Positions 1 to 64,000 of a stretch of 64,000 nt of DNA are shown in pieces. Each line of letters starts with the position of its first letter. Positions within the stretch are counted from its first letter, which is position 1. The DNA comes from Roseburia sp. AF12-17LB (GTDB lineage: Bacteria > Bacillota_I > Bacilli_A > RF39 > UBA660). The translations under genes and the position numbers were made by a program. The notes under the pieces were generated by a model. The model saw only the letters and a program-made list of their open reading frames with translations. It was not told where the DNA came from and did not search any database. The DNA lies in the NCBI GenBank assembly GCA_963607615.1, contig CAVDCT010000010.1, positions 133 to 64,132 on the forward strand, given 5' to 3'.

Positions 1-1288
1 AATCTTTATATATAGCTTTTGCTTTATCATATTCATATGCTAATTCACATAATAATGTTAAATTCAATATAGTAGATAATAATAAGTACCATTTTATTTC
101 ATTTTTTTCATTTACCAAAGTACCAAAGAATTTATCATCTGGTGATGTAGAAACTTTTTGTGAAATAATATCTTCAATACTATCCTTTGGTAAATAATTA
201 CTAGCTAATTCACTATCTAAAGGAATAAATAAATAATTAAGTAAGTTACAAAGGTTTTCTTGACTGGGATAATTTTTATAATTACTCACTATACTACTAT
301 ATTCATCCATAATATCTAATTGTGTCAAATCTACATAATAATAATTATCTTGAAATTTAACTAAATTCCAAGCATGTTCTGATCCATTTAGGGTACCTGT
401 TATACTATATATTTCAATGTTGTTTTGAATACAAAAAGCTAATAAAAGTGCTGAGTAATTAGCACATATACCAGGAGCTGACACAGAATTACGATTTCCT
501 GCTACTGCCGTTAAGCATTTTTTATTATATTCTTTTACTAACTTATATTCTTTATTAAATTTACTGATTCTAGAATTCTTTTCTAATACCTCTCTTATGT
601 TAGGATCATAATAAAGATAATCAGTAACATAATTACAAATATCTATAAACTTTATTAATTCATTTTGATTTTTATCTAAATTATTATTAGAAACCATATC
701 TATTAATTGATCATATAAAAAATCATAATTATTACCGTTTACATTTGCTATATTTAAATATTTTTTAAATATTATGCCATCTAACTCATCTTGTAAAAGA
801 TTATTCATAAAGCTAATCTTTTTAATATTTTCCGGATGTGATAATCTTGAAAAATCTGTGCTTTCATTCATATGCCCTAAAACATAATTTCTATCAAAAA
901 AGAAATAATATTCTTTAATATTGGTTTCATTTAATTCATCTATATGTAAATCTGTTAATAATTCTGCGTTTCTTATTTCCAATTTTTTTAAATTGGGACA
1001 ATATTCTAAAAATTCTAGGTCGCGTACTTCTGACATATCAATACTTAAAACACTCATTTTATTAAACTTATCAACTCTAATATTTTCATAATCCTTGCGT
1101 GCTAATGGTTCTATTAAATCATCATCTATATCATAAAATAAAGTATAATAATCGTTTTTTAAAGTATCATTTAATGTTTTAAAGCCTATTCTTACACCAG
1201 TCATTATATAAGTACAACATACTATGCTACCTACTAATTTTAAATAATTTCTCTTTTTTTTGAAAAATTTACTTACTCTTAGTTTCAC
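1..1288 (-). CDS. Membrane-anchored transglutaminase-like (Cys-His-Asp papain-fold) protein; its 3' end runs off the window start
   Basis: Absent from the ORF track because it is open at the window edge. Hand translation of the minus strand from GTG at 1288 gives VKLRVSKFFKKKRNYLKLVGSIVCCTYIMTGV.. (N-terminal TM). Further on it gives ..APGICANYSALLLAFCIQNNIEIYSITGTLNGSEHAWNLVKFQDNYYYVDLT, the C..H..D transglutaminase-core pattern. I met no in-frame stop down to position 2. Confidence 0.5.
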   Translation of the reverse strand, partial: MKLRVSKFFKKKRNYLKLVGSIVCCTYIMTGVRIGFKTLNDTLKNDYYTLFYDIDDDLIEPLARKDYENIRVDKFNKMSVLSIDMSEVRDLEFLEYCPNLKKLEIRNAELLTDLHIDELNETNIKEYYFFFDRNYVLGHMNESTDFSRLSHPENIKKISFMNNLLQDELDGIIFKKYLNIANVNGNNYDFLYDQLIDMVSNNNLDKNQNELIKFIDICNYVTDYLYYDPNIREVLEKNSRISKFNKEYKLVKEYNKKCLTAVAGNRNSVSAPGICANYSALLLAFCIQNNIEIYSITGTLNGSEHAWNLVKFQDNYYYVDLTQLDIMDEYSSIVSNYKNYPSQENLCNLLNYLFIPLDSELASNYLPKDSIEDIISQKVSTSPDDKFFGTLVNEKNEIKWYLLLSTILNLTLLCELAYEYDKAKAIYKD

Positions 1289-1400
1289 ACTAATCACCCA
1301 ATTCATTAATTTATATTTGTGTATTCTAACACACTAATTATAACGTGTCAAATTGCCTACTTTTTTGTCAAAATACAATAAAAAGATGCATATGCATCTT

Positions 1401-2870
1401 TTAATAATATAGTGAATTTATTTTACGACTACATTCTTTAACGCTATCTTTATTTAGATAATATACAGAACCTTTAGCATTAGAAAAATTAATATAATCA
1501 GTTTTAATTTGACCAGTTACAGCTTGATTTCTAATAGTCCATTTTTCATCTAATAAACTTTTAATTCCACTAGTCATTGTATTTTTAGGAACATTAGTCT
1601 TATATAATCCATTCATAGAGTTTAATATACTAGTATATCTAGTAATATTAGACGGCTTTTTAGCTGCATTTAATATATCTTCTAAAATAGCTGAAGTGTT
1701 TTCATCTCTCTTAGTAGCTCCCATATAGAAAGCTAATCTTTCACGTGCTACTGTTAATGTTTCTATACCGTTTAAATGTTGACATCCCTTAACAACTTTT
1801 AAATGTTTTCCTTTCGTATCATCATATGTATTTAAAACAAGAGCATGATCTGTTGTATAAGCTTGATCAGAACAATATTCTATTCCACCTAAAGAGTCAA
1901 CTACTTTAACTAAGCCAGGAGACTTAACTGTAAAATAATAATCTATTTTAATTTCAAATTCTTTTTCTAATGCTTTTTTATTAACATTAACCCCATAATA
2001 TCCATTACTACTTAAAGTATTACGTTTTTCTTTTCCGTCTACCTTTACATATGCAAATCTATGAATATTAGTAATTAATATTTCATGCTTTTTAGTATTA
2101 ACTGTAATTATTTTATTCAAATCTGACCTGTATCCAGAGAAATCATATGCTGTTAAATAAATATTGTATGTACTTCCATTAGATTGTTTCTTTTGATTAT
2201 TTTCTTCTTTATTATTGTCACTATTATTGTTAGAATTGTTTTTATCTTCATTATTATCTTCCGAATCTATGTCGTTATCTACCTTAATTTCTAATTCTAT
2301 CTTATAGATAACATTATAATCTTCTCTATTCAATCCATACAATTCTTGTAAAGAATCATATGATAATTCATCTATAAAAAATAGATCATTTTTATATATT
2401 GAAGTTATATCATCTAAAGCAATAAATTTAGCACTCACTTTTTCTTTTAATTTACTAATAGCTTCATCATTATATAAAGAACCTGTATAATAATAAATAT
2501 CTTTATTATTAATATCATCTATTTTATAATCCTTTTTACTTAATAACAGATAATTTACTTTAATAGATTCTTCTTCATTATTAGAAAATGTATTATCTAT
2601 AAACTTATTAGTCTCATTAACATACGTAATACCTATAACACTTATAATAGATATTAATAAATATATCAATACTGTTATTATCTTTAACCATTTATTTCTA
2701 ACAAATAAACATATATTAGCTATTATATTAAGTATAACAAGTATTAGTATAAATATTAATAAATATTTATTAGGAATTATATTAATACTATATACTTTAT
2801 ATGTCATTAAAGAAGACATAATTACAAAGATTAAACTAATTATTAGTTTAACAATTTTCGATTTATTCAT
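1401..2870 (-). CDS. LytR-CpsA-Psr (LCP) family cell-wall polymer phosphotransferase
   Basis: N-terminal TM helices, then an LCP-core-like block RSDLNKIITVNTKKHEILITNIHRFAYVKV..IDYYFTVKSPGLVKVVDSLGGIEY. The likely true start is MNKSKIVKL (2870), behind the RBS AGGGGTGA, not the track start at 2894. Confidence 0.7.
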   Translation of the reverse strand: MNKSKIVKLIISLIFVIMSSLMTYKVYSINIIPNKYLLIFILILVILNIIANICLFVRNKWLKIITVLIYLLISIISVIGITYVNETNKFIDNTFSNNEEESIKVNYLLLSKKDYKIDDINNKDIYYYTGSLYNDEAISKLKEKVSAKFIALDDITSIYKNDLFFIDELSYDSLQELYGLNREDYNVIYKIELEIKVDNDIDSEDNNEDKNNSNNNSDNNKEENNQKKQSNGSTYNIYLTAYDFSGYRSDLNKIITVNTKKHEILITNIHRFAYVKVDGKEKRNTLSSNGYYGVNVNKKALEKEFEIKIDYYFTVKSPGLVKVVDSLGGIEYCSDQAYTTDHALVLNTYDDTKGKHLKVVKGCQHLNGIETLTVARERLAFYMGATKRDENTSAILEDILNAAKKPSNITRYTSILNSMNGLYKTNVPKNTMTSGIKSLLDEKWTIRNQAVTGQIKTDYINFSNAKGSVYYLNKDSVKECSRKINSLYY

Positions 2871-2933
2871 AAAATCACCCCTAAAGCCTAACATATGATA
2901 CCATAAAATATTAAAAATTTAAACTATTATAAT

Positions 2934-4211
2934 TTAATTTTCTAAATCATCAAACATTTTAGCAATCGTAGGACTATTACTAGTTAACTTTTTTATAGTT
3001 AAAGAATCAGCCTTATTGTTAGCCAGTCTTAAATTATCTTCACTTTTAAGCAAGTTTTCTTTAGTCTTTTGTAAGTGATCAATTGTCTTATCAATTTCTT
3101 CAATTGCTTTTTTAAATCTTTCACTAGCTAATCTATAATTTCTACCAAATGCATCTTTAAAACTATTCATATTTTCTTCAAAATGAGAAATATCTATATT
3201 TTGATTTTGAATAGTTTTTAGTTGTCTTTTATAATCTAATGTATTTAGCGATGCATTTCTAAGTAAAGTAATTAAAGGTATAAAAAATTGTGGTCTAATA
3301 ACATACATTTTATTATATTTATATGAAACATCTACAATGCCATTATTATATAATTCATTATCTATTTCTAGTAAAGATACTAATACAGCATATTCACAAT
3401 TTTTATCAGTCCTATCTTTATCTAATTTTTTAAAGAAATCTTCATTACGATGTTTACTAGATGTAGTATCAGCTTCATTTTTCATTTCAAACATAATAGA
3501 AATAATTTCTGTACCATCTGTATCATATTCCCTAAAAATAAAATCTCCTTTAGTACCATCTTTAACATCATTATCTTTTTCAAAATAAACATTACCAAAT
3601 AAAGGACGTAATTTATTAAACTCATTACTACAATGTTGTTCTAAAGATTCTCCAACCATTTTTGTAGATTGTTTAGCTTTAAAATCTTTATAGTAAGCAA
3701 TTTGTTCATCTTTATTTTTTATTTTCTCCTCATAATTATCCTTTAAAGTTTGTTCTTTAAGTAGATACTCTGTTTTCGTACTAGTCAATTTGCCATTTAA
3801 AGCATCTATCTCCTTTTCTTTTTCACCTAAAGCATCTTTAAGTACTAATTTTTGTTCTGCTTCTTTTAATTTTAGTACATTCTTTAACTCACTAATTTCT
3901 AATAACTTTTGATTTAATTCACTACTATATTTTTTCTCTAATTTACTTTCAGTTTCAGACTCACTTAACTTTAATTTATTTCTTAACTCTATAATTTCTA
4001 AATCTTTTTCATTCAATTTTTCAGTTAATTCTTTTTTCAAATTAGCTTCAACTACTTTAATAGAACTATCTTTATCTAATTTATGTTGTTCATCTCTAAG
4101 TTTCAATTCTTTATCAAATTCTTTATCTCTAATTTGTTTAACTATTGATTCATAATCACTTTCATCAATTTGAAAAACAGTTCCACAATTTGGACATTTT
4201 ATTTCATTCAT
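2934..4211 (-). CDS. DUF2130-type protein (N-terminal zinc ribbon, long coiled coil, conserved C-terminal domain)
   Basis: MNEIKCPNCGTVFQIDESDYESIVKQIRDKEF.. followed by ~150 aa of heptad-like E/K/L-rich sequence. This is the typical DUF2130 architecture. Confidence 0.6.
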   Translation of the reverse strand: MNEIKCPNCGTVFQIDESDYESIVKQIRDKEFDKELKLRDEQHKLDKDSSIKVVEANLKKELTEKLNEKDLEIIELRNKLKLSESETESKLEKKYSSELNQKLLEISELKNVLKLKEAEQKLVLKDALGEKEKEIDALNGKLTSTKTEYLLKEQTLKDNYEEKIKNKDEQIAYYKDFKAKQSTKMVGESLEQHCSNEFNKLRPLFGNVYFEKDNDVKDGTKGDFIFREYDTDGTEIISIMFEMKNEADTTSSKHRNEDFFKKLDKDRTDKNCEYAVLVSLLEIDNELYNNGIVDVSYKYNKMYVIRPQFFIPLITLLRNASLNTLDYKRQLKTIQNQNIDISHFEENMNSFKDAFGRNYRLASERFKKAIEEIDKTIDHLQKTKENLLKSEDNLRLANNKADSLTIKKLTSNSPTIAKMFDDLEN

Positions 4212-4641
4212 ATTATCCCTCCGTTCTCATTAGTTACATTACTCATATACGATATAAAAACAGCTTTTTTCTTTATTAATACCACTAACCAACTAACATA
4301 ATTCTATTATAACACTCTTAAATATATTTCTAACCATTTATAACAAAAAATATATAAATTATCATTTATTATATCAAAATAAAAATTCAGTTAGTATATT
4401 TTATAAATATATAAAAACTGAATTAAAAGAATTAATACTAAATAATATTAAATATAAAATGAATTATTCTAACATATATATTTTGAATAAAATTATTACT
4501 ATAAGTACTATTTAAGAAATCATAAGTATTAATATTAGAAATCTCATTAATATCATTTTTCTTAATAATTATAGAATATTCTTTTTCTGTTAATTCTTGC
4601 TTCCTAGTTTGAATGGTAAAATATGTTTAAAAAGTCGTAAA

Positions 4642-5511
4642 CTATTTATTTTCTATCAATTTATCATTCTTTTTATCTAGTTTCTCTATACCAACAATAT
4701 TTTTATCATTTACTAATATTGACAATTCCTTTCTTGCTGTTTGATTTAATTTTTCTAATCTTATTTTTTGTTCAATATTATTATCAATCATACTAGCATT
4801 TAAAACTTCAAGATTACTTAAAACTACTAAATGTAGTATATCTGTATAATCTCTTATATTACCCTCTAGGTTAGGATTTTTATCTTTCCATTCTTTTGCT
4901 GTCATTCCAAATAAAGCAACATTTATAACATCCGCTTCATTGGCATATACATATTGTCTTTGGTTATCTGTTATTTTAGGAATTATATTTTCTTTTATAC
5001 TATCAGTATGAATTCTATAATTTGTTTTAGATAGGCTTCTTCTAACAGACCATTCAATTTTTTCTTGATAACCTTCATTATATTTTAATCTTTCAAATTC
5101 TTGTATTAAATATAGCTTAAATGCAGTATCAATCCAAGAAGCAAATTCCAGGGCAATATCTGGATGAGCAAAAGTTCCTCCATTATACTTTCCCCTTTTA
5201 CTAATAAAACCCTTAGAATTTGTCATACTAATCCATCTAGAGGGGCTCATAGTAAACGATTGATTTGCTGAATCATTTTTAAACTCGCGAAATTCCGCTA
5301 GTTTAAAATCTTCATTAAATAATTCCTCCCAAAGACAATAAAAATCAAATGAACTTTTATTACTCATCCATTTTATAATAACATCTCCTGGATTGTCAGG
5401 ATTCTTATATCTTGCTAAATCTGTTAATGAAATATAATCAATATTATTTATCCTAATTACATTAATTAAATTATCTTTAACATTCATTGTTGTTTTAATT
5501 TTATTATTCAT
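4642..5511 (-). CDS. KilA-N domain-containing protein
   Basis: N-terminal ..IRINNIDYISLTDLARYKNPDNPGDVIIKWMSNKSSFDFYCLWEELFN.. and C-terminal ..ANEADVINVALFGMTAKEWKDKNPNLEGNIRDYTDILHLVVLSNLE.. Both blocks are characteristic of KilA-N family proteins of mobile elements. Confidence 0.65.
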   Translation of the reverse strand: MNNKIKTTMNVKDNLINVIRINNIDYISLTDLARYKNPDNPGDVIIKWMSNKSSFDFYCLWEELFNEDFKLAEFREFKNDSANQSFTMSPSRWISMTNSKGFISKRGKYNGGTFAHPDIALEFASWIDTAFKLYLIQEFERLKYNEGYQEKIEWSVRRSLSKTNYRIHTDSIKENIIPKITDNQRQYVYANEADVINVALFGMTAKEWKDKNPNLEGNIRDYTDILHLVVLSNLEVLNASMIDNNIEQKIRLEKLNQTARKELSILVNDKNIVGIEKLDKKNDKLIENK

Positions 5512-5664
5512 ATTCTTGTTCCTTTCTACTTAATTATTGATAACAAAATTATAAAATCATTACATTTTTCATTATTTTTACTATTTTCTAATATAATATG
5601 TCCATTACTTATTTTTCCTTTAAAATAAAGCAAATCCATCCGTTTTATATGATTTGTCATTTGT

Positions 5665-5893
5665 CCTATACTTGTTTCCTAGTTTAGATTGTAAAGTAAG
5701 TTTGTTCTAAAGAAATTACTTGCTTTCTACTATCGCCATTTTGGGCAATTAAATAACAAACGTACCTAGATAATTTGTAATCTTGTTGCTTTCTTATTGC
5801 TCCAGAGCCAATACTAACCATTTTGTTAGTGCTGACAAAATGGTCCTCAATAGCAAATTCACTATTTTATAATTCTCCCTTGTCATTACCATT
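5665..5893 (-). pseudogene. Remnant of a DNA-damage-inducible protein D (DinD)-like gene
   Basis: Hand translation gives NGNDKGEL*NSEFAIEDHFVSTNKMVSIGSGAIRKQQDYKLSRYVCYLIAQNGDSRKQVISLEQTYFTI*TRKQV*. It contains the DinD-like block KMV.IGSGA.R...DY.LSRY.CYLIAQNGD..K......Q.YF..QTRKQ but is broken by several stops, and there is no start codon. Confidence 0.5.
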
Positions 5894-6003
5894 TATTCGA
5901 TTTATCGTTTTATAATAAAAAAACTCCCTAACTATATTATTATAGATAAGGGAATTATTTCCTTTTTAAATTATTAACTTTGAAAGCATAAAAATATATA
6001 ATT

Positions 6004-7026
6004 CTATATATTTTTATATTTATTATATAAAACAGAATTATATTTAATATATTTTTCTTTAGCTAATCTTCCAACTATAAAACTCATACATATTTTATTA
6101 TCATGAGAATATTTTAACATTTTTTGTTCATTTAAATTAAGCTTTATTATTTCATTCCAATCATAATCATTAATCATTGTCTTAATAGCAAACTCATCTG
6201 CCCTTTTCTCTCTATATTCATCGCCATCAATTATAGTCTTACTTTGAGCCATTACATAATCACTTTTACAATGTCCTAATTCGTGGAACAACTCAAAATA
6301 AAACGAATCTTTAGTACTATAATTTTTAGTTACATAAATAGTTGGTGTTTTTCCCTTTACTCTAAAGCATCCTCTTACTTTAGTACCGGGCAAGGCCTTT
6401 TCACATACAAAGAAAATACCATATTTATTTAAGATATTAATTATATTATTAACATCTATATCTTTCTTATATGATTCTATAATCAAATCATGAATAACTT
6501 CATTAAATTTATTAGAATCATATACGCCTACTTTTTGATTAACAACCAATTTATCACAACGCGCTATCCAAAGAGCTAATTTATTATAATCATTACCTGT
6601 TTTCTTAAATAACGTATAATTCTTTAATTTCTCAAAAGCATCAAAATCTTTCACATTCAAAAAGTTTAATATATCAACACAAGATTGAAAAACACTTGTT
6701 TCATCTTTAAATGAAACCCAATCATTTTTTTTAAGTTCATTAAAACAAAAATCTTTTTTTATTATTTGATTTAATTTATCTTCATTTTCATATTTATCTA
6801 ACAATTCTTTAATCAATATTCGTTTATTTTCAACTGAAATAATAAAACTAGCTGGAATATCAGTTAATCTTTCAATAGTACCAGCCATAATTAGTGTAAT
6901 ATTTTGCTTACCACTTAATATTTCATTCATATGCTTTTGAGTAATACCTAATCTTAAAGCAAATTCTGATTGCGATATATTATTATATTCCAAATAATCC
7001 TTTAAAAAACTACCAAAACCAATCAT
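6004..7026 (-). CDS. Xre-type HTH fused to an ImmA/IrrE (COG2856) zinc metallopeptidase domain
   Basis: N-terminal HTH (NISQSEFALRLGITQKHMNEILSGKQN) and C-terminal HExxH (FELFHELGHC). The likely start is ATG 7026 (MIGFGSF), behind GGGGAGGGA, which overlaps the stop of the upstream ORF. Confidence 0.7.
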   Translation of the reverse strand: MIGFGSFLKDYLEYNNISQSEFALRLGITQKHMNEILSGKQNITLIMAGTIERLTDIPASFIISVENKRILIKELLDKYENEDKLNQIIKKDFCFNELKKNDWVSFKDETSVFQSCVDILNFLNVKDFDAFEKLKNYTLFKKTGNDYNKLALWIARCDKLVVNQKVGVYDSNKFNEVIHDLIIESYKKDIDVNNIINILNKYGIFFVCEKALPGTKVRGCFRVKGKTPTIYVTKNYSTKDSFYFELFHELGHCKSDYVMAQSKTIIDGDEYREKRADEFAIKTMINDYDWNEIIKLNLNEQKMLKYSHDNKICMSFIVGRLAKEKYIKYNSVLYNKYKNI

Positions 7027-7027
7027 A

Positions 7028-7363
7028 TTATCCCTCCCCATAGTGTTTATCATCTATCTCAACAAATTCAATTTCAATTATCTCTTCTAAATTATTATAT
7101 GGATAGTTAGAGCATGGTTTCATATGTAATCGCAATTTACTATTGAGATGAGCAGTATATATCTCTTTTAAGTTAACACCCTTCTTCTCTATACGATATA
7201 TATTATGTAATGGATTTAACATTAATCTCTTCATGTTATCCGATTCAATTATCAATTCTTCTACCTTAGATAACTTTTCCAACTCATTATCCATATGTTT
7301 CTTTTTTAATTTCTTATAATCACTTTTAAATTTACTACTTTTTATTATTATAATCAGAACCAC
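7028..7363 (-). CDS. Small protein, possible RelE/ParE-superfamily toxin (weak call)
   Basis: 111 aa. It has a ..KSSKFKSDYKKLKKK.. N-terminal block like RelE/YafQ-type toxins. It sits directly upstream of, and is translationally coupled to, the HTH-COG2856 gene. The start codon is uncertain (GTG at 7363). Confidence 0.35.
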   Translation of the reverse strand: MVLIIIIKSSKFKSDYKKLKKKHMDNELEKLSKVEELIIESDNMKRLMLNPLHNIYRIEKKGVNLKEIYTAHLNSKLRLHMKPCSNYPYNNLEEIIEIEFVEIDDKHYGEG

Positions 7364-7466
7364 CTCTCAGTTGTTATATGTATATTATAACCTATTACGT
7401 TATAATATTCAATCATTAATGCAAAATATTACAAAAAAAAGAAATGGCTTAACCATTTCTAAAATT

Positions 7467-8633
7467 TTAATCCCTAGCAAATAAATCCCTTGTATAGATT
7501 TTATCAGCTATTTTTTGGGTATTTTCATCAAGTCTATTAACTAATACTACATCCGATAACCTTGAGAATGTGTCAAAATCTCTAATAACTTGGCATTCAT
7601 TAAATGAATCAGTTTTTAATGTTGGTTCAAAAACAACAACTTTTACATTATAAAACTTTAATCTATCTATAATTCCTTGAATTGCTGATGCCCTAAAGTT
7701 ATCAGAATCTGTTTTCATAGTCAATCTATATATACCAACTACTGTAGGATTTTTTCTTAAAATCATTCTTGTTATATGGTCTTTTCTAGTATCATTAGAC
7801 TTAACAATTGCTTCAATTAAATTTTGAGGTACTTTCTTATAGTTAGCTAATAATTGTTTAGTATCCTTTGGTAGGCAATATCCTCCATACCCAAAAGATG
7901 GATTATTATAATGGGCTCCTATTCTTGGATCTAAACATACACCATCAATAATATCCTTAGTATTTAATCCATTTAATTCAGCATATGTATCTAATTCATT
8001 AAAATAAGAAACTCTAAGAGCTAAATAAGTATTAGCAAATAACTTCACAGCTTCTGCTTCAGTAGAATCCATATATTTAATTACTACATCTTCTTTTAAT
8101 GAAGCCTCCTTCAATAAATTAGCGAACTTTTCGGCTCTCTCAGACTTTTCTCCAACAATAATTCTTGAAGGATATAAGTTATCATATAATGCTTTACCTT
8201 CTCTTAAGAATTCTGGTGAAAAGAATATATTATCAATTGCATATTTTTCTTTAACTTCATTAATAAATCCTACAGGGATAGTTGATTTAACTACCATAGT
8301 AGTATTAATACCCATTTCTTTGACTTTAACTATTATATCTTCAACACTTGAAGTATCAAAGAAATTCTTCTCGTCATCATAATTAGTTGGTGTACTAATT
8401 ATAACGTACTCAGCATCTTTAAATGCTTCTTTATAATCTAAGGTTGCTGTTAAATTAAGTTCCTTTTCCTCAAAGTATTTTTCAATATACTCATCTTGAA
8501 TTGGACTCTTTCTATTATTAATCATCTCTACTTTTTCTGGTATTACATCTAATGCATATACCTCATTATTTTGTGCTAGTAATGTAGCTAGAGATAAACC
8601 TACATAACCAGTACCTGCTACAGCTATTTTCAT
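7467..8633 (-). CDS. ugd: UDP-glucose 6-dehydrogenase
   Basis: MKIAVAGTGYVGLS Rossmann N-terminus, the catalytic-region block GYGGYCLPKD, and a length of 388 aa. Confidence 0.9.
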   Translation of the reverse strand: MKIAVAGTGYVGLSLATLLAQNNEVYALDVIPEKVEMINNRKSPIQDEYIEKYFEEKELNLTATLDYKEAFKDAEYVIISTPTNYDDEKNFFDTSSVEDIIVKVKEMGINTTMVVKSTIPVGFINEVKEKYAIDNIFFSPEFLREGKALYDNLYPSRIIVGEKSERAEKFANLLKEASLKEDVVIKYMDSTEAEAVKLFANTYLALRVSYFNELDTYAELNGLNTKDIIDGVCLDPRIGAHYNNPSFGYGGYCLPKDTKQLLANYKKVPQNLIEAIVKSNDTRKDHITRMILRKNPTVVGIYRLTMKTDSDNFRASAIQGIIDRLKFYNVKVVVFEPTLKTDSFNECQVIRDFDTFSRLSDVVLVNRLDENTQKIADKIYTRDLFARD

Positions 8634-8637
8634 AACC

Positions 8638-10185
8638 TTAAACCTTCTTTCTTAATTTTTTATGAACAATTTTCTGAAACAAATTATAATAATATTTAAA
8701 ATTATCACTTTTATGAAAACAAATAATTATAAACAAATTAGAAACCACTAAACATATTATTAAATCCAGTAAAAATTTTATCATGATATTATTTACTAAT
8801 ATAACAGACGATAATAAATAAGTAAGTAATAAGACAATACTAAACATAGCTATATATCCAAGGGTTTCTTTTGTATATGATTTATAATCTTTTTCAAGTA
8901 TTTTCTTGTAAACAAATTTTGGATAACTGTAGCACCATAAACAGACCCCACTAATAATTGTTCCCAAAAATACACCAGGTAAGCCAATTAACTTTAAAAA
9001 TAATATACTTGCAAGAATATTTACAATGGATTCAACAATAGGAACAAATCTATCTTCATAAAAAATGCCTGCAGCTTCTTTAAAGGACGCATAGGTAAAT
9101 CTTGATGTTTTCTGATAAAAATTAAAGGTTAATACTAATAATGTCAATGAAGATAATAAATTACTCTTCCCTATCCATAATATAATAAACGATTTCATTA
9201 ACACAAATATGCAAACACCACAAAATGTCGCTATCCAGAAATTTAGAAATCTTATTTTTTTAAACACCTCAAACTGCTTTTCTTTACTTTCTGTTACTAG
9301 CATATTCCCAATACTTGGTGTTGTTGCCTGTATCATTTGCTTTGCTATCATTTGAACTGAATTAATAATCATATAATAGTTAGAATACAATCCAACATAT
9401 ATTAGACCAAAAAATTTTGAAATTATTATATTATCTGTCCCATTTATTATAAATCCCCCAATTTGATGTAAAAACAATGATTTAATTTTTTTCACAATAT
9501 CTTTTTCTATACTGTTATCCAAAGGTGAAATATCTTTCTCCTGTAAAAAGGGATATTTTATATTCGCAATATAACTAATAACTAAATTTTCTAATACTCT
9601 CATAAATACTTTGATCATTAGGTAGATATAAAAATTTTTTGTCAGTAAAAGAAAAATAATTTGAAAACCATTCATCAAAACTTGATAAAATATATCTGTT
9701 ATATTAATATAATAATTTTCTTGATTGGCATATAATATACTTCTTTTGTATGAAAGAAAATACGAAAAAACAGCATCTAATAAAAATAGAAAATATACAA
9801 TTATAATATTTACATTAACATTAACTTTACCAGTTATATTATCTAAAAAAGGAATAATTAAAAAGCCTAACAATAGAACAATAATACCAATTATATGATA
9901 ACTTTTTTTATAAAATTGCATCAATGATTTTATTGTTTCTTTATCATCTTCAACAATCGGTTTATACAAATTATAGATTATTGCATTACCAATTCCCAAT
10001 TCAACAATACTCAATAAAGAAATAATATTAGTAAACAAACCATTTAATCCATTATATTCATTTCCAAGTGTTTTTATAAACAATGACCTGGCAAAAAAAC
10101 CAATTGAAATAGCTACAATATTTGATATTACTGAAGCAATCATATTTTTAAACGATTTACTTGTTCTTGATTTTTTACTTTTCAT
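8638..10185 (-). CDS. Polysaccharide flippase (Wzx/MOP superfamily)
   Basis: 515 aa with ~12-14 predicted TM segments throughout, located inside the EPS locus. Confidence 0.75.
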   Translation of the reverse strand: MKSKKSRTSKSFKNMIASVISNIVAISIGFFARSLFIKTLGNEYNGLNGLFTNIISLLSIVELGIGNAIIYNLYKPIVEDDKETIKSLMQFYKKSYHIIGIIVLLLGFLIIPFLDNITGKVNVNVNIIIVYFLFLLDAVFSYFLSYKRSILYANQENYYINITDIFYQVLMNGFQIIFLLLTKNFYIYLMIKVFMRVLENLVISYIANIKYPFLQEKDISPLDNSIEKDIVKKIKSLFLHQIGGFIINGTDNIIISKFFGLIYVGLYSNYYMIINSVQMIAKQMIQATTPSIGNMLVTESKEKQFEVFKKIRFLNFWIATFCGVCIFVLMKSFIILWIGKSNLLSSLTLLVLTFNFYQKTSRFTYASFKEAAGIFYEDRFVPIVESIVNILASILFLKLIGLPGVFLGTIISGVCLWCYSYPKFVYKKILEKDYKSYTKETLGYIAMFSIVLLLTYLLSSVILVNNIMIKFLLDLIICLVVSNLFIIICFHKSDNFKYYYNLFQKIVHKKLRKKV

Positions 10186-10199
10186 TTTCTACACTCCAA

Positions 10200-11345
10200 T
10201 CAGAAATAAAAACTGTAGGGTACAGTTTCTGAACTCCCCATATAAACAAATATATAATACCAATAAAATAGCAAATAACTAATTGTAAACAAAATATATA
10301 TATTTCTTTTTTTATTATTTTTCATCGTTTCGAGTAACAATGGAATAATTACAACAAAAAATATTGAAAAGATATAACTAATTCTTGAGGCTCTAATGTT
10401 TAAAGAAACAGCTTGACCAATTATAATAGATAAAATAAGTATAATAGAATAAAACTTAGAATTATCATACTTATTATTAAAACTTTGTCTATTAAATATA
10501 TATAATACAATCAATGGCAAGAGTTTAAAAAAAGAAAAATAAGAGAAACTATAGTTACCGTTAACATAGTTTGTATATTTATCAAAACCTACATAATCAA
10601 GAAATTTACTAAGAAAAGTAGGTTTAATTATTATAAAGGTAATTAATAAGGTCATTACTGCAAAAAGAATTTTCTTAAAATCGAATTTAACGCTTCCAAA
10701 TACAATTTTCAACCTATTTTTAGAAGCTAAATAAACAATTAAAATTAAAAAAGCTAATGCTGACGATTTGTGAAAAAGCATACTTATAAAAATATATAAT
10801 ACACATTTTTTGGTAGATGATTCCCTGTTAATCAAAAGACTCAAAGCATAAAATGAAATTGATATTCCTATAAATTGCCTCATAGCATTTAATGTTAAAT
10901 TAAAAAATATTAAATAATATATTAACATACATAACCAAATTTTATTATCCATATTTTTAAATTTTTTTAATCCTTTATACAATGGCAATAACATTAATAA
11001 CTCAATTGTAAATAAGAGAACATGAAAATTATTGAAAAGCTTTGCTATAAAATAAGTTAGAAAAAGATAGCCAATCTCAAAATCATTTACCATCTTATAA
11101 CTATATAAAGGATGTAATAGAAAATCAGAAAATGAATGGGAAGTTTTCGCAACAGTAAATAATGGTTTTGCATAAACCGTTACATCTGTCCCTATTTCAT
11201 CACCACGTAAGCCAGCTAATAAACATGGTAATAATATAGCTATTATTATTGTTAATTTATTCCAAAGTTTACTTTTACTCTTTGTAGAAATGTAAAACAA
11301 AAAACAAGATAGAGAAAAAGTAAAAATATATATGTACATATTCAT
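10200..11345 (-). CDS. EpsG-family polysaccharide polymerase (Wzy-like)
   Basis: 381 aa polytopic membrane protein in the EPS locus. The early LRGDEIGTDV motif is typical of the EpsG family. It ends on TGA. Confidence 0.65.
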   Translation of the reverse strand: MNMYIYIFTFSLSCFLFYISTKSKSKLWNKLTIIIAILLPCLLAGLRGDEIGTDVTVYAKPLFTVAKTSHSFSDFLLHPLYSYKMVNDFEIGYLFLTYFIAKLFNNFHVLLFTIELLMLLPLYKGLKKFKNMDNKIWLCMLIYYLIFFNLTLNAMRQFIGISISFYALSLLINRESSTKKCVLYIFISMLFHKSSALAFLILIVYLASKNRLKIVFGSVKFDFKKILFAVMTLLITFIIIKPTFLSKFLDYVGFDKYTNYVNGNYSFSYFSFFKLLPLIVLYIFNRQSFNNKYDNSKFYSIILILSIIIGQAVSLNIRASRISYIFSIFFVVIIPLLLETMKNNKKRNIYILFTISYLLFYWYYIFVYMGSSETVPYSFYF

Positions 11346-11351
11346 GCTCCT

Positions 11352-12335
11352 TTACTTTAACTTCAAATGAAATTTACGAATTATTGATAAAAGCGAAATA
11401 ATACTAATTTTCTTTTTGATTATTATTTTATATTTTATTTTCGATAAAACACTTAACCCACTCACATCTATATTCAAGCACTTCAATTTATCAATTATGC
11501 ATCTGAATTTTTCTGTTTTATCATTACATGTACAAATCTCCATACATCCAATAAAACATTTCTTTATCGTATCCTCATAGATTGTTAATAAATCGGTCAT
11601 TGTAAGTCCTAGTTTACTTTTTAGTTGTACTTTTTCATTATGTAATTTAACTATACTATTAATCATTTTAACCGTATTATTTTTCCATCTAGACGATGAT
11701 GTATCAAAGGTATATTCATATAAATATAAATTTTTATTTGTATAGTATATTACAGGGGTCACTTTTAACATATCTAAATTGAAGATTGCATCTTCACCGT
11801 GAATTATATTAGGATTAAATTCTATTTTATTTATTTCAATCATTTCTCTCTTTATTAATTTCGCACATGGAGAATAAAATTTACATTTAGTAACCAAACT
11901 CTTTAACACAAAATTAGAATCAATAATTCCCGCTTCTCTATCGATTGGTTTTACTATCATGTTCTTTTTTCTTCCAACTATTACTAAGTTGTATACAATA
12001 ATATCATAACTATCATTTAAATCTCTAATGTTAATTTTACTCGCATCTATTTTATCATCAGAGTCAATAAACATTACATATTTTCCACTAGATTTTCCAA
12101 CCCCTATATTTCTTGCAGTACTTACTCCAGAATTTTCTTGGAAATAGTACTTTATCTCATCACGATTAATATTTTGTATTAATTTAATATATTCATTGCT
12201 ATTCAACTTATCTGATCCATCATCTACTATTATTACCTCATATTTTAACCCCTTTAAATTCATAATGGAAAACAGGCAACGTTTGAAGCTTTCTATATTA
12301 GTATTGTATACTGGAATTATTATACTTAAATCCAT
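11352..12335 (-). CDS. Family 2 glycosyltransferase
   Basis: MDLSIIIPVYNT...YEVIIVDDGSD...FIDSDD (GT-A fold DxD). Confidence 0.85.
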   Translation of the reverse strand: MDLSIIIPVYNTNIESFKRCLFSIMNLKGLKYEVIIVDDGSDKLNSNEYIKLIQNINRDEIKYYFQENSGVSTARNIGVGKSSGKYVMFIDSDDKIDASKINIRDLNDSYDIIVYNLVIVGRKKNMIVKPIDREAGIIDSNFVLKSLVTKCKFYSPCAKLIKREMIEINKIEFNPNIIHGEDAIFNLDMLKVTPVIYYTNKNLYLYEYTFDTSSSRWKNNTVKMINSIVKLHNEKVQLKSKLGLTMTDLLTIYEDTIKKCFIGCMEICTCNDKTEKFRCIIDKLKCLNIDVSGLSVLSKIKYKIIIKKKISIISLLSIIRKFHLKLK

Positions 12336-12353
12336 ATTTTTCCCTTCTATAAT

Positions 12354-13589
12354 TTATTTTTCCTGTTTCAATAGCATTTTCGAAAACAATTCATAATTTC
12401 TCTTTGCTTCGAATTTTTCAGTCCATAATTTTCTTGTAGATATTCTTAGATTTTCGTATTCGGTACAATCCATCGAAATTATATCTTCTACTATTTGCAC
12501 CGCCTTTTTAATATTGAAATTTTTATCAATTAAAAAGCCACTAATGTTATTTCTGACAATCTCTCCTGTTCCACCTACATTTGTCGCTATTACAGGTATT
12601 CCAAAGCTTACAGCTTCCATAATTGATACTGGTAATCCTTCTGATGAACTCACATTTATAAATAAATCTACTGGAGTTTTCTGATAATATTCATACACAC
12701 AAGTATTAGGCATATAACCCAAAAAATCAAACTCTATATTGTTAACTAATTTCTCTGCAGCATATCTCTTAACTTTATCAATTAAAGCCCCATCGCCAAT
12801 ATGTGTCCATCTAATTTTCTTATCTACTCTGCAATTGCTTAATATATCAACAATTAATTCTACCCTTTTAATGTCACTTACTCTAGAACAAGAAACGATT
12901 CTAAAAATGTCATCTTCACTCTTTTTACCAAGCCCATGATCATATGTACCCAAATAAGATGTTTTTATTTTGTTAGAATAATTTGGGTACTTGTTTTTTA
13001 AATATTCTGTCCCATCATCAGAACAAGCGTATATACTATCTAAATTTTCCAGCAAATACTTCCTAGCTGGTAAAAATCTATTCTCCTCATATATATCAAA
13101 CCTATGGGCTCTAGAAATAGCACTACACTTCATACCTCTAGCTTCGAAATATTTCTTTAATTCAACACATACACCTGCTGTAATATATAACCAATAGCTA
13201 TAAACATAAATCTCATCATTCACATTAAATTTATTTTTTTCTATAATGGAAATTATTTTTTTTGATTGTTCTATTACCAAACGGCTAAAATATTTTTCCG
13301 TAATTTTTTCTTTAATTGATAATTTCTTATCGGCTTGAGATATTGGCTTTGAAAATATCGATGAAAATAATGAACCATATTTTCTTATTGAATATTCATT
13401 CGATTCAAATAATGTCGCCTCAACGTTCTTCGATTTTATTTTTCTTGTCATAGTTGAACCGATCTTTGGATCTGACGGAAAAATAAGTATTTTATCAAAA
13501 TATGGACTGATTTCATCTATTTCATTTTCTAAAAAGGCCTCTCCGCTTTTAAATGGAAATTTTTTATCTAAAAGAATTAAATATTTCAT
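12354..13589 (-). CDS. GT4-type (Glycos_transf_1) glycosyltransferase
   Basis: C-terminal ..SSSEGLPVSIMEAVSFGIPVIATNVGGTGEIV.. which carries the EX7E-type motif. Confidence 0.8.
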   Translation of the reverse strand: MKYLILLDKKFPFKSGEAFLENEIDEISPYFDKILIFPSDPKIGSTMTRKIKSKNVEATLFESNEYSIRKYGSLFSSIFSKPISQADKKLSIKEKITEKYFSRLVIEQSKKIISIIEKNKFNVNDEIYVYSYWLYITAGVCVELKKYFEARGMKCSAISRAHRFDIYEENRFLPARKYLLENLDSIYACSDDGTEYLKNKYPNYSNKIKTSYLGTYDHGLGKKSEDDIFRIVSCSRVSDIKRVELIVDILSNCRVDKKIRWTHIGDGALIDKVKRYAAEKLVNNIEFDFLGYMPNTCVYEYYQKTPVDLFINVSSSEGLPVSIMEAVSFGIPVIATNVGGTGEIVRNNISGFLIDKNFNIKKAVQIVEDIISMDCTEYENLRISTRKLWTEKFEAKRNYELFSKMLLKQEK

Positions 13590-13601
13590 TTTTTCACTTC
13601 C

Positions 13602-14441
13602 TTAATTAACTTTCTTAAATGGGAATACTTTTAGCATTTGATTCTTTTTCGCCTCTACCATTTGGTCAGTGATTTTATAATTATCATATACAAAATCCAA
13701 ACTCTTAATTTCGTCTTTTTTTGTATCAACATAAAAATGTTTCAAATTATATGCTGAATAATAATCATCGAATTTAAATCCATCTCCCAATAAATTATTT
13801 GTAACAACAATATGAATATTTGGTACTCTTAAACTATCTGCAATGATTAAGCCGTGTAAACTACTGGATATAATACATTTACACTCTGCAATTTTCTTTG
13901 TAACGTTATATGGTGTATCTTGGACATCTATTATGGTAGCATTTGGAAACTTGTTAAACAATTTTTGAAAAATAGGCTCATTTTTCTCCTTGAAATGTGC
14001 AATTATCCCAACATCATATTTTTTATCTGGAATATCGTCTAGAATATAGGATGCTAAAATTCCAGCATCTCCTAGTACAACATTGTCTAATTTTTTTCCT
14101 ATCAATTTTTCTATTCTTTTTTTACTTAATTCGCCTCTGACAGCACAAAAATTAATTTTTTTCTTATACAACGCTTCGTCTTTGTCTTTATAAGAAATAA
14201 ATCCTGTTCCCCAAATATTTACTTTTGGGGATAAAATTCCGGAGCAAACTTTCAATAATCTCTTTATTTTGCCACCTTCAAGTGTATAATTACCTAATCC
14301 ACTTCCTATACCACTGACTTCTCCAAATAAATATGAGCATCTTGTGATATCATATCCAAAGCATTTCTTTATAATATCTCTGTTTAAAATATCACCCATA
14401 TTCGGTACTTTTGCATAATAAACCTTTAATCTTTTCATCAT
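13602..14441 (-). CDS. Polysaccharide pyruvyl transferase family protein
   Basis: N-terminal ..NMGDILN.. and C-terminal ..IISSSLHGLIIADSLRVPN.. blocks typical of CsaB/WcaK-type pyruvyl transferases. Confidence 0.65.
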   Translation of the reverse strand: MMKRLKVYYAKVPNMGDILNRDIIKKCFGYDITRCSYLFGEVSGIGSGLGNYTLEGGKIKRLLKVCSGILSPKVNIWGTGFISYKDKDEALYKKKINFCAVRGELSKKRIEKLIGKKLDNVVLGDAGILASYILDDIPDKKYDVGIIAHFKEKNEPIFQKLFNKFPNATIIDVQDTPYNVTKKIAECKCIISSSLHGLIIADSLRVPNIHIVVTNNLLGDGFKFDDYYSAYNLKHFYVDTKKDEIKSLDFVYDNYKITDQMVEAKKNQMLKVFPFKKVN

Positions 14442-14920
14442 ATTACTCCTTCTATATATTGTTTTATATCATCTATTATCGTTTTTGTATTAGATACATA
14501 TTTATTATATTTCTTTTCACTTATATCTTTAATTGCCTGCTCTAATTCATCTATTTCATATACAGGCTCTATAAAATTTAATTCTTTAAATTCATCTATT
14601 AATTGTATTTGATGATCATCTACATGTTCGCCATATTTAGAAAGTCTTGGTATCGCTATTACTTTTTTATCATTCTTTAAAGCAGTTATAATAGCACCTG
14701 TACCAGCATGAGTAATAACAAAACTACATTCACTCATATGCTTTGTAAACTCATCTCTCGTTAAAAATTTTTGATATTTATGATTTTTGGGAACATAATC
14801 ACTTGCACCTGTTTGTGCAAAAACATCTTCTTTAATTACTCCCTTTTCAATTAATAAATCTATTTGTTCTAATAATCTATTAAATTGAAATTTTTGAGAT
14901 CCTACTGTAATAAATATCAT
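14438..14920 (-). CDS. PssE/Cps14G-type glycosyltransferase subunit (Alg13-like catalytic half)
   Basis: MIFITVGSQKFQFNRLL.. with ..VITHAGTGAI.. It is 160 aa and overlaps the upstream partner gene. Confidence 0.75.
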   Translation of the reverse strand: MIFITVGSQKFQFNRLLEQIDLLIEKGVIKEDVFAQTGASDYVPKNHKYQKFLTRDEFTKHMSECSFVITHAGTGAIITALKNDKKVIAIPRLSKYGEHVDDHQIQLIDEFKELNFIEPVYEIDELEQAIKDISEKKYNKYVSNTKTIIDDIKQYIEGVI

Positions 14921-15405
14921 TAGTATATACCCCCTAAATATATAGCATCAGGATAAAATTCTTTCATAGTTTCCCATTGAACATAAAATCTATCAGCTAT
15001 ATGTCTTTTATATATTAAATTACCTGTCATAGTAGGGCTATTTATTTTAGCAAATGATTCTATATATATAACTTTTCTTTTGAATATATGCCCGATAAAT
15101 AACATTGGTATAGCAGCAAGCACTCCTGTAGAAATGATAACATCAGGTTTCTCTTTAAAAAAGATAAATAATGATTTAAAAAATATACATATCATCTTAG
15201 GAAAAAATAATAGTTCTTTTCTATTTACCTGTGAAACATAATGATTAATTTTTTTATCTTTTTTGTTATATTTAGTTTTTTCAGTTGTAACAAAAACATC
15301 ATAATTTTCCTCTAATTTTTTTAGCATTAATAATTGCTCAAAATGTCCACCAGATGATGATATAAGGCAAATCTTCTTTTTTTTATTTTTCTTCACCAAT
15401 TCCAC
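14920..15405 (-). CDS. PssD/Cps14F-type glycosyltransferase subunit (Alg14-like membrane half)
   Basis: ..ICLISSSGGHFEQLL.. motif, an internal TM, and pairing with the Alg13-like ORF (stop and start share 14920). Confidence 0.75.
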   Translation of the reverse strand: MELVKKNKKKKICLISSSGGHFEQLLMLKKLEENYDVFVTTEKTKYNKKDKKINHYVSQVNRKELLFFPKMICIFFKSLFIFFKEKPDVIISTGVLAAIPMLFIGHIFKRKVIYIESFAKINSPTMTGNLIYKRHIADRFYVQWETMKEFYPDAIYLGGIY

Positions 15406-15497
15406 TCCTTAAAAAAAGATACATCAACATGTCCATTAGGGTACATATAATGTATCTTCTTAATGTTTTATTTAACCCCTATTAATTCTTTATTCTT

Positions 15498-16202
15498 TTA
15501 TTTTGACCCTTTATGTAGTAATACAACAACAAATGTTTTTAAGAAAATCTTAATATCTAACCATAAAGAACAGTTATTTGAATAATACTTCTCTAATTTT
15601 AGTCTTTCTTTAAATGTCGTATCACTTCGACCATTAACTTGCCAATAACCTGTAAGTCCTGGTTTAGTTTTGACTATACTTTTATAATAATATTTCATAT
15701 CATCTTTTTCTCTTGGTAAATATGGTCTATTTCCTATAAGCGACATATCCCCTTTTAATACATTAAATAATTGTGGTAATTCATCTATAGATGTTTTTCT
15801 AAGTATCTTACCAATCTTGGTAACTCGAGGATCATTTTCAAATTTTTTATTAATTTCATATTCTTTAGCTAATTCCTCATCAGTTTCTAATATTCTTTTT
15901 AATGCCTCATCAGCATTTGGTATCATTGATCTAAATTTATAAAATCTAAATAATTTCCCATTTTTACCAATTCTATCCTGTGACAAAAAGATTGGATAAA
16001 AATCCCCACTCAATAGATAAACTATTTTTACCACTAAGGCAATCGGTAATAAGAAAAGACAACCAACAAAAGAGAAACAAATATCGAATATTCTTTTAAT
16101 ACCTAAATACATCATCCCTGTTTTATGAACTGAAATCTTTTTCATGATATTCTTTTCTTTGACACCTACCCCTATACCATCTAATTGTGCTACCTCATTC
16201 AT
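15498..16202 (-). CDS. Priming sugar-phosphate transferase (bacterial sugar transferase family, WbaP/CpsE-like)
   Basis: ..KRIFDICFSFVG..FRFYKFRSM..DELPQLFNVLKGDMSLIGNRP.. It is the first gene of the EPS operon. Confidence 0.85.
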   Translation of the reverse strand: MNEVAQLDGIGVGVKEKNIMKKISVHKTGMMYLGIKRIFDICFSFVGCLFLLPIALVVKIVYLLSGDFYPIFLSQDRIGKNGKLFRFYKFRSMIPNADEALKRILETDEELAKEYEINKKFENDPRVTKIGKILRKTSIDELPQLFNVLKGDMSLIGNRPYLPREKDDMKYYYKSIVKTKPGLTGYWQVNGRSDTTFKERLKLEKYYSNNCSLWLDIKIFLKTFVVVLLHKGSK

Positions 16203-16573
16203 GTTTTCTACCCCTTTACTTAAAGTTAAATGTGGAATCTAAATAATAAATGCCACGTAAACAGGTCTTATATTACTACATTTTTTATAATTTTGCAAGT
16301 TGATTTATGCAATATTTAATATTTAGTATATTTTAATTAAAAAATATAGTTTGAACCTGTAAATATTCATTTTATAAATACAACTATTATAATATGATTT
16401 ATATATAATTTAGTTAATTAAATTTTTATAAATTATTTACTATACATAATAGCTTATGCTTTTTATATAAAATCTATTTTAATATATTTATAAAAAATAA
16501 CACCCCTCACTTATAAGTTTATATGTTATCATGCATTTGTTTGTGTGTTAATACATAAAAAAAGTTATTCAAA

Positions 16574-17347
16574 TCACTTTAAATAACTACTACCATCTTT
16601 ATAATTAATACTTATTCCTTCTTGTACATTATATACATATACATTGAATTTAATACCTTTACCATTATCTTCAACTGATAATGCTTCCATTAATACACCA
16701 CTAGCAACTAAATTATCACCTTTGTATTTAGGAGTTACTCTATACATAACATGATTCTTTGTTTTTTTTACATATTCTGCTACTTTATTTTCAAATTCTA
16801 ACATTCCTACTGTATTCATATATCTTGTACATGTTATTAAATTTTTTTTGTTAGCATTCTCACCCGTTAATTGATATCCAATTAAATGACATCTATTATA
16901 TAAATATTTACCATCAACAATATCATATTTTACAGTATGCCACCCAGATGGTTTAATCATACCTATTCCTTCTCTTTTAGTAGTAGGCATAGTTTTAATA
17001 CTCACATTAGCATACGCTACACCACATCGTCCTAAAGAATCTAAATTACTATATTTTTCAAATTCATTAGTTGTTATTTCATCATCATCAAAATATGGTT
17101 CATTATTATTTACAACAACATAAGCTTTATTGCTATACTCTGGTATATCTTTTAAATCATAAGAAGTTATATTACTATTAGTTATTTCACTTTCATTATT
17201 ATATTCATTAATACTACTTAAATAGTTATTAATATCATCTTTATATATAAGTGAAACATATATAATAAATAATCCTAATATAATAATTAAACCTGGACTT
17301 AATTTAATTTTAATATTAACATTTTTCTTACTTCTACGTCTACTCAT
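16574..17347 (-). CDS. Secreted/membrane-anchored DNA/RNA non-specific endonuclease (EndA/NucA-like)
   Basis: N-terminal TM anchor, ..DSLGRCGVAYA.. and ..YNRCHLIGYQLTGENANKKNLITCTRYMN.. It ends on TGA. Confidence 0.7.
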   Translation of the reverse strand: MSRRRSKKNVNIKIKLSPGLIIILGLFIIYVSLIYKDDINNYLSSINEYNNESEITNSNITSYDLKDIPEYSNKAYVVVNNNEPYFDDDEITTNEFEKYSNLDSLGRCGVAYANVSIKTMPTTKREGIGMIKPSGWHTVKYDIVDGKYLYNRCHLIGYQLTGENANKKNLITCTRYMNTVGMLEFENKVAEYVKKTKNHVMYRVTPKYKGDNLVASGVLMEALSVEDNGKGIKFNVYVYNVQEGISINYKDGSSYLK

Positions 17348-17379
17348 ATTCTAACTACTCCTATTATATATAGTATACC

Positions 17380-17412
17380 AAAAAAAGAATAGTCTGTACA
17401 CAAACTATTTCT
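17380..17412 (-). terminator. Intrinsic terminator after hisS
   Basis: Minus-strand AGAAATAGT-ttgtgtacag-ACTATTCT followed by TTTTTTT. Confidence 0.55.
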
Positions 17413-17497
17413 TACTAAATAAAATTATATATAAAAATTCTAATACTATATCACACTTTTGCAAGTGTATTTATGTTTTCTATCTCACTTGTGCATA

Positions 17498-18778
17498 TTA
17501 TATAATCTCTTCTATCATATTAATATTACAATTATCTATAATGTATTCTTTACTATTTTTCATATCTTTAAGTTTAAAACTATTTTGTAATACTTCATCT
17601 TCTCCTAAAATAATAACATAAGGTATTAATTCTTTATTAGCATAGTCTAAACTTTTCTTTAACTTTCTATTATTCATTTCTATATCTACTCTATAACCTA
17701 ATTCTCTTAATCTATTAGCAAGTATTAAACTTTCAATATTAGTATTCATAGGTATGATATAAATATCAATATTATTATTTATTACTTTATCTTTTAATAA
17801 TTCATATAATGATGATAATCCAAAACTTATACCAACAGCAGGATAATTAGTACCATCATCTATAAAGTCAGTAATCATTTTATCATATCTACCTCCTCCA
17901 CCAATACTACTAGTTATTTTATTATTAGTAGAATATACTTCAAATACATTACCAGTATAATAATCTTGTCCTCTAGCTAGTGTTGGAGTAAATACACAAT
18001 ACTTAGTTATATCTAATGCTTTAATATATTGTTCTAACTCATTTAATTCTTTTAATCCTTTTAATAATATTTCATTACTAGTATTACTAAATAAATTATT
18101 TAATTCATTAAGAGATAAAGTAAAATAATTCAATAATATATTAGATGTATCTATATTAACACCTATATCGAATAATAAATTTATTATCTCATCTTTAGTT
18201 AATTTTTCCAATTTATCTAAAATAGTTATTACTTTAGATACTAATGATTCTTCAATACCACATTCTAAAATTAATCCTTTCATTAAGTTACGACTATTAT
18301 ATTTAATAATAATTTCTATATTAAATTTATTAAAAGCATTAACATATAAACTTAATAGTTCTGCTTCAATCATTTGACCTTCTAATCCAACTACATCAAC
18401 ATCACATTGTGTAAATTCTCTATCTCTTCCTACTTTAATAGGACCATCTCTAAATACTTTAGCTATTTCATATCTTTTAAATGGGTATTTAATCTTATTT
18501 TTATTTAAAGCTATTAGTTTAGCAAATGGTACAGTTAGATCATATCTTAATCCTAATTGTCTACTTCCTTGATCTGTTAATTTATATATCTCTTTTAATA
18601 GATCGTTATTTTCATCATATTTATCACTCAAAATATCATAGTAACATAATATTGGAGTTTCAATTGGTTTATATCCATAATTTTCAAAAACTTCTTTTAA
18701 AGTATCATTTATATAATTTCTAACTTTTTGTTCTTTAGGTAAATAATCATATCCACCTTTAACATTTTGTATTTTCAT
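17498..18778 (-). CDS. hisS: Histidine--tRNA ligase
   Basis: MKIQNVKGGYDYLP..LRYDLTVPFAK..REFTQCDVDV.. The true start is ATG 18778, behind GAAGGA. The 21 extra codons of the track ORF run through the leader terminator. Confidence 0.9.
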   Translation of the reverse strand: MKIQNVKGGYDYLPKEQKVRNYINDTLKEVFENYGYKPIETPILCYYDILSDKYDENNDLLKEIYKLTDQGSRQLGLRYDLTVPFAKLIALNKNKIKYPFKRYEIAKVFRDGPIKVGRDREFTQCDVDVVGLEGQMIEAELLSLYVNAFNKFNIEIIIKYNSRNLMKGLILECGIEESLVSKVITILDKLEKLTKDEIINLLFDIGVNIDTSNILLNYFTLSLNELNNLFSNTSNEILLKGLKELNELEQYIKALDITKYCVFTPTLARGQDYYTGNVFEVYSTNNKITSSIGGGGRYDKMITDFIDDGTNYPAVGISFGLSSLYELLKDKVINNNIDIYIIPMNTNIESLILANRLRELGYRVDIEMNNRKLKKSLDYANKELIPYVIILGEDEVLQNSFKLKDMKNSKEYIIDNCNINMIEEII

Positions 18779-18797
18779 AATATTCCTTCTTTCTAAC

Positions 18798-18826
18798 AAA
18801 AAAACTATACATCTCCTGTATAGTTT
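18798..18826 (-). terminator. Leader (attenuator) terminator 20 nt upstream of the hisS start
   Basis: Minus-strand AAACTATACA-ggaga-TGTATAGTTT followed by TTTTTTT. Confidence 0.7.
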
Positions 18827-18882
18827 TACTTTTTTATTCATATACAGGCAAGCACCACAAATAGCACTTGCCCTACAACAAT

Positions 18883-18948
18883 TTAATGTCGTATTAACAA
18901 GTGCAGAATATTATGATGATGTCTGTTATTTATTATTTGCTTATTCAT
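18883..18948 (-). CDS. Candidate hisS leader peptide, 21 aa with 5 His (MNKQIINNRHHHNILHLLIRH)
   Basis: ATG 6 nt after AGAGGGA. The reading frame is ATG AAT AAG CAA ATA ATA AAT AAC AGA CAT CAT CAT AAT ATT CTG CAC TTG TTA ATA CGA CAT TAA. It lies between a promoter-like element and the leader terminator. Confidence 0.5.
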   Translation of the reverse strand: MNKQIINNRHHHNILHLLIRH

Positions 18949-18970
18949 AATAATCCCTCTTTCTAACTAA

Positions 18971-18999
18971 ATACTAACATAAATAAAATTATAAGTCAA
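18971..18999 (-). promoter_or_regulatory. Putative sigma-A-type promoter of the hisS leader
   Basis: Minus-strand TTGACT-N17-TAGTAT, immediately after the terminator of the upstream gene. Confidence 0.4.
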
Positions 19000-19027
19000 A
19001 TAGAAAAAATATAGACCGTAGTCTATA

Positions 19028-20176
19028 TTATAATTCGATATTAGAACTTTTAAATTTCTTTTCTAATCTTTTTACTGGTCCTGATTTATCACGTAGGATA
19101 CTAGATATTGATTGTCCATGATGTATCTTATAAATAATATCTGCTACTAGTGGTGAACAATCACATATATGTAACCATTCATTATTTTTATATTCTTCTT
19201 TAATATGAACTAAGTTTGTAGTATAAACTCCTGATAATTTTCCATCTTCATAATATTTTTGAAACTTATCAACACCTCTTACAAATAGAGAGTAAGATAC
19301 AACTAAATATATATTTTTCACACCCTTTTTACTCAGTTCATCAATGACATCAAACATACTTCCACCACTTGAAATCATATCATCACTTACAATAGCAGTA
19401 TATCCTTCAATATTATCATTACCACAATAATCATGAGAAATAATTGGATATTTACCATCTACTAGGTGATTATAATCTCTCTGTTTAACAAAGCTTCCTG
19501 TTTCACGATGTACATAAGGAGAATTAAATGAATTTAAATATACATTTCTTCTTCCAGTAGCACCATTATCTGGCGCTATAAATACAATATTTCTAAGTTG
19601 TTCAACTGGTAAATCATCAATTATATGATTTAAAATAATTTCAGTTGGGAAAACATTATCAAATTCCATATGCTCTATTGCATGTTCAACACTAGGATCA
19701 TGAGCATCAAAAGTACAAAATGATCTAATACCACGATTTTGATCTAATTCACGTAATACTTGTCCGCACATTAAATTTTCTCTAGTATTTCTTCTATGTT
19801 GACGTCCTGCATATAAAGCTGGCATTATAATATTAATATTATCTGCATGACGATTACAAGCACCAATACCATCCTTTAGTTGCATAAGTAAATCATTAGG
19901 TGATGTATGATTTGTATAACCACACATATTATATGTTAATGAATTATTATGTATATCAGTAAGGAAGAAAACATCCTTTTCTCTAACTGTTTCTTTAATC
20001 TCTACTTTTAAGTGACCATCCTCAAAAAATAATTCATTAATAGGAATCATAAAAGTACTATTTTTATCTAAATGATATGAACGACATAATTCTTCATCCA
20101 CCTTTTGTCCTAATTCCATAGCACTCTTAAAAACAATTAATCTAAGTTTTGAATTTTCTACAAGTCTTTTTTCCAC
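19028..20176 (-). CDS. Ribose-phosphate pyrophosphokinase-like phosphoribosyltransferase
   Basis: ..IIMPALYAGRQHRR.. and the PRPP-binding loop ..AIVSDDMISSGGSMFD.. The probable start is GTG 20176, 6 nt after GGAGG (the track uses TTG 20206). A hairpin plus T-run at 19004-19028 overlaps the stop. Confidence 0.75.
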   Translation of the reverse strand: MEKRLVENSKLRLIVFKSAMELGQKVDEELCRSYHLDKNSTFMIPINELFFEDGHLKVEIKETVREKDVFFLTDIHNNSLTYNMCGYTNHTSPNDLLMQLKDGIGACNRHADNINIIMPALYAGRQHRRNTRENLMCGQVLRELDQNRGIRSFCTFDAHDPSVEHAIEHMEFDNVFPTEIILNHIIDDLPVEQLRNIVFIAPDNGATGRRNVYLNSFNSPYVHRETGSFVKQRDYNHLVDGKYPIISHDYCGNDNIEGYTAIVSDDMISSGGSMFDVIDELSKKGVKNIYLVVSYSLFVRGVDKFQKYYEDGKLSGVYTTNLVHIKEEYKNNEWLHICDCSPLVADIIYKIHHGQSISSILRDKSGPVKRLEKKFKSSNIEL

Positions 20177-20248
20177 ATTATACCTCCAATCAACATTATT
20201 ATACAATATTCATAAATGACTTTTAAAGTTATTTTATCTTTTTTTAAT

Positions 20249-20277
20249 AAAAAAAAAGAAATGACCACTCATTTCTT
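20249..20277 (-). terminator. Hairpin plus T-run in the 5' leader of the prs-like gene
   Basis: Minus-strand AAGAAATGA-gtgg-TCATTTCTT followed by a T-run, ~75 nt upstream of the start. Confidence 0.5.
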
Positions 20278-20567
20278 CGTATTACTATGTACTATTAATT
20301 TTTATATTTTTAAATCAATTTAGAAAGATGCTTAAAGTAATAATAATATTACTGGTGACGCATTTTGTTTGACCTTCTATTCATTCCAGTCAAGTTATTT
20401 TCGACTCTTATCAAGTTCTTTGAAATAAAAATTATTTATACATAATAATTATAATAAATGTATTAAGTTAATCAATACATCTATTGCCCCTTCCATTTAC
20501 AATATACTATAAGTTTTAATATAAATCAAATATATATTTTTAATACCTGCTATAAATATATTTTATA

Positions 20568-21878
20568 TCATTTCTTTAATTGATAATTATCTAGTATATT
20601 CTTATTTTTTAATTCTTTTAAAACTATATAAGTACTAGTTGTTAAATAATCTAATTCATATATATTATCATTATAATATATAGCAGTTATTTTTCTTTCA
20701 TAGTCAACCCATATCAATAGCCATAAACCATCTAATTTATTTATTTCATTTATATATTTTTCAAAATAATTATTATATTCAGTAGTATAACTACTAATTA
20801 AAACACGATTAATTAGTTTCTCTTCATAATTATATTGTTTAATATTACTATTAATATTATCACTTATATTTTTGGTAAAATCAGTAGTTACAAAATATTT
20901 CTTTTGATAATCTTTTATATTAATATTTAAATTTAAGCTTTCAAAAAGTTTTTGATCTTCTAAACTATATCTACTACTACATAAATATTCTGTATCAGAT
21001 AATACAGTTAATCCAATTAATAATTTTTCATCAGAATTAAAATTATATATATCTTTAAACAAATCATAGATTAATAGTGCTGTACTAGCATATTCCATTT
21101 CTAATATATTATCAACTTGATAAGATATAATATGATGATCAATAGCGCCTACAACACTACTTTTATCTAAACCATCTAATGTATTATGATCAACTAAAAT
21201 AAATTTTTTATTTTCTAAATCATCAATAACTTCAGGCTCAATATTAAAGTGATCATTAATTAATTTGATATCATTTAAAGAGTATTCGTAGTCACATGAT
21301 AATATACAAAAATGAGCTTTAATAGACATATTATTTAAAATATTACTTAATAAATAGCTAGAAAATAAAGAATCAGCATCTGGATGATTATGTCCTAATA
21401 TATATACTTCATCAGTACTTTCATTAATAATTTTATTTAATATTTCTCGTTTTAATATAGTTCTAGCTTGACATAGTATTTTACCAAAATTATTTTGTCC
21501 ACTACTATCTTTACCTATTCCCCAATAATATTCATCAATAGTTTTTTCTATAATTTCTTCATTACGTGTTTCAATAAGTTTATAAAGTATTTCTTTATTT
21601 TGTCTAAATTTTTCTAATACCCCTTTTAACATAACTTCTTGTTTTATACTTTTAAAATTATCTTTTCTTTTATTATTTCTATCTCTTCCTATATTTGATG
21701 CTTCTTTTGGTGTTTCACAATTTATTATTTTCATACGTATTTTATCATCACTAAATTTTTCTGATTGATAGTAGTGCTCCACAGTTTTATAATAAATTCC
21801 ATCTTTATAAAAACCATAATTAGCATAATTAGCTAAATAACCTAACTCCCCAAATTCTTTATAAAATTCTATAGCCAT
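20568..21878 (-). CDS. NADAR (YbiA-like) domain fused to a DHH-family phosphoesterase domain
   Basis: N-terminal ..YYKTVEHYYQSEKF..EASNIGRD..DEYWGIGKDSSGQNNFGKIL.. (NADAR pattern). C-terminal ..ILGHNHPDADS..VDHN..GAIDHHI.. (DHH motifs). Confidence 0.65.
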   Translation of the reverse strand: MAIEFYKEFGELGYLANYANYGFYKDGIYYKTVEHYYQSEKFSDDKIRMKIINCETPKEASNIGRDRNNKRKDNFKSIKQEVMLKGVLEKFRQNKEILYKLIETRNEEIIEKTIDEYYWGIGKDSSGQNNFGKILCQARTILKREILNKIINESTDEVYILGHNHPDADSLFSSYLLSNILNNMSIKAHFCILSCDYEYSLNDIKLINDHFNIEPEVIDDLENKKFILVDHNTLDGLDKSSVVGAIDHHIISYQVDNILEMEYASTALLIYDLFKDIYNFNSDEKLLIGLTVLSDTEYLCSSRYSLEDQKLFESLNLNINIKDYQKKYFVTTDFTKNISDNINSNIKQYNYEEKLINRVLISSYTTEYNNYFEKYINEINKLDGLWLLIWVDYERKITAIYYNDNIYELDYLTTSTYIVLKELKNKNILDNYQLKK

Positions 21879-21880
21879 AA

Positions 21881-23530
21881 CTACTCCTTTGCTCCTGGAT
21901 ATAAATATTTATCTTTTTCTGTTACTTTTTCATTAATGTTATCAATATTAATAATTTTTCTAAATGATGTTTGACCATTTTTTGATGCTGTATTAAAAAG
22001 TTCTAATTTTTCAATAATAATACTATCATTATATCCACAACTTAAACGCCATACATAATTTTCTTGTTTCATTGTACTACAATGTCTACCATAGTTTCTT
22101 TCATGAGTTGGTGTTAATGGTTCGTTTATACTAGTTGTTAAACCTTTAAATAGATTAATAGCACGACCTAAATTACAAATCATCCCTGTATCTATAGTAA
22201 ATTTAGAATCAAAGAAAGCATCAGATGGATAATTTGCTTCTTTTAAAGCTTCTATATAAATATTAATAAGTGGTATAACATGATTAATAATATATTCATA
22301 TTTATCTAATTTTTCATTTTTCTTATATTCATTAGCAATATTATAACAAATAGAAAGAACTTCTAAAACATCATTCCATGTTGAATTTTGATACTTATCT
22401 CTTAAAGTCATTCCATGACCTTGTTTAAACTCACAAATAGCATTTAAAAAGAAACGTTCTGTTATAATATATCCAGATTTTCTTCTTTTAGTTTCAGGAT
22501 AAATATTAAATCCGTAATTACCTGTATTTTCTAATCTTGGATTAATAGAGTAATACTGTCCGTCATTATTATTAAATTTATATACTTCACAAGTTCTAAT
22601 TGGTTTCATATCATTATTAATTAAATACTCTAATAATTGTTTTTCATTATCAACTATAAATGGTAAATGATATTCTTTAAAATAAACTGGTTTTTCTGAC
22701 AAAGTTAAAGCATGTGTATAAGGATCACTTACAAAAGATTCGTTTAAAACTACATTTTTATCAATTGATATAAATAGATAATTTCCTGTAGCAAGTACCA
22801 TATGGTCATTAAATTTACTAATAATAACGCAACTATTTACTACTAATGGATTATATCTTAATTCAACACACATCTTACGAGAACCTGTACCAAATTTATC
22901 ATAATATGGTTTATATATTTTCAAAAAATTACTTATATCATGTTGATATTCTTCTAAGCTAGTATTAGAATTCTTATCTTCATATACTCTACCATATTGA
23001 CTAATAGATAAACGAACTCCAGCTAAAGCCATAATTAAATTACTAGATGCTATAAATTTATGCATTTCATTTAATCTTAAATTATGACGACTAAATCCAA
23101 CAGTTGATATTCTAGTTTTAACACCTAATTCTTTATAACCTAATTCAATAAATTTATCAAGATATGGGTAACTACCAATATCATTATCAAGATATGGAAA
23201 AATAACACCTAATCGATGTTCAAAACGATTCCAAGCTAGTAGTGGTTCATCATGTGTATAATTTAAAGCTGCATATTTAATAGCACTAATAATGTTTCTA
23301 ATAGTAGATTCATTCCAATGCTCACTTTTACAAACAGAAAACTTACTACAAAAACTACAATTATTAAAGCATCCAATTTGTGGTTGAAAATGTCTCATAC
23401 GTGATAAGAAATCACTTGGTAAAGTTATAAATGTATCATATAATTCTTTTCTTATTTTATACTCATTATCAGAAATAGTTTTTTCATCATTAAGCAAAAA
23501 GTTCACATTATACCCCCTCTTTATGCTCAT
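21881..23530 (-). CDS. Radical SAM protein of unknown function (549 aa)
   Basis: CxxxCxxC cluster in ..QPQIGCFNNCSFCSKF.. The family is not recognisable by eye. It overlaps the LysR gene by 23 nt. Confidence 0.65.
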   Translation of the reverse strand: MSIKRGYNVNFLLNDEKTISDNEYKIRKELYDTFITLPSDFLSRMRHFQPQIGCFNNCSFCSKFSVCKSEHWNESTIRNIISAIKYAALNYTHDEPLLAWNRFEHRLGVIFPYLDNDIGSYPYLDKFIELGYKELGVKTRISTVGFSRHNLRLNEMHKFIASSNLIMALAGVRLSISQYGRVYEDKNSNTSLEEYQHDISNFLKIYKPYYDKFGTGSRKMCVELRYNPLVVNSCVIISKFNDHMVLATGNYLFISIDKNVVLNESFVSDPYTHALTLSEKPVYFKEYHLPFIVDNEKQLLEYLINNDMKPIRTCEVYKFNNNDGQYYSINPRLENTGNYGFNIYPETKRRKSGYIITERFFLNAICEFKQGHGMTLRDKYQNSTWNDVLEVLSICYNIANEYKKNEKLDKYEYIINHVIPLINIYIEALKEANYPSDAFFDSKFTIDTGMICNLGRAINLFKGLTTSINEPLTPTHERNYGRHCSTMKQENYVWRLSCGYNDSIIIEKLELFNTASKNGQTSFRKIINIDNINEKVTEKDKYLYPGAKE

Positions 23531-24407
23531 TTAAATAATCAATAAATTTAGAAAGTGCTACTGTTTCAAATTCTTCTAAATAAACAGCACACACCTCAAC
23601 AGATGGTAAAGTATCATTAAAAGTAATTACTTCAAAATTATCTTTATCATTTTGTATATCAATAACACTTTTAATAAAATATCCAATACCTACTCCACGT
23701 CTTACTAATTCTATCATCAGCTCTGTTGTCCAAGATTCAATAGCAGGATTTAAAGTAACCTTATTACTATCCATATACTCTTCTAGTTGCACTCTTATTG
23801 ATGAAGTAGCACTAGGTAAAATAAGAGGATAATTTTTTAAATCATTAACATTATTAATTTTACAATCAGGCATACTCTTTTTATTATATGCAAAACAATT
23901 TACTAGACGAGATAAACCTATTTTTTTTACTACTTTATTAGTTGTATTAATAGGTAAAGTATCGATTACTAAATCAATTTTTCGCATTTCTAACATTTCT
24001 ACTAAATCAGAAGTAGATTTACTTATAATCTCAAACTTAATACCAGGATATAATTTACGAAATTCAGATATAAATGAAGATAAATAGAAAATAGCTATAT
24101 GAGAAGGAACACCAATTTTAATATCTCCAATATTCATACTATTTAAATTTTTAATATGATCTTCACCACTTTTAATTATATTAAAAGCTGTAGAAATATA
24201 AGTATATAACTCCCTAGCCTCCATAGTTGGTTCTATTCCTTTAGAATTACGATAAAACAAACTATATCCCAATTCTTTTTCTAATTCTTTTAAACTATAA
24301 CTAATAGCAGGCTGTGATACATATAAGCTATTAGCAGTCTTTGATATACTTTTTAATTCATATAAAGTCAAGAAAATTTTATATAAGTTTAAATCTCTAT
24401 CTTCCAT
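23508..24407 (-). CDS. LysR-family transcriptional regulator
   Basis: N-terminal wHTH ..SISKTANSLYVSQPAISYSLKELEKELG.., 299 aa, with a C-terminal substrate-binding-type region. Confidence 0.9.
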   Translation of the reverse strand: MEDRDLNLYKIFLTLYELKSISKTANSLYVSQPAISYSLKELEKELGYSLFYRNSKGIEPTMEARELYTYISTAFNIIKSGEDHIKNLNSMNIGDIKIGVPSHIAIFYLSSFISEFRKLYPGIKFEIISKSTSDLVEMLEMRKIDLVIDTLPINTTNKVVKKIGLSRLVNCFAYNKKSMPDCKINNVNDLKNYPLILPSATSSIRVQLEEYMDSNKVTLNPAIESWTTELMIELVRRGVGIGYFIKSVIDIQNDKDNFEVITFNDTLPSVEVCAVYLEEFETVALSKFIDYLNEHKEGV

Positions 24408-24557
24408 AGCTCAACACCTCAGGCGCTATTATATAACATTTTTATATATAATACAAATTATATAAGTATAAATTATATAGTTAATGTAAATAATATAACT
24501 TTATTATTGAATATATATAAACATTAAAGTATAATGTTATTAAAGTAAGGTGAAAAT

Positions 24558-26249
24558 ATGGTGAATAAAATATCTAGTTTAGAAGATCTAAGTAATCTAA
24601 TCATTCAAGGTATAGATCCTAATTGGTCGAATTTAAAAAAGATTAGATATGTATACTTAACTTTAGGAAAATATTTAGAAAAAAATACAGACTTTTTTCT
24701 ATCAGTTGATGGTAAATTAAAAGAATTAAATTTATCCAATGAACGTTTAGAAGAATTATATAATAGTTTGCCAAATGTATTAGATCAAGACTGGTATAAA
24801 GTAATATGTCGCTCTGCTGCTTCAATACTACAATATTGTTTAGATAAAATAGGAATTAAATCAAAGCTAATTAAGAGTACAGACTCATCATTAACACATG
24901 ATGAAAGTATGGAAATTAATCACTGGTTTTTAGCAGTTGAAGATAATGATAAAACATACTTTTTATCACTAGCTGCTGATTTAGCCAATATAAAAAATGG
25001 TTTTAAAACAGAACACTTCGCACGTTATATATCATATAAAAAAGTAAATAAAGATACAGGAGAAAAGGTTCAAGTATATGAAGGAGAAAAAATAAATGAA
25101 ACTGAAGTAAGTGAAGACGTTCTTTATCAATTAGATTCAGAATTAGGATATATTAGAAATGAGATAGTATTAGATAAGGATCTTTACCTAACACAAAAAA
25201 AGAAAGTTGAAAAAGGTAGTCATTTAGTATATGATGATTTCTTCTTTGACTATATAGTATATAAGCAAAAAAATAATAGTTGGTTTTTAGAATTAGAAGG
25301 ACAAAAAACAGATTTTTATCAAGAAATATATCAAGCAATTCCATATAATTTTAGAAGCGCTACTGAAAGTGATTATGAATATTTCATTAATAAAACTTTA
25401 GAACTATGTACAGAACAAGTTAACATTTTAATAAATAATTTAGTTGATAAATATCACCATAAATATCCAACAAACGATGAAACATTATGGAGAAAAACAT
25501 TAATAGATTTAATTAAGCAACGAAACCTACCTACAACATATCAAAATGATATTGAATTAAAGAACATAAGAAAAATGGTAGAAGATGTCAAAATTTTAAC
25601 TAAAATAAAAATTCCAAGATTTTTAGAAAAAATTAACAGCGAAAATTACCAAATAACAGATGAGGATATTAAATATATTAAAGAAATTATTCAAACGTCT
25701 GTTATTAATATATCTTTTTACTTTATTGATAAACAAGATTTACTAGAAAGAAAATATAATAATAAAATAAGTAATTCGTATTTAGCAACTAAATTTTTGA
25801 CACTATTCAGTAAAATTTTCAATTGTAATGAGCATGTTGAAGGGTTTAATCGTTTAAGTTATAGTGAACAAAAAGAAATAATCCTTAAAGTAATTCCTGT
25901 CATTTTTGAGGATGATAGTATATCTGAGAAAATCGGAAGAGCAAGATTTTTAGGTAATGATGATGAGTATAAAGGCTCAAAAAAGCCAATTTTAAATATT
26001 ATTCGTCTGTATACAATAAAAAATAAAGACGATGGTTCTTATTGTACAATTTTTCATTTTCCTAACTATGAAAATGGTAGTGATATTGAAAATGAAATAT
26101 TTATAAAATTTGATATTCAAAATAATACATTAACATTATTAAGATCAACAGAATTAGTTAGATTAAGCCAAGATTACATGATTATCAGTGAAACGTTAAA
26201 TTCTAGAATAAAAGATATAGAAAATATGGAAAGTGGTATTCAAAAATAA
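24558..26249 (+). CDS. Hypothetical protein with a possible transglutaminase-like Cys-His-Asp core
   Basis: ..VICRSAASILQYCLDKIGIKSKLI..EINHWFLAVEDNDKTYFLSLAADL.. It is divergent from the LysR gene and has the RBS AAGGTGA. Confidence 0.4.
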   Translation: MVNKISSLEDLSNLIIQGIDPNWSNLKKIRYVYLTLGKYLEKNTDFFLSVDGKLKELNLSNERLEELYNSLPNVLDQDWYKVICRSAASILQYCLDKIGIKSKLIKSTDSSLTHDESMEINHWFLAVEDNDKTYFLSLAADLANIKNGFKTEHFARYISYKKVNKDTGEKVQVYEGEKINETEVSEDVLYQLDSELGYIRNEIVLDKDLYLTQKKKVEKGSHLVYDDFFFDYIVYKQKNNSWFLELEGQKTDFYQEIYQAIPYNFRSATESDYEYFINKTLELCTEQVNILINNLVDKYHHKYPTNDETLWRKTLIDLIKQRNLPTTYQNDIELKNIRKMVEDVKILTKIKIPRFLEKINSENYQITDEDIKYIKEIIQTSVINISFYFIDKQDLLERKYNNKISNSYLATKFLTLFSKIFNCNEHVEGFNRLSYSEQKEIILKVIPVIFEDDSISEKIGRARFLGNDDEYKGSKKPILNIIRLYTIKNKDDGSYCTIFHFPNYENGSDIENEIFIKFDIQNNTLTLLRSTELVRLSQDYMIISETLNSRIKDIENMESGIQK

Positions 26250-26279
26250 AACATTAGATTAGTTATCTAATGTTTTTTC
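26250..26279 (+). terminator. Terminator hairpin between convergent genes
   Basis: AACATTAGAT-tagtt-ATCTAATGTT followed by TTTT. It overlaps the stop of the minus-strand ORF 26267-26659. Confidence 0.55.
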
Positions 26280-26659
26280 ATAGTTATTATTGAAGATGAA
26301 TCTTGCTCTATATATGAACGAATTAAATTATAATCTTGTAATTTAACGGTTTCTATAAATTTAGGATTATTTAAACTATCAGTATTTAATTTATTATATT
26401 TATATTCTGAATACATCCATTTTTTTAAAAAGGTCATAAACTTTTTCAACTCTTCGTCTGTTACCGTTCTAGATTCTATTTGATAATTGCCTAATAAAGT
26501 CATTAAACCAATTATTTTATTAACCGCAACTTGATCACCTTTTTGACAAAGTAAATAGCATGCTGTTGCAATATTAGTATTATCAACTAAATCGAAAATA
26601 AAAGCGTTATCATATTCAGGAAGCATAATCTTTACAACATCAAAGTTTTCATTGTTCAT
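26267..26659 (-). CDS. Hypothetical protein (130 aa)
   Basis: ORF with the RBS GAGGTGAT. No recognisable motif. Confidence 0.4.
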   Translation of the reverse strand: MNNENFDVVKIMLPEYDNAFIFDLVDNTNIATACYLLCQKGDQVAVNKIIGLMTLLGNYQIESRTVTDEELKKFMTFLKKWMYSEYKYNKLNTDSLNNPKFIETVKLQDYNLIRSYIEQDSSSIITMKKH

Positions 26660-26724
26660 GAAATCACCTCTAAACTAGTACGATTGTATATTATATTTAA
26701 AAATTTGTCAAATTATAAATTAAT

Positions 26725-27384
26725 TTATTGTAAATAAATTCTTACTGTTTCTCCTTCTTGTATTTTTGTACCAGCCTCTGGAGATTGATATAACACCTTT
26801 CCACTACCATCAATTTTAACATTAAATCCTTTTAAAGATTTTTGTGCGTCTTTTAATTCCATACCAACAACATTAGGTATTTCAATATATTTCTTATCTA
26901 AATAAGTATATTCTTTTTCAATAGATCCTGTTCTTTTCTCAATACCTAAAATATCTATTATTGACGTCATAATATTTTTAGCAAGTGGTGCTGCTACTGT
27001 TCCTCCATATTGAGTAACACCTTTAGCATTATCAACAGCAACATAAACAACTACTTCAGGATCATCAGCAGGTAATATTCCAATAAAAGAAGTTATATAA
27101 TTACCTACCATATATTTACCATCACTAACTTTCTGAGCTGTTCCTGTTTTACCACCTACTCTATAATCTGCAATATAAGCATTATGTCCTGTACCACGTG
27201 CTACAACACTTTCTAATGCATATTTAACTTTTTTACTTGTTTCACTACTTATAACACTTCTTACCTTTGTTGGAGTATTTTGCAAAATAACTTGATTAGT
27301 TTCTGGATCATTAATACTTTTAACAATATATGGTTTATAAAGAGTTCCACCATTAACAGCAGCACTAACGGCTGTTATTTGTTG
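26725..27384 (-). CDS. 3' segment of the interrupted class B penicillin-binding protein gene (KTG motif plus one PASTA domain)
   Basis: In-frame sequence upstream of the track ORF reads (SI)QQITAVSAAVNGGTLYKPYIVKSINDPETNQVILQNTPTKV.. It then contains ..GGKTGTAQKV.. and a C-terminal PASTA-like ..IPNVVGMELKDAQKSLKGFNVKIDGSG.. This segment has no start codon of its own. Confidence 0.85.
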   Translation of the reverse strand, partial: QQITAVSAAVNGGTLYKPYIVKSINDPETNQVILQNTPTKVRSVISSETSKKVKYALESVVARGTGHNAYIADYRVGGKTGTAQKVSDGKYMVGNYITSFIGILPADDPEVVVYVAVDNAKGVTQYGGTVAAPLAKNIMTSIIDILGIEKRTGSIEKEYTYLDKKYIEIPNVVGMELKDAQKSLKGFNVKIDGSGKVLYQSPEAGTKIQEGETVRIYLQ

Positions 27385-29014
27385 TATAGAGGTCTAATAA
27401 ATGAAACTTTTTGCCTAAATTATCAGAAGTAGTATATACACTTTCTCCTGTCTTAATAAAAATATCTAATTTAATCCCTCTATCACTTTGCTTGTGAACT
27501 ATTATTTTATCTATTAATTCATTAAATACATCACTATAACATTTATCATCTTCTAAACACTTCTCTAATGCATTTCTAAGTTTCTCAATTTTATTTTCTA
27601 TATAATTTTTATCTTCCTTATTGTTTTTTAATTCATCCATTTTATTTTGATAAATCATTAAATCTTCATTTATTAAATCTACTTGTTTTTTATAATCGTC
27701 TTTAGATAAGTATTCTTCCATAACTAATTCTAATAATTTATCTTTTTTATTATTTAAAACTATTATTTTAGATTCTAAACTTTTTATTTCTATTTCATTA
27801 TTATTAGTTTCTAAATAATTCTTACACTCATTTAATATCTCATCAAATATATTATTTCTTCTTTTAAATAATTTATTAAACATATCTTTAAAAACTTCAT
27901 CAAGTTCTAGTTCAAATACTCTAGGATTAGAACACCCTTTTAAACTTTCTTTCCGATATACTTGACATTCCCATACAGGATTATTTTTTCTTTTTCCAGC
28001 ACTTGATCTATGATAAGTTAAATTATGGCAGCCACAATATATTTTTCCTGAATATGTATATCTATTTTGAAATACTGCTTTATTAACTGCACGATTTGTA
28101 AAACTATCTTGTCGTTGCTTTAGTTTAATATTAGCTCGTTCCCATAGTCCTTCAGATACTATTGGTGGAACATTATCATAATCTTTGTATATTATCCAAT
28201 CAGATTCATTTAATCTTTTCTTTTGCTTAGTACGATAATCTAATACTTTTGATTTATGTCCACAATAATACCCTTTATATTTAGGATTTTCTATAATTCT
28301 AGTTAGTATTGTAGTATCGATTCTTTTTCCTGTTCTACTTTTGTAACCTATACTATATAAATATCTTGATACTTTAGATAATCCATCAGTAGTATTAGCA
28401 TATCTATCAAATATTATTTTAATCATTTCTGCTTGTTCTTCATCAATTACTAATTTTCCTTTATCTTTTACATAACCATAAATATTAGAGCAACCTAGTA
28501 CCACACCATTATCAATACTTCTTTTCATACCAAATGAAACTCTTTCAGATAGTCTTCTTACTTCATCTTGAGCAATACTAGACATCATGGTAAGTCTAAG
28601 TTCAGAGTCAGGTAATATTGTATTAATATTATCATTTAGAAAATATACACCAACACCATTAGATAATAATTCTTGTGTATACATAATACTATCTAATGTA
28701 CTTCTTGAAAATCTTGATATTTCTTTAGTTAATATTAAATCAAATTTGTGTCTTTTAGCATCTTCAATCATTCTTAAAAATTCTTCTCTTTTTTTAACTT
28801 GTGTACCTGATATACCTTCATCAATATATGAACCTATAAAGCACCAGTTAGGAACTTTACTAATATATTCATTAAAGAAAGATATTTGACTTTGCAAAGA
28901 ATGTAATTGTTCATCTTTATCAGTTGATACTCTTGCATAAAAACATACTCTTAAATTTAATTCTTGTAGTGGAACACCTTTCATAATATTATTCCTAACT
29001 GTATATAAGTCCAT
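27365..29014 (-). CDS. Large serine recombinase
   Basis: ..RVCFYARVSTDKDEQLHSLQSQ.. (resolvase catalytic Ser), ..LTKEISRFSRS.., a recombinase domain, a Cys-rich zinc ribbon (CGCHNLTYH..WECQ..GCSN) and a C-terminal coiled coil. Start ATG 29014 is 7 nt after AGGAGG. The last 7 codons and the stop lie beyond the element boundary. Confidence 0.9.
   Translation of the reverse strand: MDLYTVRNNIMKGVPLQELNLRVCFYARVSTDKDEQLHSLQSQISFFNEYISKVPNWCFIGSYIDEGISGTQVKKREEFLRMIEDAKRHKFDLILTKEISRFSRSTLDSIMYTQELLSNGVGVYFLNDNINTILPDSELRLTMMSSIAQDEVRRLSERVSFGMKRSIDNGVVLGCSNIYGYVKDKGKLVIDEEQAEMIKIIFDRYANTTDGLSKVSRYLYSIGYKSRTGKRIDTTILTRIIENPKYKGYYCGHKSKVLDYRTKQKKRLNESDWIIYKDYDNVPPIVSEGLWERANIKLKQRQDSFTNRAVNKAVFQNRYTYSGKIYCGCHNLTYHRSSAGKRKNNPVWECQVYRKESLKGCSNPRVFELELDEVFKDMFNKLFKRRNNIFDEILNECKNYLETNNNEIEIKSLESKIIVLNNKKDKLLELVMEEYLSKDDYKKQVDLINEDLMIYQNKMDELKNNKEDKNYIENKIEKLRNALEKCLEDDKCYSDVFNELIDKIIVHKQSDRGIKLDIFIKTGESVYTTSDNLGKKFHLLDLYTTNNSR
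27392..27404. repeat. Terminal inverted repeat, recombinase end (attL side)
   Basis: GTCTAATAAATGA, the exact reverse complement of 44230-44242. Confidence 0.8.
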
Positions 29015-29025
29015 AATCACACCTC

Positions 29026-29232
29026 CTAAGTTAAAATTTTATAATTATTCAAATCATTTATATATTCATCATTAATTTTACTTTTTTCAAATTCTATTTT
29101 ATTTAACAATTTATTAATACAAAAATTATACATTTCATCATCTATAACACTTTTTCTTTTTAAATATTCAAGTAATTTTATACTTGTTTCTATTTCTATT
29201 ATTTTAGATGGAACTTTATTTATGTTTTCCAT
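29026..29232 (-). CDS. Small hypothetical protein (68 aa) translationally coupled to the recombinase
   Basis: Its stop overlaps the recombinase RBS. No recognisable motif. Its position suggests a possible accessory or directionality factor, which is speculative. Confidence 0.35.
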   Translation of the reverse strand: MENINKVPSKIIEIETSIKLLEYLKRKSVIDDEMYNFCINKLLNKIEFEKSKINDEYINDLNNYKILT

Positions 29233-29271
29233 ATACTTTGTCCTTTCTTTTAAGTTTATTTTTATAAAAAC

Positions 29272-29299
29272 TAAAAAAGAACTTAAGGTATTAAGTTCT
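29272..29299 (-). terminator. Intrinsic terminator
   Basis: Minus-strand AGAACTTAA-tacc-TTAAGTTCT followed by TTTTTT. Confidence 0.55.
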
Positions 29300-29399
29300 A
29301 CAAAAAATTTGAAAACTTAAATACCACAAAGGACAAAATTAGACTAAATCATCATTTGAAATAAATTAAGTTTTCAAATAACAATTTAGTTTTTTATTA

Positions 29400-29834
29400 T
29401 TAATATTTTATAATTTTTCTAGCTATTTCATAGCCATCAATATTATCAGGTAATAATTCATCATGTCCTAATATCAAGAATAATTCTGCAAGTGTATCTT
29501 TCTTTTCTTTAAATGATAATTTTTCAAACACTGGTATTAATTCTTTATATTCTTTTGGATAAAGACGATAAAGATTAAAAGTATAGTTACAATACTCTTT
29601 ATTCTCAATTACTAAATAACGATAATCAATACTACTCGGATTAAATATTTCTATATCTATACCATCATCAAGTAAATTAGGATTAACCTCATTCAAACTA
29701 TTAATTTGATTTTTATCCCATAAATCAAAAATATAATTAATAAATTTTAGTTTATCATCTCTATCAAGTTCATTTATTTTTATAACTAATTCTTTTTCTT
29801 CATTACTTGTATTTTTTAAATACATATCAAACAC
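29400..29834 (-). CDS. Hypothetical protein (144 aa)
   Basis: ORF only. No recognisable motif. Confidence 0.35.
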   Translation of the reverse strand: MFDMYLKNTSNEEKELVIKINELDRDDKLKFINYIFDLWDKNQINSLNEVNPNLLDDGIDIEIFNPSSIDYRYLVIENKEYCNYTFNLYRLYPKEYKELIPVFEKLSFKEKKDTLAELFLILGHDELLPDNIDGYEIARKIIKY

Positions 29835-30079
29835 ACTCCTTCATTTTCAATTTAAGTCATTTTAAGAGACTTTATTTTTTATACTAATAACTGATTAAGA
29901 TTAATATTAAAGTCTCTTATTTCTTATATTAAGCATCAATAAATTAAAATTTAGTTTTAATATTTATCACTTAAAAAAATAAATTTTGCAAGAGTTTTTT
30001 ATAAAAATAATAATAATTTTTTTGTTTTATCTATTTTATATTTGTTTTACTTTATTAATCTTTAAGTTATTTATACTAT

Positions 30080-30409
30080 CTAATTATCCATATATGGTTG
30101 TTCAGTGTGTACTTTTTGGGTATATTGTTTTTCATAAACAATATAGTTATATAAAAATTTACCATCTTTAGAATGTCCTTTTTCAATAATTAAATATCTA
30201 TTTTCTTCTAATTCTTTTAGTGCATTAGTAATAGCTAATCTACTCTCTTTACATAAAAGTCTTAAACCATTAATATTAAAATTCCATACATCAGGTAAAG
30301 ATAACATTAAAGTTAATAATCCTTTTGCCTTTAAAGATATATTTTTATCTTCTAAATAAGTGTTATCAATCTTCGTATAATTAGTAAGTTTTTCTGTTCT
30401 TATTACCAT
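30080..30409 (-). CDS. Winged-helix DNA-binding protein of the mobile-element replication-organiser/DnaD-N-like type
   Basis: ..YTKIDNTYLEDKNISLKAKGLLTLMLSLPDVWNFNINGL..SRLAITNALKELEENRYLI.. This pattern is widespread in Firmicute plasmid, ICE and phage replication modules. Confidence 0.45.
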   Translation of the reverse strand: MVIRTEKLTNYTKIDNTYLEDKNISLKAKGLLTLMLSLPDVWNFNINGLRLLCKESRLAITNALKELEENRYLIIEKGHSKDGKFLYNYIVYEKQYTQKVHTEQPYMDN

Positions 30410-30597
30410 AATATTTTTCCTCCTTCCATTTTAAATTCATAATCTTTTTCATATCTTTCTATATAAGATCTATAACCTAGCTCTAATAAATAGATAAACA
30501 TTTTATTCATACTAAAATTATTTTTAATAGATAAAAGCCTAATTCTAGTTTTTAAATTATCATCTAATCTTAATGTGGTTCTTTCAGTACATCTCAT
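30403..30597 (-). CDS. Ribbon-helix-helix-like small regulator (64 aa)
   Basis: MRCTERTTLRLDDNLKTRIRLLSIKNNFSMNKMFIYLLELG.. (beta-strand then two helices). Start ATG 30597 is behind AAGGAAGGA. The longer track ORF (to 30711) runs through repeat-rich non-coding DNA. Confidence 0.45.
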   Translation of the reverse strand: MRCTERTTLRLDDNLKTRIRLLSIKNNFSMNKMFIYLLELGYRSYIERYEKDYEFKMEGGKILW

Positions 30598-30624
30598 AAA
30601 AATTTTCCTTCCTTTCTTAAAATT

Positions 30625-30879
30625 ATGAGTAGCCACTTTTACTATTTTTAAGCTATTCTTTGAGTAATAAATTCTGCATATTTTTAATGGGCATAAGGAG
30701 AATGCCACCATAATCTTATATTTACCTTATAAAATAAAGTAAATATGGTGGTGTCATTACTATTTTTGCACTTGCAAAAATGACTACTTTTTAAGTAGTA
30801 AGTGGCTACTCATATATAAATATTCCTTTAATACCAACAAAAAAAGTGGCTACCCTTTTTAATAAAAGTGACCACTCAT
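30625..30879. repeat. Four copies of a ~14-bp iteron-like motif AAGTG(G/A)C(T/C)ACTCAT
   Basis: 30625-30638 (inverted, ATGAGTAGCCACTT), 30800-30813 (AAGTGGCTACTCAT), 30844-30855 (AAGTGGCTACCC), 30866-30879 (AAGTGACCACTCAT). All lie upstream of the RHH/wHTH genes. Confidence 0.6.
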
Positions 30880-31211
30880 AACAAAATCATTAAAAATATA
30901 TGCTTCCTATACTTTTTAATTTATAAAACCATCTCCTTTAAATAAAAAAGAGAAGAACATAGTTCCTCTCCACACAATTTTTTCATATTATACACTATTA
31001 TAACTATTGACAAGCACAAGTCAAGTTCATTTTATGATCAATTCATGTAATATCATGTACAATTTGTGTCATAAAAATATGTAAGTTTTCTTCATAATTC
31101 TCACATATTTTACTATATTATAACACTTGACAAAATATATTCAAGTCAAATCAAGTCCGTTTTTGGTACGAATTTGGACTTTTTTGATACATTTTTAAAA
31201 ATTTGATAATT

Positions 31212-31607
31212 TTATATGTTTGATAATTTATCTTTAATATATTCATCCAACAAATAAGAATCCTTTTTTACCCATTTATAATCACAATGTTCATCACTTA
31301 ATATAACATTAACATCTGATTTATTAACATTAATAATAAAATCAATTTCTAAATCATGAATCAATTCATCATTTTTATTTTTTACTTCATCATAATAATG
31401 TGTAATAATTGGCTCAAATTATGAACTAAACCCAATTTCCTCAAATAATTCTCTTTTTAAACCTTCTTTTAAAGTTTCACCACTTTCTAGGTGGCCTCCA
31501 GGAAATTCCCATGCTCCTGGATATAAATCATCATTTTCACTTCTTTTAACTACCAAAAATTCATCATTAGATTTCAAAATTCCAGTCAAAACAATTTTTG
31601 TATTCAT
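31212..31607 (-). pseudogene. NUDIX hydrolase interrupted by one in-frame TAA
   Basis: The track ORF ends ..GGHLESGETLKEGLKRELFEEIGFSS*. The same frame continues FEPIITHYYDEVKNKNDELIHDLEIDFIINVNKSDVNVILSDEHCDYKWVKKDSYLLDEYIKDKLSNI*, giving a normal ~130-aa NUDIX length. Confidence 0.7.
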
Positions 31608-31765
31608 ACAAAACCTCCCATTTATTTTTAATTACATCATATATTTTCAATAAATCATCGTTAATTATAAATTTGTTGTTTTTATTTCTATAAATAAAAA
31701 GCTCTATTATCATCATTATAAATATAACATAAAAAGACTAGTTATTAAAGTGCCAAAAATGAGAT

Positions 31766-33733
31766 TTATTTCATTTTTCTAGTTTTTATCAATCTTAAAG
31801 TAGATTCAGGAACTAATATTTCAAGCAATTCATCATCATTTTCTTCAACTGCTCTTCTTACTGTCTTAGCGCTTATTTCATCACCATTTATATTTCTAAA
31901 TCTAGGTATTTCTATTAATTCAATTCCATATAGTGGTAAATTTCTTTTAAGTTCTTTATTATATTCTCTAGTTATGTAGTCATTTTGTTCTTGACCAACA
32001 AATCTTTTTTTTATATTTAAGACCGGTGCTATATATTGAGTAAATATTTCTTGATCTATTGATAAATCAAGAGATACATCAGTTGATTCACTTCTATTAA
32101 AATACTCAGGAAATATCATTGATGAACCAAATATCTTACCACTTGGTATTACTACTACATTTTCAAAGTCTTTACAGCCTTCTTTAACCATTTCATATCT
32201 ATCTTTAAAAGAATATTTTGATTTATCTTCTTGTACAACCATTACAATTAAAGTATTAACTTCTTTTCTAGCATAGTCTATCAGTTTATAATGACCATAA
32301 GTAAATGGATTACAATTCATAAGTATTGCACCATTATTGCTAGTATTAATATTTAAACCCTTAAGAAATTCTAAATATTCATTCAAATATCTATTGTTAC
32401 CAAATATATTTCTTTTTTTAGTATTAGGAATAGCTATTGCTAAAGTATGATTAATAGAATCAACAGTCTTTAATTCTTTTTCAATTTTTTCATAAATAAA
32501 ACGTGCTATCATGTCATTAGCTTCACTATTACAATGTGCCGGTTTATCTATAAAGTAATTTTTTAATACTCCTGAATTATATAATTCAAGAAGTGATATA
32601 GCACTATTATATCCCATACTTTTTAATACTTCATTTTCTTTCTTAGATACTATAAATATAAATTTATCATTAAGTTTACTATTGATATTATCAGCTATTC
32701 TTACTTGTTCAAAAAATTCCATAGCTCTTAATCCATAATTATTAACAGAATAATCTCTATTATTTTCATTTATTATTCTTTGCAAACAACTAGGAATAGT
32801 GTTTTTGTCATCTACTAAAACTCCATATACCATACAAGGACCTAAAAAATTAATATCAAAAGCATAATCTCTATTTTTATCTGTTGTAACTCTTTTACCA
32901 TTGATAGTTCTACAAAATTCATTATTTGAATCAGCTAATCTACATATTCCATTTTGTATTATGGTACCAGGAGAAATATTTTCTAAACCACAAAATTTTG
33001 TCATAAAACTTTCACCATAAATACTATTTAATAATTTAGTAATTTCTTCGTCTATATTGTATTTACTTAAATAATATATATATCCTATTTTACTATCTAA
33101 TCTCTTTCTTTCTTCTAAACTAAAAGATGTTATGTCATCAGTACTAGGAAATTCAAATACTGTTATATAAAGTTTTTTAGATAATTTTTTAACAAAATAG
33201 TAATATTCAACATTTTCACATAATTTAGTTAAACTTATTAAATTTTTATTAAATAGTATTTCTTTGAGTTTTAATCCATTTAAACAAGTATCTAATACTA
33301 TTTCATTATTATCGATTAATTTTTTTACTATATCTAAATCATAATCAATTACTTCTACCTCAAAATCGTTACCATATACATTAATATAACTATATAAAAT
33401 ATTAGATAATTCACCAGTAATGTATATTTTTTTGAGATTTAAACTTCTTAAATAATCAATTACTTTGTCATTATCTTTGTATAAATAATTCCATCTATGT
33501 TTATCTATATAAGTATTATTACTCCAAACATTTTCTATTTCTTTAATATCTTGTTGCATCTTATCTTCTTCTATTATTGGATTATAGCCAACTTTAACTG
33601 AATCAATATAAGAATGATAAGTTATATAAGAATTATTACATAAGACAATAACACTTGTTTCATCTTCTAAAAAAATTTTGTTAATATTGTTAAAATAATT
33701 TTTATCATTAGTATCTAATTTAACAAATCTCAT
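31766..33733 (-). CDS. Large protein with a C-terminal CitC-like (citrate lyase ligase-type) nucleotidyltransferase domain; the N-terminal ~440 aa are unknown
   Basis: C-terminal ..GAILMNCNPFTYGHYKLIDYARKEVNTLIVMVVQEDKSKYSFKDRYEMVKEG..VVIPSGKIFGSSMIFPEYF.. (HxGH-type motif of cytidylyl/adenylyltransferases). Confidence 0.55.
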   Translation of the reverse strand: MRFVKLDTNDKNYFNNINKIFLEDETSVIVLCNNSYITYHSYIDSVKVGYNPIIEEDKMQQDIKEIENVWSNNTYIDKHRWNYLYKDNDKVIDYLRSLNLKKIYITGELSNILYSYINVYGNDFEVEVIDYDLDIVKKLIDNNEIVLDTCLNGLKLKEILFNKNLISLTKLCENVEYYYFVKKLSKKLYITVFEFPSTDDITSFSLEERKRLDSKIGYIYYLSKYNIDEEITKLLNSIYGESFMTKFCGLENISPGTIIQNGICRLADSNNEFCRTINGKRVTTDKNRDYAFDINFLGPCMVYGVLVDDKNTIPSCLQRIINENNRDYSVNNYGLRAMEFFEQVRIADNINSKLNDKFIFIVSKKENEVLKSMGYNSAISLLELYNSGVLKNYFIDKPAHCNSEANDMIARFIYEKIEKELKTVDSINHTLAIAIPNTKKRNIFGNNRYLNEYLEFLKGLNINTSNNGAILMNCNPFTYGHYKLIDYARKEVNTLIVMVVQEDKSKYSFKDRYEMVKEGCKDFENVVVIPSGKIFGSSMIFPEYFNRSESTDVSLDLSIDQEIFTQYIAPVLNIKKRFVGQEQNDYITREYNKELKRNLPLYGIELIEIPRFRNINGDEISAKTVRRAVEENDDELLEILVPESTLRLIKTRKMK

Positions 33734-33757
33734 TATTTTTCCCCCTGTTAGATAGAA

Positions 33758-34516
33758 TTATTTATTTAATATAAAATCTACTATCTCGTTATCAAATCCA
33801 TACAATTCATGTTTTCCTTCATGAATTATCTTATATTCTATCTTATTTTTATCACAAAATTTTATCACGTTATTAACGTCTACTGTTTTATCTAAATCTC
33901 CTTGAATAATAAATATATTATTAAATTTTTCATTTTTAATATATTCATCACCAGATTTAAACTCCAAATAAGCATCTTTATATATTTTTATATTATTATA
34001 TAAAGGTAAGTACTCATTATCATCAAAATATTCAATATTAAGATTACCAGTTTTTCTTTCCATAATTTCACAAAAATTAATAGCTGGGCACATTAAATAT
34101 ATTTTATCTACATCATCAATTATTTCTTTATAGGCATTAAGTATAACGAATCCACCATAACTAGATCCAAATAAATATATTTCACTATCTTTATTTTTTT
34201 CTTTAATATAATTAATGGTATCTTTTAAATAGGAAATACAATTACTTAAATTAAATTTTTTAAAATCATTTCCATCTTCACCATGAGAAATCAAATCAAT
34301 ACTATAAGTATCATAACCATTGTTTAATAAATCTTTATAAAATCTAGTAATCCAATTCTTATTTCCACCTAATCCATGCACATATATTATTACTTTTTTA
34401 TTTTTAGGTTCTGTTGCACTAAATAAATGTATCCTATTATTAATAGTAAAATCTATATTTACTCTTTTATCTTCCCTAGCTATTTCTACTAACTCTTCTA
34501 TCATAATTTCCTCCAA
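33758..34516 (-). CDS. Alpha/beta hydrolase
   Basis: ..IYVHGLGGNKNW.., nucleophile elbow ..LFGSSYGG.., C-terminal ..HEGKHEL.. Confidence 0.7.
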   Translation of the reverse strand: MEEIMIEELVEIAREDKRVNIDFTINNRIHLFSATEPKNKKVIIYVHGLGGNKNWITRFYKDLLNNGYDTYSIDLISHGEDGNDFKKFNLSNCISYLKDTINYIKEKNKDSEIYLFGSSYGGFVILNAYKEIIDDVDKIYLMCPAINFCEIMERKTGNLNIEYFDDNEYLPLYNNIKIYKDAYLEFKSGDEYIKNEKFNNIFIIQGDLDKTVDVNNVIKFCDKNKIEYKIIHEGKHELYGFDNEIVDFILNK

Positions 34517-35313
34517 CTTATTACTTTCTTAAATGTATCTTTATTAGGAAAATCTTTTTCCTCAGTTTCCCTAAAAACTTTCTCATAATCATATGGTACT
34601 TCATATTTGATTAGTTTCGCACCATTCTCTAATATATAATATATAGCTTTATCTGTAATAGCAACTCCTGTACCATTTAATGAGTCTAATATTACATTTC
34701 CAAGAATATGATTTCTTTCAAAATGATAATGGCCATATATAATTCTATCAAAATCAAATATATTTTTACCAAATAATAATGGATTTTTATCTGCAATTTT
34801 AACATTTTCATATAATTCTGGTTTATATTTTTCGATATCATCAGAAGTATTTCTTTTTAAAAATTCTTCAGGATTTTTTTCATCATATTTCCAAACACCT
34901 ATAAAATCATATCTAACATCTAGTGGAAAATGACAAAGTCCTATTTTTTTACCATTTATAACTAATTCTACTGATACTGGACTATTATTTATATAATCTA
35001 ATTCTTCAGCACTTAATTGTTCACTGGTCCATATAGCATTATTATATCTTTCAATATTATTACGTTTTAAATAAGGAAACATATCTGGTCCCATAGTAAC
35101 ATATGCTTCTGCATTGCCTTGTATATTAATTATATTATTATCAATAGCAAGCCTTACTGTTTCACTAGGAGCATATCCTAATCCTATTATATCACCCGAA
35201 GAATAAATAGTATCTATATTTTTATCTTTCATATCTAATAAAACAGCTTGTAGTGCTTCTACATTAGCATGTACATCTGTTATTAATGCTATTTTTTTCT
35301 TCATATTATTCAC
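34501..35313 (-). CDS. Metallophosphoesterase
   Basis: ..IALITDVHAN..SSGDIIGLG..QGNAE..GHYHF.. motifs. Confidence 0.75.
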   Translation of the reverse strand: MNNMKKKIALITDVHANVEALQAVLLDMKDKNIDTIYSSGDIIGLGYAPSETVRLAIDNNIINIQGNAEAYVTMGPDMFPYLKRNNIERYNNAIWTSEQLSAEELDYINNSPVSVELVINGKKIGLCHFPLDVRYDFIGVWKYDEKNPEEFLKRNTSDDIEKYKPELYENVKIADKNPLLFGKNIFDFDRIIYGHYHFERNHILGNVILDSLNGTGVAITDKAIYYILENGAKLIKYEVPYDYEKVFRETEEKDFPNKDTFKKVISWRKL

Positions 35314-35375
35314 CTCTACTTGAATTATTTATAAATTAATGTTAGTATATGTAACAAAAGAAATGGAGTGTTAAA

Positions 35376-35855
35376 ATGATAATTATCGAAGGTCTTGATG
35401 GTACTGGTAAAACTACTCTTGCAAATGATTTATTAAATAAGAATTATATACTTATCAATAATAATTTAACCAGTGAATCACATTATGATAAATATGTTAA
35501 TATTATTAAAACTTCAGATATTAATTCTGTTAGTGATAGATCATTTGTAAGTGAAATGGTCTATGGTAAGGTTTTATCTGGTACTACTAAATTATCAGAA
35601 GAAGAATTTATTAATCTTGTAAAACTATATTCTGAATATGAAACAAAAATTATATATCTATATGCTTCAAAAAAAATTCTTTTAGAAAGAAGAAAAGATG
35701 ATTTTAAAGATAGTAAAGTTATCTTTCATCTATACCAAAAACTTATGGATGAATTTGAAAGAAGACTTGACTACATTTCAGCATATATAGATGTATTTTC
35801 AATAAACACTGGTGAAAAAAATTGTAAACAAGCTCTAGCTAAAATTATTAAATAA
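35376..35855 (+). CDS. Thymidylate-kinase-like P-loop nucleotide kinase (short, 159 aa)
   Basis: MIIIEGLDGTGKTTLA.. and ..DRSFVSEMVYG.. It is the only plus-strand gene in the element. Confidence 0.6.
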   Translation: MIIIEGLDGTGKTTLANDLLNKNYILINNNLTSESHYDKYVNIIKTSDINSVSDRSFVSEMVYGKVLSGTTKLSEEEFINLVKLYSEYETKIIYLYASKKILLERRKDDFKDSKVIFHLYQKLMDEFERRLDYISAYIDVFSINTGEKNCKQALAKIIK

Positions 35856-36833
35856 GTTTGTATAATTTTTTACCTTAATTATCTCAATTTTATCTTTATC
35901 AATAACAATATTTTCATGTCTATCAATTTCATATCTTGGTTTTAATATTGTTGTTACACTATCATGAATATTTAGGTCATCCGTATTAATAGAATTATCC
36001 CTATTAATACTTTTTTTATTAATCAATGCAATTGATAGATTATCTTTATCTTGAAATAATTCTTCTAATAAGTCTTTAACAGTACTAGTAATAATATTCC
36101 TATCCTCATTATTAATATTATATTCAGACATCATTTTAGAGATATTATTCATTACTCCTTCATAATTTTTTATATAAAATGCTAAATTATCATATCCTTC
36201 TTTATAAGAATACAATCCATTAGATACAAACCTAGATAGCAATACTGGCGATAATAAGGAATAATAATAAGCAGCTCCAAAATTATCTGTTGTAAATATT
36301 GAATTATTATCCTTATATGACCAATTATATGTCATGGCATTCCTTATTCCATATTTTTCTAAAATATTATTAATATTTCTTAATTTAGTTGATATTGTAT
36401 CATCACCATTTAGTCCTTTAGCTAATATACTTTCTTTAAAAGAAGAATTAAAGCCATGATAACAATATCCGTTATATATGTACCTATCTATCATATATGA
36501 TACTATTTTATCTTTAGATCTATATTTTTCAATTAACTTATCTATAAGATAATCATCCATCATATTATATAAATCAGTTACACTATTAGAAGTATTTATC
36601 ATATTTATCAATTTTATAGTATAATTATCAACTTCTACATTAGGAATAAGTATTATCAAATCAGATATTTTTTTTATTACATTTGACATTATAAATACTT
36701 GTTCATCTATAAATGAGTATTGATTAAATCCATATTTAGATAAATCAATTCTATACTTTTTATTTAACAATCTACTAAATATACTATCAAATCTAGAATC
36801 AAAAATTTTATTAAATTCTTGCACAATAATCAC
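35835..36833 (-). CDS. Hypothetical protein (332 aa)
   Basis: ORF that is the last gene of the long cargo operon. No secure motif. Confidence 0.4.
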   Translation of the reverse strand: MIIVQEFNKIFDSRFDSIFSRLLNKKYRIDLSKYGFNQYSFIDEQVFIMSNVIKKISDLIILIPNVEVDNYTIKLINMINTSNSVTDLYNMMDDYLIDKLIEKYRSKDKIVSYMIDRYIYNGYCYHGFNSSFKESILAKGLNGDDTISTKLRNINNILEKYGIRNAMTYNWSYKDNNSIFTTDNFGAAYYYSLLSPVLLSRFVSNGLYSYKEGYDNLAFYIKNYEGVMNNISKMMSEYNINNEDRNIITSTVKDLLEELFQDKDNLSIALINKKSINRDNSINTDDLNIHDSVTTILKPRYEIDRHENIVIDKDKIEIIKVKNYTNLFNNFS

Positions 36834-36834
36834 C

Positions 36835-37287
36835 TTATTTAAAATATTCTTTTATTGCCTCTTTTTGATATGGTAACACTATACGTTCAAGTAGTTCTTC
36901 TTTTGTACATTTTACTAACTCAGAATTTTTTTCTAATGGTTCATTTTCATCATCAGATACTTCTACTATATAAATATTACTTAAAGAATTCATATTAACT
37001 TTACTTCTAGTATACCAATAGCAATCTATAATACATAATTCTTTCATACTTACAATTTTTAAACCAGCTTCTTCCATAAATTCTCTTTTTAGGCATTCCA
37101 AATGAGATTCACCATCTTCAAGACCACCACCTATTAAAGAATAGTCACCGTCTTTAGATGTAATATAAAACTTATCATTTTTCTTTACTATTCCAAAACA
37201 AGTTTCTCTAAAGCAATATTTAATATTATTATCTTTATTACCTATTATTATTTTATTCATCCCATTTTCTCCATACATCTTTTCCAT
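36835..37287 (-). CDS. NUDIX hydrolase
   Basis: Nudix box GGGLEDGESHLECLKREFMEEAGL. An alternative start, ATG 37260, sits behind GGAGAA. Confidence 0.8.
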   Translation of the reverse strand: MEKMYGENGMNKIIIGNKDNNIKYCFRETCFGIVKKNDKFYITSKDGDYSLIGGGLEDGESHLECLKREFMEEAGLKIVSMKELCIIDCYWYTRSKVNMNSLSNIYIVEVSDDENEPLEKNSELVKCTKEELLERIVLPYQKEAIKEYFK

Positions 37288-37959
37288 TTTTTATTAACTT
37301 ATTTAACTGCCTTTGTTCATCTCTATAATCCATACATTGCCAAAATCCATCATATTTGTATGCAACGATATCATTAGTCTTCATTAGTCTTTCAATTACT
37401 TCACTTTCAAATGGCCCAGAATCCTCACTTAGATAACTAAATATTTTTTTATTAGCTATCATATATCCACCATTAACCCATTCACACTCTCGTAATTCTT
37501 TTTCCCTAAAGTTTTTAATTTTATTGTTTTTTATTTCAAATATACCAAATCTTTCTTTAGTCTTAAATACAGATAAAGTAAGTAATTTCTTATGTTTTTT
37601 ATGATATTCAATAAGATTATCAATATTTATATCCGATACGGCATCTGCATATGTAAGTGCAAAATCTTCATCATCAATATATTTTTCTACTTTTTTAATC
37701 TTCCACCAGTACAAGTATCAAGACCAGTATCTACTAATTTAATATTCCAATCTTCATTAACAGTACTAAAAAATTCTTCAAACAAATCTATTCGATAACC
37801 TAAGCATATTATAAAATCTTTAAACCCATAATAAGAATAAATTTTCATAATGTGCCATATTATAGGCATATCCCCTACTTTTACTAATGGCTTTGGAGTA
37901 AAATCTTCATCAGTTCTAATTCTACTACCTTTTCCTCCTGCAAATATAATACACTTCAT
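37253..37959 (-). pseudogene. rfbF: Glucose-1-phosphate cytidylyltransferase, frameshifted in an A6 run
   Basis: The N-terminal part is MKCIIFAGGKGSRI..KPLVKVGDMPIIWHIMKIY..TGGRLKK*. The +1 frame continues VEKYIDDEDFALTYADAVSDINI..GFWQCMDYRDEQ.. The sequence TTAAAAAAGTAG (near 37694-37705) would be in frame with seven As. Confidence 0.8.
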
Positions 37960-37967
37960 AATTGCTC

Positions 37968-39641
37968 CTATACCTTTAAGATACTACTATTATTAATAGA
38001 TGTATTCCAGTAGTAGTCATCTTCTTTTTTCATAACCAATACCTGATGTTGTAGTATTTCAGTAATATATGATATTTCATTCAAAGACAATATTATATTT
38101 CTAAGTATTATCATGTTATCTTTTAGTTCAATATCTTTTAAATCTATTTCTTTTCCTAATTTTTTGATTAGTTTTTTTACATCATTTTTACTAACCATTT
38201 TTAAATTATCATTCTTTTTTTTACAAAGATTTCTTTGGTAATTAGGACATTTATTACACTTACAAATGTCACTATTATAAAAGAACTTTCTATCTGGTTT
38301 AGATAAAGCAACTGCTAAGGCACATGATGTAGTTTGATAAATTGGATAATCACTTTCGCCTTTAAGATGTTTCCAAACATATTCATAAGCATTCTTATCC
38401 CAAACATTATCTGCTTTTAATGCTTCTTTCCTATGATTCCTTAATTCGTTCCATTCAATATGATCTATTATTTCATCTGTAATTTTAAGACCAATTGCTA
38501 CAGATGCAACAGCATATTTTTTAACAAAGTTATATATTCTATTTATATCTTCTTTTCTACTATTAGAAGGCATAAATGGTCTCCAATAATGAACAATAGT
38601 TTTATTATACTTATGCAATGTAATAAAATTATTTTCTATATCTTTTCTATTTACTCCAACTTCTATATCTTTATCAAATCCTGAATAACTTAAAAAGAAT
38701 ATAAATTTTTTACCTTGTTTTTCATAATTATCTATAAATTTTATAAAATCTTCTGGTATTTTACATTTAGTAATAAATACAATTGGATTTTCAACATTTT
38801 TTTCCATTAATATAGTTACTAATTGTTTTAAATATTCAATATTATCTGGTGTAGAAAAACCATCTGTTTGAGATAATAAACATAGTGGAATATCTTTTAT
38901 ATAAAATTTACTTTTTAATAGCAACTTAACAGCATTTTCAGGAGATGCTAACACCTTTGGTTGTACTAAATTAAGCTTTCTTTCCCTTAAAAAGCAATAT
39001 TTACATTGTTTTGGGCATCCTTGAACAGGATTAAGTACCATCCATGTAGCATGTACATCTACAATTGGATAAAATTTTGCTTCTTTTACTTTAGCAAATC
39101 TATCTAAAAACTTATTGGCATCATTAAGCATTAAATCAAATTCATGAGCCATATTTACATTTAAGACATTAGCTATATTAAATATAATTTCCAACATGTT
39201 AGCAAGTTTATATAATATAAAATCATTCACTTTTGAAAATTCATATCTAATTTTATAATGTCTATATTTATATTTTTCAAGTATTATTTCTGACACTTGC
39301 CCATATACTACATTGAATGATAATATTGCATCATTTATAGATGAAAACTCTACTTTTTTATAATTATACTCGTACTCTTTTAAATTTAATTTAAGTTTCC
39401 ATGCAAGCGCTACTATTTGAAGTACAATATCAGATAATTCATCTCCAATATCATAAATATTTCTTCCTACTTCTTTATATTCTTTATGTTCTAACATAAG
39501 TAAACAAAAATGTCCTAGTTGTGTATTCATCTCGCCTAGAACTGTAATAGCGTTCCAGTTTTTGTCTTCTGTTATCTTAAAATTCTTTTTTAGTTCAATT
39601 GCTTTATCATAATAATTATCTAAAAAATATTTAACATTCAT
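37968..39641 (-). CDS. Fusion protein: N-terminal MazG-like all-alpha NTP-pyrophosphohydrolase-like region plus C-terminal radical SAM domain (COG1533/SplB-like cluster context)
   Basis: N-terminal ..VLGEMNTQLGHF..IGDELSDIVLQIVALAWKLKLNL.. The middle has ..LNPVQGCPKQCKYCFLRE.. (CxxxCxxC). Confidence 0.6.
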   Translation of the reverse strand: MNVKYFLDNYYDKAIELKKNFKITEDKNWNAITVLGEMNTQLGHFCLLMLEHKEYKEVGRNIYDIGDELSDIVLQIVALAWKLKLNLKEYEYNYKKVEFSSINDAILSFNVVYGQVSEIILEKYKYRHYKIRYEFSKVNDFILYKLANMLEIIFNIANVLNVNMAHEFDLMLNDANKFLDRFAKVKEAKFYPIVDVHATWMVLNPVQGCPKQCKYCFLRERKLNLVQPKVLASPENAVKLLLKSKFYIKDIPLCLLSQTDGFSTPDNIEYLKQLVTILMEKNVENPIVFITKCKIPEDFIKFIDNYEKQGKKFIFFLSYSGFDKDIEVGVNRKDIENNFITLHKYNKTIVHYWRPFMPSNSRKEDINRIYNFVKKYAVASVAIGLKITDEIIDHIEWNELRNHRKEALKADNVWDKNAYEYVWKHLKGESDYPIYQTTSCALAVALSKPDRKFFYNSDICKCNKCPNYQRNLCKKKNDNLKMVSKNDVKKLIKKLGKEIDLKDIELKDNMIILRNIILSLNEISYITEILQHQVLVMKKEDDYYWNTSINNSSILKV

Positions 39642-39642
39642 T

Positions 39643-40500
39643 TTAAAACCATTCTTTCTTTTTAACTTTTATAATACTGTCATATTCTTTTTTATCATCA
39701 GTATCTAAATATTCTTTCTTATGCTCTAATACGTTTATAAAATAATTAATAATGTTTCTTCTTATGTTGTAATCTGGAATATCTAGAATAAAATTATTAT
39801 AATGTGATTCTGTATGATACAAGACATCCATTGCTTTCTTTTTGATTTTTTCATAGTCATCATTTCTCATAATGCTATTATTTGATTTGTAATAATAGTA
39901 TCCAATATATGGAATCGATATAACTGTAGATGCTTTGTACAATTGATAAGAAGTTAGGCCAAAATCCTCTTGTGTTTTACCTTGTAAAAATTTAAAATTG
40001 TTATTCTCCCAAAACTGTCTACTATAACAGTATAGCCAAGAAGGACTATATATTTCATTATTAACTGCACATAAATTTAAAAAATCAAGACCTTTATATA
40101 TTCCAATATTTTTAGTAACAAATTCTTCCACAATATTCTTATTATTATCAATCATAACCGCTTGAAATCTAAGCATATCATATTCAACATCATCGTATTC
40201 ATTAATAGTTTCAATTAATTTTTGATTAATAGTATCATCTATATCTAAAAAAATAATTAAATCCCCTGTACATTTAGTTAATCCAAAATTTCTTACAGCA
40301 CCTGGATCATGTTTAGATATTTTGTACAGTTTTATTTTATCCTTATATTGCATAAGTGTTTTATAAGAATTATCACAACTATTATCATCAATAGCAATAA
40401 TTTCATAATTATCACATGTTTGATTAAAAATAGAATCAAGACATTTATCAATATATCTTTCTCCATTATATATTGGTATTATAATACTTACCTTTTTCAT
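39643..40500 (-). CDS. Family 2 glycosyltransferase
   Basis: MKKVSIIIPIYNGERYIDKCLDSIFNQT..YEIIAIDDNSCD..FLDIDD. The start is probably ATG 40500 rather than the track start at 40527. Confidence 0.85.
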   Translation of the reverse strand: MKKVSIIIPIYNGERYIDKCLDSIFNQTCDNYEIIAIDDNSCDNSYKTLMQYKDKIKLYKISKHDPGAVRNFGLTKCTGDLIIFLDIDDTINQKLIETINEYDDVEYDMLRFQAVMIDNNKNIVEEFVTKNIGIYKGLDFLNLCAVNNEIYSPSWLYCYSRQFWENNNFKFLQGKTQEDFGLTSYQLYKASTVISIPYIGYYYYKSNNSIMRNDDYEKIKKKAMDVLYHTESHYNNFILDIPDYNIRRNIINYFINVLEHKKEYLDTDDKKEYDSIIKVKKKEWF

Positions 40501-40615
40501 ATAACCACCAGCCCTTGTTATATTCATTTATAAGCAAAAAAGAGAGACTATAAAACTAGGCCCTCTTCCTCCACAACTACCACGAATTAATTTATCACTT
40601 ATTCTATTACTTTTT

Positions 40616-41032
40616 TTAATAAAAATCAAGTATTTTGACATATTTCATTTTTTTATAAATGGATATAACATATAGATTCATACAATCAAAATTTTTATCA
40701 TATATAACATTATCAATAATTGAAATCATATGATAATAATCTTTCTTATTCCAACAAAACACAACATATGAATTATCATTCAAATTTAAATCTTTAATCA
40801 TAATATCTTTATTATAGTCAATATTAAAAATATTATTATCTTCCATATATTTTTCAAATACTGGTATATCATTAAATGAATCACACTTTAAATCTTCAGC
40901 AATTTTACATAAGTCATTATAAACATCATTATATTCTTTATTTAAAATCTTACATAAGCTTCTTATCACACAATTACTTTTACCATTTTTATCTGATATA
41001 TAAAATTCTTTAAATGTCATATTAATCCCCAA
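40616..41032 (-). CDS. Hypothetical protein (138 aa), possible papain-like Cys/His fold
   Basis: ..GKSNCVIRSLCKIL.. and ..YYHMISIIDNVIYD.. This is a weak pattern only. Confidence 0.35.
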   Translation of the reverse strand: MGINMTFKEFYISDKNGKSNCVIRSLCKILNKEYNDVYNDLCKIAEDLKCDSFNDIPVFEKYMEDNNIFNIDYNKDIMIKDLNLNDNSYVVFCWNKKDYYHMISIIDNVIYDKNFDCMNLYVISIYKKMKYVKILDFY

Positions 41033-41510
41033 TCTTTTTTATATTTGTATACATTCTTGAATGATATCCACTTTTATCATAAAACTTAATAGCATTATCA
41101 TTATAAGCAAATACATCTACTAAAATATATTCACAACCCAATGATTTAAAATATTCTTCCATTTTATTCATAAGCATATTGCCTATACCTTTACTTCTTA
41201 CATTTTTGGAAACTACTAATTCAGTTATTTCTCCTCTTTTAGGGCATTTATAATCAAGATAATCATATTCATCATATGGAAAAATACATCCCATAATTAA
41301 ACCTACTGCTTTATCATTTTCAACTGCTATATAACATTTACCATTATTATTTTTAACTTCTTCTAAATCTAAAATTGCCATTTTTTCTCTATATTCTGGA
41401 TGTAGTTGATCTAAATTATCTTTATCAATAGATAAAATATACTTTTCAAGTTCAACTAACAAGTCTTTAACATCTTCTAAATATTTATCTTCGTACTCTA
41501 TTATTTTCAT
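41022..41510 (-). CDS. GNAT-family N-acetyltransferase
   Basis: ..ELVVSKNVRSKGIGNMLMNKMEEYFKSLGCEYILVDVFAYNDNAIKFYDKSGY.. Confidence 0.8.
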   Translation of the reverse strand: MKIIEYEDKYLEDVKDLLVELEKYILSIDKDNLDQLHPEYREKMAILDLEEVKNNNGKCYIAVENDKAVGLIMGCIFPYDEYDYLDYKCPKRGEITELVVSKNVRSKGIGNMLMNKMEEYFKSLGCEYILVDVFAYNDNAIKFYDKSGYHSRMYTNIKKIGD

Positions 41511-42108
41511 TATTAAAATAATACTCCTTAGTTAATTCGTATTTAGAAAAAGTTAATATTCCATCATAAAATGTATAAGGTGACTCTTCTTCTATTTCAC
41601 CAATTTTATTAAACCCTAATTTTTCAAACATTCTACAAGATCTTATATTATCTTTTACAGCACCTGAAGAAATACCATTTATTTCTACTTCGCTAAACAT
41701 ATAATCTATCATTGCTTTAGCAGCTTCTGTTGCATAGCCTTTTCCTTGATAAGCCGGATCCATATACCAACCTACATCACGAATAGTAATATCTTCTCCA
41801 TTTTCTTGAGCAGATACTTGTCCAATTACTTCTTCATAACCACTATTCGTATATTCTGGTTTTAAAAATACACTCCATACAAATACATCATTATTATCTG
41901 CTTTATCAACTTTAGATTTATAGAATTTCTCTTGATTCTCCCAAGCCCAGTGGCTAGGATTATTAGCGTGTTTTTTGGCACCTGTTAAATACCATTTATT
42001 TACTTCTGGAATCATTAATATCTCCCATAATCTTTTTTGTTCTTCCATCTTAGAACTTCTTAATATTAATCTTTCAGTTTCTATAGTTCTACTACCAATT
42101 AAATTCAT
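41485..42108 (-). CDS. GNAT-family N-acetyltransferase (RimJ/RimL-like)
   Basis: ..IETERLILR.. N-terminus and ..QGKGYATEAAKAMIDYMF..VKDNIRSCRMFEKLGF.. Confidence 0.8.
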   Translation of the reverse strand: MNLIGSRTIETERLILRSSKMEEQKRLWEILMIPEVNKWYLTGAKKHANNPSHWAWENQEKFYKSKVDKADNNDVFVWSVFLKPEYTNSGYEEVIGQVSAQENGEDITIRDVGWYMDPAYQGKGYATEAAKAMIDYMFSEVEINGISSGAVKDNIRSCRMFEKLGFNKIGEIEEESPYTFYDGILTFSKYELTKEYYFNNENNRVRR

Positions 42109-42122
42109 TTACATCCTCCATT

Positions 42123-42664
42123 TTATATTTCTATACTATCAAATATATTTTCTTCTATATCATAAATAGTAAATTTTCTATTTTCATACATCATATATGT
42201 AGGATTATTGTTTTCTTTAGGTATAGATATTGAACCAACATTAATATATACCATATCTTTTTCTTTTTTTATATAAGGTATGTGTTCATGACCATATACC
42301 AATATACCTTTTCTGTTAAATTTTCTATTCTTTTCTAAATTATATTCATTACCATGAGTTAAATAAATATCTAACCCATCTACACATATTAAAGCTAAAT
42401 TATTACAAATTGGAAAATCACTTGCTTTAATATCAACGTCTGAATCACAATTACCTTTTAAACAAATAATTTTATCTGAATATTTAGTTAATGTATCTTT
42501 AACATTCATACTATTAACTTCATACTTTTGATTATACGTAGGACCGGCATAATATAAATCACCAAGAACTACTAATTTATCTATTTTTTCTTTTTCAATA
42601 ACTTTTTCTATTTTTTTAAATTAATATTAATACCATGTATATCTGATATAAATAATATCTTCAT
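42123..42664 (-). pseudogene. YfcE/MJ0936-type metallophosphoesterase, frameshifted in an A7 run
   Basis: ATG 42664 gives MKILFISDIHGININLKK*. The next frame continues IEKVIEKEKIDKLVVLGDLYYAGP..MNVKDTLTKY.. into track ORF 42123-42509 (..GNCDS..THGNE..GHEH..). One extra A in TTAAAAAAATAG restores the frame. Confidence 0.7.
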
Positions 42665-42679
42665 GTTTGTCTCTCCTTT

Positions 42680-43024
42680 CTACTTAAATTTTTCTATTAC
42701 TTCAAATATTTCAAATATTACTTTAGTATTATCATTAAAATTAGTATTTATTTTACTAAAGTAATCTATATGAACTTTTATCCATTCTTCTAAAGATTTA
42801 TTTTCTCCTTCTAATTTTGCTAAATCCCAAGTAATATTCTTAAATTCAGTTACAATAACTTCTTTTGTTTCTAATATACACATATCATTATTATTTGAAT
42901 CAGTAAGTATAGATACATCACCTACTATAGGTAAACTATCAAATTCATACAAAGATGTTGTTGCTGTCTTCTTACCGTTTAAAACAAGAACAACTAATTT
43001 ATCTGCATCTATCCTAAATGTCAT
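42680..43024 (-). CDS. ASCH domain protein (COG4405/YhfF-like)
   Basis: ..LVVLVLNGKKTATTSLYEF..PIVGDVSILTDSNNNDMCILETKEVIVTEFKNITWDLAKLEGEN.SLEEW..H..F. Confidence 0.65.
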   Translation of the reverse strand: MTFRIDADKLVVLVLNGKKTATTSLYEFDSLPIVGDVSILTDSNNNDMCILETKEVIVTEFKNITWDLAKLEGENKSLEEWIKVHIDYFSKINTNFNDNTKVIFEIFEVIEKFK

Positions 43025-43036
43025 CTTTTAAGTTTA

Positions 43037-43792
43037 TTATACACGTGTCTTACCCCACCAATCAGGAATTAATTCTTCTAATCTCACTATTTCTTTAGTA
43101 TCAATATTTTTTAGTATCTCAATATCCTTACTATTCTTAGAAAGTTGCATCATATATTCTCTACATGCCCCACACGGTGAACCTACATTACCTTTAGAAT
43201 CAACGCATACTAGTTTAATAATCTCATTTTCTCCATTTGTAATCATATTGGCAATAGCATTTCGTTCACCACACATACCAAGTGTTGATGCTGTATCAAT
43301 GCATACTCCTGCATAAATATTATGATTTTTAGTAAGTATTGCTGCACCAACTTGTCCTGCACTAATCATACCTGACACATCTCTTGGATTTCTTACATTC
43401 TTAGCTTTTTCATATAATTCTTCCCAAATAGTGTTTTCACTATATAAATATTCTATATGAATAGCATATACACCATTTTTCTTAATGGCATCTTCATATC
43501 CATCAAGTTTACTTACATTTCTAATAGCTTCTTCTTTATCATTGGTAGATGAAGTTGTGTATCTAGTTCCTTCTAAAGTAAAAAGTTCTTCTAATGAATC
43601 ATAATGATTTACTTCTTTAACTTTAACATAAAATACACCTAAATCATTACTAGTAAATTCTATAATATCATTTTGTTTTAATTTACTATAATCATGCTCA
43701 CTATTTTCTTTATTTGCTCTAATCTCTACTCTTTTAGTATTATTTTTGATAGCTAGTGCTGCTCTATCATTAATATTTAATTTCATTATCAT
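43037..43792 (-). CDS. Fusion: N-terminal ASCH domain plus C-terminal cytidine/blasticidin-S-type deaminase domain
   Basis: N-terminal ..ALAIKNNTKRVEIRAN..NDIIEF.. C-terminal ..QVGAAILTK..MCGERNAIANM..SPCGACREYM..LEELIP.. (zinc-binding C-x-E ... PCxxC). Confidence 0.75.
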   Translation of the reverse strand: MIMKLNINDRAALAIKNNTKRVEIRANKENSEHDYSKLKQNDIIEFTSNDLGVFYVKVKEVNHYDSLEELFTLEGTRYTTSSTNDKEEAIRNVSKLDGYEDAIKKNGVYAIHIEYLYSENTIWEELYEKAKNVRNPRDVSGMISAGQVGAAILTKNHNIYAGVCIDTASTLGMCGERNAIANMITNGENEIIKLVCVDSKGNVGSPCGACREYMMQLSKNSKDIEILKNIDTKEIVRLEELIPDWWGKTRV

Positions 43793-43809
43793 TTTAATAT
43801 CCTCCTAAC

Positions 43810-43835
43810 AAAAAAATTCTGCATAATGCAGAATT
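43810..43835 (-). terminator. Leader terminator directly upstream of the ASCH-deaminase RBS
   Basis: Minus-strand AATTCTGC-attat-GCAGAATT followed by TTTTTTT, then AGGAGG-N8-ATG (43792). Confidence 0.6.
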
Positions 43836-43860
43836 AATTTTATAATCTAAAAGAATATTC

Positions 43861-43926
43861 CTAAAAGTTTAATATATTAGGAGTAGTGATTAATTCTGCA
43901 TTATTTATAACTTGTAAATTTTTCAT
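43861..43926 (-). CDS. Candidate 21-aa leader ORF (MKNLQVINNAELITTPNILNF)
   Basis: ATG behind the strong RBS AAAGGAGTG. It contains one arm of a 16-nt perfect complement to the terminator's 5' arm. Confidence 0.35.
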   Translation of the reverse strand: MKNLQVINNAELITTPNILNF

Positions 43927-43964
43927 CTTAATCACACTCCTTTCTTTGAATAATTTACACCTAC

Positions 43965-43993
43965 AATATATCACACTTTAATCACTTTGTAAA
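43965..43993 (-). promoter_or_regulatory. Putative promoter of the cargo operon
   Basis: Minus-strand TTTACA-N17-TATATT, ~35 nt upstream of the leader ORF. Confidence 0.4.
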
Positions 43994-44229
43994 TTACATA
44001 TACATTTTTCTATAGCGATTAAAACAAATCATTTTTATTTTTTAGGAAAAACTAATTAAAATTCCTAAAAAAATAAAATTTATTATATTTATGTTACTTT
44101 TCTAATTATTATTTTGGTATTTTAATTTTAAAAGTAACATTTTATATTTCTACAAAACAATTATAATTAAACCTAACATCATACTTTTTAGTATATTTAC
44201 TACTTATTCCTCTAGTGATTTTTGTGATA

Positions 44230-44242
44230 TCATTTATTAGAC
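44230..44242. repeat. Terminal inverted repeat, distal end (attR side)
   Basis: TCATTTATTAGAC, the exact reverse complement of 27392-27404. Confidence 0.8.
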
Positions 44243-44251
44243 AGTAAGGTG

Positions 44252-45493
44252 TAAAGCAGTTACAGATACACCCTGTCCAAATGCTGTAGTAGCTGTTTCC
44301 AAATCACCTATTTTATCAACATTAAATAATATACCATTCTCTTCTCCACTAAGTTCAATACCTGTTTTGGTACCAAAGCCAAAATTTTTAATATATTTAA
44401 ATAATTTTTCTTTACCAAGTTTCAATCCAATATTAACAAAACCCGTATTACAAGAATTCTCTACTACCTCTAAATATGTCTGACTACCATGACCACCATG
44501 TTTCCAACAATGAATAGTAGCACCCTCAACAGTAACACTACCTGAATCCTGGAATGTATCTTTATCTAAATCTATTAAATTTTCTTCTAATGCAGCTGCT
44601 AATGAAATTATTTTAAATGTTGAACCGGGTTCATAGGTCATCCAAATAGGTAAATTACGATTTATCTCTTCTAATGAATAATCTTGATAATTAGTTGGAG
44701 AAAAAGTAGGACGTGATGCCATAGCTAATATTTCACCCGTATTAGGATTCATAACTATTCCCCATGCACCATCTGGATTATACATCTTAATAGCATTGTC
44801 TAATTCTCTTTCTAAAGCTTCTTGAATTTGAAAATTTACAGTTAATGTCATATTCATACCTGCTTGTGGTTGTTCATATATTTGACTTAAACTTAATTTT
44901 TGTCCTTTAGCATCACTAAAATATTTAATAGCACCATAACTTCCTGTTAAATAATCATTATAAATAAGTTCTAAACCACTAAGTCCTTGATTATCAATTC
45001 CAACAAAACCTAATGTATGTGATAAATAAGTATCATAAGGATAATTTCTCTTTGATTCTTTTACTAGATAAACTCCTGATAATTTTAAATCATTAATTTG
45101 ATCAGCTATTTCATTACTAAGTCTTCTTCCTTCTGGATGTACTCTTTCAATTGATGTTTTTTTTGTAACATGTGCTAACATATCTTTATAATCAGATTTT
45201 AATATATTAGATAATAATTTAGCTGTTTTTTCTTTTTCTTTAATTTGATTAGGTATTAAAACTAAAGAAGTAGTAGTAACATTACCTGCTAATGTAACAC
45301 CATTTCTATCATATATATTTCCCCTATTAGCCTCTAATGGTAAATTCCTACTCCATAAGTCTTTAGCATACTTATTCAATTTTTTATAACTAATAACTTG
45401 AATATAAAATACTTTTAATGTTATTACAATAAAAAGAAATATAATTATAACAAGTACTAAACGCATACGTTCATTCATTTTGCTTATAAACAT
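44252..45493 (-). CDS. 5' segment of the interrupted class B penicillin-binding protein gene (TM anchor, dimerisation domain, SxxK and SxN motifs)
   Basis: ..RMRLVLVIIIFLFIVITL.. anchor, ..RGNIYDRNG.., active-site ..GSTFKIISLAAALE.. (SxxK) and ..NSCNTGF.. (SxN). The conserved ..FGQGVSVTAL then diverges into HLTV* inside the element end. Confidence 0.85.
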
Positions 45494-45552
45494 ATAATCA
45501 CCAATAAAGTATATGATGATTATTTATAATATTATTAATGGTTATATTTAAA

Positions 45553-47268
45553 TTATAATTTAAAATATTTAATAATAAATTCGGTACTAGTGTCAGTTGA
45601 TTTCACGCTTATCAGTCCATTATTCATTTCTAATATTTTTTTTGTTAAAGAAAGACCCAACCCGATATTTCCATTGTTTAGATCACTAGCTTCGGAAAAT
45701 CTATCAAAAATATGCAGTAATTTTTCGTTAGAAATTTTTTTACCAAAGTTTTTTATCGATATCAAAGTATAACTTTGATTAGATAAAACTTTAATAATTA
45801 TTTTTCCGTTTTGATTAGAATATTCAATGCTATTTTTTAAGATATTAGTTATAGCTTCTATTTGCCATCTTTTATCGGCATAAATACTAACCTGATTATT
45901 TATTTGTTTTTTGATATGAATATTCTTTAGCTCACATAAAGTCGATACATTAAGTAAAGTTGAATTTATTATATCTCTTATTAATACCTGATCATTATTA
46001 AACTTTATCGCATTAACATCAAAGCGAGCTAATTTTAATAAGTATTGAACTAATTCATTAATATTATTAGTTTCCCTTTTAATTTTTCTGATCACATCTC
46101 TTTTTTTTGCATCTTCCATATCATAATTGTAAATTAATAAATCTAAATTAATTAAAATAGAAGTTATAGGTGTCTTTATCTGATGTGATATATCCTGTAA
46201 AGATTCTTTTAACCTTTGTTTATCTTGTAAGGCATTATCAGTCATACTATTTAGTAAAATGGCTGTTTTATATACTTCTTGCCTTAATATCGACAAATAA
46301 TCTTCTGATATTTCGGTCATATCTATTTGATAATCTTTATAATTGATTCTTTCCAATAATTTAATTATATCATTTATTTCCTTTGATCTTTGATATTCAT
46401 AACAAAGAAATATGATAATAATTATAATTATAATTAATACTACTTCTAATAAAGCTACTTGAATAGGCTTACTTTCTAATGGATGAACCTCATCCATTAA
46501 AACATCATTTAACTCATAAATATACTTTGTATTAGCTAATTTACCATTTTCATATAAATAATAATCAAACTTATCTATTTCCAATATATTGGCAAGTGCA
46601 TCTTTATAATCATGGGGATCTTGCAACACTACATAAGCATCTATATCCCCCTTCTTCCTATTAGTTGAAATAGCCGTATTATCAAAATAAACTCCATTAT
46701 AAGTACCAACTATCCTATACTTTATCGGTAATGTTTCCATAACAGTAGTTGTATCTTGCAAATCATTAGTACCAATAGACTCAGAAGGTATATTATCTTC
46801 ATGTTCCTCTGTTAGGCTAATTTCATCACCTATTTTTTTATTAATTTTTTTTAAGAATGATTTACTAACTAAAATTTCATATTCACTTTGGGGATAATTT
46901 CCATCTAATTTCTGATATTTCAAATAATTAAAAGTTTCTTCATCCATAAATGATATTGTTAAATTATCTACTTTATTAGTAGTCTGATTAGGATATTGAT
47001 AATAATTATTATATACTGATTTAACCATATCGACATTTTTATTTAAATTTAACTTTTCTAACTTCGCCTCATCAATACCAGATAAAGAGAGATGCCAATA
47101 TCCAGAAGCGTTAATATCGGTCTCTAGCATCGTTTTATTGTAGCTTGAAAAAATACATGCGACAGTACAAATAAGCATAACTGATAAAGTTATTCCAATC
47201 AAAATACCTATCGATCTTTTTCGGTTTAATTTTACATCTTTTAGTACAAATTTAGTTAAAGCACTCAT
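45553..47268 (-). CDS. Chimeric ORF: FtsX/MacB-type permease N-terminus (TM1 plus extracytoplasmic domain) fused to a BceS-like histidine kinase core
   Basis: N-terminal ..LKDVKLNRKRSIGILIGITLSVMLICTV.. There is a poly-Ile TM (LIIIIIIIIF), then ..KDKQRLKESLQDISHQIKTPITSI.. (H-box), ..NILKNSIEYS.. (N-box) and ..GLGLSLTKKIL.. (G-box). Confidence 0.6.
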   Translation of the reverse strand: MSALTKFVLKDVKLNRKRSIGILIGITLSVMLICTVACIFSSYNKTMLETDINASGYWHLSLSGIDEAKLEKLNLNKNVDMVKSVYNNYYQYPNQTTNKVDNLTISFMDEETFNYLKYQKLDGNYPQSEYEILVSKSFLKKINKKIGDEISLTEEHEDNIPSESIGTNDLQDTTTVMETLPIKYRIVGTYNGVYFDNTAISTNRKKGDIDAYVVLQDPHDYKDALANILEIDKFDYYLYENGKLANTKYIYELNDVLMDEVHPLESKPIQVALLEVVLIIIIIIIIFLCYEYQRSKEINDIIKLLERINYKDYQIDMTEISEDYLSILRQEVYKTAILLNSMTDNALQDKQRLKESLQDISHQIKTPITSILINLDLLIYNYDMEDAKKRDVIRKIKRETNNINELVQYLLKLARFDVNAIKFNNDQVLIRDIINSTLLNVSTLCELKNIHIKKQINNQVSIYADKRWQIEAITNILKNSIEYSNQNGKIIIKVLSNQSYTLISIKNFGKKISNEKLLHIFDRFSEASDLNNGNIGLGLSLTKKILEMNNGLISVKSTDTSTEFIIKYFKL

Positions 47269-47270
47269 AG

Positions 47271-47942
47271 TTAAAACTCTCTAACAATTTGACCATCCTC
47301 AATTTTTATGATTCAATCAGCACATTTAGCTAGTTCTAAATCATGCGTAATCATAATGATGGTTTGATTAAATTCTCAATTAGATTTTTTTAACAATGTA
47401 ACAATCTCTTCACTATTTTTGGAATCTAAATTACCAGTCGGCTCATCAGCTAAAACAATAGCTGGATTGGTAATTAAACATCTACCAATACTAACACGTT
47501 GTTGTTGCCCTCCTGATAATTCATTAGGTAAATGATTTTGTCGCTCAAATAGTCCTAATTTATTAATTATTTCTATAACTTTATTATTATCGATTTTACG
47601 GTTATCCAGACTAAGTGGCAAAGTTATATTTTCATATACATTTAAAATAGGTACTAAATTATAAAATTGATAAATTAAACCGACTTGTCGACGTCTAAAT
47701 ATAGCCAATTGATCATTATCCAAACTATATATATCTTTCCCAGCAATATAAACCTTCCCACTAGTTGGCCGATCAACACCACCTAATAAGTGTAACAAAG
47801 TTGATTTACCACTTCCTGAAGCTCCCACGATAGCTACAAAATCCCCTTTTTCAACTGAAAAGGAAACGTCATTTAATGCAATAACCTTATTCTCATCTTT
47901 ACCATATATTTTGGAAGGATTTTCTACTTTTAATATCTCCAT
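47271..47942 (-). pseudogene. ABC transporter ATP-binding protein (MacB/FtsE-like) with two in-frame TGA codons
   Basis: Walker A GASGSGKST, signature LSGGQQQR, Walker B VLADEPT. The frame then reads ..LLKKSN*EFNQTIIMITHDLELAKCAD*IIKIEDGQIVREF*. There is no frameshift, and the final TAA overlaps the next ATG. Confidence 0.75.
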
Positions 47943-48070
47943 AAATCCTCCTACTTTCTAAATCATTATAGTATGCAAAAGTTACATCCAAGTTACAATA
48001 AGTCTTTTTATTAATATTTATACTTTACTAAAAATTAAGATAATGTTATAGTTATGATAGGAGGAATTAT

Positions 48071-48706
48071 ATGAAAGAAGATAAATATAAACAAATGTAT
48101 AAAAAGTTAAAAGAATCAAGTATAGGAAAACACAAAAAATGTAGAGCTAATCGATTTAAGCAACATGTTACTTTAAAAGTAGCGCTCTCTACAATCTTAG
48201 CTACATTATGTGCGACATGTATAGTAGGATGTAAAAATAATAATAATCACTATAATAAAAATAATAATTCTAACCACACTACATATGTAACAGAATATAA
48301 TAATACCAATAGTTATTCAGTATCTAATAATACATATAGCCCTAGTGAAATATCGAGATATCAAAAACTTCGGGTTAATGAACTAATGACTAATTATGAT
48401 ATGACTGATTATACTAAAGATCCAGATAATAATCGTAGAAGAATCTATAATTACACTAGTGATGATTATAAAAAAATAAAAGAATTAGATGAAACATATA
48501 TATATGGATTCTATTTACTAGCAGATACTAATACTGTAGATAATGTATGTGATGCCTTAGGTTATTCTAATCTATATTCTTATTTAACAGTAAACAACTA
48601 TATTGATGGTCAAGGAGAACCAGACGTAGAAAAATGGTATGATGCAAATACTATCACAATAAATAATATTATGATTGAACAATCAGAGAAAGGAAAAACA
48701 AAATAA
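48071..48706 (+). CDS. Putative lipoprotein
   Basis: Signal-like ..LKVALSTILATLCATCIVGC.. with the lipobox IVGC, followed by an Asn-rich linker. RBS AGGAGG. Confidence 0.55.
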   Translation: MKEDKYKQMYKKLKESSIGKHKKCRANRFKQHVTLKVALSTILATLCATCIVGCKNNNNHYNKNNNSNHTTYVTEYNNTNSYSVSNNTYSPSEISRYQKLRVNELMTNYDMTDYTKDPDNNRRRIYNYTSDDYKKIKELDETYIYGFYLLADTNTVDNVCDALGYSNLYSYLTVNNYIDGQGEPDVEKWYDANTITINNIMIEQSEKGKTK

Positions 48707-48933
48707 TGGAATTAGAATTTGTTATATTAGATGATAATAAAAAATATTGTATTATTAATGAAATTATATATAATAACATAAAGTATTTATACTTAACTAA
48801 TATAGAAAATATAGATGATTTTACAATTAGAAAAGAAATAAATAATGAATTTGTAGGGTTAGATAATGAAGAAGAATTTGATAAAGTTGTTGATATTTTT
48901 ATAAAAAAGATAACAGATAATTCGGAAATATAA
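48706..48933 (+). CDS. Small acidic protein, DUF1292-like
   Basis: ..FVILDDNKKYCIINEIIYNNIKYLYLTN..FTIRKE..LDNEEEFDKVVDIF.. pattern. It is translationally coupled on both sides. Confidence 0.4.
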   Translation: MELEFVILDDNKKYCIINEIIYNNIKYLYLTNIENIDDFTIRKEINNEFVGLDNEEEFDKVVDIFIKKITDNSEI

Positions 48934-48934
48934 T

Positions 48935-51094
48935 ATGAACTTCAATTCAAAACAGACAACATTAAAAAATGTAAATTTAAATACATATCAACAAAACAAA
49001 TTAAAACAAACAAATATAAAAACATTATATAATCAAGAAAATGATTTAGACTATAGCACCCAATATCAAGTACCTAGTAAATATAATCATAATGGAAATA
49101 GTGATTTAGATACAATCTATATTAATGAATTAAGTACGATAACAAATGAAATTCAAAATAGCTTTACAAACGACCAAGATTACTTAATCTATTGTAAATA
49201 TCTTGAAGGCAAAACATTGAAAGAAATAATTAATAGTGATTATAAAGCTAGCTATCTTACAGATGATAGTGACCATAATCAAATTCAAAAAATAATGGAT
49301 GAAAATAATATTGATGGTGATGCATTTACTTTTATAATGAGAATTGATGAAGCACTAACTAAATTTAATAAATCAAATGACTTAAAAAACTTTTCTAAAC
49401 TAAGTGATGATATGATGAATGCTGAATTTGTTGAAATCTGTCACACTGATAGTGGTTATGATGCTTCAGTTTTGAAAGATATTAATGGTAATTACATGAT
49501 TGTAAATAGTTGTACTAATGCTAGTTCTCTAAAAGATATATTAGCTATTTCATACCCTATTTGTAGATATCTTACAGGTTCTGATGATTTCATTCAAATA
49601 ATTTTTGATTATTTAGTTAATAATGCTGACCTTACTAATGTTTCAGAAGAATACTTTTCAATATCAGAATCTTTTGATAATAATAAAAATCTATATGAAG
49701 AACAAATAAATGATAATCTAAAATTAGTAGAAAAATACTGTGATAAAGCTAAAAATGATAATACAAAAGTAGATCTTTACGCATACTCTCTAGGTGGTGG
49801 AACTCAAGAAACAACTTATGCTAACTTAAAAGATAATAATAGTGATAAACTACAATATATACAAAGTATTTCTGTTTATAATCCATTTACATTATTTGCC
49901 CAAGAATATAAAGATAATTATATAGATTTATTAGCTAATGATGATAAATTATGTATATACTCTGCTGAACAAGATTATGTATCAACGTTTAATGATAGTG
50001 TAGGAGATTTACTAGGTAAAACTGTATTTCTTAAAGCTGATGATATCGAATCTAATTCTGTTAATGGCATTAGTGATGTTGGTGGTCTTATTATTGGTTC
50101 CAATAGTAATCACGGTTTTGCTCCACTTGATAAATCAGCTTTCGATAAAAACGGTAATATTAGTAAAACTGGCGAATTTATAAGTATAAATACTTCTATT
50201 GCAAACGCAACTCTAGGTAAAAAATCAGCTTTAGAAAATAAATATAAGCCAAACTATCAAGATATATTTAATGATATATTCAATTCTAATGGAGTACAAA
50301 ATAGTTTAGATAAGATAGAATCAAAGGAAATAAAACAACTTATTAATAATTTAGTTGATTACTTTGGTAATAATTTTGGCCAAATAAAATATGAAGAGAT
50401 TTCTTCTATTCTAAGTGATAGTATTGCTGATATTATATCTGATGAAATTTATAAAACAGGTAGAAATACTATTCCTGATCTTATTTTGGGACCTGCTATT
50501 GGTAGTGCTGCTCAAGCCCTATTTGATGAAGATGACCTAGCTAACTCTATTGACCAAATACTTAACAGTCAAAATGGTAAAGATTTAGTTCTTGATATTT
50601 TGAGTTGTTATTTAAACAATGATATTCCAGCTTACAATAAACAAATGGATCGATTAATTGAAGCTATGATATATATATTTGGTAAAAGTGGCAATATGTT
50701 TAGTCAGACTAGAAATGGTTTGTTTACAGACCCGCTAAAATCGAAATTAAAATCAAAATTAAAACTTGATGTACCTGAATTAGAAGTAGACGAAAATATA
50801 CCTATTACAACTACTACAAAAACAGCAGGTACAACTGCAACTACCGCAGGAACTACTACAACTACAACCACAACGGCAACTACTACAGCAACTACTACAG
50901 CAACCACTACAACAGCACCAACTACAACAGCACCAACTACAACCCCGGCCGTAACAACAACAGGAATAGCTCCATCTAACCAACCACCTTTAATCGCATA
51001 CGATCCAATAGTAGTAGAAATTCTTGGTTATCCTAAGGGAGTTTCTTATACAACAAGTACTACAGTTACTACTACAACTACTGCAGCTAAATAA
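48935..51094 (+). CDS. Large protein with a lipase-like alpha/beta-hydrolase core and a C-terminal Thr/Ala/Pro-rich repeat region
   Basis: ..VDLYAYSLGGG.. (GxSxG-type elbow) and ..SNSNHGF.. The C-terminus is ..TTTTKTAGTTATTAGTTTTTTTTATTTATTTATTTTAPTTTAPTTTPAVTTT.. I see no obvious signal peptide. Confidence 0.45.
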   Translation: MNFNSKQTTLKNVNLNTYQQNKLKQTNIKTLYNQENDLDYSTQYQVPSKYNHNGNSDLDTIYINELSTITNEIQNSFTNDQDYLIYCKYLEGKTLKEIINSDYKASYLTDDSDHNQIQKIMDENNIDGDAFTFIMRIDEALTKFNKSNDLKNFSKLSDDMMNAEFVEICHTDSGYDASVLKDINGNYMIVNSCTNASSLKDILAISYPICRYLTGSDDFIQIIFDYLVNNADLTNVSEEYFSISESFDNNKNLYEEQINDNLKLVEKYCDKAKNDNTKVDLYAYSLGGGTQETTYANLKDNNSDKLQYIQSISVYNPFTLFAQEYKDNYIDLLANDDKLCIYSAEQDYVSTFNDSVGDLLGKTVFLKADDIESNSVNGISDVGGLIIGSNSNHGFAPLDKSAFDKNGNISKTGEFISINTSIANATLGKKSALENKYKPNYQDIFNDIFNSNGVQNSLDKIESKEIKQLINNLVDYFGNNFGQIKYEEISSILSDSIADIISDEIYKTGRNTIPDLILGPAIGSAAQALFDEDDLANSIDQILNSQNGKDLVLDILSCYLNNDIPAYNKQMDRLIEAMIYIFGKSGNMFSQTRNGLFTDPLKSKLKSKLKLDVPELEVDENIPITTTTKTAGTTATTAGTTTTTTTTATTTATTTATTTTAPTTTAPTTTPAVTTTGIAPSNQPPLIAYDPIVVEILGYPKGVSYTTSTTVTTTTTAAK
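50806..50965 (+). repeat. Coding low-complexity/tandem repeat (ACN-rich; GCAACTACTACA x3, ACAGCACCAACTACA x2)
   Basis: Read directly in the sequence. It encodes the Thr-rich linker, and the antisense ORFs here are artefacts of it. Confidence 0.8.
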
Positions 51095-51171
51095 AAATTT
51101 CATTAGAAACTATAAAGTATTGTAAAGAAAAAGTCTTAATTTAAGACTTTTTTGTTTATACTTTTATAATT

Positions 51172-51927
51172 TTAATCATCTAATCTAGGTGTTAATATTT
51201 CATATCCATCTTCTGTAATTAGAACTGTATGTTCATAATGAGCTGATGAAGAACCATCAATAGTTTTAATTGTCCAACCATCATCTAATTGATATACATT
51301 TCTTAAACCTAAATTTAACATTGGCTCAATACAAATAACCATTCCTGGTTTTAGTTTAGGTCCTACCCCTTCTCTACCAAAATTTGGTACATCAGGATCT
51401 TCATGCATTTCTAGTCCAATTCCATGACCACATAATTCTTGTACAACAGATAACTTATGTTCTGTTGCATACGTTTCAATAGCATGTGATATATCTCCAA
51501 TTCTATTACCAGGTTTAACTAACTTAATACCTTCATATAAGGCTTTTTCAGTATGTTCCATAAGATGTTTCTTTTCATCACTAATATTACCAACTGCATA
51601 TGTCCATGCAGCATCACCTTGATAACCTTTATATCCAATAACCATATCAATTGTTATAATATCACCATTTTTTAATTTATAATTACTAGGAATACCATGA
51701 ACAACTTCATCATTAACACTAGTACATAAAGTAGCAGGAAATCCCTCATAGCCTAAACAAGTTGGAACTCCACCATTTTTAATAATAAAATCATAAGCAA
51801 GTTTATCTAATTCAGCTGTTGTTATTCCTGGTTTAATAAATGGCTTTAAATATTTATGCGTTAAAGACACTAAATATCCGGCATGACGCATTAACTCAAT
51901 TTCTTTTTCACTTTTAATTGTAATCAT
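51172..51927 (-). CDS. map: Type I methionine aminopeptidase
   Basis: MITIKSEKEIELMRHAG.. ..DMVIGYKGYQGDAAWT.. ..GHGIG..HE.. ..EHTVLIT.. Confidence 0.95.
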   Translation of the reverse strand: MITIKSEKEIELMRHAGYLVSLTHKYLKPFIKPGITTAELDKLAYDFIIKNGGVPTCLGYEGFPATLCTSVNDEVVHGIPSNYKLKNGDIITIDMVIGYKGYQGDAAWTYAVGNISDEKKHLMEHTEKALYEGIKLVKPGNRIGDISHAIETYATEHKLSVVQELCGHGIGLEMHEDPDVPNFGREGVGPKLKPGMVICIEPMLNLGLRNVYQLDDGWTIKTIDGSSSAHYEHTVLITEDGYEILTPRLDD

Positions 51928-51944
51928 CTATATCATTCTCCTTT

Positions 51945-53270
51945 TTAATAGTGATTAGTTAAAGTTCTATGATAAGGTTTAATCATTTTACTTTTATCTT
52001 GTCCTAAACACCATATATAATCATTAATATCATTTCTATTAAACTTATTCTCTAACTTATTAGCAATATAATCAATAACAATAAGAGGATTAGCTCGTAT
52101 TTCTATTTCCATTGTTGAATTGTCATCAATTAGTATTTTATTATCCACTAAAAAAGATAATTCTTCATCAAATTCTAAAATTCCAAGATTACACATAACT
52201 TGAGGTATTTTATAATCAGCACAACCTACAAGATTACTATAAGATACTTTTACATCTTCTAATAATTCTCTTACTTTTAATATATCTGATGTTAGTAATT
52301 GTGCCCTTTTATAAAAGTAAATTGTATGTCCATTATAAACTTCTTCGTCCTTATAACATTTTAAATTAGAAATAATGTAAGTAAATAATTCCTTATCACT
52401 ATACATATTCTTTATAGCATCATAAAAATTACCATTTTTTTTAATAAATTTATTCATCTCAACTAAATTATTATAACGACTACGAATAAGTGGTAACTCT
52501 CCTACTCCACCTAAAAATAATTTAAATTCTTCAAAAGTCATATTAAAATCTTTATGTTCTTTATATCTTTTTAAAACTAAATACATTAAAGCATAACTAC
52601 CATCTAACTGACCATACTCAGTTGTTATTGCCCACTTTGGTTCTCCCCAAAAACAGTAAAGACCAATTGTATGATAAATAAATAAAAAGTTTATTATATC
52701 AATATAATTCAAATCTAAAATATTAAAAGGATTATCCTTTAACCAAAAGTTTATTTTATTTAGATCTATATTTTTTATTATATTATCTAACTTATCATAG
52801 TTAATTGTCACATATTTAGAGTTATCGCTAACATATTTAACAGTTGGAAGTATATTATCTAATATATTATCTTTAGGTTCATAATTCCATATACCAAGAG
52901 TTCCTTTTGATACAATAGGTTCTTCTAGTAATTGAACATCTTCTAAAATCCATGCATACCTTCCAACTTCATAAATACCACATATATATTCTTGATAATT
53001 ATTAAATTCAAGTTCATTAATAAAATCTTCTGTCATATAAACGCAATCTACTAAATTACATTTGCAAATTATTTCACCATAATGTAGTTTATCATTATCA
53101 AGTAAAGACATTATTTTTTCATTATTTTTCCATTCTTTACGTATTTTAGTTAAACTGGCATGGATATATATTTCACCACGATACTTAGTTTTCCAACTTC
53201 TAGTTTCTATTTTTTTATGTCCCTGTGCTATTAAGGTTGCCATTGGTTCAGTTAAACTTATAACTTTCAT
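51945..53270 (-). CDS. Fusion: N-terminal ASCH domain plus queuosine-salvage (DUF2419/Qng1-like) domain
   Basis: N-terminal MKVISLTEPMATLIAQGHKKIETRSWKTKYRGEIYIHAS. C-terminal ..HTIGLYCFWGEPKW..DGSYALMY..YKRAQLLTSDI..GCADYKIPQVMCNLGIL.. Confidence 0.65.
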   Translation of the reverse strand: MKVISLTEPMATLIAQGHKKIETRSWKTKYRGEIYIHASLTKIRKEWKNNEKIMSLLDNDKLHYGEIICKCNLVDCVYMTEDFINELEFNNYQEYICGIYEVGRYAWILEDVQLLEEPIVSKGTLGIWNYEPKDNILDNILPTVKYVSDNSKYVTINYDKLDNIIKNIDLNKINFWLKDNPFNILDLNYIDIINFLFIYHTIGLYCFWGEPKWAITTEYGQLDGSYALMYLVLKRYKEHKDFNMTFEEFKLFLGGVGELPLIRSRYNNLVEMNKFIKKNGNFYDAIKNMYSDKELFTYIISNLKCYKDEEVYNGHTIYFYKRAQLLTSDILKVRELLEDVKVSYSNLVGCADYKIPQVMCNLGILEFDEELSFLVDNKILIDDNSTMEIEIRANPLIVIDYIANKLENKFNRNDINDYIWCLGQDKSKMIKPYHRTLTNHY

Positions 53271-53356
53271 AATTCCTCCAAATATAATTTATTTGCAGTT
53301 ATATTATATCACGTATGACTATCCTTAACATATTTTTTCAAAAAAAAACTATAAAT

Positions 53357-53548
53357 TTATATAGTATTTTCTTCTGTAGATTCTTCTTTTTTATCTGGAT
53401 AAAAAATATTAACGAATCCAAAAACAATTACTAAAGCTGCAGTAGCTAAAATTAATTTAATATAGAAATCATCTGGTAAAAAAGACGATATCATATCAGT
53501 AATACTCACTAATATTGAGCTCAAACTATAAGTTATATCACTATTCAT
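53357..53548 (-). CDS. Small membrane protein (63 aa)
   Basis: One clear TM (LILATAALVIVFGFVNIF). ORF only. Confidence 0.3.
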   Translation of the reverse strand: MNSDITYSLSSILVSITDMISSFLPDDFYIKLILATAALVIVFGFVNIFYPDKKEESTEENTI

Positions 53549-53660
53549 ACATCCTCCGTATTACCCTTACTATTCTTATATTCATTATAATATATCAATT
53601 ATTTAGTTGTCAACAAAGAATATAAAAATATATAACTTAAGTTTAATAATATTATCTTTT

Positions 53661-55142
53661 CTAAATTTTATATTGTTTTATTGTGTCATCTCTATTTAAA
53701 TAATCTTTATAACTTGACCAAATAGAACCATCAGGTGCTAACCAATAATCATCTTTTTCTTCACAATTATTATCTATTGAAGGTTGTTCTTCCTCAATCA
53801 TTAATGGAAAAGTAGATTTTGATGAATCATCATAAATATGTTCTTCATAAGCATTATCCATATTCTTCATTCTAGTAATCATAGACTTATCAAAGCAAAA
53901 TGACTTATAATCTATTTCCATATTATTGCAAACAGTCATTAATTCTTGATTAAAAAATAGAATAAAATTTGGATCTTCCCTAACAATATCTTGAATAAAA
54001 TTATTCATAATATTTTTTACTTTATAACGTGTAAGTGTTATAAATTTATTTGGAGAAATTTGAAATTTGAAATCATCAGAAACAAAAACAAGTTCTTTCC
54101 AACGATTATTAACTAAATCATTTGTTGATTTTTCAATAGTTTTATTTATATATTTTTGGATAAAGTAATTTTTAGGATTAGATTCTGATTCTGAAATCAA
54201 TGAATCAATTATTCTTTTAGCAATATACTCCTTATAAGAAATATGTTCTGATACATATGTTTTTTCTGAAGCATTATTAACAAACCAATTATTAATAACA
54301 TTATCAATAACTTTATAAATACAATTAGAACGCATTTTAATATAAGAAATATTTGATATTTGAGGTGCTGTTCCATAACCTATCCATCCATCTATTTTTC
54401 CAGTTAAAATAGGTGGTCTTTTTACCGATACAACTACTTCTGGGTATTCTAATTTAATTTCCCTTAAAATATCAATATAACTAATAAGTGTTTCAGTAGA
54501 AGAATTTATAATAAGCACATCATCGTAATTAAATTGTGTCGTAAATTTAAAATCATAAGCTAAATTTCTTTCATTACACTTCTTAATAAAATATTGAGAA
54601 AACTTATAAATATCAGCTTTAGAATTAATATTTAAATATAAAAAATGTTCAATATTTATTCCTTGTTCTTGAATAGGATTTGTATAATAAGAATTAACAT
54701 ATATCCATTTGCGATCTGTATAATGACCTTTATATTTTTCTAACAAAGTGTTTACTTCTTTGTTTTCATCATCTTTTATATCGTTTAAAGATTTAATATC
54801 TGGAATACTTTTCAATATAGTTTGAAGGTATGCTAAAGAATGCTCATTAACATCATATTTGTCATTTGGTATCTTTTTTATATTAACTTCAAGCATGCTA
54901 TTTTTCCAATTATTAAAAAGCATAGTATAAAATCTATCCATAGCATACTTTTCAAGTAAAGGTTCTTCATTATACCAATTCTTAATAGAAAAAGATAACA
55001 TAATTTTGTTATAAAAATCTTCACTATCAAATGAATTTAAATATAGTTTAATCAATTCACTAATCAAATGGGTATTACTAAATGGATTTGTTACTTGAGA
55101 ATATAAATTCATCAACCCCATACTTATCCCTCCTACTAACAT
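53661..55142 (-). CDS. Hypothetical protein (493 aa)
   Basis: Long ORF with no recognisable motif. The start may be the internal MGLMNLY. Confidence 0.4.
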   Translation of the reverse strand: MLVGGISMGLMNLYSQVTNPFSNTHLISELIKLYLNSFDSEDFYNKIMLSFSIKNWYNEEPLLEKYAMDRFYTMLFNNWKNSMLEVNIKKIPNDKYDVNEHSLAYLQTILKSIPDIKSLNDIKDDENKEVNTLLEKYKGHYTDRKWIYVNSYYTNPIQEQGINIEHFLYLNINSKADIYKFSQYFIKKCNERNLAYDFKFTTQFNYDDVLIINSSTETLISYIDILREIKLEYPEVVVSVKRPPILTGKIDGWIGYGTAPQISNISYIKMRSNCIYKVIDNVINNWFVNNASEKTYVSEHISYKEYIAKRIIDSLISESESNPKNYFIQKYINKTIEKSTNDLVNNRWKELVFVSDDFKFQISPNKFITLTRYKVKNIMNNFIQDIVREDPNFILFFNQELMTVCNNMEIDYKSFCFDKSMITRMKNMDNAYEEHIYDDSSKSTFPLMIEEEQPSIDNNCEEKDDYWLAPDGSIWSSYKDYLNRDDTIKQYKI

Positions 55143-55189
55143 AATGAAAATTATTATAGCATTTTATTATAAAAAGTACAATTTATATT

Positions 55190-55795
55190 TTACGTATTTT
55201 CTAAATTCATTTTCATTAGTTTTTCTACTTCACGATATAACTTAGTATTAGCACGCTCTAATGTCATATTTTCTACCTTAAATGGTTTACCATATCTGAT
55301 TGTTAAGTTTTTACTTCTGAATTTATAATCGCCAGTTATACCAAAAGGTACAATTGTTGCTCCTGTTTTATATGCCATTGAAACAGTACCAAATTTAAAA
55401 GGAAGTAAAAAAGCATCAGTTTTATTACGTGTTCCTTCTGGAAATAATCCTACTGCACCATCATTTTTCAAAACTTCCAAAGCTTTACTTACAGCAGCAT
55501 CGTCCCTTTTAGAGCGATCAACAGAAATACATCCAGTATGTTTAAAAAACCAGGCAACTTTTTTATTATCAAAATACTCTTTTTTTGCCATGTAATTTAT
55601 TCCTCTTTTAGTAGCAATAATAGTTAGACATTGATCATATAAATGTTTATGATTACCAACAATTAATATAGGTCCAGTCTTTGGAATATTTTCTTTGCCA
55701 ATAATAGTAGGATGATAATAAAATTTAAAAATAGGTCCTAAAACGAATCTGCCAACACGATATAATAGAGGTATTTTATGTTTCATCATCATCAA
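55190..55795 (-). CDS. plsC: 1-acyl-sn-glycerol-3-phosphate acyltransferase family protein
   Basis: ..VGNHKHLYDQ.. (HX4D) and ..LFPEGTRN.. Confidence 0.8.
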   Translation of the reverse strand: MMMMKHKIPLLYRVGRFVLGPIFKFYYHPTIIGKENIPKTGPILIVGNHKHLYDQCLTIIATKRGINYMAKKEYFDNKKVAWFFKHTGCISVDRSKRDDAAVSKALEVLKNDGAVGLFPEGTRNKTDAFLLPFKFGTVSMAYKTGATIVPFGITGDYKFRSKNLTIRYGKPFKVENMTLERANTKLYREVEKLMKMNLENT

Positions 55796-57512
55796 CTCCT
55801 ATATCACTTTGTAACTTTTGAAAATCTACTTTTCCTAATTTAGTTTTTGGTAATTGCTTTCTATAAACAAAGGTTTGAGGAATCATATATTTTGCTAAAT
55901 TCTTTTTACAATAATTTTTAATATCAGCTTTTACAAACAACCCATGATAACCACTTTTTAAAACAATAAATGCCTTTCCTACTTCTTGTTTATAAGGATG
56001 TGGAACACCAATAACAGTACATTGTAAAACAGCTGGATGAGATTCAATTACCTCTTCTACATGAGATGGATATACATTATACCCACTAGTAATAATCATT
56101 CTTTTTTCTCTACCTTTATAAAATACATAGCCATCTTCATCCATATAACCTAAATCACCAGTATGTAACCATACATATCCATCATCATGTACTTGTAAAG
56201 CAGCATTAGTCTCTGATTCATCGTTTAAATAGCCCATCATCATTCCTTTAGTATGTATAACTATCTCTCCTACTTCATTATATGGCATAGTATTTCTTGT
56301 AACTCTATCGATAATTTTTACATAGTTACCAGGAAGAGGAATACCTACAGAACCACTCTTATTTACATCATCACAAGCTAGACAAACTGCTGCTAAGCCT
56401 TCTGATAAACCATAGCCTTGCGTAATAACTGCTGAAGAATTATGTTCTTTTAAATAAGTATTAACTCGCTCTTCTAAACTCTTGCTTAATATATCCCCAC
56501 CACTAACAACATATTTTAAGAAAGATAGATCTAAATTTTTTTCATTATTACAATTCATTAATGCTTCATATAATGTTGGTACCCCTAAAACACAGGTAGG
56601 TCGTGTTTTCTTAAACAAGATATCAAACTTTCTCGAATCGAATTGTGGTACTAAAATCGTATAACAACCTAAGGATAAAGGTGTATGCATTAAAACACTC
56701 AATCCAAAGCCATGAAAATTAGGCATAATTGCCAGGCAACAATCACCTGCTTGTAATTTTTTTAGTGCAATCTGTTCTTGTAGAGATGCTAAAATAAAAG
56801 ATCTATTTTGGATAACTACATTTTTAGGAGTTCCACTAGTCCCGCCACTGTGCAATATAACGGCTGGTGTATTACGACCATATTTGGGATAATGTTCTTT
56901 TTTCTTAATAGGCTCTTTCTTTATAAATTTTCGCCAACTAATAAATAATTTATCCTGTGGATACTTTCTAAACTTACCAATAGACTTCAATTTATAACCA
57001 ATACGCATAAAAATATTTAAAGAGTCGGATGGCGAAACAAAAATAACTTTACGAACACTAGTTTCCTTAATTATATTTTCAATTTTATCATAAAAAGACT
57101 CTAAAAAAACCATATACTTACTTTTGGTTGTTAGTAAACTATGTTTAATTTCCTCTTCAGCCGATAGTGGATGTAACATATTAGCTATCGCCCCTAATTT
57201 ATTTAAAGCATAAAGGGCTATTAACGCTTCAGGTACATTTGGTAAACAAATAGTAACAATATCTCCTTTAGCAATGCCTAAGTCCTCAAAAGCTAAACTT
57301 GCTTTATCGATTAAACCTATGAATTTTTTATAAGTAATCGATTTTCCTAAATACTCAATCGCTTTATAATTCGGATATTTTAAAGCACTTCTTCTTACCT
57401 GTTCATACATACTAATATTTGGTATTTTTACATTCAACTCAACTTCAGTATAATACTTTTCCCATGGTGCTGGAATGGGTTTCTTTTTCTTAAAAAAATC
57501 TAAAATAGACAT
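55776..57512 (-). CDS. Long-chain acyl-CoA ligase (AMP-binding superfamily)
   Basis: ..ILHSGGTSGTPKNV.., ..GYGLSE.., ..LHTGDLGYMDEDGYVFYKGREKRMI.. It overlaps the downstream PlsC gene by 20 nt. Confidence 0.85.
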   Translation of the reverse strand: MSILDFFKKKKPIPAPWEKYYTEVELNVKIPNISMYEQVRRSALKYPNYKAIEYLGKSITYKKFIGLIDKASLAFEDLGIAKGDIVTICLPNVPEALIALYALNKLGAIANMLHPLSAEEEIKHSLLTTKSKYMVFLESFYDKIENIIKETSVRKVIFVSPSDSLNIFMRIGYKLKSIGKFRKYPQDKLFISWRKFIKKEPIKKKEHYPKYGRNTPAVILHSGGTSGTPKNVVIQNRSFILASLQEQIALKKLQAGDCCLAIMPNFHGFGLSVLMHTPLSLGCYTILVPQFDSRKFDILFKKTRPTCVLGVPTLYEALMNCNNEKNLDLSFLKYVVSGGDILSKSLEERVNTYLKEHNSSAVITQGYGLSEGLAAVCLACDDVNKSGSVGIPLPGNYVKIIDRVTRNTMPYNEVGEIVIHTKGMMMGYLNDESETNAALQVHDDGYVWLHTGDLGYMDEDGYVFYKGREKRMIITSGYNVYPSHVEEVIESHPAVLQCTVIGVPHPYKQEVGKAFIVLKSGYHGLFVKADIKNYCKKNLAKYMIPQTFVYRKQLPKTKLGKVDFQKLQSDIGVDDDET

Positions 57513-57513
57513 A

Positions 57514-58086
57514 TCATCCCTCCAGTTTTTTCTTTATAATATTTCTCAAATTAGAATTTTCTTTATCTAAATCTGCATCTTTAATATATATAGGGTCTAA
57601 AAATTCGATTTGCAGATTTCTTGAAAACAGACGATAATCACCTGTAATTGTAAATGGTATAATAGGCGTATCAGTATCATAAGCCATTTTAACAGCACCT
57701 ATCTTAAAGGGCATAACCACCTCTTTAGTTCGATTAAAAGTTCCTTCAGGAAATATTCCAATTACGTGTTCATCTTTTAAATATTCTTCCGCTAAAACTA
57801 GAGAATGATGACTTTTTTCACGCCTGTTAACAGGTATCAATCCCATATGTGCAAATATAATTTTTTTAGCACCTTTCCATAACTCATCTTTTGCTAAAAA
57901 ATGAATACATCTTTTAGTTGAACTCATTAATATTACACAATCAAAATTATTTTTATGATTACCAGCTAAAATGATTCGACCATTTTTAGGAATTTTTTCT
58001 TTTCCAATAATATTAGGACGATAAAATAATTTAAATAAAAAAGTCACTATAGGTCTAACTATAATATATAACATACTTTCTTTCAT
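57514..58086 (-). CDS. Second PlsC-family acyltransferase
   Basis: ..AGNHKNNFDC.. (HX4D) and ..IFPEGTFN.. Confidence 0.8.
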   Translation of the reverse strand: MKESMLYIIVRPIVTFLFKLFYRPNIIGKEKIPKNGRIILAGNHKNNFDCVILMSSTKRCIHFLAKDELWKGAKKIIFAHMGLIPVNRREKSHHSLVLAEEYLKDEHVIGIFPEGTFNRTKEVVMPFKIGAVKMAYDTDTPIIPFTITGDYRLFSRNLQIEFLDPIYIKDADLDKENSNLRNIIKKKLEG

Positions 58087-58203
58087 TTTATCACCCCTTT
58101 CATTATACCATCTTTATAATCTTTTGACAAAAGAAATAACTATATTAAAAGTTATGTATATTACTATAATAATATTTTAAAAAGGAATGTACAAAAAAAG
58201 GAG

Positions 58204-59706
58204 TTAATTATTAACCCCATGATGAATTTTTGGCGCATTATCATCAATTGCTTTAAATTCATAATTATGATCTAAACCATACTGAATGATTTTAGGTAAT
58301 GCTGTTGCTGTAAAAGATTTAATATCATGAAATAAAATCATATTACTCTTATTTTTACTAAGACCACGCACAACATTTCGATATACCTGATCTGGATTAG
58401 TTGTCTCACCAGCATCACCACTAGAAATATTCCAATCATAAAATTCATAACCCTGTTCATGTAATTTTTTAACTAAACGTGACATAATACCTTTATTATA
58501 TCTACGACTAACGGTGTTAGAACTTCCTCCTGGAAATCTAATATATTTACTTTTAACTCCTGTGATTTTTTCAACACGATCACTAACACGTTTCAAATCT
58601 TTAAAATAGGCTTCTTCACTAGCATATATTTTAGCATAATTATGACTTGCAGTATGAAGTCCTATTGTATGTCCTTCATCATAAGCTCTTTTAATCAATG
58701 AATCAGGTCCTTTAGAAGTCACAAAGAAAGTAGCTTTTACATTATATTTTTTTAAAGTATCTAAAATTGACTTTGTTGAACCTGAGTCGCTAGGTCCATC
58801 ATCAAATGTTAAATATATAACACCAGGTTTATTATCATCAATACGTTTTGGAATGTCATCATTAATTATATTTTTTTCTTCTTTTGTTTTAACTACCGAA
58901 ATAGTTTTAGTTTTTGTTGTTTTGTTACCAGCTTTATCTTCTACTATATATGTACGATAATAAATGCCAGGTTTTGATGTATCAACATTACCACTAATAG
59001 TCACTTTACTAGTTAAATCACCATCACAATTATCAGTAGCACTATACCCTTTATCACTATATTTACTTCCCACCATTACTACTTCTTTAGTATTTGGTAA
59101 TTTAATTACTGGTGCATTTTTATCTACTTCATCAATTTTTCTTCTTGCTTCTGCAACATTTCCAGATGAATCCTCTACTTGATATATAATCTCATTATCT
59201 TTAGTTACAACACTTACTTTATCAGTTAAATCTCCATCATAATTATCAGTAGCACTATATCCTACTTCATTATATTTAGTTCCAGGACAAATATTAACAT
59301 TCTCACTACCTTTTAAATATATAACTGGAGCTTCATTTTCTATTACTTTAACTTTTTTTATATATTTATCTTTAACTAATCCTTTTTTATAAGTATAAGT
59401 AATTTCATAAGTACCAACTTTATTAATATCTACATTTCCATCTACTATAACTTTACTATTTGTTTTTTTTCCTAAAATATATACATTAGCTTCTGGAACA
59501 TTATACTCATTTCCTAACAAAATTTCTACTTCATCTTCATTGTCTAACGTTTTTATACTATAATTTGATACACAAATAAAATAACCGAAAATGGCAATAA
59601 ATACAATAAAAATAGGTATAATAACTAATAATAACTTTTTTTTATTATTTAATACTTTTTCATTCAATTTATTCTCAATCATACAACATTCACCACTTTT
59701 ATACAC
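58204..59706 (-). CDS. Membrane-anchored polysaccharide deacetylase (two Ig-like DUF5011-type repeats plus a NodB domain)
   Basis: TM anchor, repeated ..GYSATDN.DGDLT.KV.., then ..VIYLTFDDGPS.. and ..GLHTASHNY.. Confidence 0.8.
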   Translation of the reverse strand: MYKSGECCMIENKLNEKVLNNKKKLLLVIIPIFIVFIAIFGYFICVSNYSIKTLDNEDEVEILLGNEYNVPEANVYILGKKTNSKVIVDGNVDINKVGTYEITYTYKKGLVKDKYIKKVKVIENEAPVIYLKGSENVNICPGTKYNEVGYSATDNYDGDLTDKVSVVTKDNEIIYQVEDSSGNVAEARRKIDEVDKNAPVIKLPNTKEVVMVGSKYSDKGYSATDNCDGDLTSKVTISGNVDTSKPGIYYRTYIVEDKAGNKTTKTKTISVVKTKEEKNIINDDIPKRIDDNKPGVIYLTFDDGPSDSGSTKSILDTLKKYNVKATFFVTSKGPDSLIKRAYDEGHTIGLHTASHNYAKIYASEEAYFKDLKRVSDRVEKITGVKSKYIRFPGGSSNTVSRRYNKGIMSRLVKKLHEQGYEFYDWNISSGDAGETTNPDQVYRNVVRGLSKNKSNMILFHDIKSFTATALPKIIQYGLDHNYEFKAIDDNAPKIHHGVNN

Positions 59707-59764
59707 TCATATTTTTATTATACACCAAAAAACTATTTTTACAATATTCTCTAAAAAAATAGTC

Positions 59765-59793
59765 AAAAAAAAAAGATTACTCTTAATAATCTT
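59765..59793 (-). terminator. Intrinsic terminator
   Basis: Minus-strand AAGATTA-ttaagag-TAATCTT followed by T10. Confidence 0.6.
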
Positions 59794-59806
59794 TAAATCA
59801 TATATA

Positions 59807-60403
59807 TTATTTATAATTTTTTTTATATTTTATTAAATAAGAAATAATAGTTAATATTTGCATTATAAAAGTTAATACAAAAAATATAACAAGAATCTTT
59901 TTAACATTAATAATCTGATTTAATAAAGAAATTCCTAATAACGGATATAGTAACCACATTTTTATTTTTCCTGTTAAAACTGATTCTGGTTCTCTATTAT
60001 TTAATTTTTCTTTAATATTTATAAGCGCTATTATAACTTCAGCTAACATATTAAAAAGTAATATTGGATTAAAAATACTAACTGCTATTAGTAAAGAAAA
60101 AGCAAATACTTTATCACAAATAGCATCTAAATCTCTACCTAAATCACTAACTAAATTATATTTATGTGCAATAAATCCATCAAGAGCATCAGTCAATGAA
60201 AAGAATGTAGCAAAAATTACTAACAAAGTAATATTTTTACAGATAGCTGCTGGTATGATAAAAAATGGAGCAGCTACTAATCTCGTAGCTGTTAAAAGAT
60301 TCGGAATCTGACGATGTCTTTTTCCCTTAATTTTCAAATCTAAAAAAGCCTCATTTATTTCCTTTTTATAATAACTTAAAACATGATACACTTTCATTTT
60401 CAT
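59807..60403 (-). CDS. CDP-alcohol phosphatidyltransferase family protein
   Basis: ..DALDGFIAHKYNLVSDLGRDLDAICD.. (DG..A...G...D...D motif). Polytopic membrane protein. Confidence 0.75.
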   Translation of the reverse strand: MKMKVYHVLSYYKKEINEAFLDLKIKGKRHRQIPNLLTATRLVAAPFFIIPAAICKNITLLVIFATFFSLTDALDGFIAHKYNLVSDLGRDLDAICDKVFAFSLLIAVSIFNPILLFNMLAEVIIALINIKEKLNNREPESVLTGKIKMWLLYPLLGISLLNQIINVKKILVIFFVLTFIMQILTIISYLIKYKKNYK

Positions 60404-60490
60404 ATCTATACCCCATTTATGACTATTATATAATAATATATTGTATTAATCAAACAAATATTAAAGTTTTAATTTTTTACAACTAATAAT

Positions 60491-61627
60491 TTATTTTAAT
60501 ATTTTCTTTTTTATAAACTCTCTTTTTATTTTATCATGTAATTGTCCTATTTCTAAATTTAAATTATCAAAATTAGGTATAAACTCACTAATAATATCTA
60601 ACGAGTCGTTATTCTTAATCTTTATAAGCATTTTTTTTAAAATATTCATTGCTTCCTTTTTATTATCTTTATATATATGTAGTAATTCTAATGCTACCAT
60701 ATAACTAATTATATATGGTCCTGATGTTTCTATATTCGTATTTAAGCATTCTTTTACATCATATTTTTTTAATTTATATTTATCTTTTAAATAACGATAA
60801 AAATTAGTAGATACATTATATTCATTATATTTCCAACTTTCAATTAATTCTTGATGACATAATAATGAATCAGATATATAGTTAAAATAGTTCATTTTTT
60901 CAAATTGTAATAAAGTATTTTCAAATGAATCTATATTCTCACCTATATCATTATGAAAAGCTAATTCAAAAAATATTGATGCTAATTCAGTTAAAAAGTC
61001 ATCTTTAACATCATAAATATTTCCTATAAATAAATTAGCAACAGCATGACCGCATTCATGTGCTAAATTAACTACTTTAGATAAACCTTGAATATCATTG
61101 ATATTAATAAAATTTTTACATACACCATCAATAAATAAACAATTACCATCATCTTTAGCATCCCTTAATGTTGGACCATTTTTGCTAAATTTAATAGATT
61201 TATATCTATCTTTATATAATATATTAAAATATTTAAATATTTCTTCATCAGTTTTACTAAAGAATTCATAATTTAAAGCTAAAGCTTCATCATGAGTTAT
61301 ATATCTATAATCAAATAATTCAGGTTCTTCAATAGAATCATAAGTATTTACAATTCTTTCTGTTTTTTTATTATATTTGTATAAAGTTGAATTATATAAA
61401 TCAATCAAAGAATAATATCTACCATAATAATTAAATGAATTAATTATCTCATTCATTTTCTGATTATTTGTTATTCTTACATCTTTATTATTAACTAATA
61501 AACAACTTACTTGATCTATTACTCTTAAATAGTAACTCTTTTTAATTAAATCTTTTTCTTCTTTAGCCATTACACTTAGTTTATTTATTTCTTTTTCAAT
61601 ATCATTATAACACCAATTATATTTCAT
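60491..61627 (-). CDS. Putative zinc metallopeptidase (HExxH)
   Basis: ..VNLAHECGHAVANLF.. The remainder is not recognisable. Confidence 0.4.
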   Translation of the reverse strand: MKYNWCYNDIEKEINKLSVMAKEEKDLIKKSYYLRVIDQVSCLLVNNKDVRITNNQKMNEIINSFNYYGRYYSLIDLYNSTLYKYNKKTERIVNTYDSIEEPELFDYRYITHDEALALNYEFFSKTDEEIFKYFNILYKDRYKSIKFSKNGPTLRDAKDDGNCLFIDGVCKNFININDIQGLSKVVNLAHECGHAVANLFIGNIYDVKDDFLTELASIFFELAFHNDIGENIDSFENTLLQFEKMNYFNYISDSLLCHQELIESWKYNEYNVSTNFYRYLKDKYKLKKYDVKECLNTNIETSGPYIISYMVALELLHIYKDNKKEAMNILKKMLIKIKNNDSLDIISEFIPNFDNLNLEIGQLHDKIKREFIKKKILK

Positions 61628-61689
61628 AGTATCACCCTTGGATAGTTATATTAACATAAGAAGTCTTTTAAATCAATAAAAAAAAGAAG

Positions 61690-63432
61690 CTATCTTAACT
61701 TGATATGTACTTCTCTTAATTGTTGTTCACTTAATTCTGAAGGACAACCCATCATTCTATCTTCTCCGCTAGCACTAGTTGGGAATGCTTGTACTTCACG
61801 TAAATTTTGTTCATCAGTAAGTAACATTAAAATACGATCAATACCAGGAGCCATACCTGCATGAGGTGGAACACCATATTTAAATGCTGTAAATAAAGAT
61901 TTGAATCTATCCTCTACTTCTTCTTTTTTATAACCAACTATTTCAAAACCTTTAGTTAATGAATCTAAATCAGTATTTCTAACAGCACCACTTGCCATTT
62001 CATACCCATTACATACAAAATCATATTGGTAAGCTAAAATATCATCAATTTTCTTATTATCATAATCACTAATACCACCATGAGGTAAACTAAATGGATT
62101 ATGACAAAATTCATATTTTCCTGCTTCATCATCATATTCAAACATTGGAAAATCATTAATTATACAAAATTCATAACGATTATTATCAATCAAATCTAAG
62201 CGATTAGCTAATTCTGTCCTAATCATTCCAGCTTGTTTAGCGGCCATTTTTTCTTTTCTATCAGCTATAAAGAATAACACACTACCTACTTTTAAATTGG
62301 CTTTTTCAATCAAATTATTACGATCAGTTTCTGTTAAGAATTTATCAATTGGTCCTTTAAAACTCATATCTTCCATAACTGTAATATATCCAATACCTGG
62401 CATACCGATTTTTTTAGCATAATCAACTAAGTCATTAAACCATGAATTAGATTTACTAGCTAAATCATCTACTTTAATAGCACGTACTACATTACCTCTA
62501 AATGGTTTGAAATCAGATTCGGCAAATATTTCACTAATATCTATTATTTCAAGAGGATTTCTTAAATCCGGTTTATCTGTTCCATATTTTAACATAGCAT
62601 CCTTATAAGATATTCTTTTAAATGGAGCTTTACTTACATATTTATCACTAAATTCAGTAAAGATTGAGTAGAAAACATCTTCTCCTATTTTATATACGTC
62701 TTCTTCATCTACAAAAGCCATTTCCATATCTAATTGATAAAATTCTAAGGTTCTATCAGCACGAGAATCTTCATCTCTAAAACAAGGTGCTATTTGATAA
62801 TATTTATCAAAACCTGATACCATTAATAGTTCTTTAAATACTTGAGGAGCTTGGGGTAAGGCATAAAATTTACCTTTAAATTTACGTGATGGAATAATAA
62901 AATCACGAGCTCCTTCAGGTGAAGATGCTGTAATAATAGGAGTTTGTACTTCTGTAAAATTTAAACTATCCATTTTATTACGAATAAATTTAAGTAATTT
63001 ACTACGTAAAACAATATTATTATGAACTTTATCATTACGTAAATCTAAATAACGATATTTTAATCTTACTTCTTCTGATACATGTGTTGAAGTTTTTATT
63101 TCAAATGGTAATTCATTCAAAGATTTACCAAGAATTGTTAATTCATCAACTAATAATTCAATTGTTCCTGTTTTAATTTTCTCATTATAATCATCTTCAT
63201 CGCGTTTACGAATTATTCCTGATAAAGTAACTGCTGATTCTTTTGTCAAGCCATTAAAAATACTATCATCATTACTAACTACTTGTAAAATTCCATGCTC
63301 ATCACGGATATCAACAAAGATTACACCACCATGATCTCTAATATTTTCAATCCATCCTGCAACACGTACTTTATTTCCTATTTGTTCTTCATTTATATCT
63401 CCACAAAATATAGTTCTATACTTTTTGTTCAT
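61690..63432 (-). CDS. aspS: Aspartate--tRNA ligase (bacterial type)
   Basis: MNKKYRTIFCGDI..VRVAGWIENIRDHGGVIFVDIRDEHGILQV.., ..QIAPCFRDED.., ..GGISD.., ..AFPTSASGEDRMMGCPS.. Start ATG 63432 is behind AGGAAAGAG. The track's 19-codon extension overlaps asnS. Confidence 0.95.
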   Translation of the reverse strand: MNKKYRTIFCGDINEEQIGNKVRVAGWIENIRDHGGVIFVDIRDEHGILQVVSNDDSIFNGLTKESAVTLSGIIRKRDEDDYNEKIKTGTIELLVDELTILGKSLNELPFEIKTSTHVSEEVRLKYRYLDLRNDKVHNNIVLRSKLLKFIRNKMDSLNFTEVQTPIITASSPEGARDFIIPSRKFKGKFYALPQAPQVFKELLMVSGFDKYYQIAPCFRDEDSRADRTLEFYQLDMEMAFVDEEDVYKIGEDVFYSIFTEFSDKYVSKAPFKRISYKDAMLKYGTDKPDLRNPLEIIDISEIFAESDFKPFRGNVVRAIKVDDLASKSNSWFNDLVDYAKKIGMPGIGYITVMEDMSFKGPIDKFLTETDRNNLIEKANLKVGSVLFFIADRKEKMAAKQAGMIRTELANRLDLIDNNRYEFCIINDFPMFEYDDEAGKYEFCHNPFSLPHGGISDYDNKKIDDILAYQYDFVCNGYEMASGAVRNTDLDSLTKGFEIVGYKKEEVEDRFKSLFTAFKYGVPPHAGMAPGIDRILMLLTDEQNLREVQAFPTSASGEDRMMGCPSELSEQQLREVHIKLR

Positions 63433-63445
63433 TGCTCTTTCCTTT

Positions 63446-64000
63446 CTAATATTCACAATTATTAGGTGTTCTAGGATATGGTATAACATCTCTTATATTT
63501 TCAACACCAGTTAAATAGATTAATAATCTTTCAAAACCCATTCCGAATCCAGAATGAACGCATCCACCATATCTTCTTAAATTTAAATACCAATCCAATT
63601 CATCTTTATTCATGCCTAATTCATCCATACGAGATGTTAAATTATCATAGTCATTTTCTCTTTCAGAACCTCCCATTAACTCTCCAACACCTGGAATTTC
63701 AAGATCTACAGCTGCTACTGTTTTTTGATCATCATTCTGTTTCATATAAAATGCTTTAATATCTTTTGGCCAATTTTTAATAAATACTGGTCCATTAAAA
63801 TATTCAGTAATATATTTTTCATGTTCTTTAGCTATATCTTCTCCATATTCAGGTTCAAATTCCCATTTTACATCAGCTTGTTTTAATATTTTAATTACTT
63901 CTTCATGATCAATTCTTACAAATTCTGTACTAATAAGTTTTACTAATTTATCCTTTAATCCTTTTTCAACAAATTTATCAAAGAAATCTATTTCTTCCTT
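63446..64000 (-). CDS. asnS: Asparagine--tRNA ligase, 3' part (the 5' end is beyond the window end)
   Basis: C-terminus ..GELMGGSERE..WYLNLRRYGGCVHSGFGMGFERLLIYLTGVENIRDVIPYPRTP.. The reading frame stays open upstream of 63745 to the window edge. Confidence 0.85.
   Translation of the reverse strand, partial: KEEIDFFDKFVEKGLKDKLVKLISTEFVRIDHEEVIKILKQADVKWEFEPEYGEDIAKEHEKYITEYFNGPVFIKNWPKDIKAFYMKQNDDQKTVAAVDLEIPGVGELMGGSERENDYDNLTSRMDELGMNKDELDWYLNLRRYGGCVHSGFGMGFERLLIYLTGVENIRDVIPYPRTPNNCEY

Follow-up and report, generated by a model that had tools for sequence, protein, structure and literature searches.

How does a member of the Bacilli control hisS, the gene for histidyl-tRNA synthetase (HisRS), when a small open reading frame (ORF) with a run of histidine codons lies in front of it, followed by an intrinsic terminator? 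Aminoacyl-tRNA synthetase (aaRS) genes in Firmicutes are usually controlled by T-boxes. Attenuation by leader peptides that sense amino acids is textbook knowledge for the Proteobacteria, and for their synthetase genes the Firmicutes are thought to rely on the T-box. The window that we analyzed is a stretch of 64 kb with a GC content of 24%, which window-wide Pfam results identify as bacterial chromosome, and the hisS leader and its neighbors are read from its minus strand. The host, which has not been cultured, is a gut bacterium of the Bacilli, and its relatives are labelled Bacilli, "Tenericutes", CAG-609, CAG-460, or Ca. Coprovivens. We propose that the leader is a ribosome-mediated (leader-peptide) transcription attenuator that is predicted to raise hisS transcription when charged tRNA-His is scarce, and we give this reading a probability of about 0.8. 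It is based on the anatomy of the leader, its conservation and covariation, the selection for translation of its ORF, its geometry, and the match between its codons and the synthetase downstream.

A preliminary description of this DNA had reported a promoter, a ribosome-binding site (RBS), and a 21-codon ORF, together with several pairing segments and a terminator. All of these are found at the positions below, and the pairing segments and the terminator are conserved and covary in relatives.

19028-20206, minus strand: PRPP-synthetase-like upstream gene (NF005299, 344 bits).
19004..19030, minus strand: stop codon of the upstream gene with its own intrinsic terminator, AUAUAGAC-UACG-GUCUAUAU followed by U6 (hairpin, -8.2 kcal/mol).
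18971..18999, minus strand: promoter, with TTGACT (18999-18994), N17, and TAGTAT (18976-18971), and a TG extension (18979-18978).
18960-18954, minus strand: leader Shine-Dalgarno (SD) sequence AGAGGGA, as read in the sequence.
18948-18883, minus strand: leader ORF of 21 codons, MNKQIINNRHHHNILHLLIRH and stop, as read in the sequence and its translation.
18906..18956, minus strand: possible extra helix of GAUUAUUAUG (18955-18946, spacer and AUG) with CAUAAUAUUC (18915-18906, third His codon and the next 7 nt).
18913..18921, minus strand: His run CAU CAU CAU, codons 10 to 12, the candidate sensor, which starts 17 nt upstream of S1.
18896..18904, minus strand: S1, GCACUUGUU, codons 15 to 18 inside the ORF, which pairs with S2 and contains GCACUUG (18904-18898).
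18883..18885, minus strand: leader stop codon (UAA), located in the S1:S2 hairpin loop.
18864..18873, minus strand: S2, GGGCAAGUGC, partner of S1 or S3, which includes GGCAAGUGC (18872-18864).
18841..18857, minus strand: S3, made up of S3a, UGGUGCUUGCCU, the partner of S2, and S3b, the partner of S4.
18855-18847, minus strand: pairing segment of S3a, GUGCUUGCC, complementary to S2.
18848-18841, minus strand: pairing segment of S3b, CCUGUAUA, which forms the antiterminator with S4.
5' arm of the terminator, minus strand: S4, AAAACUAUACA, in which UAUACAGG (18822-18815) is common to the antiterminator.
3' arm of the terminator, minus strand: S5, UGUAUAGUUUU, after the loop GGAGA.
18798..18827, minus strand: hisS intrinsic terminator, in which 18827-18817 pairs with 18811-18801 and the U-run ends at 18798.
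18789-18784, minus strand: hisS RBS GAAGGA, as read in the sequence.
18778-17498, minus strand: hisS coding sequence, 426 amino acids (Pfam tRNA-synt_His and HGTP_anticodon; TIGR00442, 341 bits with a cut-off of 287).

Because the upstream gene has its own intrinsic terminator, the hisS unit is transcriptionally isolated. Relatives have a promoter of the TTGACA / TGnTAnAAT type at the equivalent place. Transcription would start about 16 nt before the leader ORF, which would be translated as the RNA emerges. The ATG of hisS (18778) lies 19 nt past the U-run, and the encoded HisRS is full length according to Pfam and its TIGR00442 score above the cut-off. We considered whether a second, housekeeping hisS lies upstream of aspS, but the gene there is asnS and the HisRS of the window passes the TIGR00442 cut-off. 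A phage origin, suspected from the 24% GC content, weak Pfam scores, and a NADAR-DHH neighbor, was likewise rejected, as the Pfam results indicate bacterial chromosome and no close phage HisRS was found. There is no second copy of the leader in the window, where the sole covariance-model match scores 118.5 bits and the next, at 23.6 bits, is noise.

The obvious first candidate for the control of this gene is a T-box. A scan with Rfam at the gathering score found nothing in the whole 64 kb, the leader matched neither the T-box nor the His_leader model (RF00514) even at an E value of ≤10, and neither was found in 20 related loci (134 kb). Stem I, a specifier loop, and the T-box sequence with its UGGN bulge in the antiterminator were not found in the leader, the window, or these 20 loci. 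The preliminary description had been unable to find a canonical T-box, and this observation holds. A positive control is available from a 214-kb contig of the same species, where a canonical T-box scores 121.1 bits (E = 3e-28). This contig has an identical AspRS and the same gene order, and the T-box lies just past the point where the window ends, upstream of two tRNA-Asn genes and gatCAB-asnS-aspS. This shows that the species uses T-boxes, that the model works in AT-rich DNA, and that the absence of a T-box at hisS is real.

Sequence comparison confirms, by the conservation that it reveals, that the leader element is more than chance; it is real and widespread. A scan anchored on HisRS, with one genome per species, resulted in 69 loci, and the HisRS identity is 57 to 75% in the relatives that bear the leader. 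A homologous leader ORF is present directly upstream of hisS in 31 of the 69, and a covariance model adds three loci that head hisS-containing operons, giving 34/69. We also scanned metagenomes with a pattern of the RNA segments S1, S2, loop, and S3 only, which contained neither His codons nor an ORF. This resulted in at least 120 loci, and a His run (HHH or at least two His) at a fixed distance of 17 nt from S1 is found in about 110 of the 120 metagenome matches listed. The leaders from the genomes and from the metagenome matches listed were pooled into 129 unique leaders, and the following counts apply to these. An SD sequence and an ATG-initiated ORF are present in 128 of 129, HHH is found 17 nt before S1 in 97 of 128, and nearly all others have at least two His codons; most have 8 or 9 codons before the run. 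In 101/128, the distance from the first base of S1 to the start of the stop codon is exactly 19 nt, S2 starts 8 to 17 nt after the stop, and the U-run is present in every leader among the genome loci and the metagenome matches listed. In the eight codons before the His run, only 2 stop codons are found in frame 0, compared to 218 and 163 in the other two frames (125 leaders listed). Judged by this avoidance of stops, the leader ORF is under selection for translation, and the N-terminal sequence of the peptide is not conserved.

The preliminary description had counted five His codons in the leader ORF, and only part of them qualify as a sensor. The CAC codon at position 16 lies inside S1 and persists in another reading frame in locus L059 and in variants with Cys codons, which indicates that it is conserved as RNA. 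The last one, His21, belongs to the inner stem, and many relatives lack it. On this comparison, only the HHH of codons 10 to 12 is a candidate sensor, and His16 and His21 appear to be passengers constrained by the RNA.

An alignment of relatives had been proposed as a check on the leader, and such an alignment shows that the ORF, the His run, the terminator, and the alternative pairings are conserved and covary. Helix covariation was determined on 27 long-form leaders from genomes. The S1:S2 helix is paired in 94.4% of the cells of this alignment, with four covarying pairs, S2:S3 in 97.9%, S3:S4, the weakest helix, in 84%, and the S4:S5 terminator in 92.4%. At one column pair of the terminator (165:191), 13 sequences have A-U and another 13 have G-C. 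All four helices show compensatory changes that score above all 500 shuffles and collapse once the partner column is slid, with the reservation that these shuffles, like the permutations used below, do not remove phylogenetic relatedness. Column pair 72:117 changes from G-C to A-U in the same five sequences in which 117:126 changes from C-G to U-A, so that in these five S1 goes from G to A, S2 from C to U, and S3 from G to A together. From this linked triple change we conclude that S2 switches between S1 and S3 as partners. To assess S3:S4, we turned to the metagenome leaders listed, as S4 and S5 were absent from the search pattern. The mean energy of a leader's own S3-S4 duplex is -8.83 kcal/mol, compared to -7.78 kcal/mol for cross-pairings, and none of 5,000 permutations reaches it.

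Which of the alternating hairpins allows expression of hisS can be deduced from two architectures. In the long form, present in the window and at most loci, the leader runs from S1 to S5. In the short form (loci L009, L012, L014, L021, and L063 and at least about eight metagenome loci), S3 is followed immediately by U6 and then by the RBS of hisS, and there the roles of terminator and antiterminator fall to S2:S3 and S1:S2, respectively. As S2:S3 with U6 is the terminator of the short form, S1:S2 must be the ON state, and if starvation is to induce hisS, the stalled ribosome must leave S1 free. Counted from the first base of His codons 1, 2, and 3, the start of S1 is 17, 14, and 11 nt away, respectively. 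A ribosome covers about 12 nt beyond the first base in the A site, a value from E. coli toeprint and footprint data that may not hold for this host. When His-tRNA is low, the lead ribosome would stall with one of codons 10 to 12 in the A site, with its edge, about 12 nt past the A-site codon, just short of S1 (at +17). S1:S2 (-19.5 kcal/mol) would then form, S3 would remain available to S4, which is the terminator's 5' arm, and RNA polymerase would read through into hisS. With ample His-tRNA, the ribosome would cross S1 and halt at the UAA in the S1:S2 loop, where it would cover S1 and not S2, so that S2:S3 would form, followed by S4:S5, and transcription would end at the U-run. In this model, the positions of the ribosome footprint, the kinetic order of folding, and the response in vivo are what we infer. 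The assignment of the leader to the attenuation class was thus correct in the preliminary description; the on/off logic, which it left open, is resolved in our model by the short form as S1:S2 ON and S2:S3 OFF.

We also folded transcripts that were truncated before S5 with a ribosome mask from -15 to +12 relative to the A site. The median sequestration of S4 is 0.74 as long as the A site has not moved beyond the His run and drops to about 0.59 after it; for the window, it goes from 0.58 to 0.34 as the A site leaves the His run. At the same point, S1:S2 plus S3b:S4 gives way to an S2:S3 hairpin of 12 bp in the minimum free energy (MFE) structure of the window. When full-length leaders are folded, the probability of the terminator is low only if the first or second His codon is in the A site; this holds for every short form and for several long forms. 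Full-length RNA of the window is dominated at equilibrium by the terminator (0.96 at any ribosome position) and is therefore uninformative, which is why truncated transcripts were used. It also means that the model depends on the kinetics of cotranscriptional folding, a dependence that is common to all attenuators.

The copy in the window is a less clean example than most of its relatives. The 201-nt leader folds with -48.9 kcal/mol, below all 200 shuffles (z = -4.7), and the energies of S2:S3, S3b:S4, and the terminator are -15.7, -6.6, and -10.0 kcal/mol, respectively. The antiterminator S3b:S4, of 8 bp, is thus weaker than the terminator. The stem of the terminator has just two G-C pairs, which is the reason that a simple terminator scanner does not call it. 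In the window and in loci L069 and L003-5, S3 is split and S3a and S3b overlap by only 0 to 3 nt (2 to 3 nt in the window), so that S2:S3 and S3:S4 are weakly exclusive there. The window MFE also contains a helix between His codons 2 and 3 and the S2:S3 loop, which we rejected, as the two are complementary in only 53 of 121 leaders listed and show no compensation.

The best-surviving alternative is the classical segment-1 logic, which the preliminary description had implied. According to this logic, the ribosome stalled at His codons masks S1, S2:S3a forms, and S3b is left free for S4, so that S2:S3 is ON and S1:S2 is OFF. The small overlap of S3a and S3b in the window would allow this, and with the ribosome at the stop codon the window MFE keeps a 6-bp S3b:S4 helix beside S2:S3. 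Moreover, the MFE of the untruncated window RNA combines S1:S2 with the terminator. However, S1 begins 17 nt after the first His codon, past the edge of the stalled ribosome, and in the short form, where S2:S3 with U6 is the terminator, such logic would silence hisS during histidine starvation. In most long forms S3 shares 5 to 6 nt between its two partners, and in the mask folding the sequestration of S4 is highest, not lowest, with the ribosome on the His run. Based on these points we consider the classical logic quite unlikely and retain the reading in which S1:S2 is ON.

With S1:S2 as the ON state, the leader should behave unusually when it is not translated. The best duplex between upstream sequence and S1 has a mean of -3.6 kcal/mol, compared to -4.5 kcal/mol for shuffled sequence and -11.9 kcal/mol for S1:S2. 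A hidden protector segment that pairs with S1 was rejected on this ground, as nothing upstream is complementary to S1. Folds without a ribosome are the same as those of the stalled state. As no protector (segment A or 1) is present, the model predicts readthrough, and not termination, for a leader that is not translated. The preliminary description had drawn an analogy to E. coli hisL and pheM, and this was correct as far as the ORF, the codon run, the terminator, and the antiterminator of trp/his/pheST-type leader-peptide attenuators are concerned, all of which are present; the protector segment is not. By its sequence features, the hisS leader is a case of trp/his-type attenuation without a protector segment.

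If the codons of the run are what the leader senses, other amino acids could be served by the same RNA, and such variants occur in nature. Among the matches listed, His-type copies head hisS alone, hisG-hisS, M20 peptidase-hisS, an operon of a 494-amino-acid protein, an S66 peptidase, and hisS, and an operon of an 83-amino-acid unknown protein, a PRTase, and a SLOG protein with or without hisS. Four loci among the matches listed are of a Cys type, with H-C-C or H-C-I at the position of the run on the same scaffold. In two of them (L125, with a CysRS of 293 bits, and L176), the leader is followed by a radical-SAM gene and then cysS; in the other two, the contig ends inside the radical-SAM gene (L114) or before any gene (L132). 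An Asp type (L147) has D-D-D, short-form logic, and an extended S2:S3 terminator, and it precedes an aspartate-tRNA(Asn) ligase (531 bits). In a divergent Trp-His type (L184), the run is W-H-H, S1, S2, and S3 are fully compensated, and an M20 peptidase gene and trpS (217 bits) follow. Each of the three non-His types (Cys, four loci listed; Asp, one; Trp, one) probably goes back to a single evolutionary event. At the Cys, Asp, and Trp-His loci listed, the identity of the codons tracks the downstream synthetase and the RNA segments are unchanged, which argues strongly that the leader codons are the specificity determinant.

It is also conceivable that the leader senses the general speed of translation, or that it acts on translation by occlusion of the hisS RBS, with pyrBI- or ermC-like coupling, instead of on termination specific for His-tRNA. 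The region of the His run is complementary to the leader start and to downstream RBS regions, above permuted pairs, and antibiotic-sensing ribosome-mediated attenuators are known in Bacillus subtilis (PMC4191407, PMC9226507). The extra helix between the start region and the His run is paired in 86.4% of the cells for 118 leaders listed, compared to 23 to 69% with the partner slid, and its covariation score among the leaders listed is 0.168, compared to 0.105 for shuffled alignments (reached in 0/500). As this sequence is AU-rich and periodic, we regard the support for such a helix as moderate. Against an effect on speed or translation, the covarying hairpin and U-run are kept directly upstream of very different first genes, the RBS of hisS lies outside all strongly conserved helices, and a sensor of speed would not need codons that track the cognate synthetase. 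We judge this explanation very improbable.

A switch that works without the ribosome, either a degenerate T-box-like sensor of tRNA-His or an operator bound by HisRS, with the ORF incidental, would fit the usual control of Firmicute aaRS genes and the sequence UUGUGGUGC of the S2:S3 loop and start of S3, which resembles the UGGN motif of T-boxes and a GUG anticodon, but we practically discount it, as the leader has no T-box match at an E value of ≤10 where the same species reaches 121 bits elsewhere, the UGG and GUG triplets are not conserved (GUA, GUC, AGA, and AAA are among the triplets that take their place, and the mimic was rejected on that ground), the frame is strongly selected to stay open with SD and AUG conserved, and the codon run becomes Cys or Asp alongside the downstream synthetase on the same RNA segments.

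Attenuation by a leader peptide that senses His-tRNA thus remains our preferred reading, and it may extend beyond hisS. The chances seem to us slightly better than even that the S1-S3 switch, with or without S4-S5, is a general, recodable regulator of aaRS operons in a lineage of uncultured gut Bacilli with small genomes. A change of three codons would retarget it from hisS to cysS, aspS, or trpS, which would make it an analogue, read by the ribosome, of the T-box specifier codon, in use alongside real T-boxes. It would be ON without translation, and termination would result from efficient translation.

We have here a large conserved leader family in Bacilli that precedes the sole hisS of a genome that keeps T-boxes. 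The His, Cys, Asp, and Trp-His versions in front of their cognate synthetase genes are the comparative equivalent of a codon-swap experiment, which is rare for attenuators. The architecture without a protector predicts readthrough of an untranslated leader, which distinguishes it from the classical model and is relevant to the tightness of transcription-translation coupling in Bacilli. With three segments and about 120 nt, the short form is a compact amino acid sensor, and recoding it could be of use in synthetic biology. In the annotation of uncultured gut bacteria, the family also serves as a marker of a histidine regulon, with hisS, hisG, the M20 peptidase, and the PRTase-SLOG operon with its 83-amino-acid protein. 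We found no description in the literature of this hisS leader or of the control of cysS or aspS by a Cys or Asp leader peptide, nor a catalogued leader motif for hisS, cysS, and aspS, and the element is not in Rfam.

Several known systems can be compared with the hisS leader. In E. coli pheM-pheST, a leader peptide rich in cognate codons controls the cognate synthetase by transcription attenuation in a four-segment layout with a protector. The hisS leader also has a cognate-codon peptide in front of a cognate aaRS gene and differs in phylum, amino acid, sequence, and the protector segment. With the his leader hisL (RF00514), it shares a translated ORF in which His codons form a run, a series of hairpins that exclude one another, and an intrinsic terminator, and S1 to S5 map to segments B to F. 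In the Salmonella and E. coli his leader, stalling favors the B:C plus D:E type of set and readthrough (PMC4046918). Unlike hisL, the hisS leader has no sequence or covariance-model similarity to it (E value of ≤10), has three His codons instead of seven, with the run upstream of the first pairing segment and not inside it, and lacks segment A, so that the untranslated leader is predicted to be ON and not OFF. It would also regulate a synthetase gene and only sometimes hisG. S1 to S3 of the short form correspond to segments 2 to 4 of the trp leader.

Precedents for His-leader attenuators exist in Firmicutes. A His leader was predicted before a Bacillus hisS paralog and before hisZ (PMC2965389), and His leaders were predicted before his operons in the Bacillus cereus group, Peptostreptococcaceae, and Erysipelotrichales (PMC9413887). 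The leaders of both studies resemble ours in being Firmicute ORFs with three to five consecutive His codons, hairpins, and a terminator that replace T-box or HisR control. In the Peptostreptococcaceae leaders of PMC9413887, the group whose sequences we compared, we saw no S1-S3 motif by inspection. In contrast to these published leaders, the one described here precedes the only hisS of its genome, occurs in long and short forms, and has been recoded for other amino acids. In B. subtilis, ribosome-mediated transcription attenuation has been demonstrated for the sensing of antibiotics (PMC4191407, PMC9226507, PMC6851288), and coupling in Bacilli is therefore no obstacle to the model.

Like the T-box (RF00230), the hisS leader would sense tRNA charging and antiterminate a cognate aaRS gene, with a codon that evolution can swap. 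Unlike the T-box, its codon would be read by a translating ribosome and not by a tRNA, and it lacks Stem I, a specifier loop, and the T-box sequence; at another operon of the same genome, the T-box is genuine. The class of mechanism is a textbook one, and what is new is the leader family, its host lineage, the coexistence with T-boxes, and the natural recoding. What sets the element apart within this known class are the lack of a protector segment, the occurrence of two architectures, and the recoding for several amino acids.

The leader of hisS may contain one more helix, which would form between its start and the region of the histidine run:

Window 18906-18956, minus strand: possible extra helix, leader start with His-run region (columns 19-29 with 78-89 of the leader alignment A2).

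The third codon of the CAU CAU CAU run, His3, together with the following 7 nt, is complementary to the leader's own spacer and AUG (GAUUAUUAUG). In A2, the spacer plus AUG and the His3 region covary between two lineage types, with AUUAUUAUG/CAUAAUAAU in one and AUUUUAUG/CAUAAAAU in the other. Counted on 118 leaders, 86% of the cells are paired, and the covariation score was matched by 0 of 500 shuffles. It is possible that this helix limits re-initiation on the leader. The His-run region is also complementary to the RBS region of the downstream gene, better than permuted pairs.

The His attenuator also precedes genes other than hisS. At several metagenome loci (L090, L170, L184, and others), a short-form HisG of 196 to 200 amino acids (PF01634) is encoded directly between the attenuator and hisS. 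Short HisG normally requires HisZ, a HisRS-like subunit, and at these loci no separate hisZ gene is in view. The HisRS, which might double as HisZ, scored 173 bits against the HisZ model, under the cut-off of that model. Another recurrent His-attenuated operon (L075, L076, L084, L094, L109, and others, and also L153 from 4830 onward) encodes three proteins: a conserved one of 81 to 96 amino acids that matches no Pfam family, one that is phosphoribosyltransferase-like, and one of SLOG cluster 4. These genes are often followed by hisS. At the metagenome locus L073, a His-attenuated operon encodes an uncharacterised 494-amino-acid protein and an S66 LD-carboxypeptidase (MccF-like), both upstream of hisS. 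Because MccF-type enzymes detoxify aminoacyl-adenylate mimics, this operon may be tied to resistance against synthetase inhibitors.

No leader-peptide attenuator precedes hisS in the Clostridia-labelled MAGs (L037, L040-L065), whose HisRS proteins are 56 to 59% identical. Apart from a promoter, the upstream regions there have just a short 5' UTR that contains a small hairpin, and no T-box was found before hisS in L049, the only one of these loci that was scanned.

In the window, two further genes lie upstream of the PRPP-synthetase-like gene, and the last three proteins listed here suggest remnants of integrated mobile elements:

20568-21878, minus strand: NADAR-DHH fusion protein, with a faint match to phage gp30.3.
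21881-23530, minus strand: 549-amino-acid protein without a Pfam domain.
27365-29020, minus strand: large serine recombinase.
4642-5511, minus strand: KilA-N protein.
6004-7053, minus strand: HTH protein.

Two features concern the far end of the window and the sequence beyond it, at L190 from the same species:

Window 61690-63489, minus strand: aspS, mechanical ORF starting at 63489.
L190 4881-5330, just past window position 64000: canonical T-box region (121 bits).

For aspS, an ATG preceded by a Shine-Dalgarno sequence at 63432 gives a shorter product of 580 amino acids, the only one on record in public assemblies. On L190, the T-box is directly followed by two tRNA genes, a terminator, and gatC-gatA-gatB-asnS-aspS. 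Both are tRNA-Asn, with the anticodon loop CUGUUAA; it is unusual for a T-box to precede tRNA genes.

Follow-up and report, generated by a model that had tools for sequence, protein, structure and literature searches.

Why does a class-B penicillin-binding protein (PBP) gene lie in two pieces, on either side of a segment encoding a large serine recombinase (LSR), in the window (the whole stretch of 64,000 nucleotides analysed), and to what use might the pieces be rejoined? The host, a gut bacterium belonging to RF39, is uncultured and has a genome of about 1.5 Mb. The locus is laid out as follows:

44250..45493, minus strand: spoVD 5' fragment, codons 1-414 plus CA, the first two bases of codon Q415 (ORF call; 99.7% alignment to contig L001)
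27385..44249, minus strand: integrated element, 16,865 bp, or 16,867 bp when one CA core is counted in
26725..27384, minus strand: spoVD 3' fragment, codons 415-633, the CA being shared with the 5' part (alignment to L001, domain search)

The split gene and its uninterrupted relatives

The 5' fragment carries the membrane anchor, a PBP_dimer domain and the STFK (291) and SCN (347) motifs. Its ORF as called (45493..44237, minus strand, 418 aa) ends with ..GQGVSVTAL followed by HLTV and a stop, these last four sense codons (down to 44237) being encoded by the element. The 3' fragment begins QQITAVSAAVNGG.., stops at 26725 and carries KTGT (493) and a single PASTA domain; the absence of a start codon of its own, already claimed in the preliminary description, agrees with the ORF reading.

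Using a combination of approaches (ORF calls, profile searches and alignment to an empty-site contig, L001), we confirmed that 45493..44250 and 27384..26725 (minus strand) are successive pieces of one 633-codon class-B PBP gene. First, joining them at the common TACA (44253..44250 and 27386..27383) yields a 633-aa protein with PBP_dimer (53-200), Transpeptidase (246-553) and one PASTA domain (581-632). Second, L001 aligns with the window on both sides of the element (9058-11244 with 46436-44250, 99.7% nucleotide identity; 11241-21746 with 27386-16880, 98.9%); the two alignments overlap by exactly four bases, TACA, so that the flanks join with no base lost or gained, and the attB built in silico is identical to L001 along 82 nt. 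Third, uninterrupted 633-aa alleles reading ..VTALQQITAV.. occur in relatives, the closest (P0001) differing from the joined protein by three residues; the window allele has one private substitution. These alleles rule out two different PBP paralogues as the source of the fragments. The structural reading of the preliminary description, which had proposed an in-frame reconstitutable gene with the three catalytic motifs and the PASTA domain divided between consecutive fragments, and had named uninterrupted alleles in relatives as a check, was thus fully borne out and holds beyond the window.

Because the insertion parts SxxK and SxN from KTG and PASTA, no active transpeptidase can be made from the split gene. 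Judging from the joined frame, spoVD can be rebuilt if the island leaves precisely. Of 42 loci with a full-length read, 38 have an unbroken spoVD C-fragment, a count that leaves out L107 and L114 (cut by the contig end); a few copies are degraded (L110, L120 and L133). Relic pieces of split genes were found beside intact copies.

The joined protein scores 741 against the TIGR02214 spoVD_pbp model (cutoff, 688), and by this match the interrupted gene is the spoVD orthologue of the RF39-type lineage of gut Bacilli. The gene named by this model is a mother-cell gene in B. subtilis. Its identity across the order is 64-85%, and in most relatives it lies inside the dcw cluster, with no stress module close by. 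The RF39 locus L049 reads mraZ-rsmH-ftsL-PBP2X-like PBP-target PBP-mraY-SEDS, which is the gene order of the B. subtilis dcw cluster; the PBP2X-like PBP ahead of the target indicates a separate division PBP, and a second class-B paralogue, for which the preliminary description had called in this genome, is thereby found in relatives. In the window's species, the genes neighbouring spoVD are a Bce-like ABC transporter and a two-component module, in which the window strain has a 2.9-kb deletion; the window locus is therefore not pristine.

Of the sporulation genes, sought alongside the paralogue, spo0A and yunB were found in relatives. In a related metagenome-assembled genome (MAG; locus L039), spo0A (TIGR02875, 275 against a cutoff of 200) and yunB (118 against 112) adjoin spoVD-mraY-ftsW, and Spo0A with a Spo0A_C domain is widespread and conserved in the RF39-type lineage; a search of relatives for spo0A on the same contig as the element tied none to an element-bearing contig. 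Published sporulation predictions for RF39 conflict: Field et al. 2024 predicted that RF39 sporulate, with spoVD often scored 'absent', whereas the SpoMAG machine-learning study gave RF39 MAGs a sporulation probability of 0%.

The island and its attachment sites

The 16.87-kb LSR-driven integrative island sits at the CA of spoVD codon Q415; its GC content is 23.5%, against 24-26% in the flanks. Its features, read from the left end, are as follows:

44225..44275, minus strand: attL, with host half-site ..GTAACTGCTTTA, crossover CA (44251-44250), 7-nt spacer CCTTACT and element arm GTCTAATAAATGA (44242-44230)
44142..44249, minus strand: left-end coding stretch PYCLINDITKITRGISSKYTKKYDVRFNYNCFVEI followed by a stop, in frame with the recombinase only in the joined-end (attP) form
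31216..44141, minus strand: variable cargo (profile searches; module boundary from comparison with relatives)
30403..30597, minus strand: Arc-like ribbon-helix-helix protein, 64 aa from an internal ATG (mechanical ORF start, 30711)
30080..30409, minus strand: winged-helix protein, 109 aa (phrog_4707, 8e-21; HTH_36, weak)
29400..29834, minus strand: 144-aa module protein, conserved, no function assigned
29273..29301, minus strand: hairpin and T-run GTAGAACTTAA-TACC-TTAAGTTCTTTTTT, about 40 nt ahead of the 68-aa gene
29026..29232, minus strand: 68-aa protein, its gene ending 5 bp ahead of that of the recombinase
27365..29020, minus strand: LSR, 551 aa, with Resolvase, Recombinase and Zn_ribbon_recom domains
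27360..27410, minus strand: attR, with element arm TCATTTATTAGAC (27404-27392), 7-nt spacer CTCTATA, crossover CA (27384-27383) and host half-site ACAAATAACAGCC

The four-base identity (TACA) that the preliminary description had placed at both junctions holds in the window, but the crossover is smaller: since relatives L108 and L144 have TTCA at attL and TACA at attR, it is the dinucleotide CA, and the common TACA is best read as this core plus two bases matching by coincidence. The 13-bp arm GTCTAATAAATGA has exactly two copies in the 64 kb, one inside each junction and inverted (with one mismatch at most, 2 matches against 0.48 expected; at least two in 7 of 100 shuffles), giving attP perfect 13-bp inverted arms. 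attL is conserved in eight loci, and comparison of the relatives showed the attB of the family to be the conserved spoVD sequence ..GQGVSVTAL|QQITAVSA... attP-type junctions were seen in four samples, and attB also occurs in nature; such attP-type junctions could come from tandem arrays instead of circles, L154 being a tandem of two different elements.

The LSR (catalytic motif YARVSTD at residue 28; pN/pS 0.17) has an ORF that crosses attR, its final five sense codons and stop being spoVD DNA. Its reading frame also crosses attP, and integration exchanges its last ~35 codons for a few host-encoded ones; the amino-acid sequence and stop position of the left-end stretch are kept in 11 relatives. 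The conserved module (about 3.8-4 kb) comprises the Arc-like repressor, the winged-helix protein, the 144-aa and 68-aa proteins and the LSR. Gene calls in L083, L086 and L150 also give the Arc-like protein 64 aa, and the 109-aa protein resembles the N-terminal DNA-binding domain of replication-initiator/DnaD-like proteins. The hairpin opens the best-conserved block, and even the family members that diverge most retain it. The 68-aa protein (66-68 aa in 20 of 20 representatives; pN/pS about 0.39) is a candidate for an accessory or directionality role. Upstream of the Arc-like gene there are sigma-70-like promoter matches (31024..30997 and 31144..31117), such matches being no commoner than chance (38 found, 38.3 expected), and no sigmaE-, sigmaK- or sigmaF-type motif was found in the ~4-kb module.

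The cargo, which varies from relative to relative, encodes here a cytidine-deaminase fusion, an ASCH protein, metallophosphoesterases, two GNAT acetyltransferases, a GT2 glycosyltransferase, a radical-SAM protein, a truncated nucleotidyltransferase, a NUDIX protein, a P-loop kinase (plus strand), an alpha/beta hydrolase and a citrate-lyase-ligase-like adenylyltransferase. Searches of the element for phage, conjugation and recognised defence genes found none, profile searches likewise found no capsid, tail, terminase, lysis, relaxase or T4SS gene, and IMG/VR gave no real match, in keeping with the non-phage-like cargo first described.

Spread of the family among RF39 hosts

About 40 independent metagenome contigs carry an 82-95% identical LSR followed by spoVD from the same QQ codon; the SpoVD C-fragments of these hosts share only 48-69% identity with that of the window. 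A second, independent sample of the window strain has these junctions too. In L090, L091 and L092, the LSR pS is 0.003-0.026 and the host SpoVD pN 0.25-0.35, and same-species hosts carry differing LSRs (pS up to 0.23). From this synonymous divergence of LSRs versus hosts, indicating recent horizontal spread and repeated acquisition, we showed by sequence comparison that the island family is abundant, moves horizontally between RF39 species and has been gained repeatedly.

Several results point to an island in active horizontal movement, not to a developmental element that has been domesticated: near-identical LSRs in very different hosts and LSR variants within one species, coexisting occupied and empty alleles (4 and 7 distinct sequences, respectively, in the window's species-level cluster), tandem arrays, no sigmaE/sigmaK-like promoter motif, and the conflicting sporulation predictions. 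Given the youth and fast turnover of the elements, selection for reconstitution is not proven by the intactness of the gene fragments.

Possible uses of the insertion

A literature search found no earlier description of a spoVD-splitting element. Our overall reading, which we hold with a slight lean in its favour, is that of a spoVD-splitting LSR island that would be excised through attL x attR in the mother cell. Recombination of attL with attR by the LSR, probably helped by a directionality factor (the 68-aa protein being the candidate), would release a circle and restore intact spoVD. The analogy to skin, SPbeta and gin, drawn in the preliminary description, is reasonable: the target passes the spoVD equivalog model, and spo0A and yunB occur in relatives. 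By the same analogy, an excision timed to sporulation, like that of skin or SPbeta, is plausible.

As in skin (in sigK of B. subtilis and C. difficile; SpoIVCA-type serine recombinase), an LSR element lies within a gene with a mother-cell-type B. subtilis counterpart, precise excision restores the ORF, and different recombinase lineages strike the same gene at different sites; unlike skin, the island targets spoVD instead of sigK, is not prophage-derived, varies little between very different hosts (recent horizontal transfer) and is polymorphic within species; its developmental timing is suggested by analogy. SPbeta in spsM (SprA/SprB) likewise has an LSR at the element end and a small separate directionality factor (for which the 68-aa protein is our guess) and is still mobile as well as gene-splitting, but it is a functional phage, and no counterpart of its sporulation-specific sprB promoter could be detected here. 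gin in gerE (B. cereus ATCC 10987) is also a non-prophage gene-intervening element with serine recombinases; it differs in target, in its three recombinase genes and in the lack of evidence for a widespread cargo-carrying, horizontally transferred family. SCCmec/SCC islands (Ccr LSRs) share the site-specific insertion in a conserved chromosomal gene, the absence of own transfer genes, the tandem or composite arrays and the variable cargo beside a conserved recombinase module, and CcrC and CcrB are the best NCBIfam matches of our LSR; the scores are far below the cutoffs (110 and 94 versus 900), and the SCC site is the 3' end of rlmH, a gene that survives the insertion, whereas the present island interrupts its target within the catalytic domain. 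In SSV1 of Sulfolobus, attP also lies inside the integrase gene, the product of which is altered by integration, but there a tyrosine integrase is split mid-gene, whereas the serine integrase here swaps only its ~35-residue tail. Finally, Listeria A118 and phi10403S split comK, which is rebuilt on excision, but are true phages.

It is possible, at somewhat below an even chance, that a selfish or beneficial cargo island uses spoVD merely as a reliable attB and leaves sporadically, with no link to development, the knockout being tolerated because SpoVD is dispensable for growth (separate division PBP) and costs little where sporulation is rare or being lost. The fast spread and repeated acquisition, the minority of occupied alleles in the window's cluster, the second class-B PBP, the lack of sporulation-type motifs (the Arc-like repressor adjoining sigma-70-like matches at chance frequency), the SpoMAG value and the degraded copies and relics all fit this explanation. 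Against it, spoVD is kept at 64-85% identity across the order and above the equivalog cutoff, both spo0A and yunB occur and are conserved, a prevalence as high as that of the element speaks against a costly disruption, and two unrelated LSR lineages both target this gene with a mother-cell-specific B. subtilis counterpart, mirroring the known rule for sporulation-gene intervening elements.

A reversible vegetative switch, akin to the 'active lysogeny' of Listeria phi10403S in comK and toggling the SpoVD-type transpeptidase independently of sporulation (e.g., under cell-wall stress), appears improbable. The adjoining Bce-like and two-component module, the existence of both attP and attB forms and an LSR tail swap that could tell the integrated from the excised state are compatible with it, but that module is not near the gene in most relatives, the replication-initiator-like protein is an N-terminal fragment only, with no sign of circle maintenance, and LSR reactions are normally strongly directional. 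A defective prophage, a conjugative element or an assembly chimera is very improbable: the LSR matches phrog_95 and two module proteins match phage families, but the structural, lysis and transfer genes are absent, IMG/VR gives no real match, the best match among deposited phage LSRs has 38% identity, and the junctions recur in the ~40 independent assemblies and the second sample of the strain.

Returning to excision in the mother cell with retention in the forespore, as in skin, SPbeta, vfbin, vrin and gin, we regard it by analogy as the most likely use, at about an even chance. Excision in the terminally differentiating mother cell would make SpoVD available for cortex synthesis, while the forespore genome would retain the island, and spoVD may thus serve the family as a cost-free harbour.

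Exact split of spoVD and its natural empty site

On the minus strand of the window, spoVD, which encodes a penicillin-binding protein (PBP), lies in two parts separated by an element of 16,865 bp between two CA cores, with a host-like GC content of 23.5%.

Parts of the split gene
45493..44237, minus strand: spoVD 5' ORF, 418 aa, ending ..GQGVSVTAL-HLTV before its stop (ORF table and sequence reads)
~27386..26725 (stop), minus strand: spoVD 3' frame without a start codon, beginning QQITAVSAAVNGG

Joining the two fragments in silico at their common TACA gave a 633-codon ORF with the junction sequence ..GCTTTACAACAAATA.., in the product of which a domain search identified PBP_dimer, Transpeptidase and a single PASTA domain, with STFK at residue 291, SCN at 347 and KTGT at 493. 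The preliminary description had read the fragments in this way, as one 633-codon PBP with all three catalytic motifs, and had called for uninterrupted alleles in relatives; a database search found numerous uninterrupted 633-aa relatives. The nearest one, the database protein P0001, differs from the window allele at three residues (an identity printed as '100%' through rounding), of which H315Q alone is private to the window. Its contig, L001, represents the empty site of a near-identical strain and joins the two flanks exactly: L001 9058-11244 matches window 46436-44250 at 99.7%, L001 11241-21746 matches window 27386-16880 at 98.9%, and the two alignments share exactly TACA as overlap, showing that the insertion is exact, with host bases neither lost nor duplicated. 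The predicted attB is identical to the observed empty-site sequence across 82 nt. Furthermore, the occupied allele was found again in an independent sample (L149), and it is therefore not an assembly chimera. The sequencing runs SRR13434661 and SRR24884144 represent, respectively, the same occupied strain and the empty site. The exact, site-specific split of spoVD is secure, and the in-silico join together with the natural empty site predicts that precise excision would restore one continuous ORF.

The identity of the target PBP was established from its sequence and its position. The protein scored 741 bits against TIGR02214 spoVD_pbp (cutoff 688), the NCBI equivalog model, failed every other PBP model, and bears the SxxK, SxN and KTG motifs and the single PASTA domain of SpoVD. 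Orthologues with 64-85% identity occur in metagenome-assembled genomes (MAGs) labelled uncultured Bacilli, 'Tenericutes', 'Acholeplasma sp. CAG:878', CAG:822 and Candidatus Coprosoma, the latter being GTDB genus CAG-822 of the order RF39 (PMC8035907). Two complete chromosomes of ~1.5 Mb are among the orthologue-bearing relatives. Judging from these relatives, the window's host probably belongs to RF39 as well. In most relative loci spoVD is directly followed by mraY and a SEDS gene, and in many a class-B paralogue, 28-33% identical, lies at most 10 kb away. One relative's locus (L049) has the gene order mraZ, rsmH, ftsL, a 736-aa PBP2X-like PBP, the target PBP, mraY, the SEDS gene and relA, which resembles the ftsL-pbpB-spoVD-..-mraY-..-spoVE arrangement of B. 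subtilis. In this locus the PBP2X-like PBP scored 371 with the spoVD model, below the cutoff, and the target PBP 728, above it; the SEDS gene passed the ftsW model and narrowly missed the spoVE model. This gene order and the model pass identify the target as the spoVD orthologue, by position as well as by sequence, and show that there is a separate division PBP; a second class-B paralogue, for which the preliminary description had proposed to look, is present in relatives' loci. Both the division PBP and the dcw-cluster position were seen in relatives; in the window's own species spoVD has left the neighbourhood of mraY and ftsW, and the 64-kb window contains none of these genes.

Two further features of the window were noted. 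A 571-aa ORF (window 45553-47268, minus strand), with 47376-47942, fuses in frame the first 272 aa of an FtsX-type ABC permease to the last 285 aa of a histidine kinase. By comparison with the empty-site strain (L001 6127-9058), ~2.9 kb comprising the permease C-half, a response regulator and the kinase N-half are deleted, and the same fusion occurs in the independent sample L149. Window 1401-16202 is a capsule or cell-wall polysaccharide cluster unrelated to the spoVD split, encoding an LCP transferase, a UDP-glucose dehydrogenase, a Wzx-like flippase, several glycosyltransferases and a WbaP-type priming transferase.

The recombinase, its attachment sites and the cargo

The element encodes its own site-specific recombinase, a large serine recombinase (LSR), preceded by the ORFs listed here.

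Recombinase gene and the ORFs upstream of it
27365..29020, minus strand, at the attR end: LSR, 551 aa, with Resolvase (PF00239, 27-173), Recombinase (PF07508, 194-303) and Zn-ribbon (PF13408, 323-381) domains
Upstream of the LSR: 68-aa ORF
Upstream of the LSR: 144-aa ORF
Upstream of the LSR: 109-aa winged-helix protein, replication-initiator N-domain-like
Upstream of the LSR: Arc-like RHH protein

The LSR carries the catalytic motif YARVSTD at residue 28, matches phrog_95 'integrase' at 9e-109, and scores far under the family cutoffs of the Ccr and XisF models. In every context inspected, a spoVD 3' fragment directly follows the LSR gene. Database relatives of this LSR fall into more than 120 clusters at 90-95% identity, the largest figure noted being 675 sequences for one cluster, and a metagenome scan provided 56 further loci, ~40 of which have an 82-95% identical LSR abutting spoVD from exactly the QQ codon, in hosts whose SpoVD C-fragments are just 48-69% identical to the window's.

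Across the family, attR has the invariant form ..TTTCATTTATTAGAC-N7-CA-ACAA.. and attL the form ..GTnACnGCn-N3-CA-CCTTACTGTCTAATAAATGATA.., and in the reconstructed attP perfect inverted arms of 13 bp (TCATTTATTAGAC) flank the CA at a distance of 7 bp on each side; the window contains exactly two copies of the arm, one within each junction. The TACA that the preliminary description had noticed is indeed common to both junctions of the window, but the true crossover is narrower: two relatives' loci (L108 and L144) have TTCA at attL and TACA at attR, which reduces it to the CA that opens codon Q415; the two other bases match by chance. The sites are thus short, with a 2-bp crossover, inverted arms in attP and no target duplication, as is typical of serine integrases. 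All four site forms exist, attL and attR in the window, attB in L001 and L002, and attP-type junctions in L150-L153. Junctions of the attB and attP type, for which the preliminary description had proposed a search of this genome's raw reads, were recovered in assembled contigs of relatives. A precise, site-specific LSR insertion separates SxxK and SxN from KTG and PASTA.

A second, unrelated LSR family (~40% identical LSR) is inserted directly after the SxN motif (..NSCN followed by PGF.., codon ~349), and spoVD is in three pieces in the genomes concerned.

Second-family insertions in spoVD
L087, 196-2023
L103, 1159-6333
L056, 4447-6397

Two other loci (L136 2131-2784 and L137 5465-6118) hold LSR residues ~330-547 only, fused past the att core to unrelated sequence; with a truncated LSR, they are probably decayed remnants and were rejected as an alternative target site.

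The LSR ORF crosses the att site. When the element is integrated, the frame stops after 5-12 host codons, giving lengths of 549, 553 or 559 aa (the window's ends ..LLDLYTTNNSR); in the attP state it continues into the left end of the element to reach 579 aa (P0122, a database protein). In 11 loci the added tail, P(Y/C)CLINDTxTITRGxxSKYTKKYDVxFxYNCFxEI, is conserved both in its amino-acid sequence and in the position at which it stops. The 68-aa ORF directly 5' of the LSR gene is 66-68 aa long in 20 of 20 representatives, has a pN/pS of 0.39 and matches none of the protein families searched; it is the obvious candidate directionality factor. The most conserved part of the element (88-99% column conservation) begins at a conserved hairpin with a T-run (29301..29273) and takes in the 68-aa gene as well as the LSR. 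The best sigma-70-like match (TTGACT-16-TATAAT, 31024..30997, minus strand), located 5' of the Arc-like gene, has a terminator-like hairpin with a T-run (30971..30949, minus strand) no more than ~25 nt downstream, so that the segment 30949-31024 could be a short leader or small RNA. No Rfam family, riboswitch or other, matched at E<=1 across 26500-45600, the conserved leader included.

A mixed set of enzymes is encoded in the other ~13 kb: a cytidine-deaminase fusion, ASCH, GNATs, GT2, radical SAM, NUDIX, a kinase, hydrolases and a citrate-lyase-ligase-like protein. This cargo has been rearranged, as indicated by two truncated pieces, a 62-aa NUDIX fragment (31419-31607) at the boundary between cargo and recombinase module and a nucleotidyltransferase (37253-37714) lacking the N-terminal ~90 profile positions. 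The description of the cargo as metabolic rather than phage-like holds good, with no phage, conjugation or recognised defence genes. A prophage was rejected, since the element contains no capsid, tail, terminase or lysis gene, has no real match in IMG/VR, matches PHROGs through the integrase, the Arc-like protein and the replication-initiator N-domain alone, and encodes an LSR to which the best deposited phage LSR is 38% identical. An integrative conjugative or mobilisable element was rejected because no relaxase, coupling protein or T4SS domain was found with Pfam and NCBIfam in any element ORF of at least 100 aa, although an oriT may be present. A defence island was rejected because PADLOC returned weak P-loop and NUDIX matches only. 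An SCC cassette was discarded too, the scores being 110 for CcrC and 94 for CcrB against a cutoff of 900, and the target being spoVD, not rlmH (orfX).

Mobility and turnover of the family

Complete family elements range from ~5.3 to 16.9 kb and have in common a ~3.8-kb right-hand module, their cargo being different. Purifying selection acts on the LSR (pN/pS 0.17), whose median synonymous divergence is 0.30, whereas host spoVD genes are saturated against the window allele (0.44-0.75). Three loci (L090, L091 and L092) have near-identical LSRs (pS 0.003-0.026) even though the SpoVD proteins of their hosts diverge at a pN of 0.25-0.35; conversely, LSRs in hosts with identical spoVD differ at a pS of up to 0.23. 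This uncoupling of LSR similarity from host spoVD divergence shows recent cross-genus transfer and repeated independent acquisition. Within the window's species-level cluster, seven distinct spoVD sequences are intact and four truncated. We showed that attB and attP-type forms exist and that the family is horizontally mobile.

Junctions of the attP type, linking a right end to a left end, were assembled in four samples (L150-L153), and at least one junction of this kind, in L154, belongs to a tandem array of two different elements. The L154 contig has no terminal overlap and the L150 contig was covered in part; these joints show recombination activity, and by themselves do not prove free circles. 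In the array (L154 4174-13392), the two elements lie head to tail with attP-like junctions, their LSRs being 92% and 69% identical to the window's, and the second junction has the host-like spacer ACAAATA, which suggests accretion through recombination with an occupied site.

Relics of spoVD were observed beside an intact copy in three loci. Those of L056 (6173-6397) and L030 (52-267) cover residues ~347-417 and are each fused to a family element's left end; they lie 3.6-6 kb upstream of the intact copy, to which they are respectively 96% and 90% identical at the nucleotide level. That of L058 (2387-2761; residues ~292-416, 82%) lies downstream of the intact copy, with no element left end detected next to it.

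Possible excision, the sporulation context and gene flow in RF39

Recombination between attL and attR would rebuild spoVD. In a developmental reading, the element would be excised in the mother cell and kept in the forespore, as in the skin, SPbeta and gin elements. By analogy with these systems, we lean slightly towards this model, on the following lines of evidence. First, the target is the orthologue of a gene that is expressed in the mother cell in B. subtilis, from which we infer mother-cell expression here. Second, the unrelated second LSR family splits the same gene after SxN in L087, L103 and L056. Third, one related, RF39-type MAG (L039) carries spo0A and yunB, both adjoining spoVD-mraY-ftsW, and Spo0A is strongly conserved across the lineage. 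Fourth, RF39 bacteria have been predicted to sporulate (Field et al. 2024).

Sporulation-related genes and a neighbour in L039
11839-12609: spo0A, equivalog pass (275, cutoff 200)
19225-19680: yunB, equivalog pass (118, cutoff 112)
16204-16566: ComGC-like protein, weak match (33 bits, cutoff 75)

The evidence on whether the host forms endospores is mixed: spo0A and yunB pass their models in L039, the one locus with spo0A among the relatives' loci examined, and no sporulation gene lies in the 64-kb window. Other observations weaken the developmental reading. SpoMAG gives RF39 a sporulation probability of 0%. Scans of the aligned 4-kb module for sigmaE, sigmaK, sigmaF and sigmaG patterns returned a single sigmaG-like match, inside the LSR coding region, and hence no sigmaE- or sigmaK-like motif; the sole promoter-like matches there are sigma-70-like, beside the Arc-like repressor, with an overall count no better than in shuffles. 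No excision of the window's element was observed. The rival view, that the insertion is a tolerated knockout for which spoVD serves as a safe harbour, keeps a sizeable minority share of the probability. Among the 42 loci giving a full-length read, 38 have intact spoVD fragments, which is no proof of selection for reconstitution, since element turnover is fast and the elements are younger than their hosts; dN/dS was likewise set aside as proof of selection, the window and L001 differing by just four substitutions. Other explanations have a small probability.

Extending the developmental model, spoVD of RF39 might be a developmental 'split gene' serviced by exchangeable islands, with excision coupled to sporulation and directionality aided by the topology of the element, whose recombinase gene extends across attP; the 579-aa circle-form LSR, with its conserved 35-residue tail, would be tuned for integration and the tail-less ~550-aa integrated form for excision with its 68-aa partner, and the second LSR family would reflect convergent use of the same germline-safe harbour. 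We regard this full scheme as unlikely, though conceivable.

Mechanistically, the element falls within the known class of LSR gene-intervening elements, being located within the coding sequence of a sporulation gene. It resembles gin in its non-phage cargo, SCC in accretion and SSV1 in the partition of its integrase, here by exchange of the LSR tail. In open-access full text we found literature on skin, SPbeta, gin and other related systems, and no element splitting spoVD or any PBP gene, nor such elements in RF39. The enzyme, a naturally occurring large serine integrase whose attB, attP, attL and attR are all fully defined and whose C-terminal tail is exchanged on integration, is of interest for integrase engineering.

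With spoVD, a cortex transpeptidase gene joins the short list of sporulation genes interrupted by excisable elements, in an uncultured gut order with reduced genomes whose sporulation is disputed. MAG surveys can readily count a gene as missing when it is broken into two or three pieces, which could bias genome-based predictions of sporulation; the 'reduced presence or absence of spoVD' in RF39, where the gene is noted as often absent (Field et al. 2024), may be an annotation consequence of split genes. The ComGC-like protein of L039, if a competence pilin, could hint at natural transformation as the transfer route of elements devoid of transfer genes. The family is abundant in gut metagenomes, with LSR clusters of up to 675 members, and swaps very different cargo; this abundance and cargo exchange make it a significant channel of gene flow in RF39 bacteria that had so far gone undescribed.

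Follow-up and report, generated by a model that had tools for sequence, protein, structure and literature searches.

A conserved gene cluster centred on a new radical SAM enzyme, carried by a skin-like element in spoVD: a candidate CDP-sugar pathway

Introduction

The phage SPbeta interrupts spsM, a gene for spore polysaccharide (PMC4191935), and soluble enzymes of the mother cell make spore glycans (PMC7439481); reported skin elements have no cargo in common. In the metabolism of modified cytidine, YqfB is an N4-acetylcytidine amidohydrolase that deacetylates ac4C, as the initial annotation of this DNA had correctly stated (PMC6972931), and cytidine deaminase (CDA) is blocked by N4-acetylation. 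Viperins have links with NMP kinases, and some are fused to triphosphatase domains. Phage pathways of base hypermodification use a dCTPase/kinase/glycosyltransferase logic, and the toolkit of the cargo described below resembles theirs.

We analysed a stretch of 64,000 nucleotides, called the window throughout, in which an element inserted in spoVD carries 16 cargo genes. The core of this cargo is a conserved but uncharacterised cluster with a new radical SAM enzyme at its centre, and it matches no described system. Related loci are referred to by L numbers.

The carrier element and the split spoVD gene

The junctions of the element were read directly, and the following features define it:

27383..44249 (-): intervening element, about 16.9 kb, skin-like, inside spoVD
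44237..45493 (-): spoVD 5' fragment, PBP_dimer and Transpeptidase profile positions 4-167
26725..27382 (-): spoVD 3' fragment, Transpeptidase profile positions 194-298 and PASTA; rejoins in frame
27365..29020 (-): large serine recombinase, 551 aa, with Resolvase, Recombinase and Zn_ribbon_recom; CcrC/CcrB/XisF-like
29026..30711 (-): recombinase-proximal arm with Arc-like repressor, replication-initiator N-terminal fragment, p144 and p68 (PHROG matches)
30403-30711 (-): Arc-like repressor (PHROG match)
30080-30409 (-): replication-initiator N-terminal fragment (PHROG match)

The 5' fragment of spoVD is host sequence up to 44250, its final four codons and stop being derived from the element, and the recombinase gene in turn has its last five codons and stop in host sequence past attR. 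When the host flanks are rejoined they form a single 633-aa ORF, the product of which scores 744 bits against TIGR02214 (spoVD_pbp, cutoff 688), and by this profile match the split host gene is a genuine spoVD. The attP reconstructed from the element ends contains a perfect 13-bp inverted repeat with the junction at its centre. The element is 99.5% identical to a copy in another species (L001), as against only 72.5% identity between the spoVD proteins of the two genomes, which argues for recent horizontal spread.

The cargo in the range 31766-43926 had been described as free of phage genes; the recombinase-proximal arm outside that range does have phage-like Arc-repressor and replication-initiator fragments. 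The arm is shared, at 87-100%, with a sister element of the L030 type, discussed below.

Gene content of the core

The identities and order of all 16 cargo genes were reproduced at identical coordinates. The tight spacing was likewise borne out, with 10 of the 14 same-strand junctions overlapping or separated by at most 15 nt; larger intervals precede GT2 (115 nt), the CitC-like gene (24 nt) and the second NUDIX gene (158 nt), and a further exception is the interval that holds the kinase gene. All three disruptions are real and recent; none is found in the 99.5%-identical L001 copy, which reads 8 A where the window has 7, 7 A where it has 6, and GAA where it has TAA. None of the cargo proteins has a TM segment, and the cargo genes include no priming transferase, flippase, polymerase or exporter. 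The features of the core are:

40629-40601 (-): probable internal promoter before GT2, TTGATT-17-TAGAAT
about 40571-40535 (-): imperfect hairpin and U-run before GT2, weak in the window (z = -0.65)
39643..40500 (-): GT2 glycosyltransferase, first gene of the core (Pfam Glycos_transf_2, 2.5e-24)
37968..39641 (-): fusion of an all-alpha NTP-pyrophosphatase-like domain (aa 1-190) to radical SAM, 557 aa, with a small C-terminal domain
37253..37959 (-): sugar-1-phosphate nucleotidyltransferase (RfbF-like), frameshifted, 6 A instead of 7 A near 37692-37697
36835..37287 (-): NUDIX hydrolase 1 (Pfam, 4.7e-9)
35835..36833 (-): p332, found in this block alone (only 20 clusters)
35376..35855 (+): P-loop dNMP/dTMP-kinase-like protein (PHROG 761, 4e-13; TIGR00041, 27 bits, below cutoff)
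34501..35313 (-): metallophosphoesterase, 270 aa (Pfam Metallophos, 3e-9), kept in the window-type block
33758..34516 (-): alpha/beta hydrolase, 252 aa (Pfam Hydrolase_4 and Abhydrolase_1)
31766..33733 (-): CitC-like protein, 655 aa (Citrate_ly_lig domain, 1e-51)
31212..31607 (-): NUDIX hydrolase 2, NudI/MutT-like, in-frame TAA at 31419-31421 (GAA in L001)

The radical SAM fusion contains the motif CPKQCKYC, with CX3CX2C at C209/C213/C216 and further invariant cysteines at 440, 460, 465 and 473. Its AF2 model has a pLDDT of 92 and gives generic radical SAM fold matches, a fold from which the substrate is not readable; the N-terminal all-alpha domain resembles dimeric dUTPases (match to 5myd, E = 9e-3). 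For the RfbF-like transferase, glucose-1-phosphate cytidylyltransferase is the closest family by profile, as the initial annotation had it in calling the enzyme CDP-glucose-forming, but the intact L001 protein scores 238 bits against TIGR02623, under the curated cutoff of 300. The gene is missing from L007, L010 and L011, which together with the low score indicates that it is not indispensable. The likeness of the kinase-like protein to dTMP kinase is weak. The CitC-like protein places an HxGH nucleotidyltransferase at aa 468-647, after an N-terminal region with a conserved core (aa ~255-425) that is assigned to no family, and p332 has no recognisable family or fold (AF2 pLDDT 87; best Foldseek E 1.6 in PDB and 0.28 in BFVD).

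Conservation and gene fusions among relatives

The order of the core's 9-10 genes (GT2, all-alpha-radical SAM, RfbF-like, NUDIX, p332, opposite-strand kinase, metallophosphoesterase, hydrolase and CitC-like) is kept in 11 species-level representatives at 35-62% identity, an arrangement far beyond chance. GT2 is present at all 11 loci (dN/dS 0.21), the kinase-like gene is inverted at every one, and dN/dS across nine core genes is 0.09-0.30. Alternative gene fusions place the radical SAM enzyme and the all-alpha domain in one pathway with NUDIX and the hydrolase: the all-alpha domain is encoded by an adjoining gene of its own in L013, L022 and L017 (E 1e-68 to 1e-47), L019 has it joined to NUDIX, NUDIX-alpha/beta hydrolase fusions occur in L015/L016/L020, and in 8 of 10 contexts a NUDIX gene adjoins that of the radical SAM enzyme.

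These data bear on the simplest alternative, that the cargo is an accretion of housekeeping paralogues with no coherent function, decaying in a defective element. The disruption of 3 of the 16 genes in the window would fit such decay. However, contigs with cargo proteins at 90% identity or above number up to 87-114, and the intact state of all three genes in L001, the synteny across 11 species, the fusion links and the dN/dS values effectively refute the idea, to which we assign almost no probability. The co-function proposed in the initial annotation was thereby upheld.

The proposal of a single, tightly coupled operon was not supported: the upstream ASCH/CDA/YfcE/p138 genes are lacking at 9 of 11 related loci, and a separate promoter and leader hairpin probably serve the core. 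In L004-L011 an invariant TTGACA...TATAA promoter and a leader lie upstream of GT2, and the window site is their positional counterpart. The cargo therefore probably comprises at least two transcription units.

A candidate pathway to a modified CDP-sugar

Our tentative preference, which we judge to have slightly less than an even chance of being right, is that the cargo consists of two units and that the core produces a CDP-sugar, modified by the radical SAM enzyme, with which a glycoconjugate is decorated. The gene content, the conservation, the purifying selection, the fusion links, the lack of membrane proteins and the limits of the element are shown by the data; which substrates are used, how the steps follow each other, what the acceptor is and what role the product has in the cell are inferred as follows. 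The core unit (40500-31212) would be a wholly cytoplasmic pathway to a nucleotide-activated sugar. The RfbF-like transferase would produce a CDP-hexose, the radical SAM enzyme would modify it, with its fused all-alpha domain providing or recognising the cytidine nucleotide, and GT2 would move the modified sugar onto an acceptor. The CitC-like protein, kinase, p332, metallophosphoesterase and alpha/beta hydrolase may add or process further phosphoester or acyl decoration, and NUDIX may cut nucleotide-linked intermediates or by-products. The lack of a priming transferase, flippase, polymerase or exporter places the acceptor at the cytoplasmic face, where candidates would be a host-made lipid-linked wall polymer or a spore surface built inside the mother cell.

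Relatives of the core point in the same direction. A second cluster type has GT2, the radical SAM fusion, an NTP-transferase, NUDIX, hydrolase and a CitC-like protein (1e-205), and adds two GT2s, a hexapeptide acyltransferase and a HAD protein, a classic set for sugar tailoring; in L017 the additions are three GT2s, a methyltransferase and a polysaccharide deacetylase. The N-terminal region of the CitC-like protein adjoins Citrate_ly_lig in all nine relatives scanned, and elsewhere the two together occur in fusions with GT2, polysaccharide pyruvyl transferase, HAD or Fe-ADH_2. Distant radical SAM homologues neighbour MurA, Mur ligases, UGPase and GTs, all users of nucleotide-linked substrates. 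Furthermore, the cytidine and sugar-nucleotide theme of the initial annotation recurs even on a Streptomyces plasmid, in a cluster that surrounds a homologue of the radical SAM gene and includes MazG, dCTP deaminases, CDA, a sugar-1-P nucleotidyltransferase, GT and HAD.

Several observations count against the CDP-sugar proposal. The window-type core has one GT only, its RfbF-like gene is dispensable and scores under the family cutoff, the radical SAM fold matches are generic, p332 belongs to no recognisable family, the three lesions of the window include the nucleotidyltransferase, and no acceptor or glycan locus was identified. In addition, minimal modules in L019 and L021, which lie in mobile-element contexts adjoining Abi_2 or Imm33, consist of radical SAM and NUDIX, with or without the all-alpha domain, and have neither GT nor nucleotidyltransferase.

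The variable head and its leader

Upstream of the core lies a head unit with the following features:

43965..43993 (-): promoter-like site in front of the head, TTTACA-17-TGxTATATT, 10/12 matches with TG extension
43815..43926 (-): leader with a 21-codon ORF (43926-43861, MKNLQVINNAELITTPNILNF) and an intrinsic terminator (43835-43815)
43037..43792 (-): fusion of ASCH to a tetrameric cytidine deaminase, 251 aa (Pfam dCMP_cyt_deam_1)
42680..43024 (-): stand-alone ASCH, 114 aa (Pfam PF04266, 5.9e-18)
42123..42664 (-): YfcE-family phosphodiesterase with a frameshift at an A-run near 42610-42617
41485..42108 (-): GNAT acetyltransferase 1 (Acetyltransf_3), homologues in L003 (84%) and L030 (92%)
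41022..41510 (-): GNAT acetyltransferase 2 (RimI-like), homologues in L003 (89%) and L030 (93%)
40616..41032 (-): p138, Cys/His protein (PHROG 3754, function unassigned there, 7e-8)

A promoter-like site and a leader are thus present where the initial annotation had placed them, near 43990. The ASCH-CDA fusion scores 77.6 bits against NCBIfam PRK05578 (cutoff 74); its C-terminal domain matches the tetrameric CDA 1jtk (9e-13), the structural matches of aa 14-116 are 1s04 and 2z0t (both ASCH/PUA-like), and aa 3-114 match PHROG 19935. The intact L001 YfcE passes both PRK09453 (158 bits, cutoff 117) and TIGR00040. No match to p138 was found in Pfam or NCBIfam, and its L030 homologue is 70% identical.

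Most likely the head (43792-40616), downstream of a leader-peptide attenuator, salvages or detoxifies a modified cytidine, in that the ASCH domain would strip an N4-acyl group and the fused deaminase would then turn cytidine into uridine. Acetylation, deacetylation and deamination had been taken as chemistry of the whole block; they are a property of this variable ASCH-CDA/GNAT head, not of the conserved pathway.

Mobility and exchange of cassettes

Together with other serine recombinases, the same core has entered a dac gene and further sites. The expectation that it travels with serine recombinases, which are of the large type, is correct for these cases, but in at least three genomes it lies in ordinary chromosomal contexts. 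L003 has this cargo within a D-Ala-D-Ala carboxypeptidase gene, which it splits, and in L010 and L011 the core block adjoins spoVE. These locations, the genuine spoVD in the window and the SPbeta precedent in spsM (PMC4191935) can be explained by a strictly sporulation-linked function, with mother-cell expression, possibly from an excised circle, and modification of spore coat, exosporium or cortex; such a function would account for the targeting of spoVD and dac by the carriers, and all of the enzymes are soluble, like those of the sps and yfn spore-glycan genes. Nevertheless, the promoters match a sigma-70-like consensus and are not identified sigma-E or sigma-K promoters, the core is also found near PPDK/PfkB, IS200/M4 peptidase and KsgA, and the choice of target follows from the specificity of the recombinase and need say nothing about what the cargo does. 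We regard this explanation as unlikely.

The L030-type sister element keeps both ends and the head, with the core swapped for a different radical SAM/NUDIX/MazG/kinase cassette. This cassette is GT-free and deoxynucleotide-flavoured; its kinase is 41% identical to that of the window, and, by motif reading only, it encodes a deoxynucleotidase-like protein and an apparent HhH-GPD protein. Cassettes of nucleotide chemistry are thus exchangeable within one element slot, and the GT-free cassette beside a retained head suggests that the shared theme is nucleotides rather than glycans.

The main rival to the CDP-sugar proposal starts from this exchange. The radical SAM enzyme with its all-alpha domain, the kinase and NUDIX would turn a pyrimidine nucleotide, probably of cytidine, into an antiviral or antimetabolite analogue that poisons the polymerases of phages or competitors or leaves the cell as a nucleoside antimetabolite; GT2 and the transferases would mask or mature the product, the ASCH-CDA/GNAT head would shield the producer by acetylating, deacetylating or deaminating it, and the element would be a hotspot for exchange of alternative cassettes. 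Consistent with this, two non-homologous central cassettes that both draw on radical SAM, NUDIX, a MazG-type domain and a dTMP-kinase-like protein lie between conserved element ends, the head accompanies either one, and the element has spread recently between species. The minimal radical SAM and NUDIX modules are in mobile elements near Abi_2, Imm33 and RhuM, and Streptomyces homologues are on conjugative plasmids, one in a cluster with MazG, two dCTP deaminase-like genes and CDA. Ribosome-stalling attenuation is typical of antibiotic-inducible genes, and the head leader, which has an alternative 13-16-bp antiterminator pairing, is predicted to respond to stalling, its terminator being displaced only with a ribosome modelled at about codon 3. 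Viperin (6q2p) is among the structural neighbours of the radical SAM enzyme (9e-5), but SuiB, HydE and PFL-AE are as close. The PADLOC search found no matching defence system, in line with the initial annotation, which had recognised no described system, and gave only weak hits of NUDIX to PDC-S07 and of the kinase to VakA. No phage among 50,697 phage records has the gene, an exporter for an antimetabolite is absent, the core lies in plain chromosomal contexts in at least three genomes, and the glycan-type partners (multiple GT2s, acyltransferase, pyruvyl-transferase-fused CitC-like unit) are left unexplained. On balance we consider an analogue-producing conflict system doubtful, if a good deal less so than a sporulation-linked function.

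Some of the same genes could instead produce a modified, possibly glycosylated pyrimidine in or on DNA or RNA, as in phage hypermodification. The all-alpha dUTPase/dCTPase-like domain, the dNMP-kinase-like protein, GT, CDA and ASCH (PUA-like, a fold that binds modified bases) would suit this, as would the putative deoxynucleotidase and HhH-GPD proteins of the sister cassette and the pFRL6 cluster with dCTP deaminases and a methyltransferase. Yet the block is without a polymerase, hydroxymethylase, transglycosylase or restriction partner, the phage records yielded zero homologues, and PHROG matches were confined to the kinase, ASCH and p138, so that this explanation is quite improbable.

Comparison with known systems

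The initial annotation, which had listed three possible functions without choosing, is partly supported overall: the evidence narrows them and does not settle the choice. If the core makes an analogue, it would share the logic of viperin and CMPK2, with no homology to them; if, as we prefer, it decorates a wall polymer with a modified CDP-sugar, it can be likened to the teichoic-acid glycosyltransferases borne by prophages.

The carrier element in spoVD

The cargo lies in a serine-recombinase insertion that splits spoVD, within a window whose G+C content is about 24%. The element and its immediate surroundings are laid out as follows.

27383-44249: the element, joined to host DNA at 27382 and 44250 (junctions read from the sequence)
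26725-27382, minus strand: 3' fragment of spoVD
44237-45493, minus strand: 5' fragment of spoVD
27365-29020: large serine recombinase, 551 aa, with Resolvase, Recombinase and Zn_ribbon_recom domains, abutting attR beside the spoVD 3' fragment
29026-29232: p68, a protein of 68 aa
30080-30711: Arc-like repressor and replication-initiator fragment, in the right arm
30949-31024, minus strand: promoter match
43792-31212, minus strand with the kinase on plus: the cargo
43800-43993, minus strand: leader of the cargo head

A class B PBP is divided between the flanking ORFs, one half in each. When rejoined in silico at 44250/27382 they give one in-frame ORF of 633 aa, the product of which scores 744 bits against TIGR02214 spoVD_pbp ('stage V sporulation protein D'; cutoff 688), and precise excision is predicted to restore the interrupted spoVD reading frame. 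An 'ACA' crossover core is common to both junctions, and in the attP site rebuilt from the element ends the crossover is the midpoint of a perfect 13-bp inverted repeat (TCATTTATTAGAC / GTCTAATAAATGA). Judged by these sequence features, the insertion is a skin-like gene-intervening element in spoVD.

The recombinase ORF crosses attR (27365-27382), its final 5 codons and stop being host spoVD sequence, and excision would thus alter the C-terminus of the recombinase. As a recombination directionality factor p68, encoded directly upstream of the recombinase, is a candidate by position only. It matches no family and is only 82% identical to its counterpart in L001, a copy of the element in another species, while the neighbouring genes are 97-100% identical. 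In the right arm, the Arc-like repressor is accompanied by the N-terminal part (109 aa) of a replication initiator of phage type (PHROG 4707, 8e-21), which shows that this arm came from a phage or plasmid. Between the second NUDIX gene and the Arc-like gene lies the element's best promoter match (TTGACT-16-TATAAT, 11/12), with a strong terminator-like hairpin (10 bp, then a T-run) no more than about 30 nt downstream; the pair may represent a very short transcript or a site of regulation.

Gene content and transcription units

The initial annotation had described the cargo as one long operon of nucleotide, cytidine and sugar-nucleotide enzymes. The ORF list and Pfam/NCBIfam scans reproduced all of the genes that it named, and their order.

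Genes of the cargo in order
Head: ASCH-cytidine deaminase (CDA) fusion, stand-alone ASCH, YfcE phosphodiesterase, two GNATs, p138 (138 aa, no family)
Core, first part: GT2, 557-aa radical SAM protein, split sugar-1-phosphate nucleotidyltransferase, NUDIX, p332 (332 aa, no family)
Core, second part: P-loop dTMP-kinase-like gene (plus strand), metallophosphoesterase, alpha/beta hydrolase, 655-aa Citrate_ly_lig (CitC-like) protein, truncated second NUDIX

The packing is as tight as had been claimed, with overlap or a gap of at most 15 nt at 10 of the 14 same-strand junctions. A single transcription unit is another matter. In related loci L005-L011, from other genomes, GT2 is preceded at about 150 nt by an invariant TTGACA-N17-TATGATAnTATAA promoter, with a leader of about 110 nt that ends in a hairpin and U-run, and a weaker positional counterpart is present in the window (40629-40535) and in the related locus L003. 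Because GT2 probably has this separate promoter and leader, the cargo is better read as a head unit plus a core unit. Only two terminator-like sites were detected on the cargo strand of the whole element. A riboswitch upstream of GT2 was rejected, since Rfam gave no match in the window and RNAalifold on six GT2 leaders recovered the terminator stem only, with no covariation.

The head has a leader of its own, in which a promoter-like site is followed by a 21-codon ORF (MKNLQVINNAELITTPNILNF) and a terminator. Two pairings are open to the 3' half of the leader ORF, one with the RBS region of that ORF and an alternative one, of 13-16 bp, with the terminator's 5' arm. Thermodynamic modelling predicts loss of the terminator only if a ribosome occupies the region near codon 3. 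So modelled, the leader resembles an attenuator that senses translation.

Kinase and p332 (35835-36833) are convergent genes that overlap by 21 nt (35835-35855), and on its other side the kinase gene is divergent from that of the metallophosphoesterase, 62 nt away (35313-35376). This antisense arrangement is kept in every locus that carries the block.

The two frameshifts and one nonsense codon noted at first reading are real. L001 lacks all three lesions (8 A where the window has 7, 7 A where it has 6, and GAA in place of TAA), and their absence from a near-identical copy marks them as recent lesions or sequencing errors rather than signs of an ancient wreck.

Conservation and mobility of the core

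The radical SAM protein was scanned against 185,579 species-representative genomes, and the window proteins were then mapped onto the matching loci. The 11 loci matched all come from gut-type MAGs labelled Bacilli or Clostridia, and have a conserved order: GT2, radical SAM, (NTP-transferase), NUDIX, p332, opposite-strand kinase, (metallophosphoesterase of 270 aa), hydrolase and CitC-like gene, with those in brackets not constant. Identity to the window proteins is 99-100% in L001 and L002, 68-90% in L003 and 35-62% in L004-L011, and nine genes compared between the window and L003 have dN/dS values of 0.09-0.30. The co-function first proposed from gene spacing has thus held up against the refuting conditions that the initial annotation set for it: the genes do co-occur elsewhere, with core order and low dN/dS kept, and it is not the case that each ORF is a degraded fragment. 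That the cargo is junk is effectively excluded. Cargo proteins at no less than 90% identity occur on up to 87-114 contigs, where the only name given is 'hypothetical protein [Bacilli bacterium]'. The head is far more restricted; among the 11 loci, ASCH-CDA, ASCH, YfcE and p138 are found only in L001, and the two GNATs also in L003.

The L001 element is about 99.5% identical to that of the window and has the identical crossover point, against a protein identity of only 72.5% for the flanking spoVD fragment, which indicates recent horizontal transfer into the same target. L003 has the window cargo with a recombinase that is only 44% identical, and there a Peptidase_S11 D-Ala-D-Ala carboxypeptidase gene is split (7060-7464, 19935-20717). 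This is a second cell-wall/cortex gene hit by carriers of the window cargo. The block of L010 ends with its own recombinase, beside mraY and spoVE, and two recombinases lie downstream of the block in L009. The suggestion that the block travels with serine recombinases is therefore borne out in L001, L003, L009 and L010, but not in L006, L007 and L011, where it sits between ordinary genes with no recombinase after it. L010 also has two different large serine recombinases within 16 kb (3500-19732) around the spoVD 3' fragment, mraY and spoVE, one terminating a spoVD-inserted element and the other following the core block. A phage origin of the core was rejected on zero tblastn matches to the radical SAM gene among 50,697 phage records.

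The radical SAM enzyme and its partners

The radical SAM family is small (109 clusters) and has two architectures, of about 557 and about 375 aa. The window protein qualifies for the radical SAM superfamily by a CX3CX2C cluster motif in a partial TIM barrel. Its Pfam score is 25.3, under the gathering score of 29.5; C209, C213 and C216 of the CX3CX2C motif are invariant in 36 homologues. Four further cysteines of the window protein (gene 37968-39641), C440, C460, C465 and C473, are invariant in the same 36, and could bind an auxiliary Fe-S cluster or zinc. In Foldseek, the radical SAM core found SuiB, HydE, viperin, PFL-AE and SP lyase with E-values of 1e-5 to 1e-3, all generic neighbours. PDB sequence searches (single and profile) were uninformative for the radical SAM protein, p332 and the CitC-like protein.

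The AF2 model of the 557-aa protein (pLDDT 92) has an all-alpha N-terminal domain, with six helices in aa 1-186. This domain has no Pfam MazG match, and in Foldseek it resembles dimeric dUTPase 5myd (E = 9e-3, TMt 0.46); an ExxD-type motif, 'IGDELSDIVLQIVALA', is visible in its sequence. An HMM built from the N-terminal 190 aa was used to trace the domain across loci. It is fused to the radical SAM domain in the window, is fused to NUDIX in L019, and is encoded by a separate adjacent gene in L013, L022 and L017 (E 1e-68 to 1e-47). A further fusion, in L015, L016 and L020, joins NUDIX to the alpha/beta hydrolase, and a NUDIX gene lies next to that of the radical SAM enzyme in 8 of the 10 separate contexts. 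These gene fusions would define the nucleus of the pathway as the radical SAM enzyme, the all-alpha domain, NUDIX and the hydrolase.

The nucleotidyltransferase, the CitC-like protein and p332

The initial annotation took the split nucleotidyltransferase to be a CDP-glucose-forming RfbF. RfbF (TIGR02623) is indeed the best-scoring family for the intact L001 version, but the 238 bits obtained are under the curated cutoff of 300.25. Pfam NTP_transferase matches both halves, and an N-terminal G-x-G-x-R loop is present ('FAGGKGSRIR').

The CitC-like protein scores 154 bits against TIGR00124 (cutoff 262) and matches only profile positions 121-328. Its N-terminal 460 aa are a region other than the GNAT-like part of CitC, with about 490 relatives, and abut Citrate_ly_lig in 9 of 9 relatives scanned. 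Elsewhere the fusion partners of this two-part unit are GT2, polysaccharide pyruvyl transferase, HAD and Fe-ADH_2.

No family or fold is assigned to p332. Its AF2 model is confident and the family has invariant H-G, Y-Y-Y and E-x-D-R-H motifs, and Foldseek gave no significant match in the PDB (best E 1.6) or BFVD (best E 0.28). The H-G...Y...E pattern had raised the possibility of an ADP-ribosyltransferase, which was rejected: DarT1 scored E 4.6 with probability 0.10 in the PDB, where a profile search was empty, and in the viral library BFVD, DarT and a PARP domain scored E 1.4 and 1.3. DarT, at noise level in both libraries, is a lead only.

The ASCH-cytidine deaminase head

The C-terminal domain of the ASCH-CDA fusion matches B. 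subtilis CDA (1jtk, 9e-13), and its N-terminal domain matches ASCH/PUA-like proteins (1s04, 2z0t, PHROG 19935). The deaminase domain scores 77.6 against PRK05578 (cutoff 74) and 72.7 against TIGR01354 (cutoff 113.65), and carries candidates for the zinc motif (C-[AG]-E ... P-C-x-x-C), 'MCGERNA' and 'SPCGACRE'. Blasticidin-S deaminase was rejected as its identity, with matches of 1e-4 to 6e-3 against some 1e8-fold better ones for true cytidine deaminases. The 114-aa stand-alone ASCH protein matches PF04266 (5.9e-18).

N4-acetylcytidine is deacetylated by ASCH proteins (PMC6972931) and cytidine deaminase is blocked by N4-acetylation, so that the fusion would join two consecutive steps of salvage or detoxification; N4-acylcytidines are also converted directly by tetrameric CDAs (PMC9897663). 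It is plausible that ASCH-CDA provides a one-protein route for recycling N4-acylcytidine. No mention of such a fusion was found in the literature searched.

Function of the cargo

The favored reading, held tentatively and as nearly an even call, is that of a two-unit cargo on a mosaic spoVD-intervening element. The core would be a conserved pathway in the cytoplasm for a sugar that is modified by the radical SAM enzyme, probably activated with CDP, and transferred to a glycoconjugate, and the head would be a variable cytidine salvage or detoxification unit. A sugar-nucleotide role is suggested by the nucleotidyltransferase, which is closest to glucose-1-phosphate cytidylyltransferase (though under cutoff), and also by the CitC-like fusions, by related clusters rich in GT2 genes, and by distant homologues in Streptomyces. 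One related cluster type has six orthologues in common with the window core, plus two GT2s, a hexapeptide acyltransferase and a HAD protein; the L017 cluster has three GT2s, a methyltransferase and a deacetylase. The Streptomyces homologues sit with MurA, Mur ligases, UGPase and GTs, all of which use nucleotide-linked substrates. The constant partners of the distant homologue on Streptomyces plasmids (L024, L025 and L028) are a MurA-like enolpyruvyl transferase and a class II aldolase, and a 3'-5' exonuclease and an AAA ATPase often come after them.

No protein of any cluster type has a TM segment, and priming transferase, flippase, polymerase and exporter are all absent from them. The acceptor must therefore be reachable from the cytoplasm, as would be a lipid-linked polymer made by the host or, within the mother cell, the surface of the spore. 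A role confined strictly to the spore is improbable. Use of these enzymes in nucleic-acid hypermodification is highly improbable.

The commonest ASCH-CDA variant, found in human-gut contigs, lies inside a sister element at the same spoVD site (L030-L033, 6846-18756). The two elements share their left ends (leader and ASCH-CDA 98%, GNATs 92-93%, p138 70%) and right arms (87-100%); in the sister, GNAT1 is split and ASCH and YfcE are absent. Its central cassette, of 6.4 kb, encodes NUDIX, a deoxynucleotidase-like HAD, a 499-aa radical SAM protein, an Amdase-like protein, an HhH-GPD-like protein, a dTMP-kinase-like protein (41% to that of the window), PfkB and MazG, the HAD and HhH-GPD assignments coming from motif reading only. 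The toolkit thus recurs in a non-homologous cassette with no GT. This recurrence of radical SAM, NUDIX, MazG and kinase between shared ends favors a different reading, somewhat unlikely in our view, in which the cargo is a nucleotide-analogue conflict system. Two further contexts point the same way: minimal radical SAM plus NUDIX modules in mobile elements adjoin Abi_2 or Imm33, and plasmid pFRL6 unites a homologue with MazG, two dCTP deaminase-like genes, CDA, methyltransferase, UGPase, GT and HAD, with transfer genes adjacent. The pFRL6 cluster was rejected as orthologous, only the radical SAM protein and, weakly, the nucleotidyltransferase being homologous. Against a conflict system, PADLOC recognises no system and the radical SAM gene occurs in none of the 50,697 phage records. 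Within the window, PADLOC-DB v2 gave only isolated weak matches (GNAT2 to PDC-M11A, the kinase to VakA and PDC-M51B, NUDIX to PDC-S07), and identity with a known defence system was rejected on negative results for both cassettes, in agreement with the original remark that the combination was not recognised as a described system.

A bolder and unlikely proposal can be built on the same elements. A family of serine-recombinase elements in spore-cortex genes (spoVD, dac) would carry swappable radical-SAM cassettes that constitute a new antiviral or antimetabolite class making pyrimidine nucleotide analogues, with viperin plus CMPK2-like logic from an evolutionarily unrelated source; the ASCH-CDA/GNAT head would give self-protection, and the ribosome-sensing leader would be the switch.

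As regards the initial annotation, its observation is confirmed and its interpretation partly supported. The pathway is conserved, widespread and wholly unannotated in gut Bacilli, and at its centre is a new and small family of radical SAM enzymes (about 109 clusters), with partners (all-alpha NTPase domain, NUDIX, sugar-1-phosphate nucleotidyltransferase and GT2) pinned by independent gene fusions. Along with spoVD, probably also a dac gene joins the short list of sporulation genes with (predicted) developmental elements, and such elements can apparently hold coherent, exchangeable metabolic cassettes and not just prophage debris. If, as in the favored reading, the product decorates the wall or spore, it may affect phage adsorption, immune recognition and spore properties of common gut bacteria; if it is a nucleotide analogue, it would represent new immune or antibiotic chemistry.

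Comparison with known systems

Known intervening elements include skin in sigK, SPbeta in spsM, vfbin in spoVFB, vrin in spoVR and gin in gerE. The element in the window resembles skin-type elements in its in-frame split of a sporulation gene, its edge recombinase beside the 3' fragment (PMC4191935, PMC5595907, bioRxiv 2022.02.25.481979), its dyad-symmetric attP and a cargo that varies between elements. It differs in that the cargo is a coherent metabolic cluster rather than prophage remnants, and in that one cargo occurs with different recombinases in different genes while one element frame holds alternative cassettes. The literature searched contained no mention of spoVD with an intervening element.

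Mobile elements are also known to supply enzymes that decorate the host surface, as in TarP, a prophage-encoded GT2 that acts on wall teichoic acid, and the serotype-converting gtr cassettes. By analogy, the element would likewise provide a soluble GT2 that works at the cytoplasmic face on a host-made polymer, with no export genes of its own. Unlike TarP and gtr, it adds a sugar-nucleotide and tailoring pathway (radical SAM, NUDIX, kinase and CitC-like protein), and its acceptor polymer is only hypothetical. In B. subtilis, the cytoplasm of the mother cell is where soluble GT2s and enzymes of sugar-nucleotide metabolism build the spore-surface glycans (PMC7439481). The spsA-L, spsM and yfnHGFED loci offer a comparable case of soluble enzymes, and of a genetic link to an intervening element (SPbeta in spsM), but they lack radical SAM, NUDIX and CitC-like genes, and in the present case the cluster lies within the element and is not itself what the element interrupts. 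The head resembles salvage by YqfB/EOLA1-type ASCH proteins plus CDA in having the domains for both consecutive ac4C-recycling steps (PMC6972931), and differs in combining them in one polypeptide, with two GNATs, a second ASCH and a leader attenuator, on a mobile element.

Prokaryotic viperin (pVip) with its NMP kinase is similar in linking a radical SAM enzyme to a nucleotide kinase and an NTP-binding or -hydrolysing domain, in its cytidine theme and in its association with mobile elements. The window enzyme is set apart by its four extra invariant cysteines and different accessory genes, and the 557-aa protein had no viperin match in PADLOC, NCBIfam or PHROG. Viperin was rejected as the closest structural neighbour, for 6q2p (9e-5) ranks below SuiB, HydE and CteB and alongside PFL-AE in Foldseek, a similarity no better than that to unrelated radical SAM enzymes.

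DesII, BlsE and PolH/NikJ are radical SAM enzymes that act on nucleotide-linked sugars or nucleosides, and the pairing of MurA with a radical SAM enzyme in Streptomyces parallels the PolA-PolH pair of nucleoside antibiotic pathways. The likeness of the cargo to these pathways, a radical SAM gene beside a sugar-1-phosphate nucleotidyltransferase and a GT, is one of gene context alone; to our knowledge they have neither the all-alpha NTPase fusion nor the NUDIX partner of the window. Literature searches for the combination of radical SAM, NUDIX, MazG, GT and nucleotidyltransferase, and for radical SAM with CDP-glucose and spore, found nothing relevant. Going by its sequence, the system is no member of any described family among those tested, and we rate the whole as a variation on known kinds: a gene-intervening element that carries a putative sugar-nucleotide tailoring cluster.
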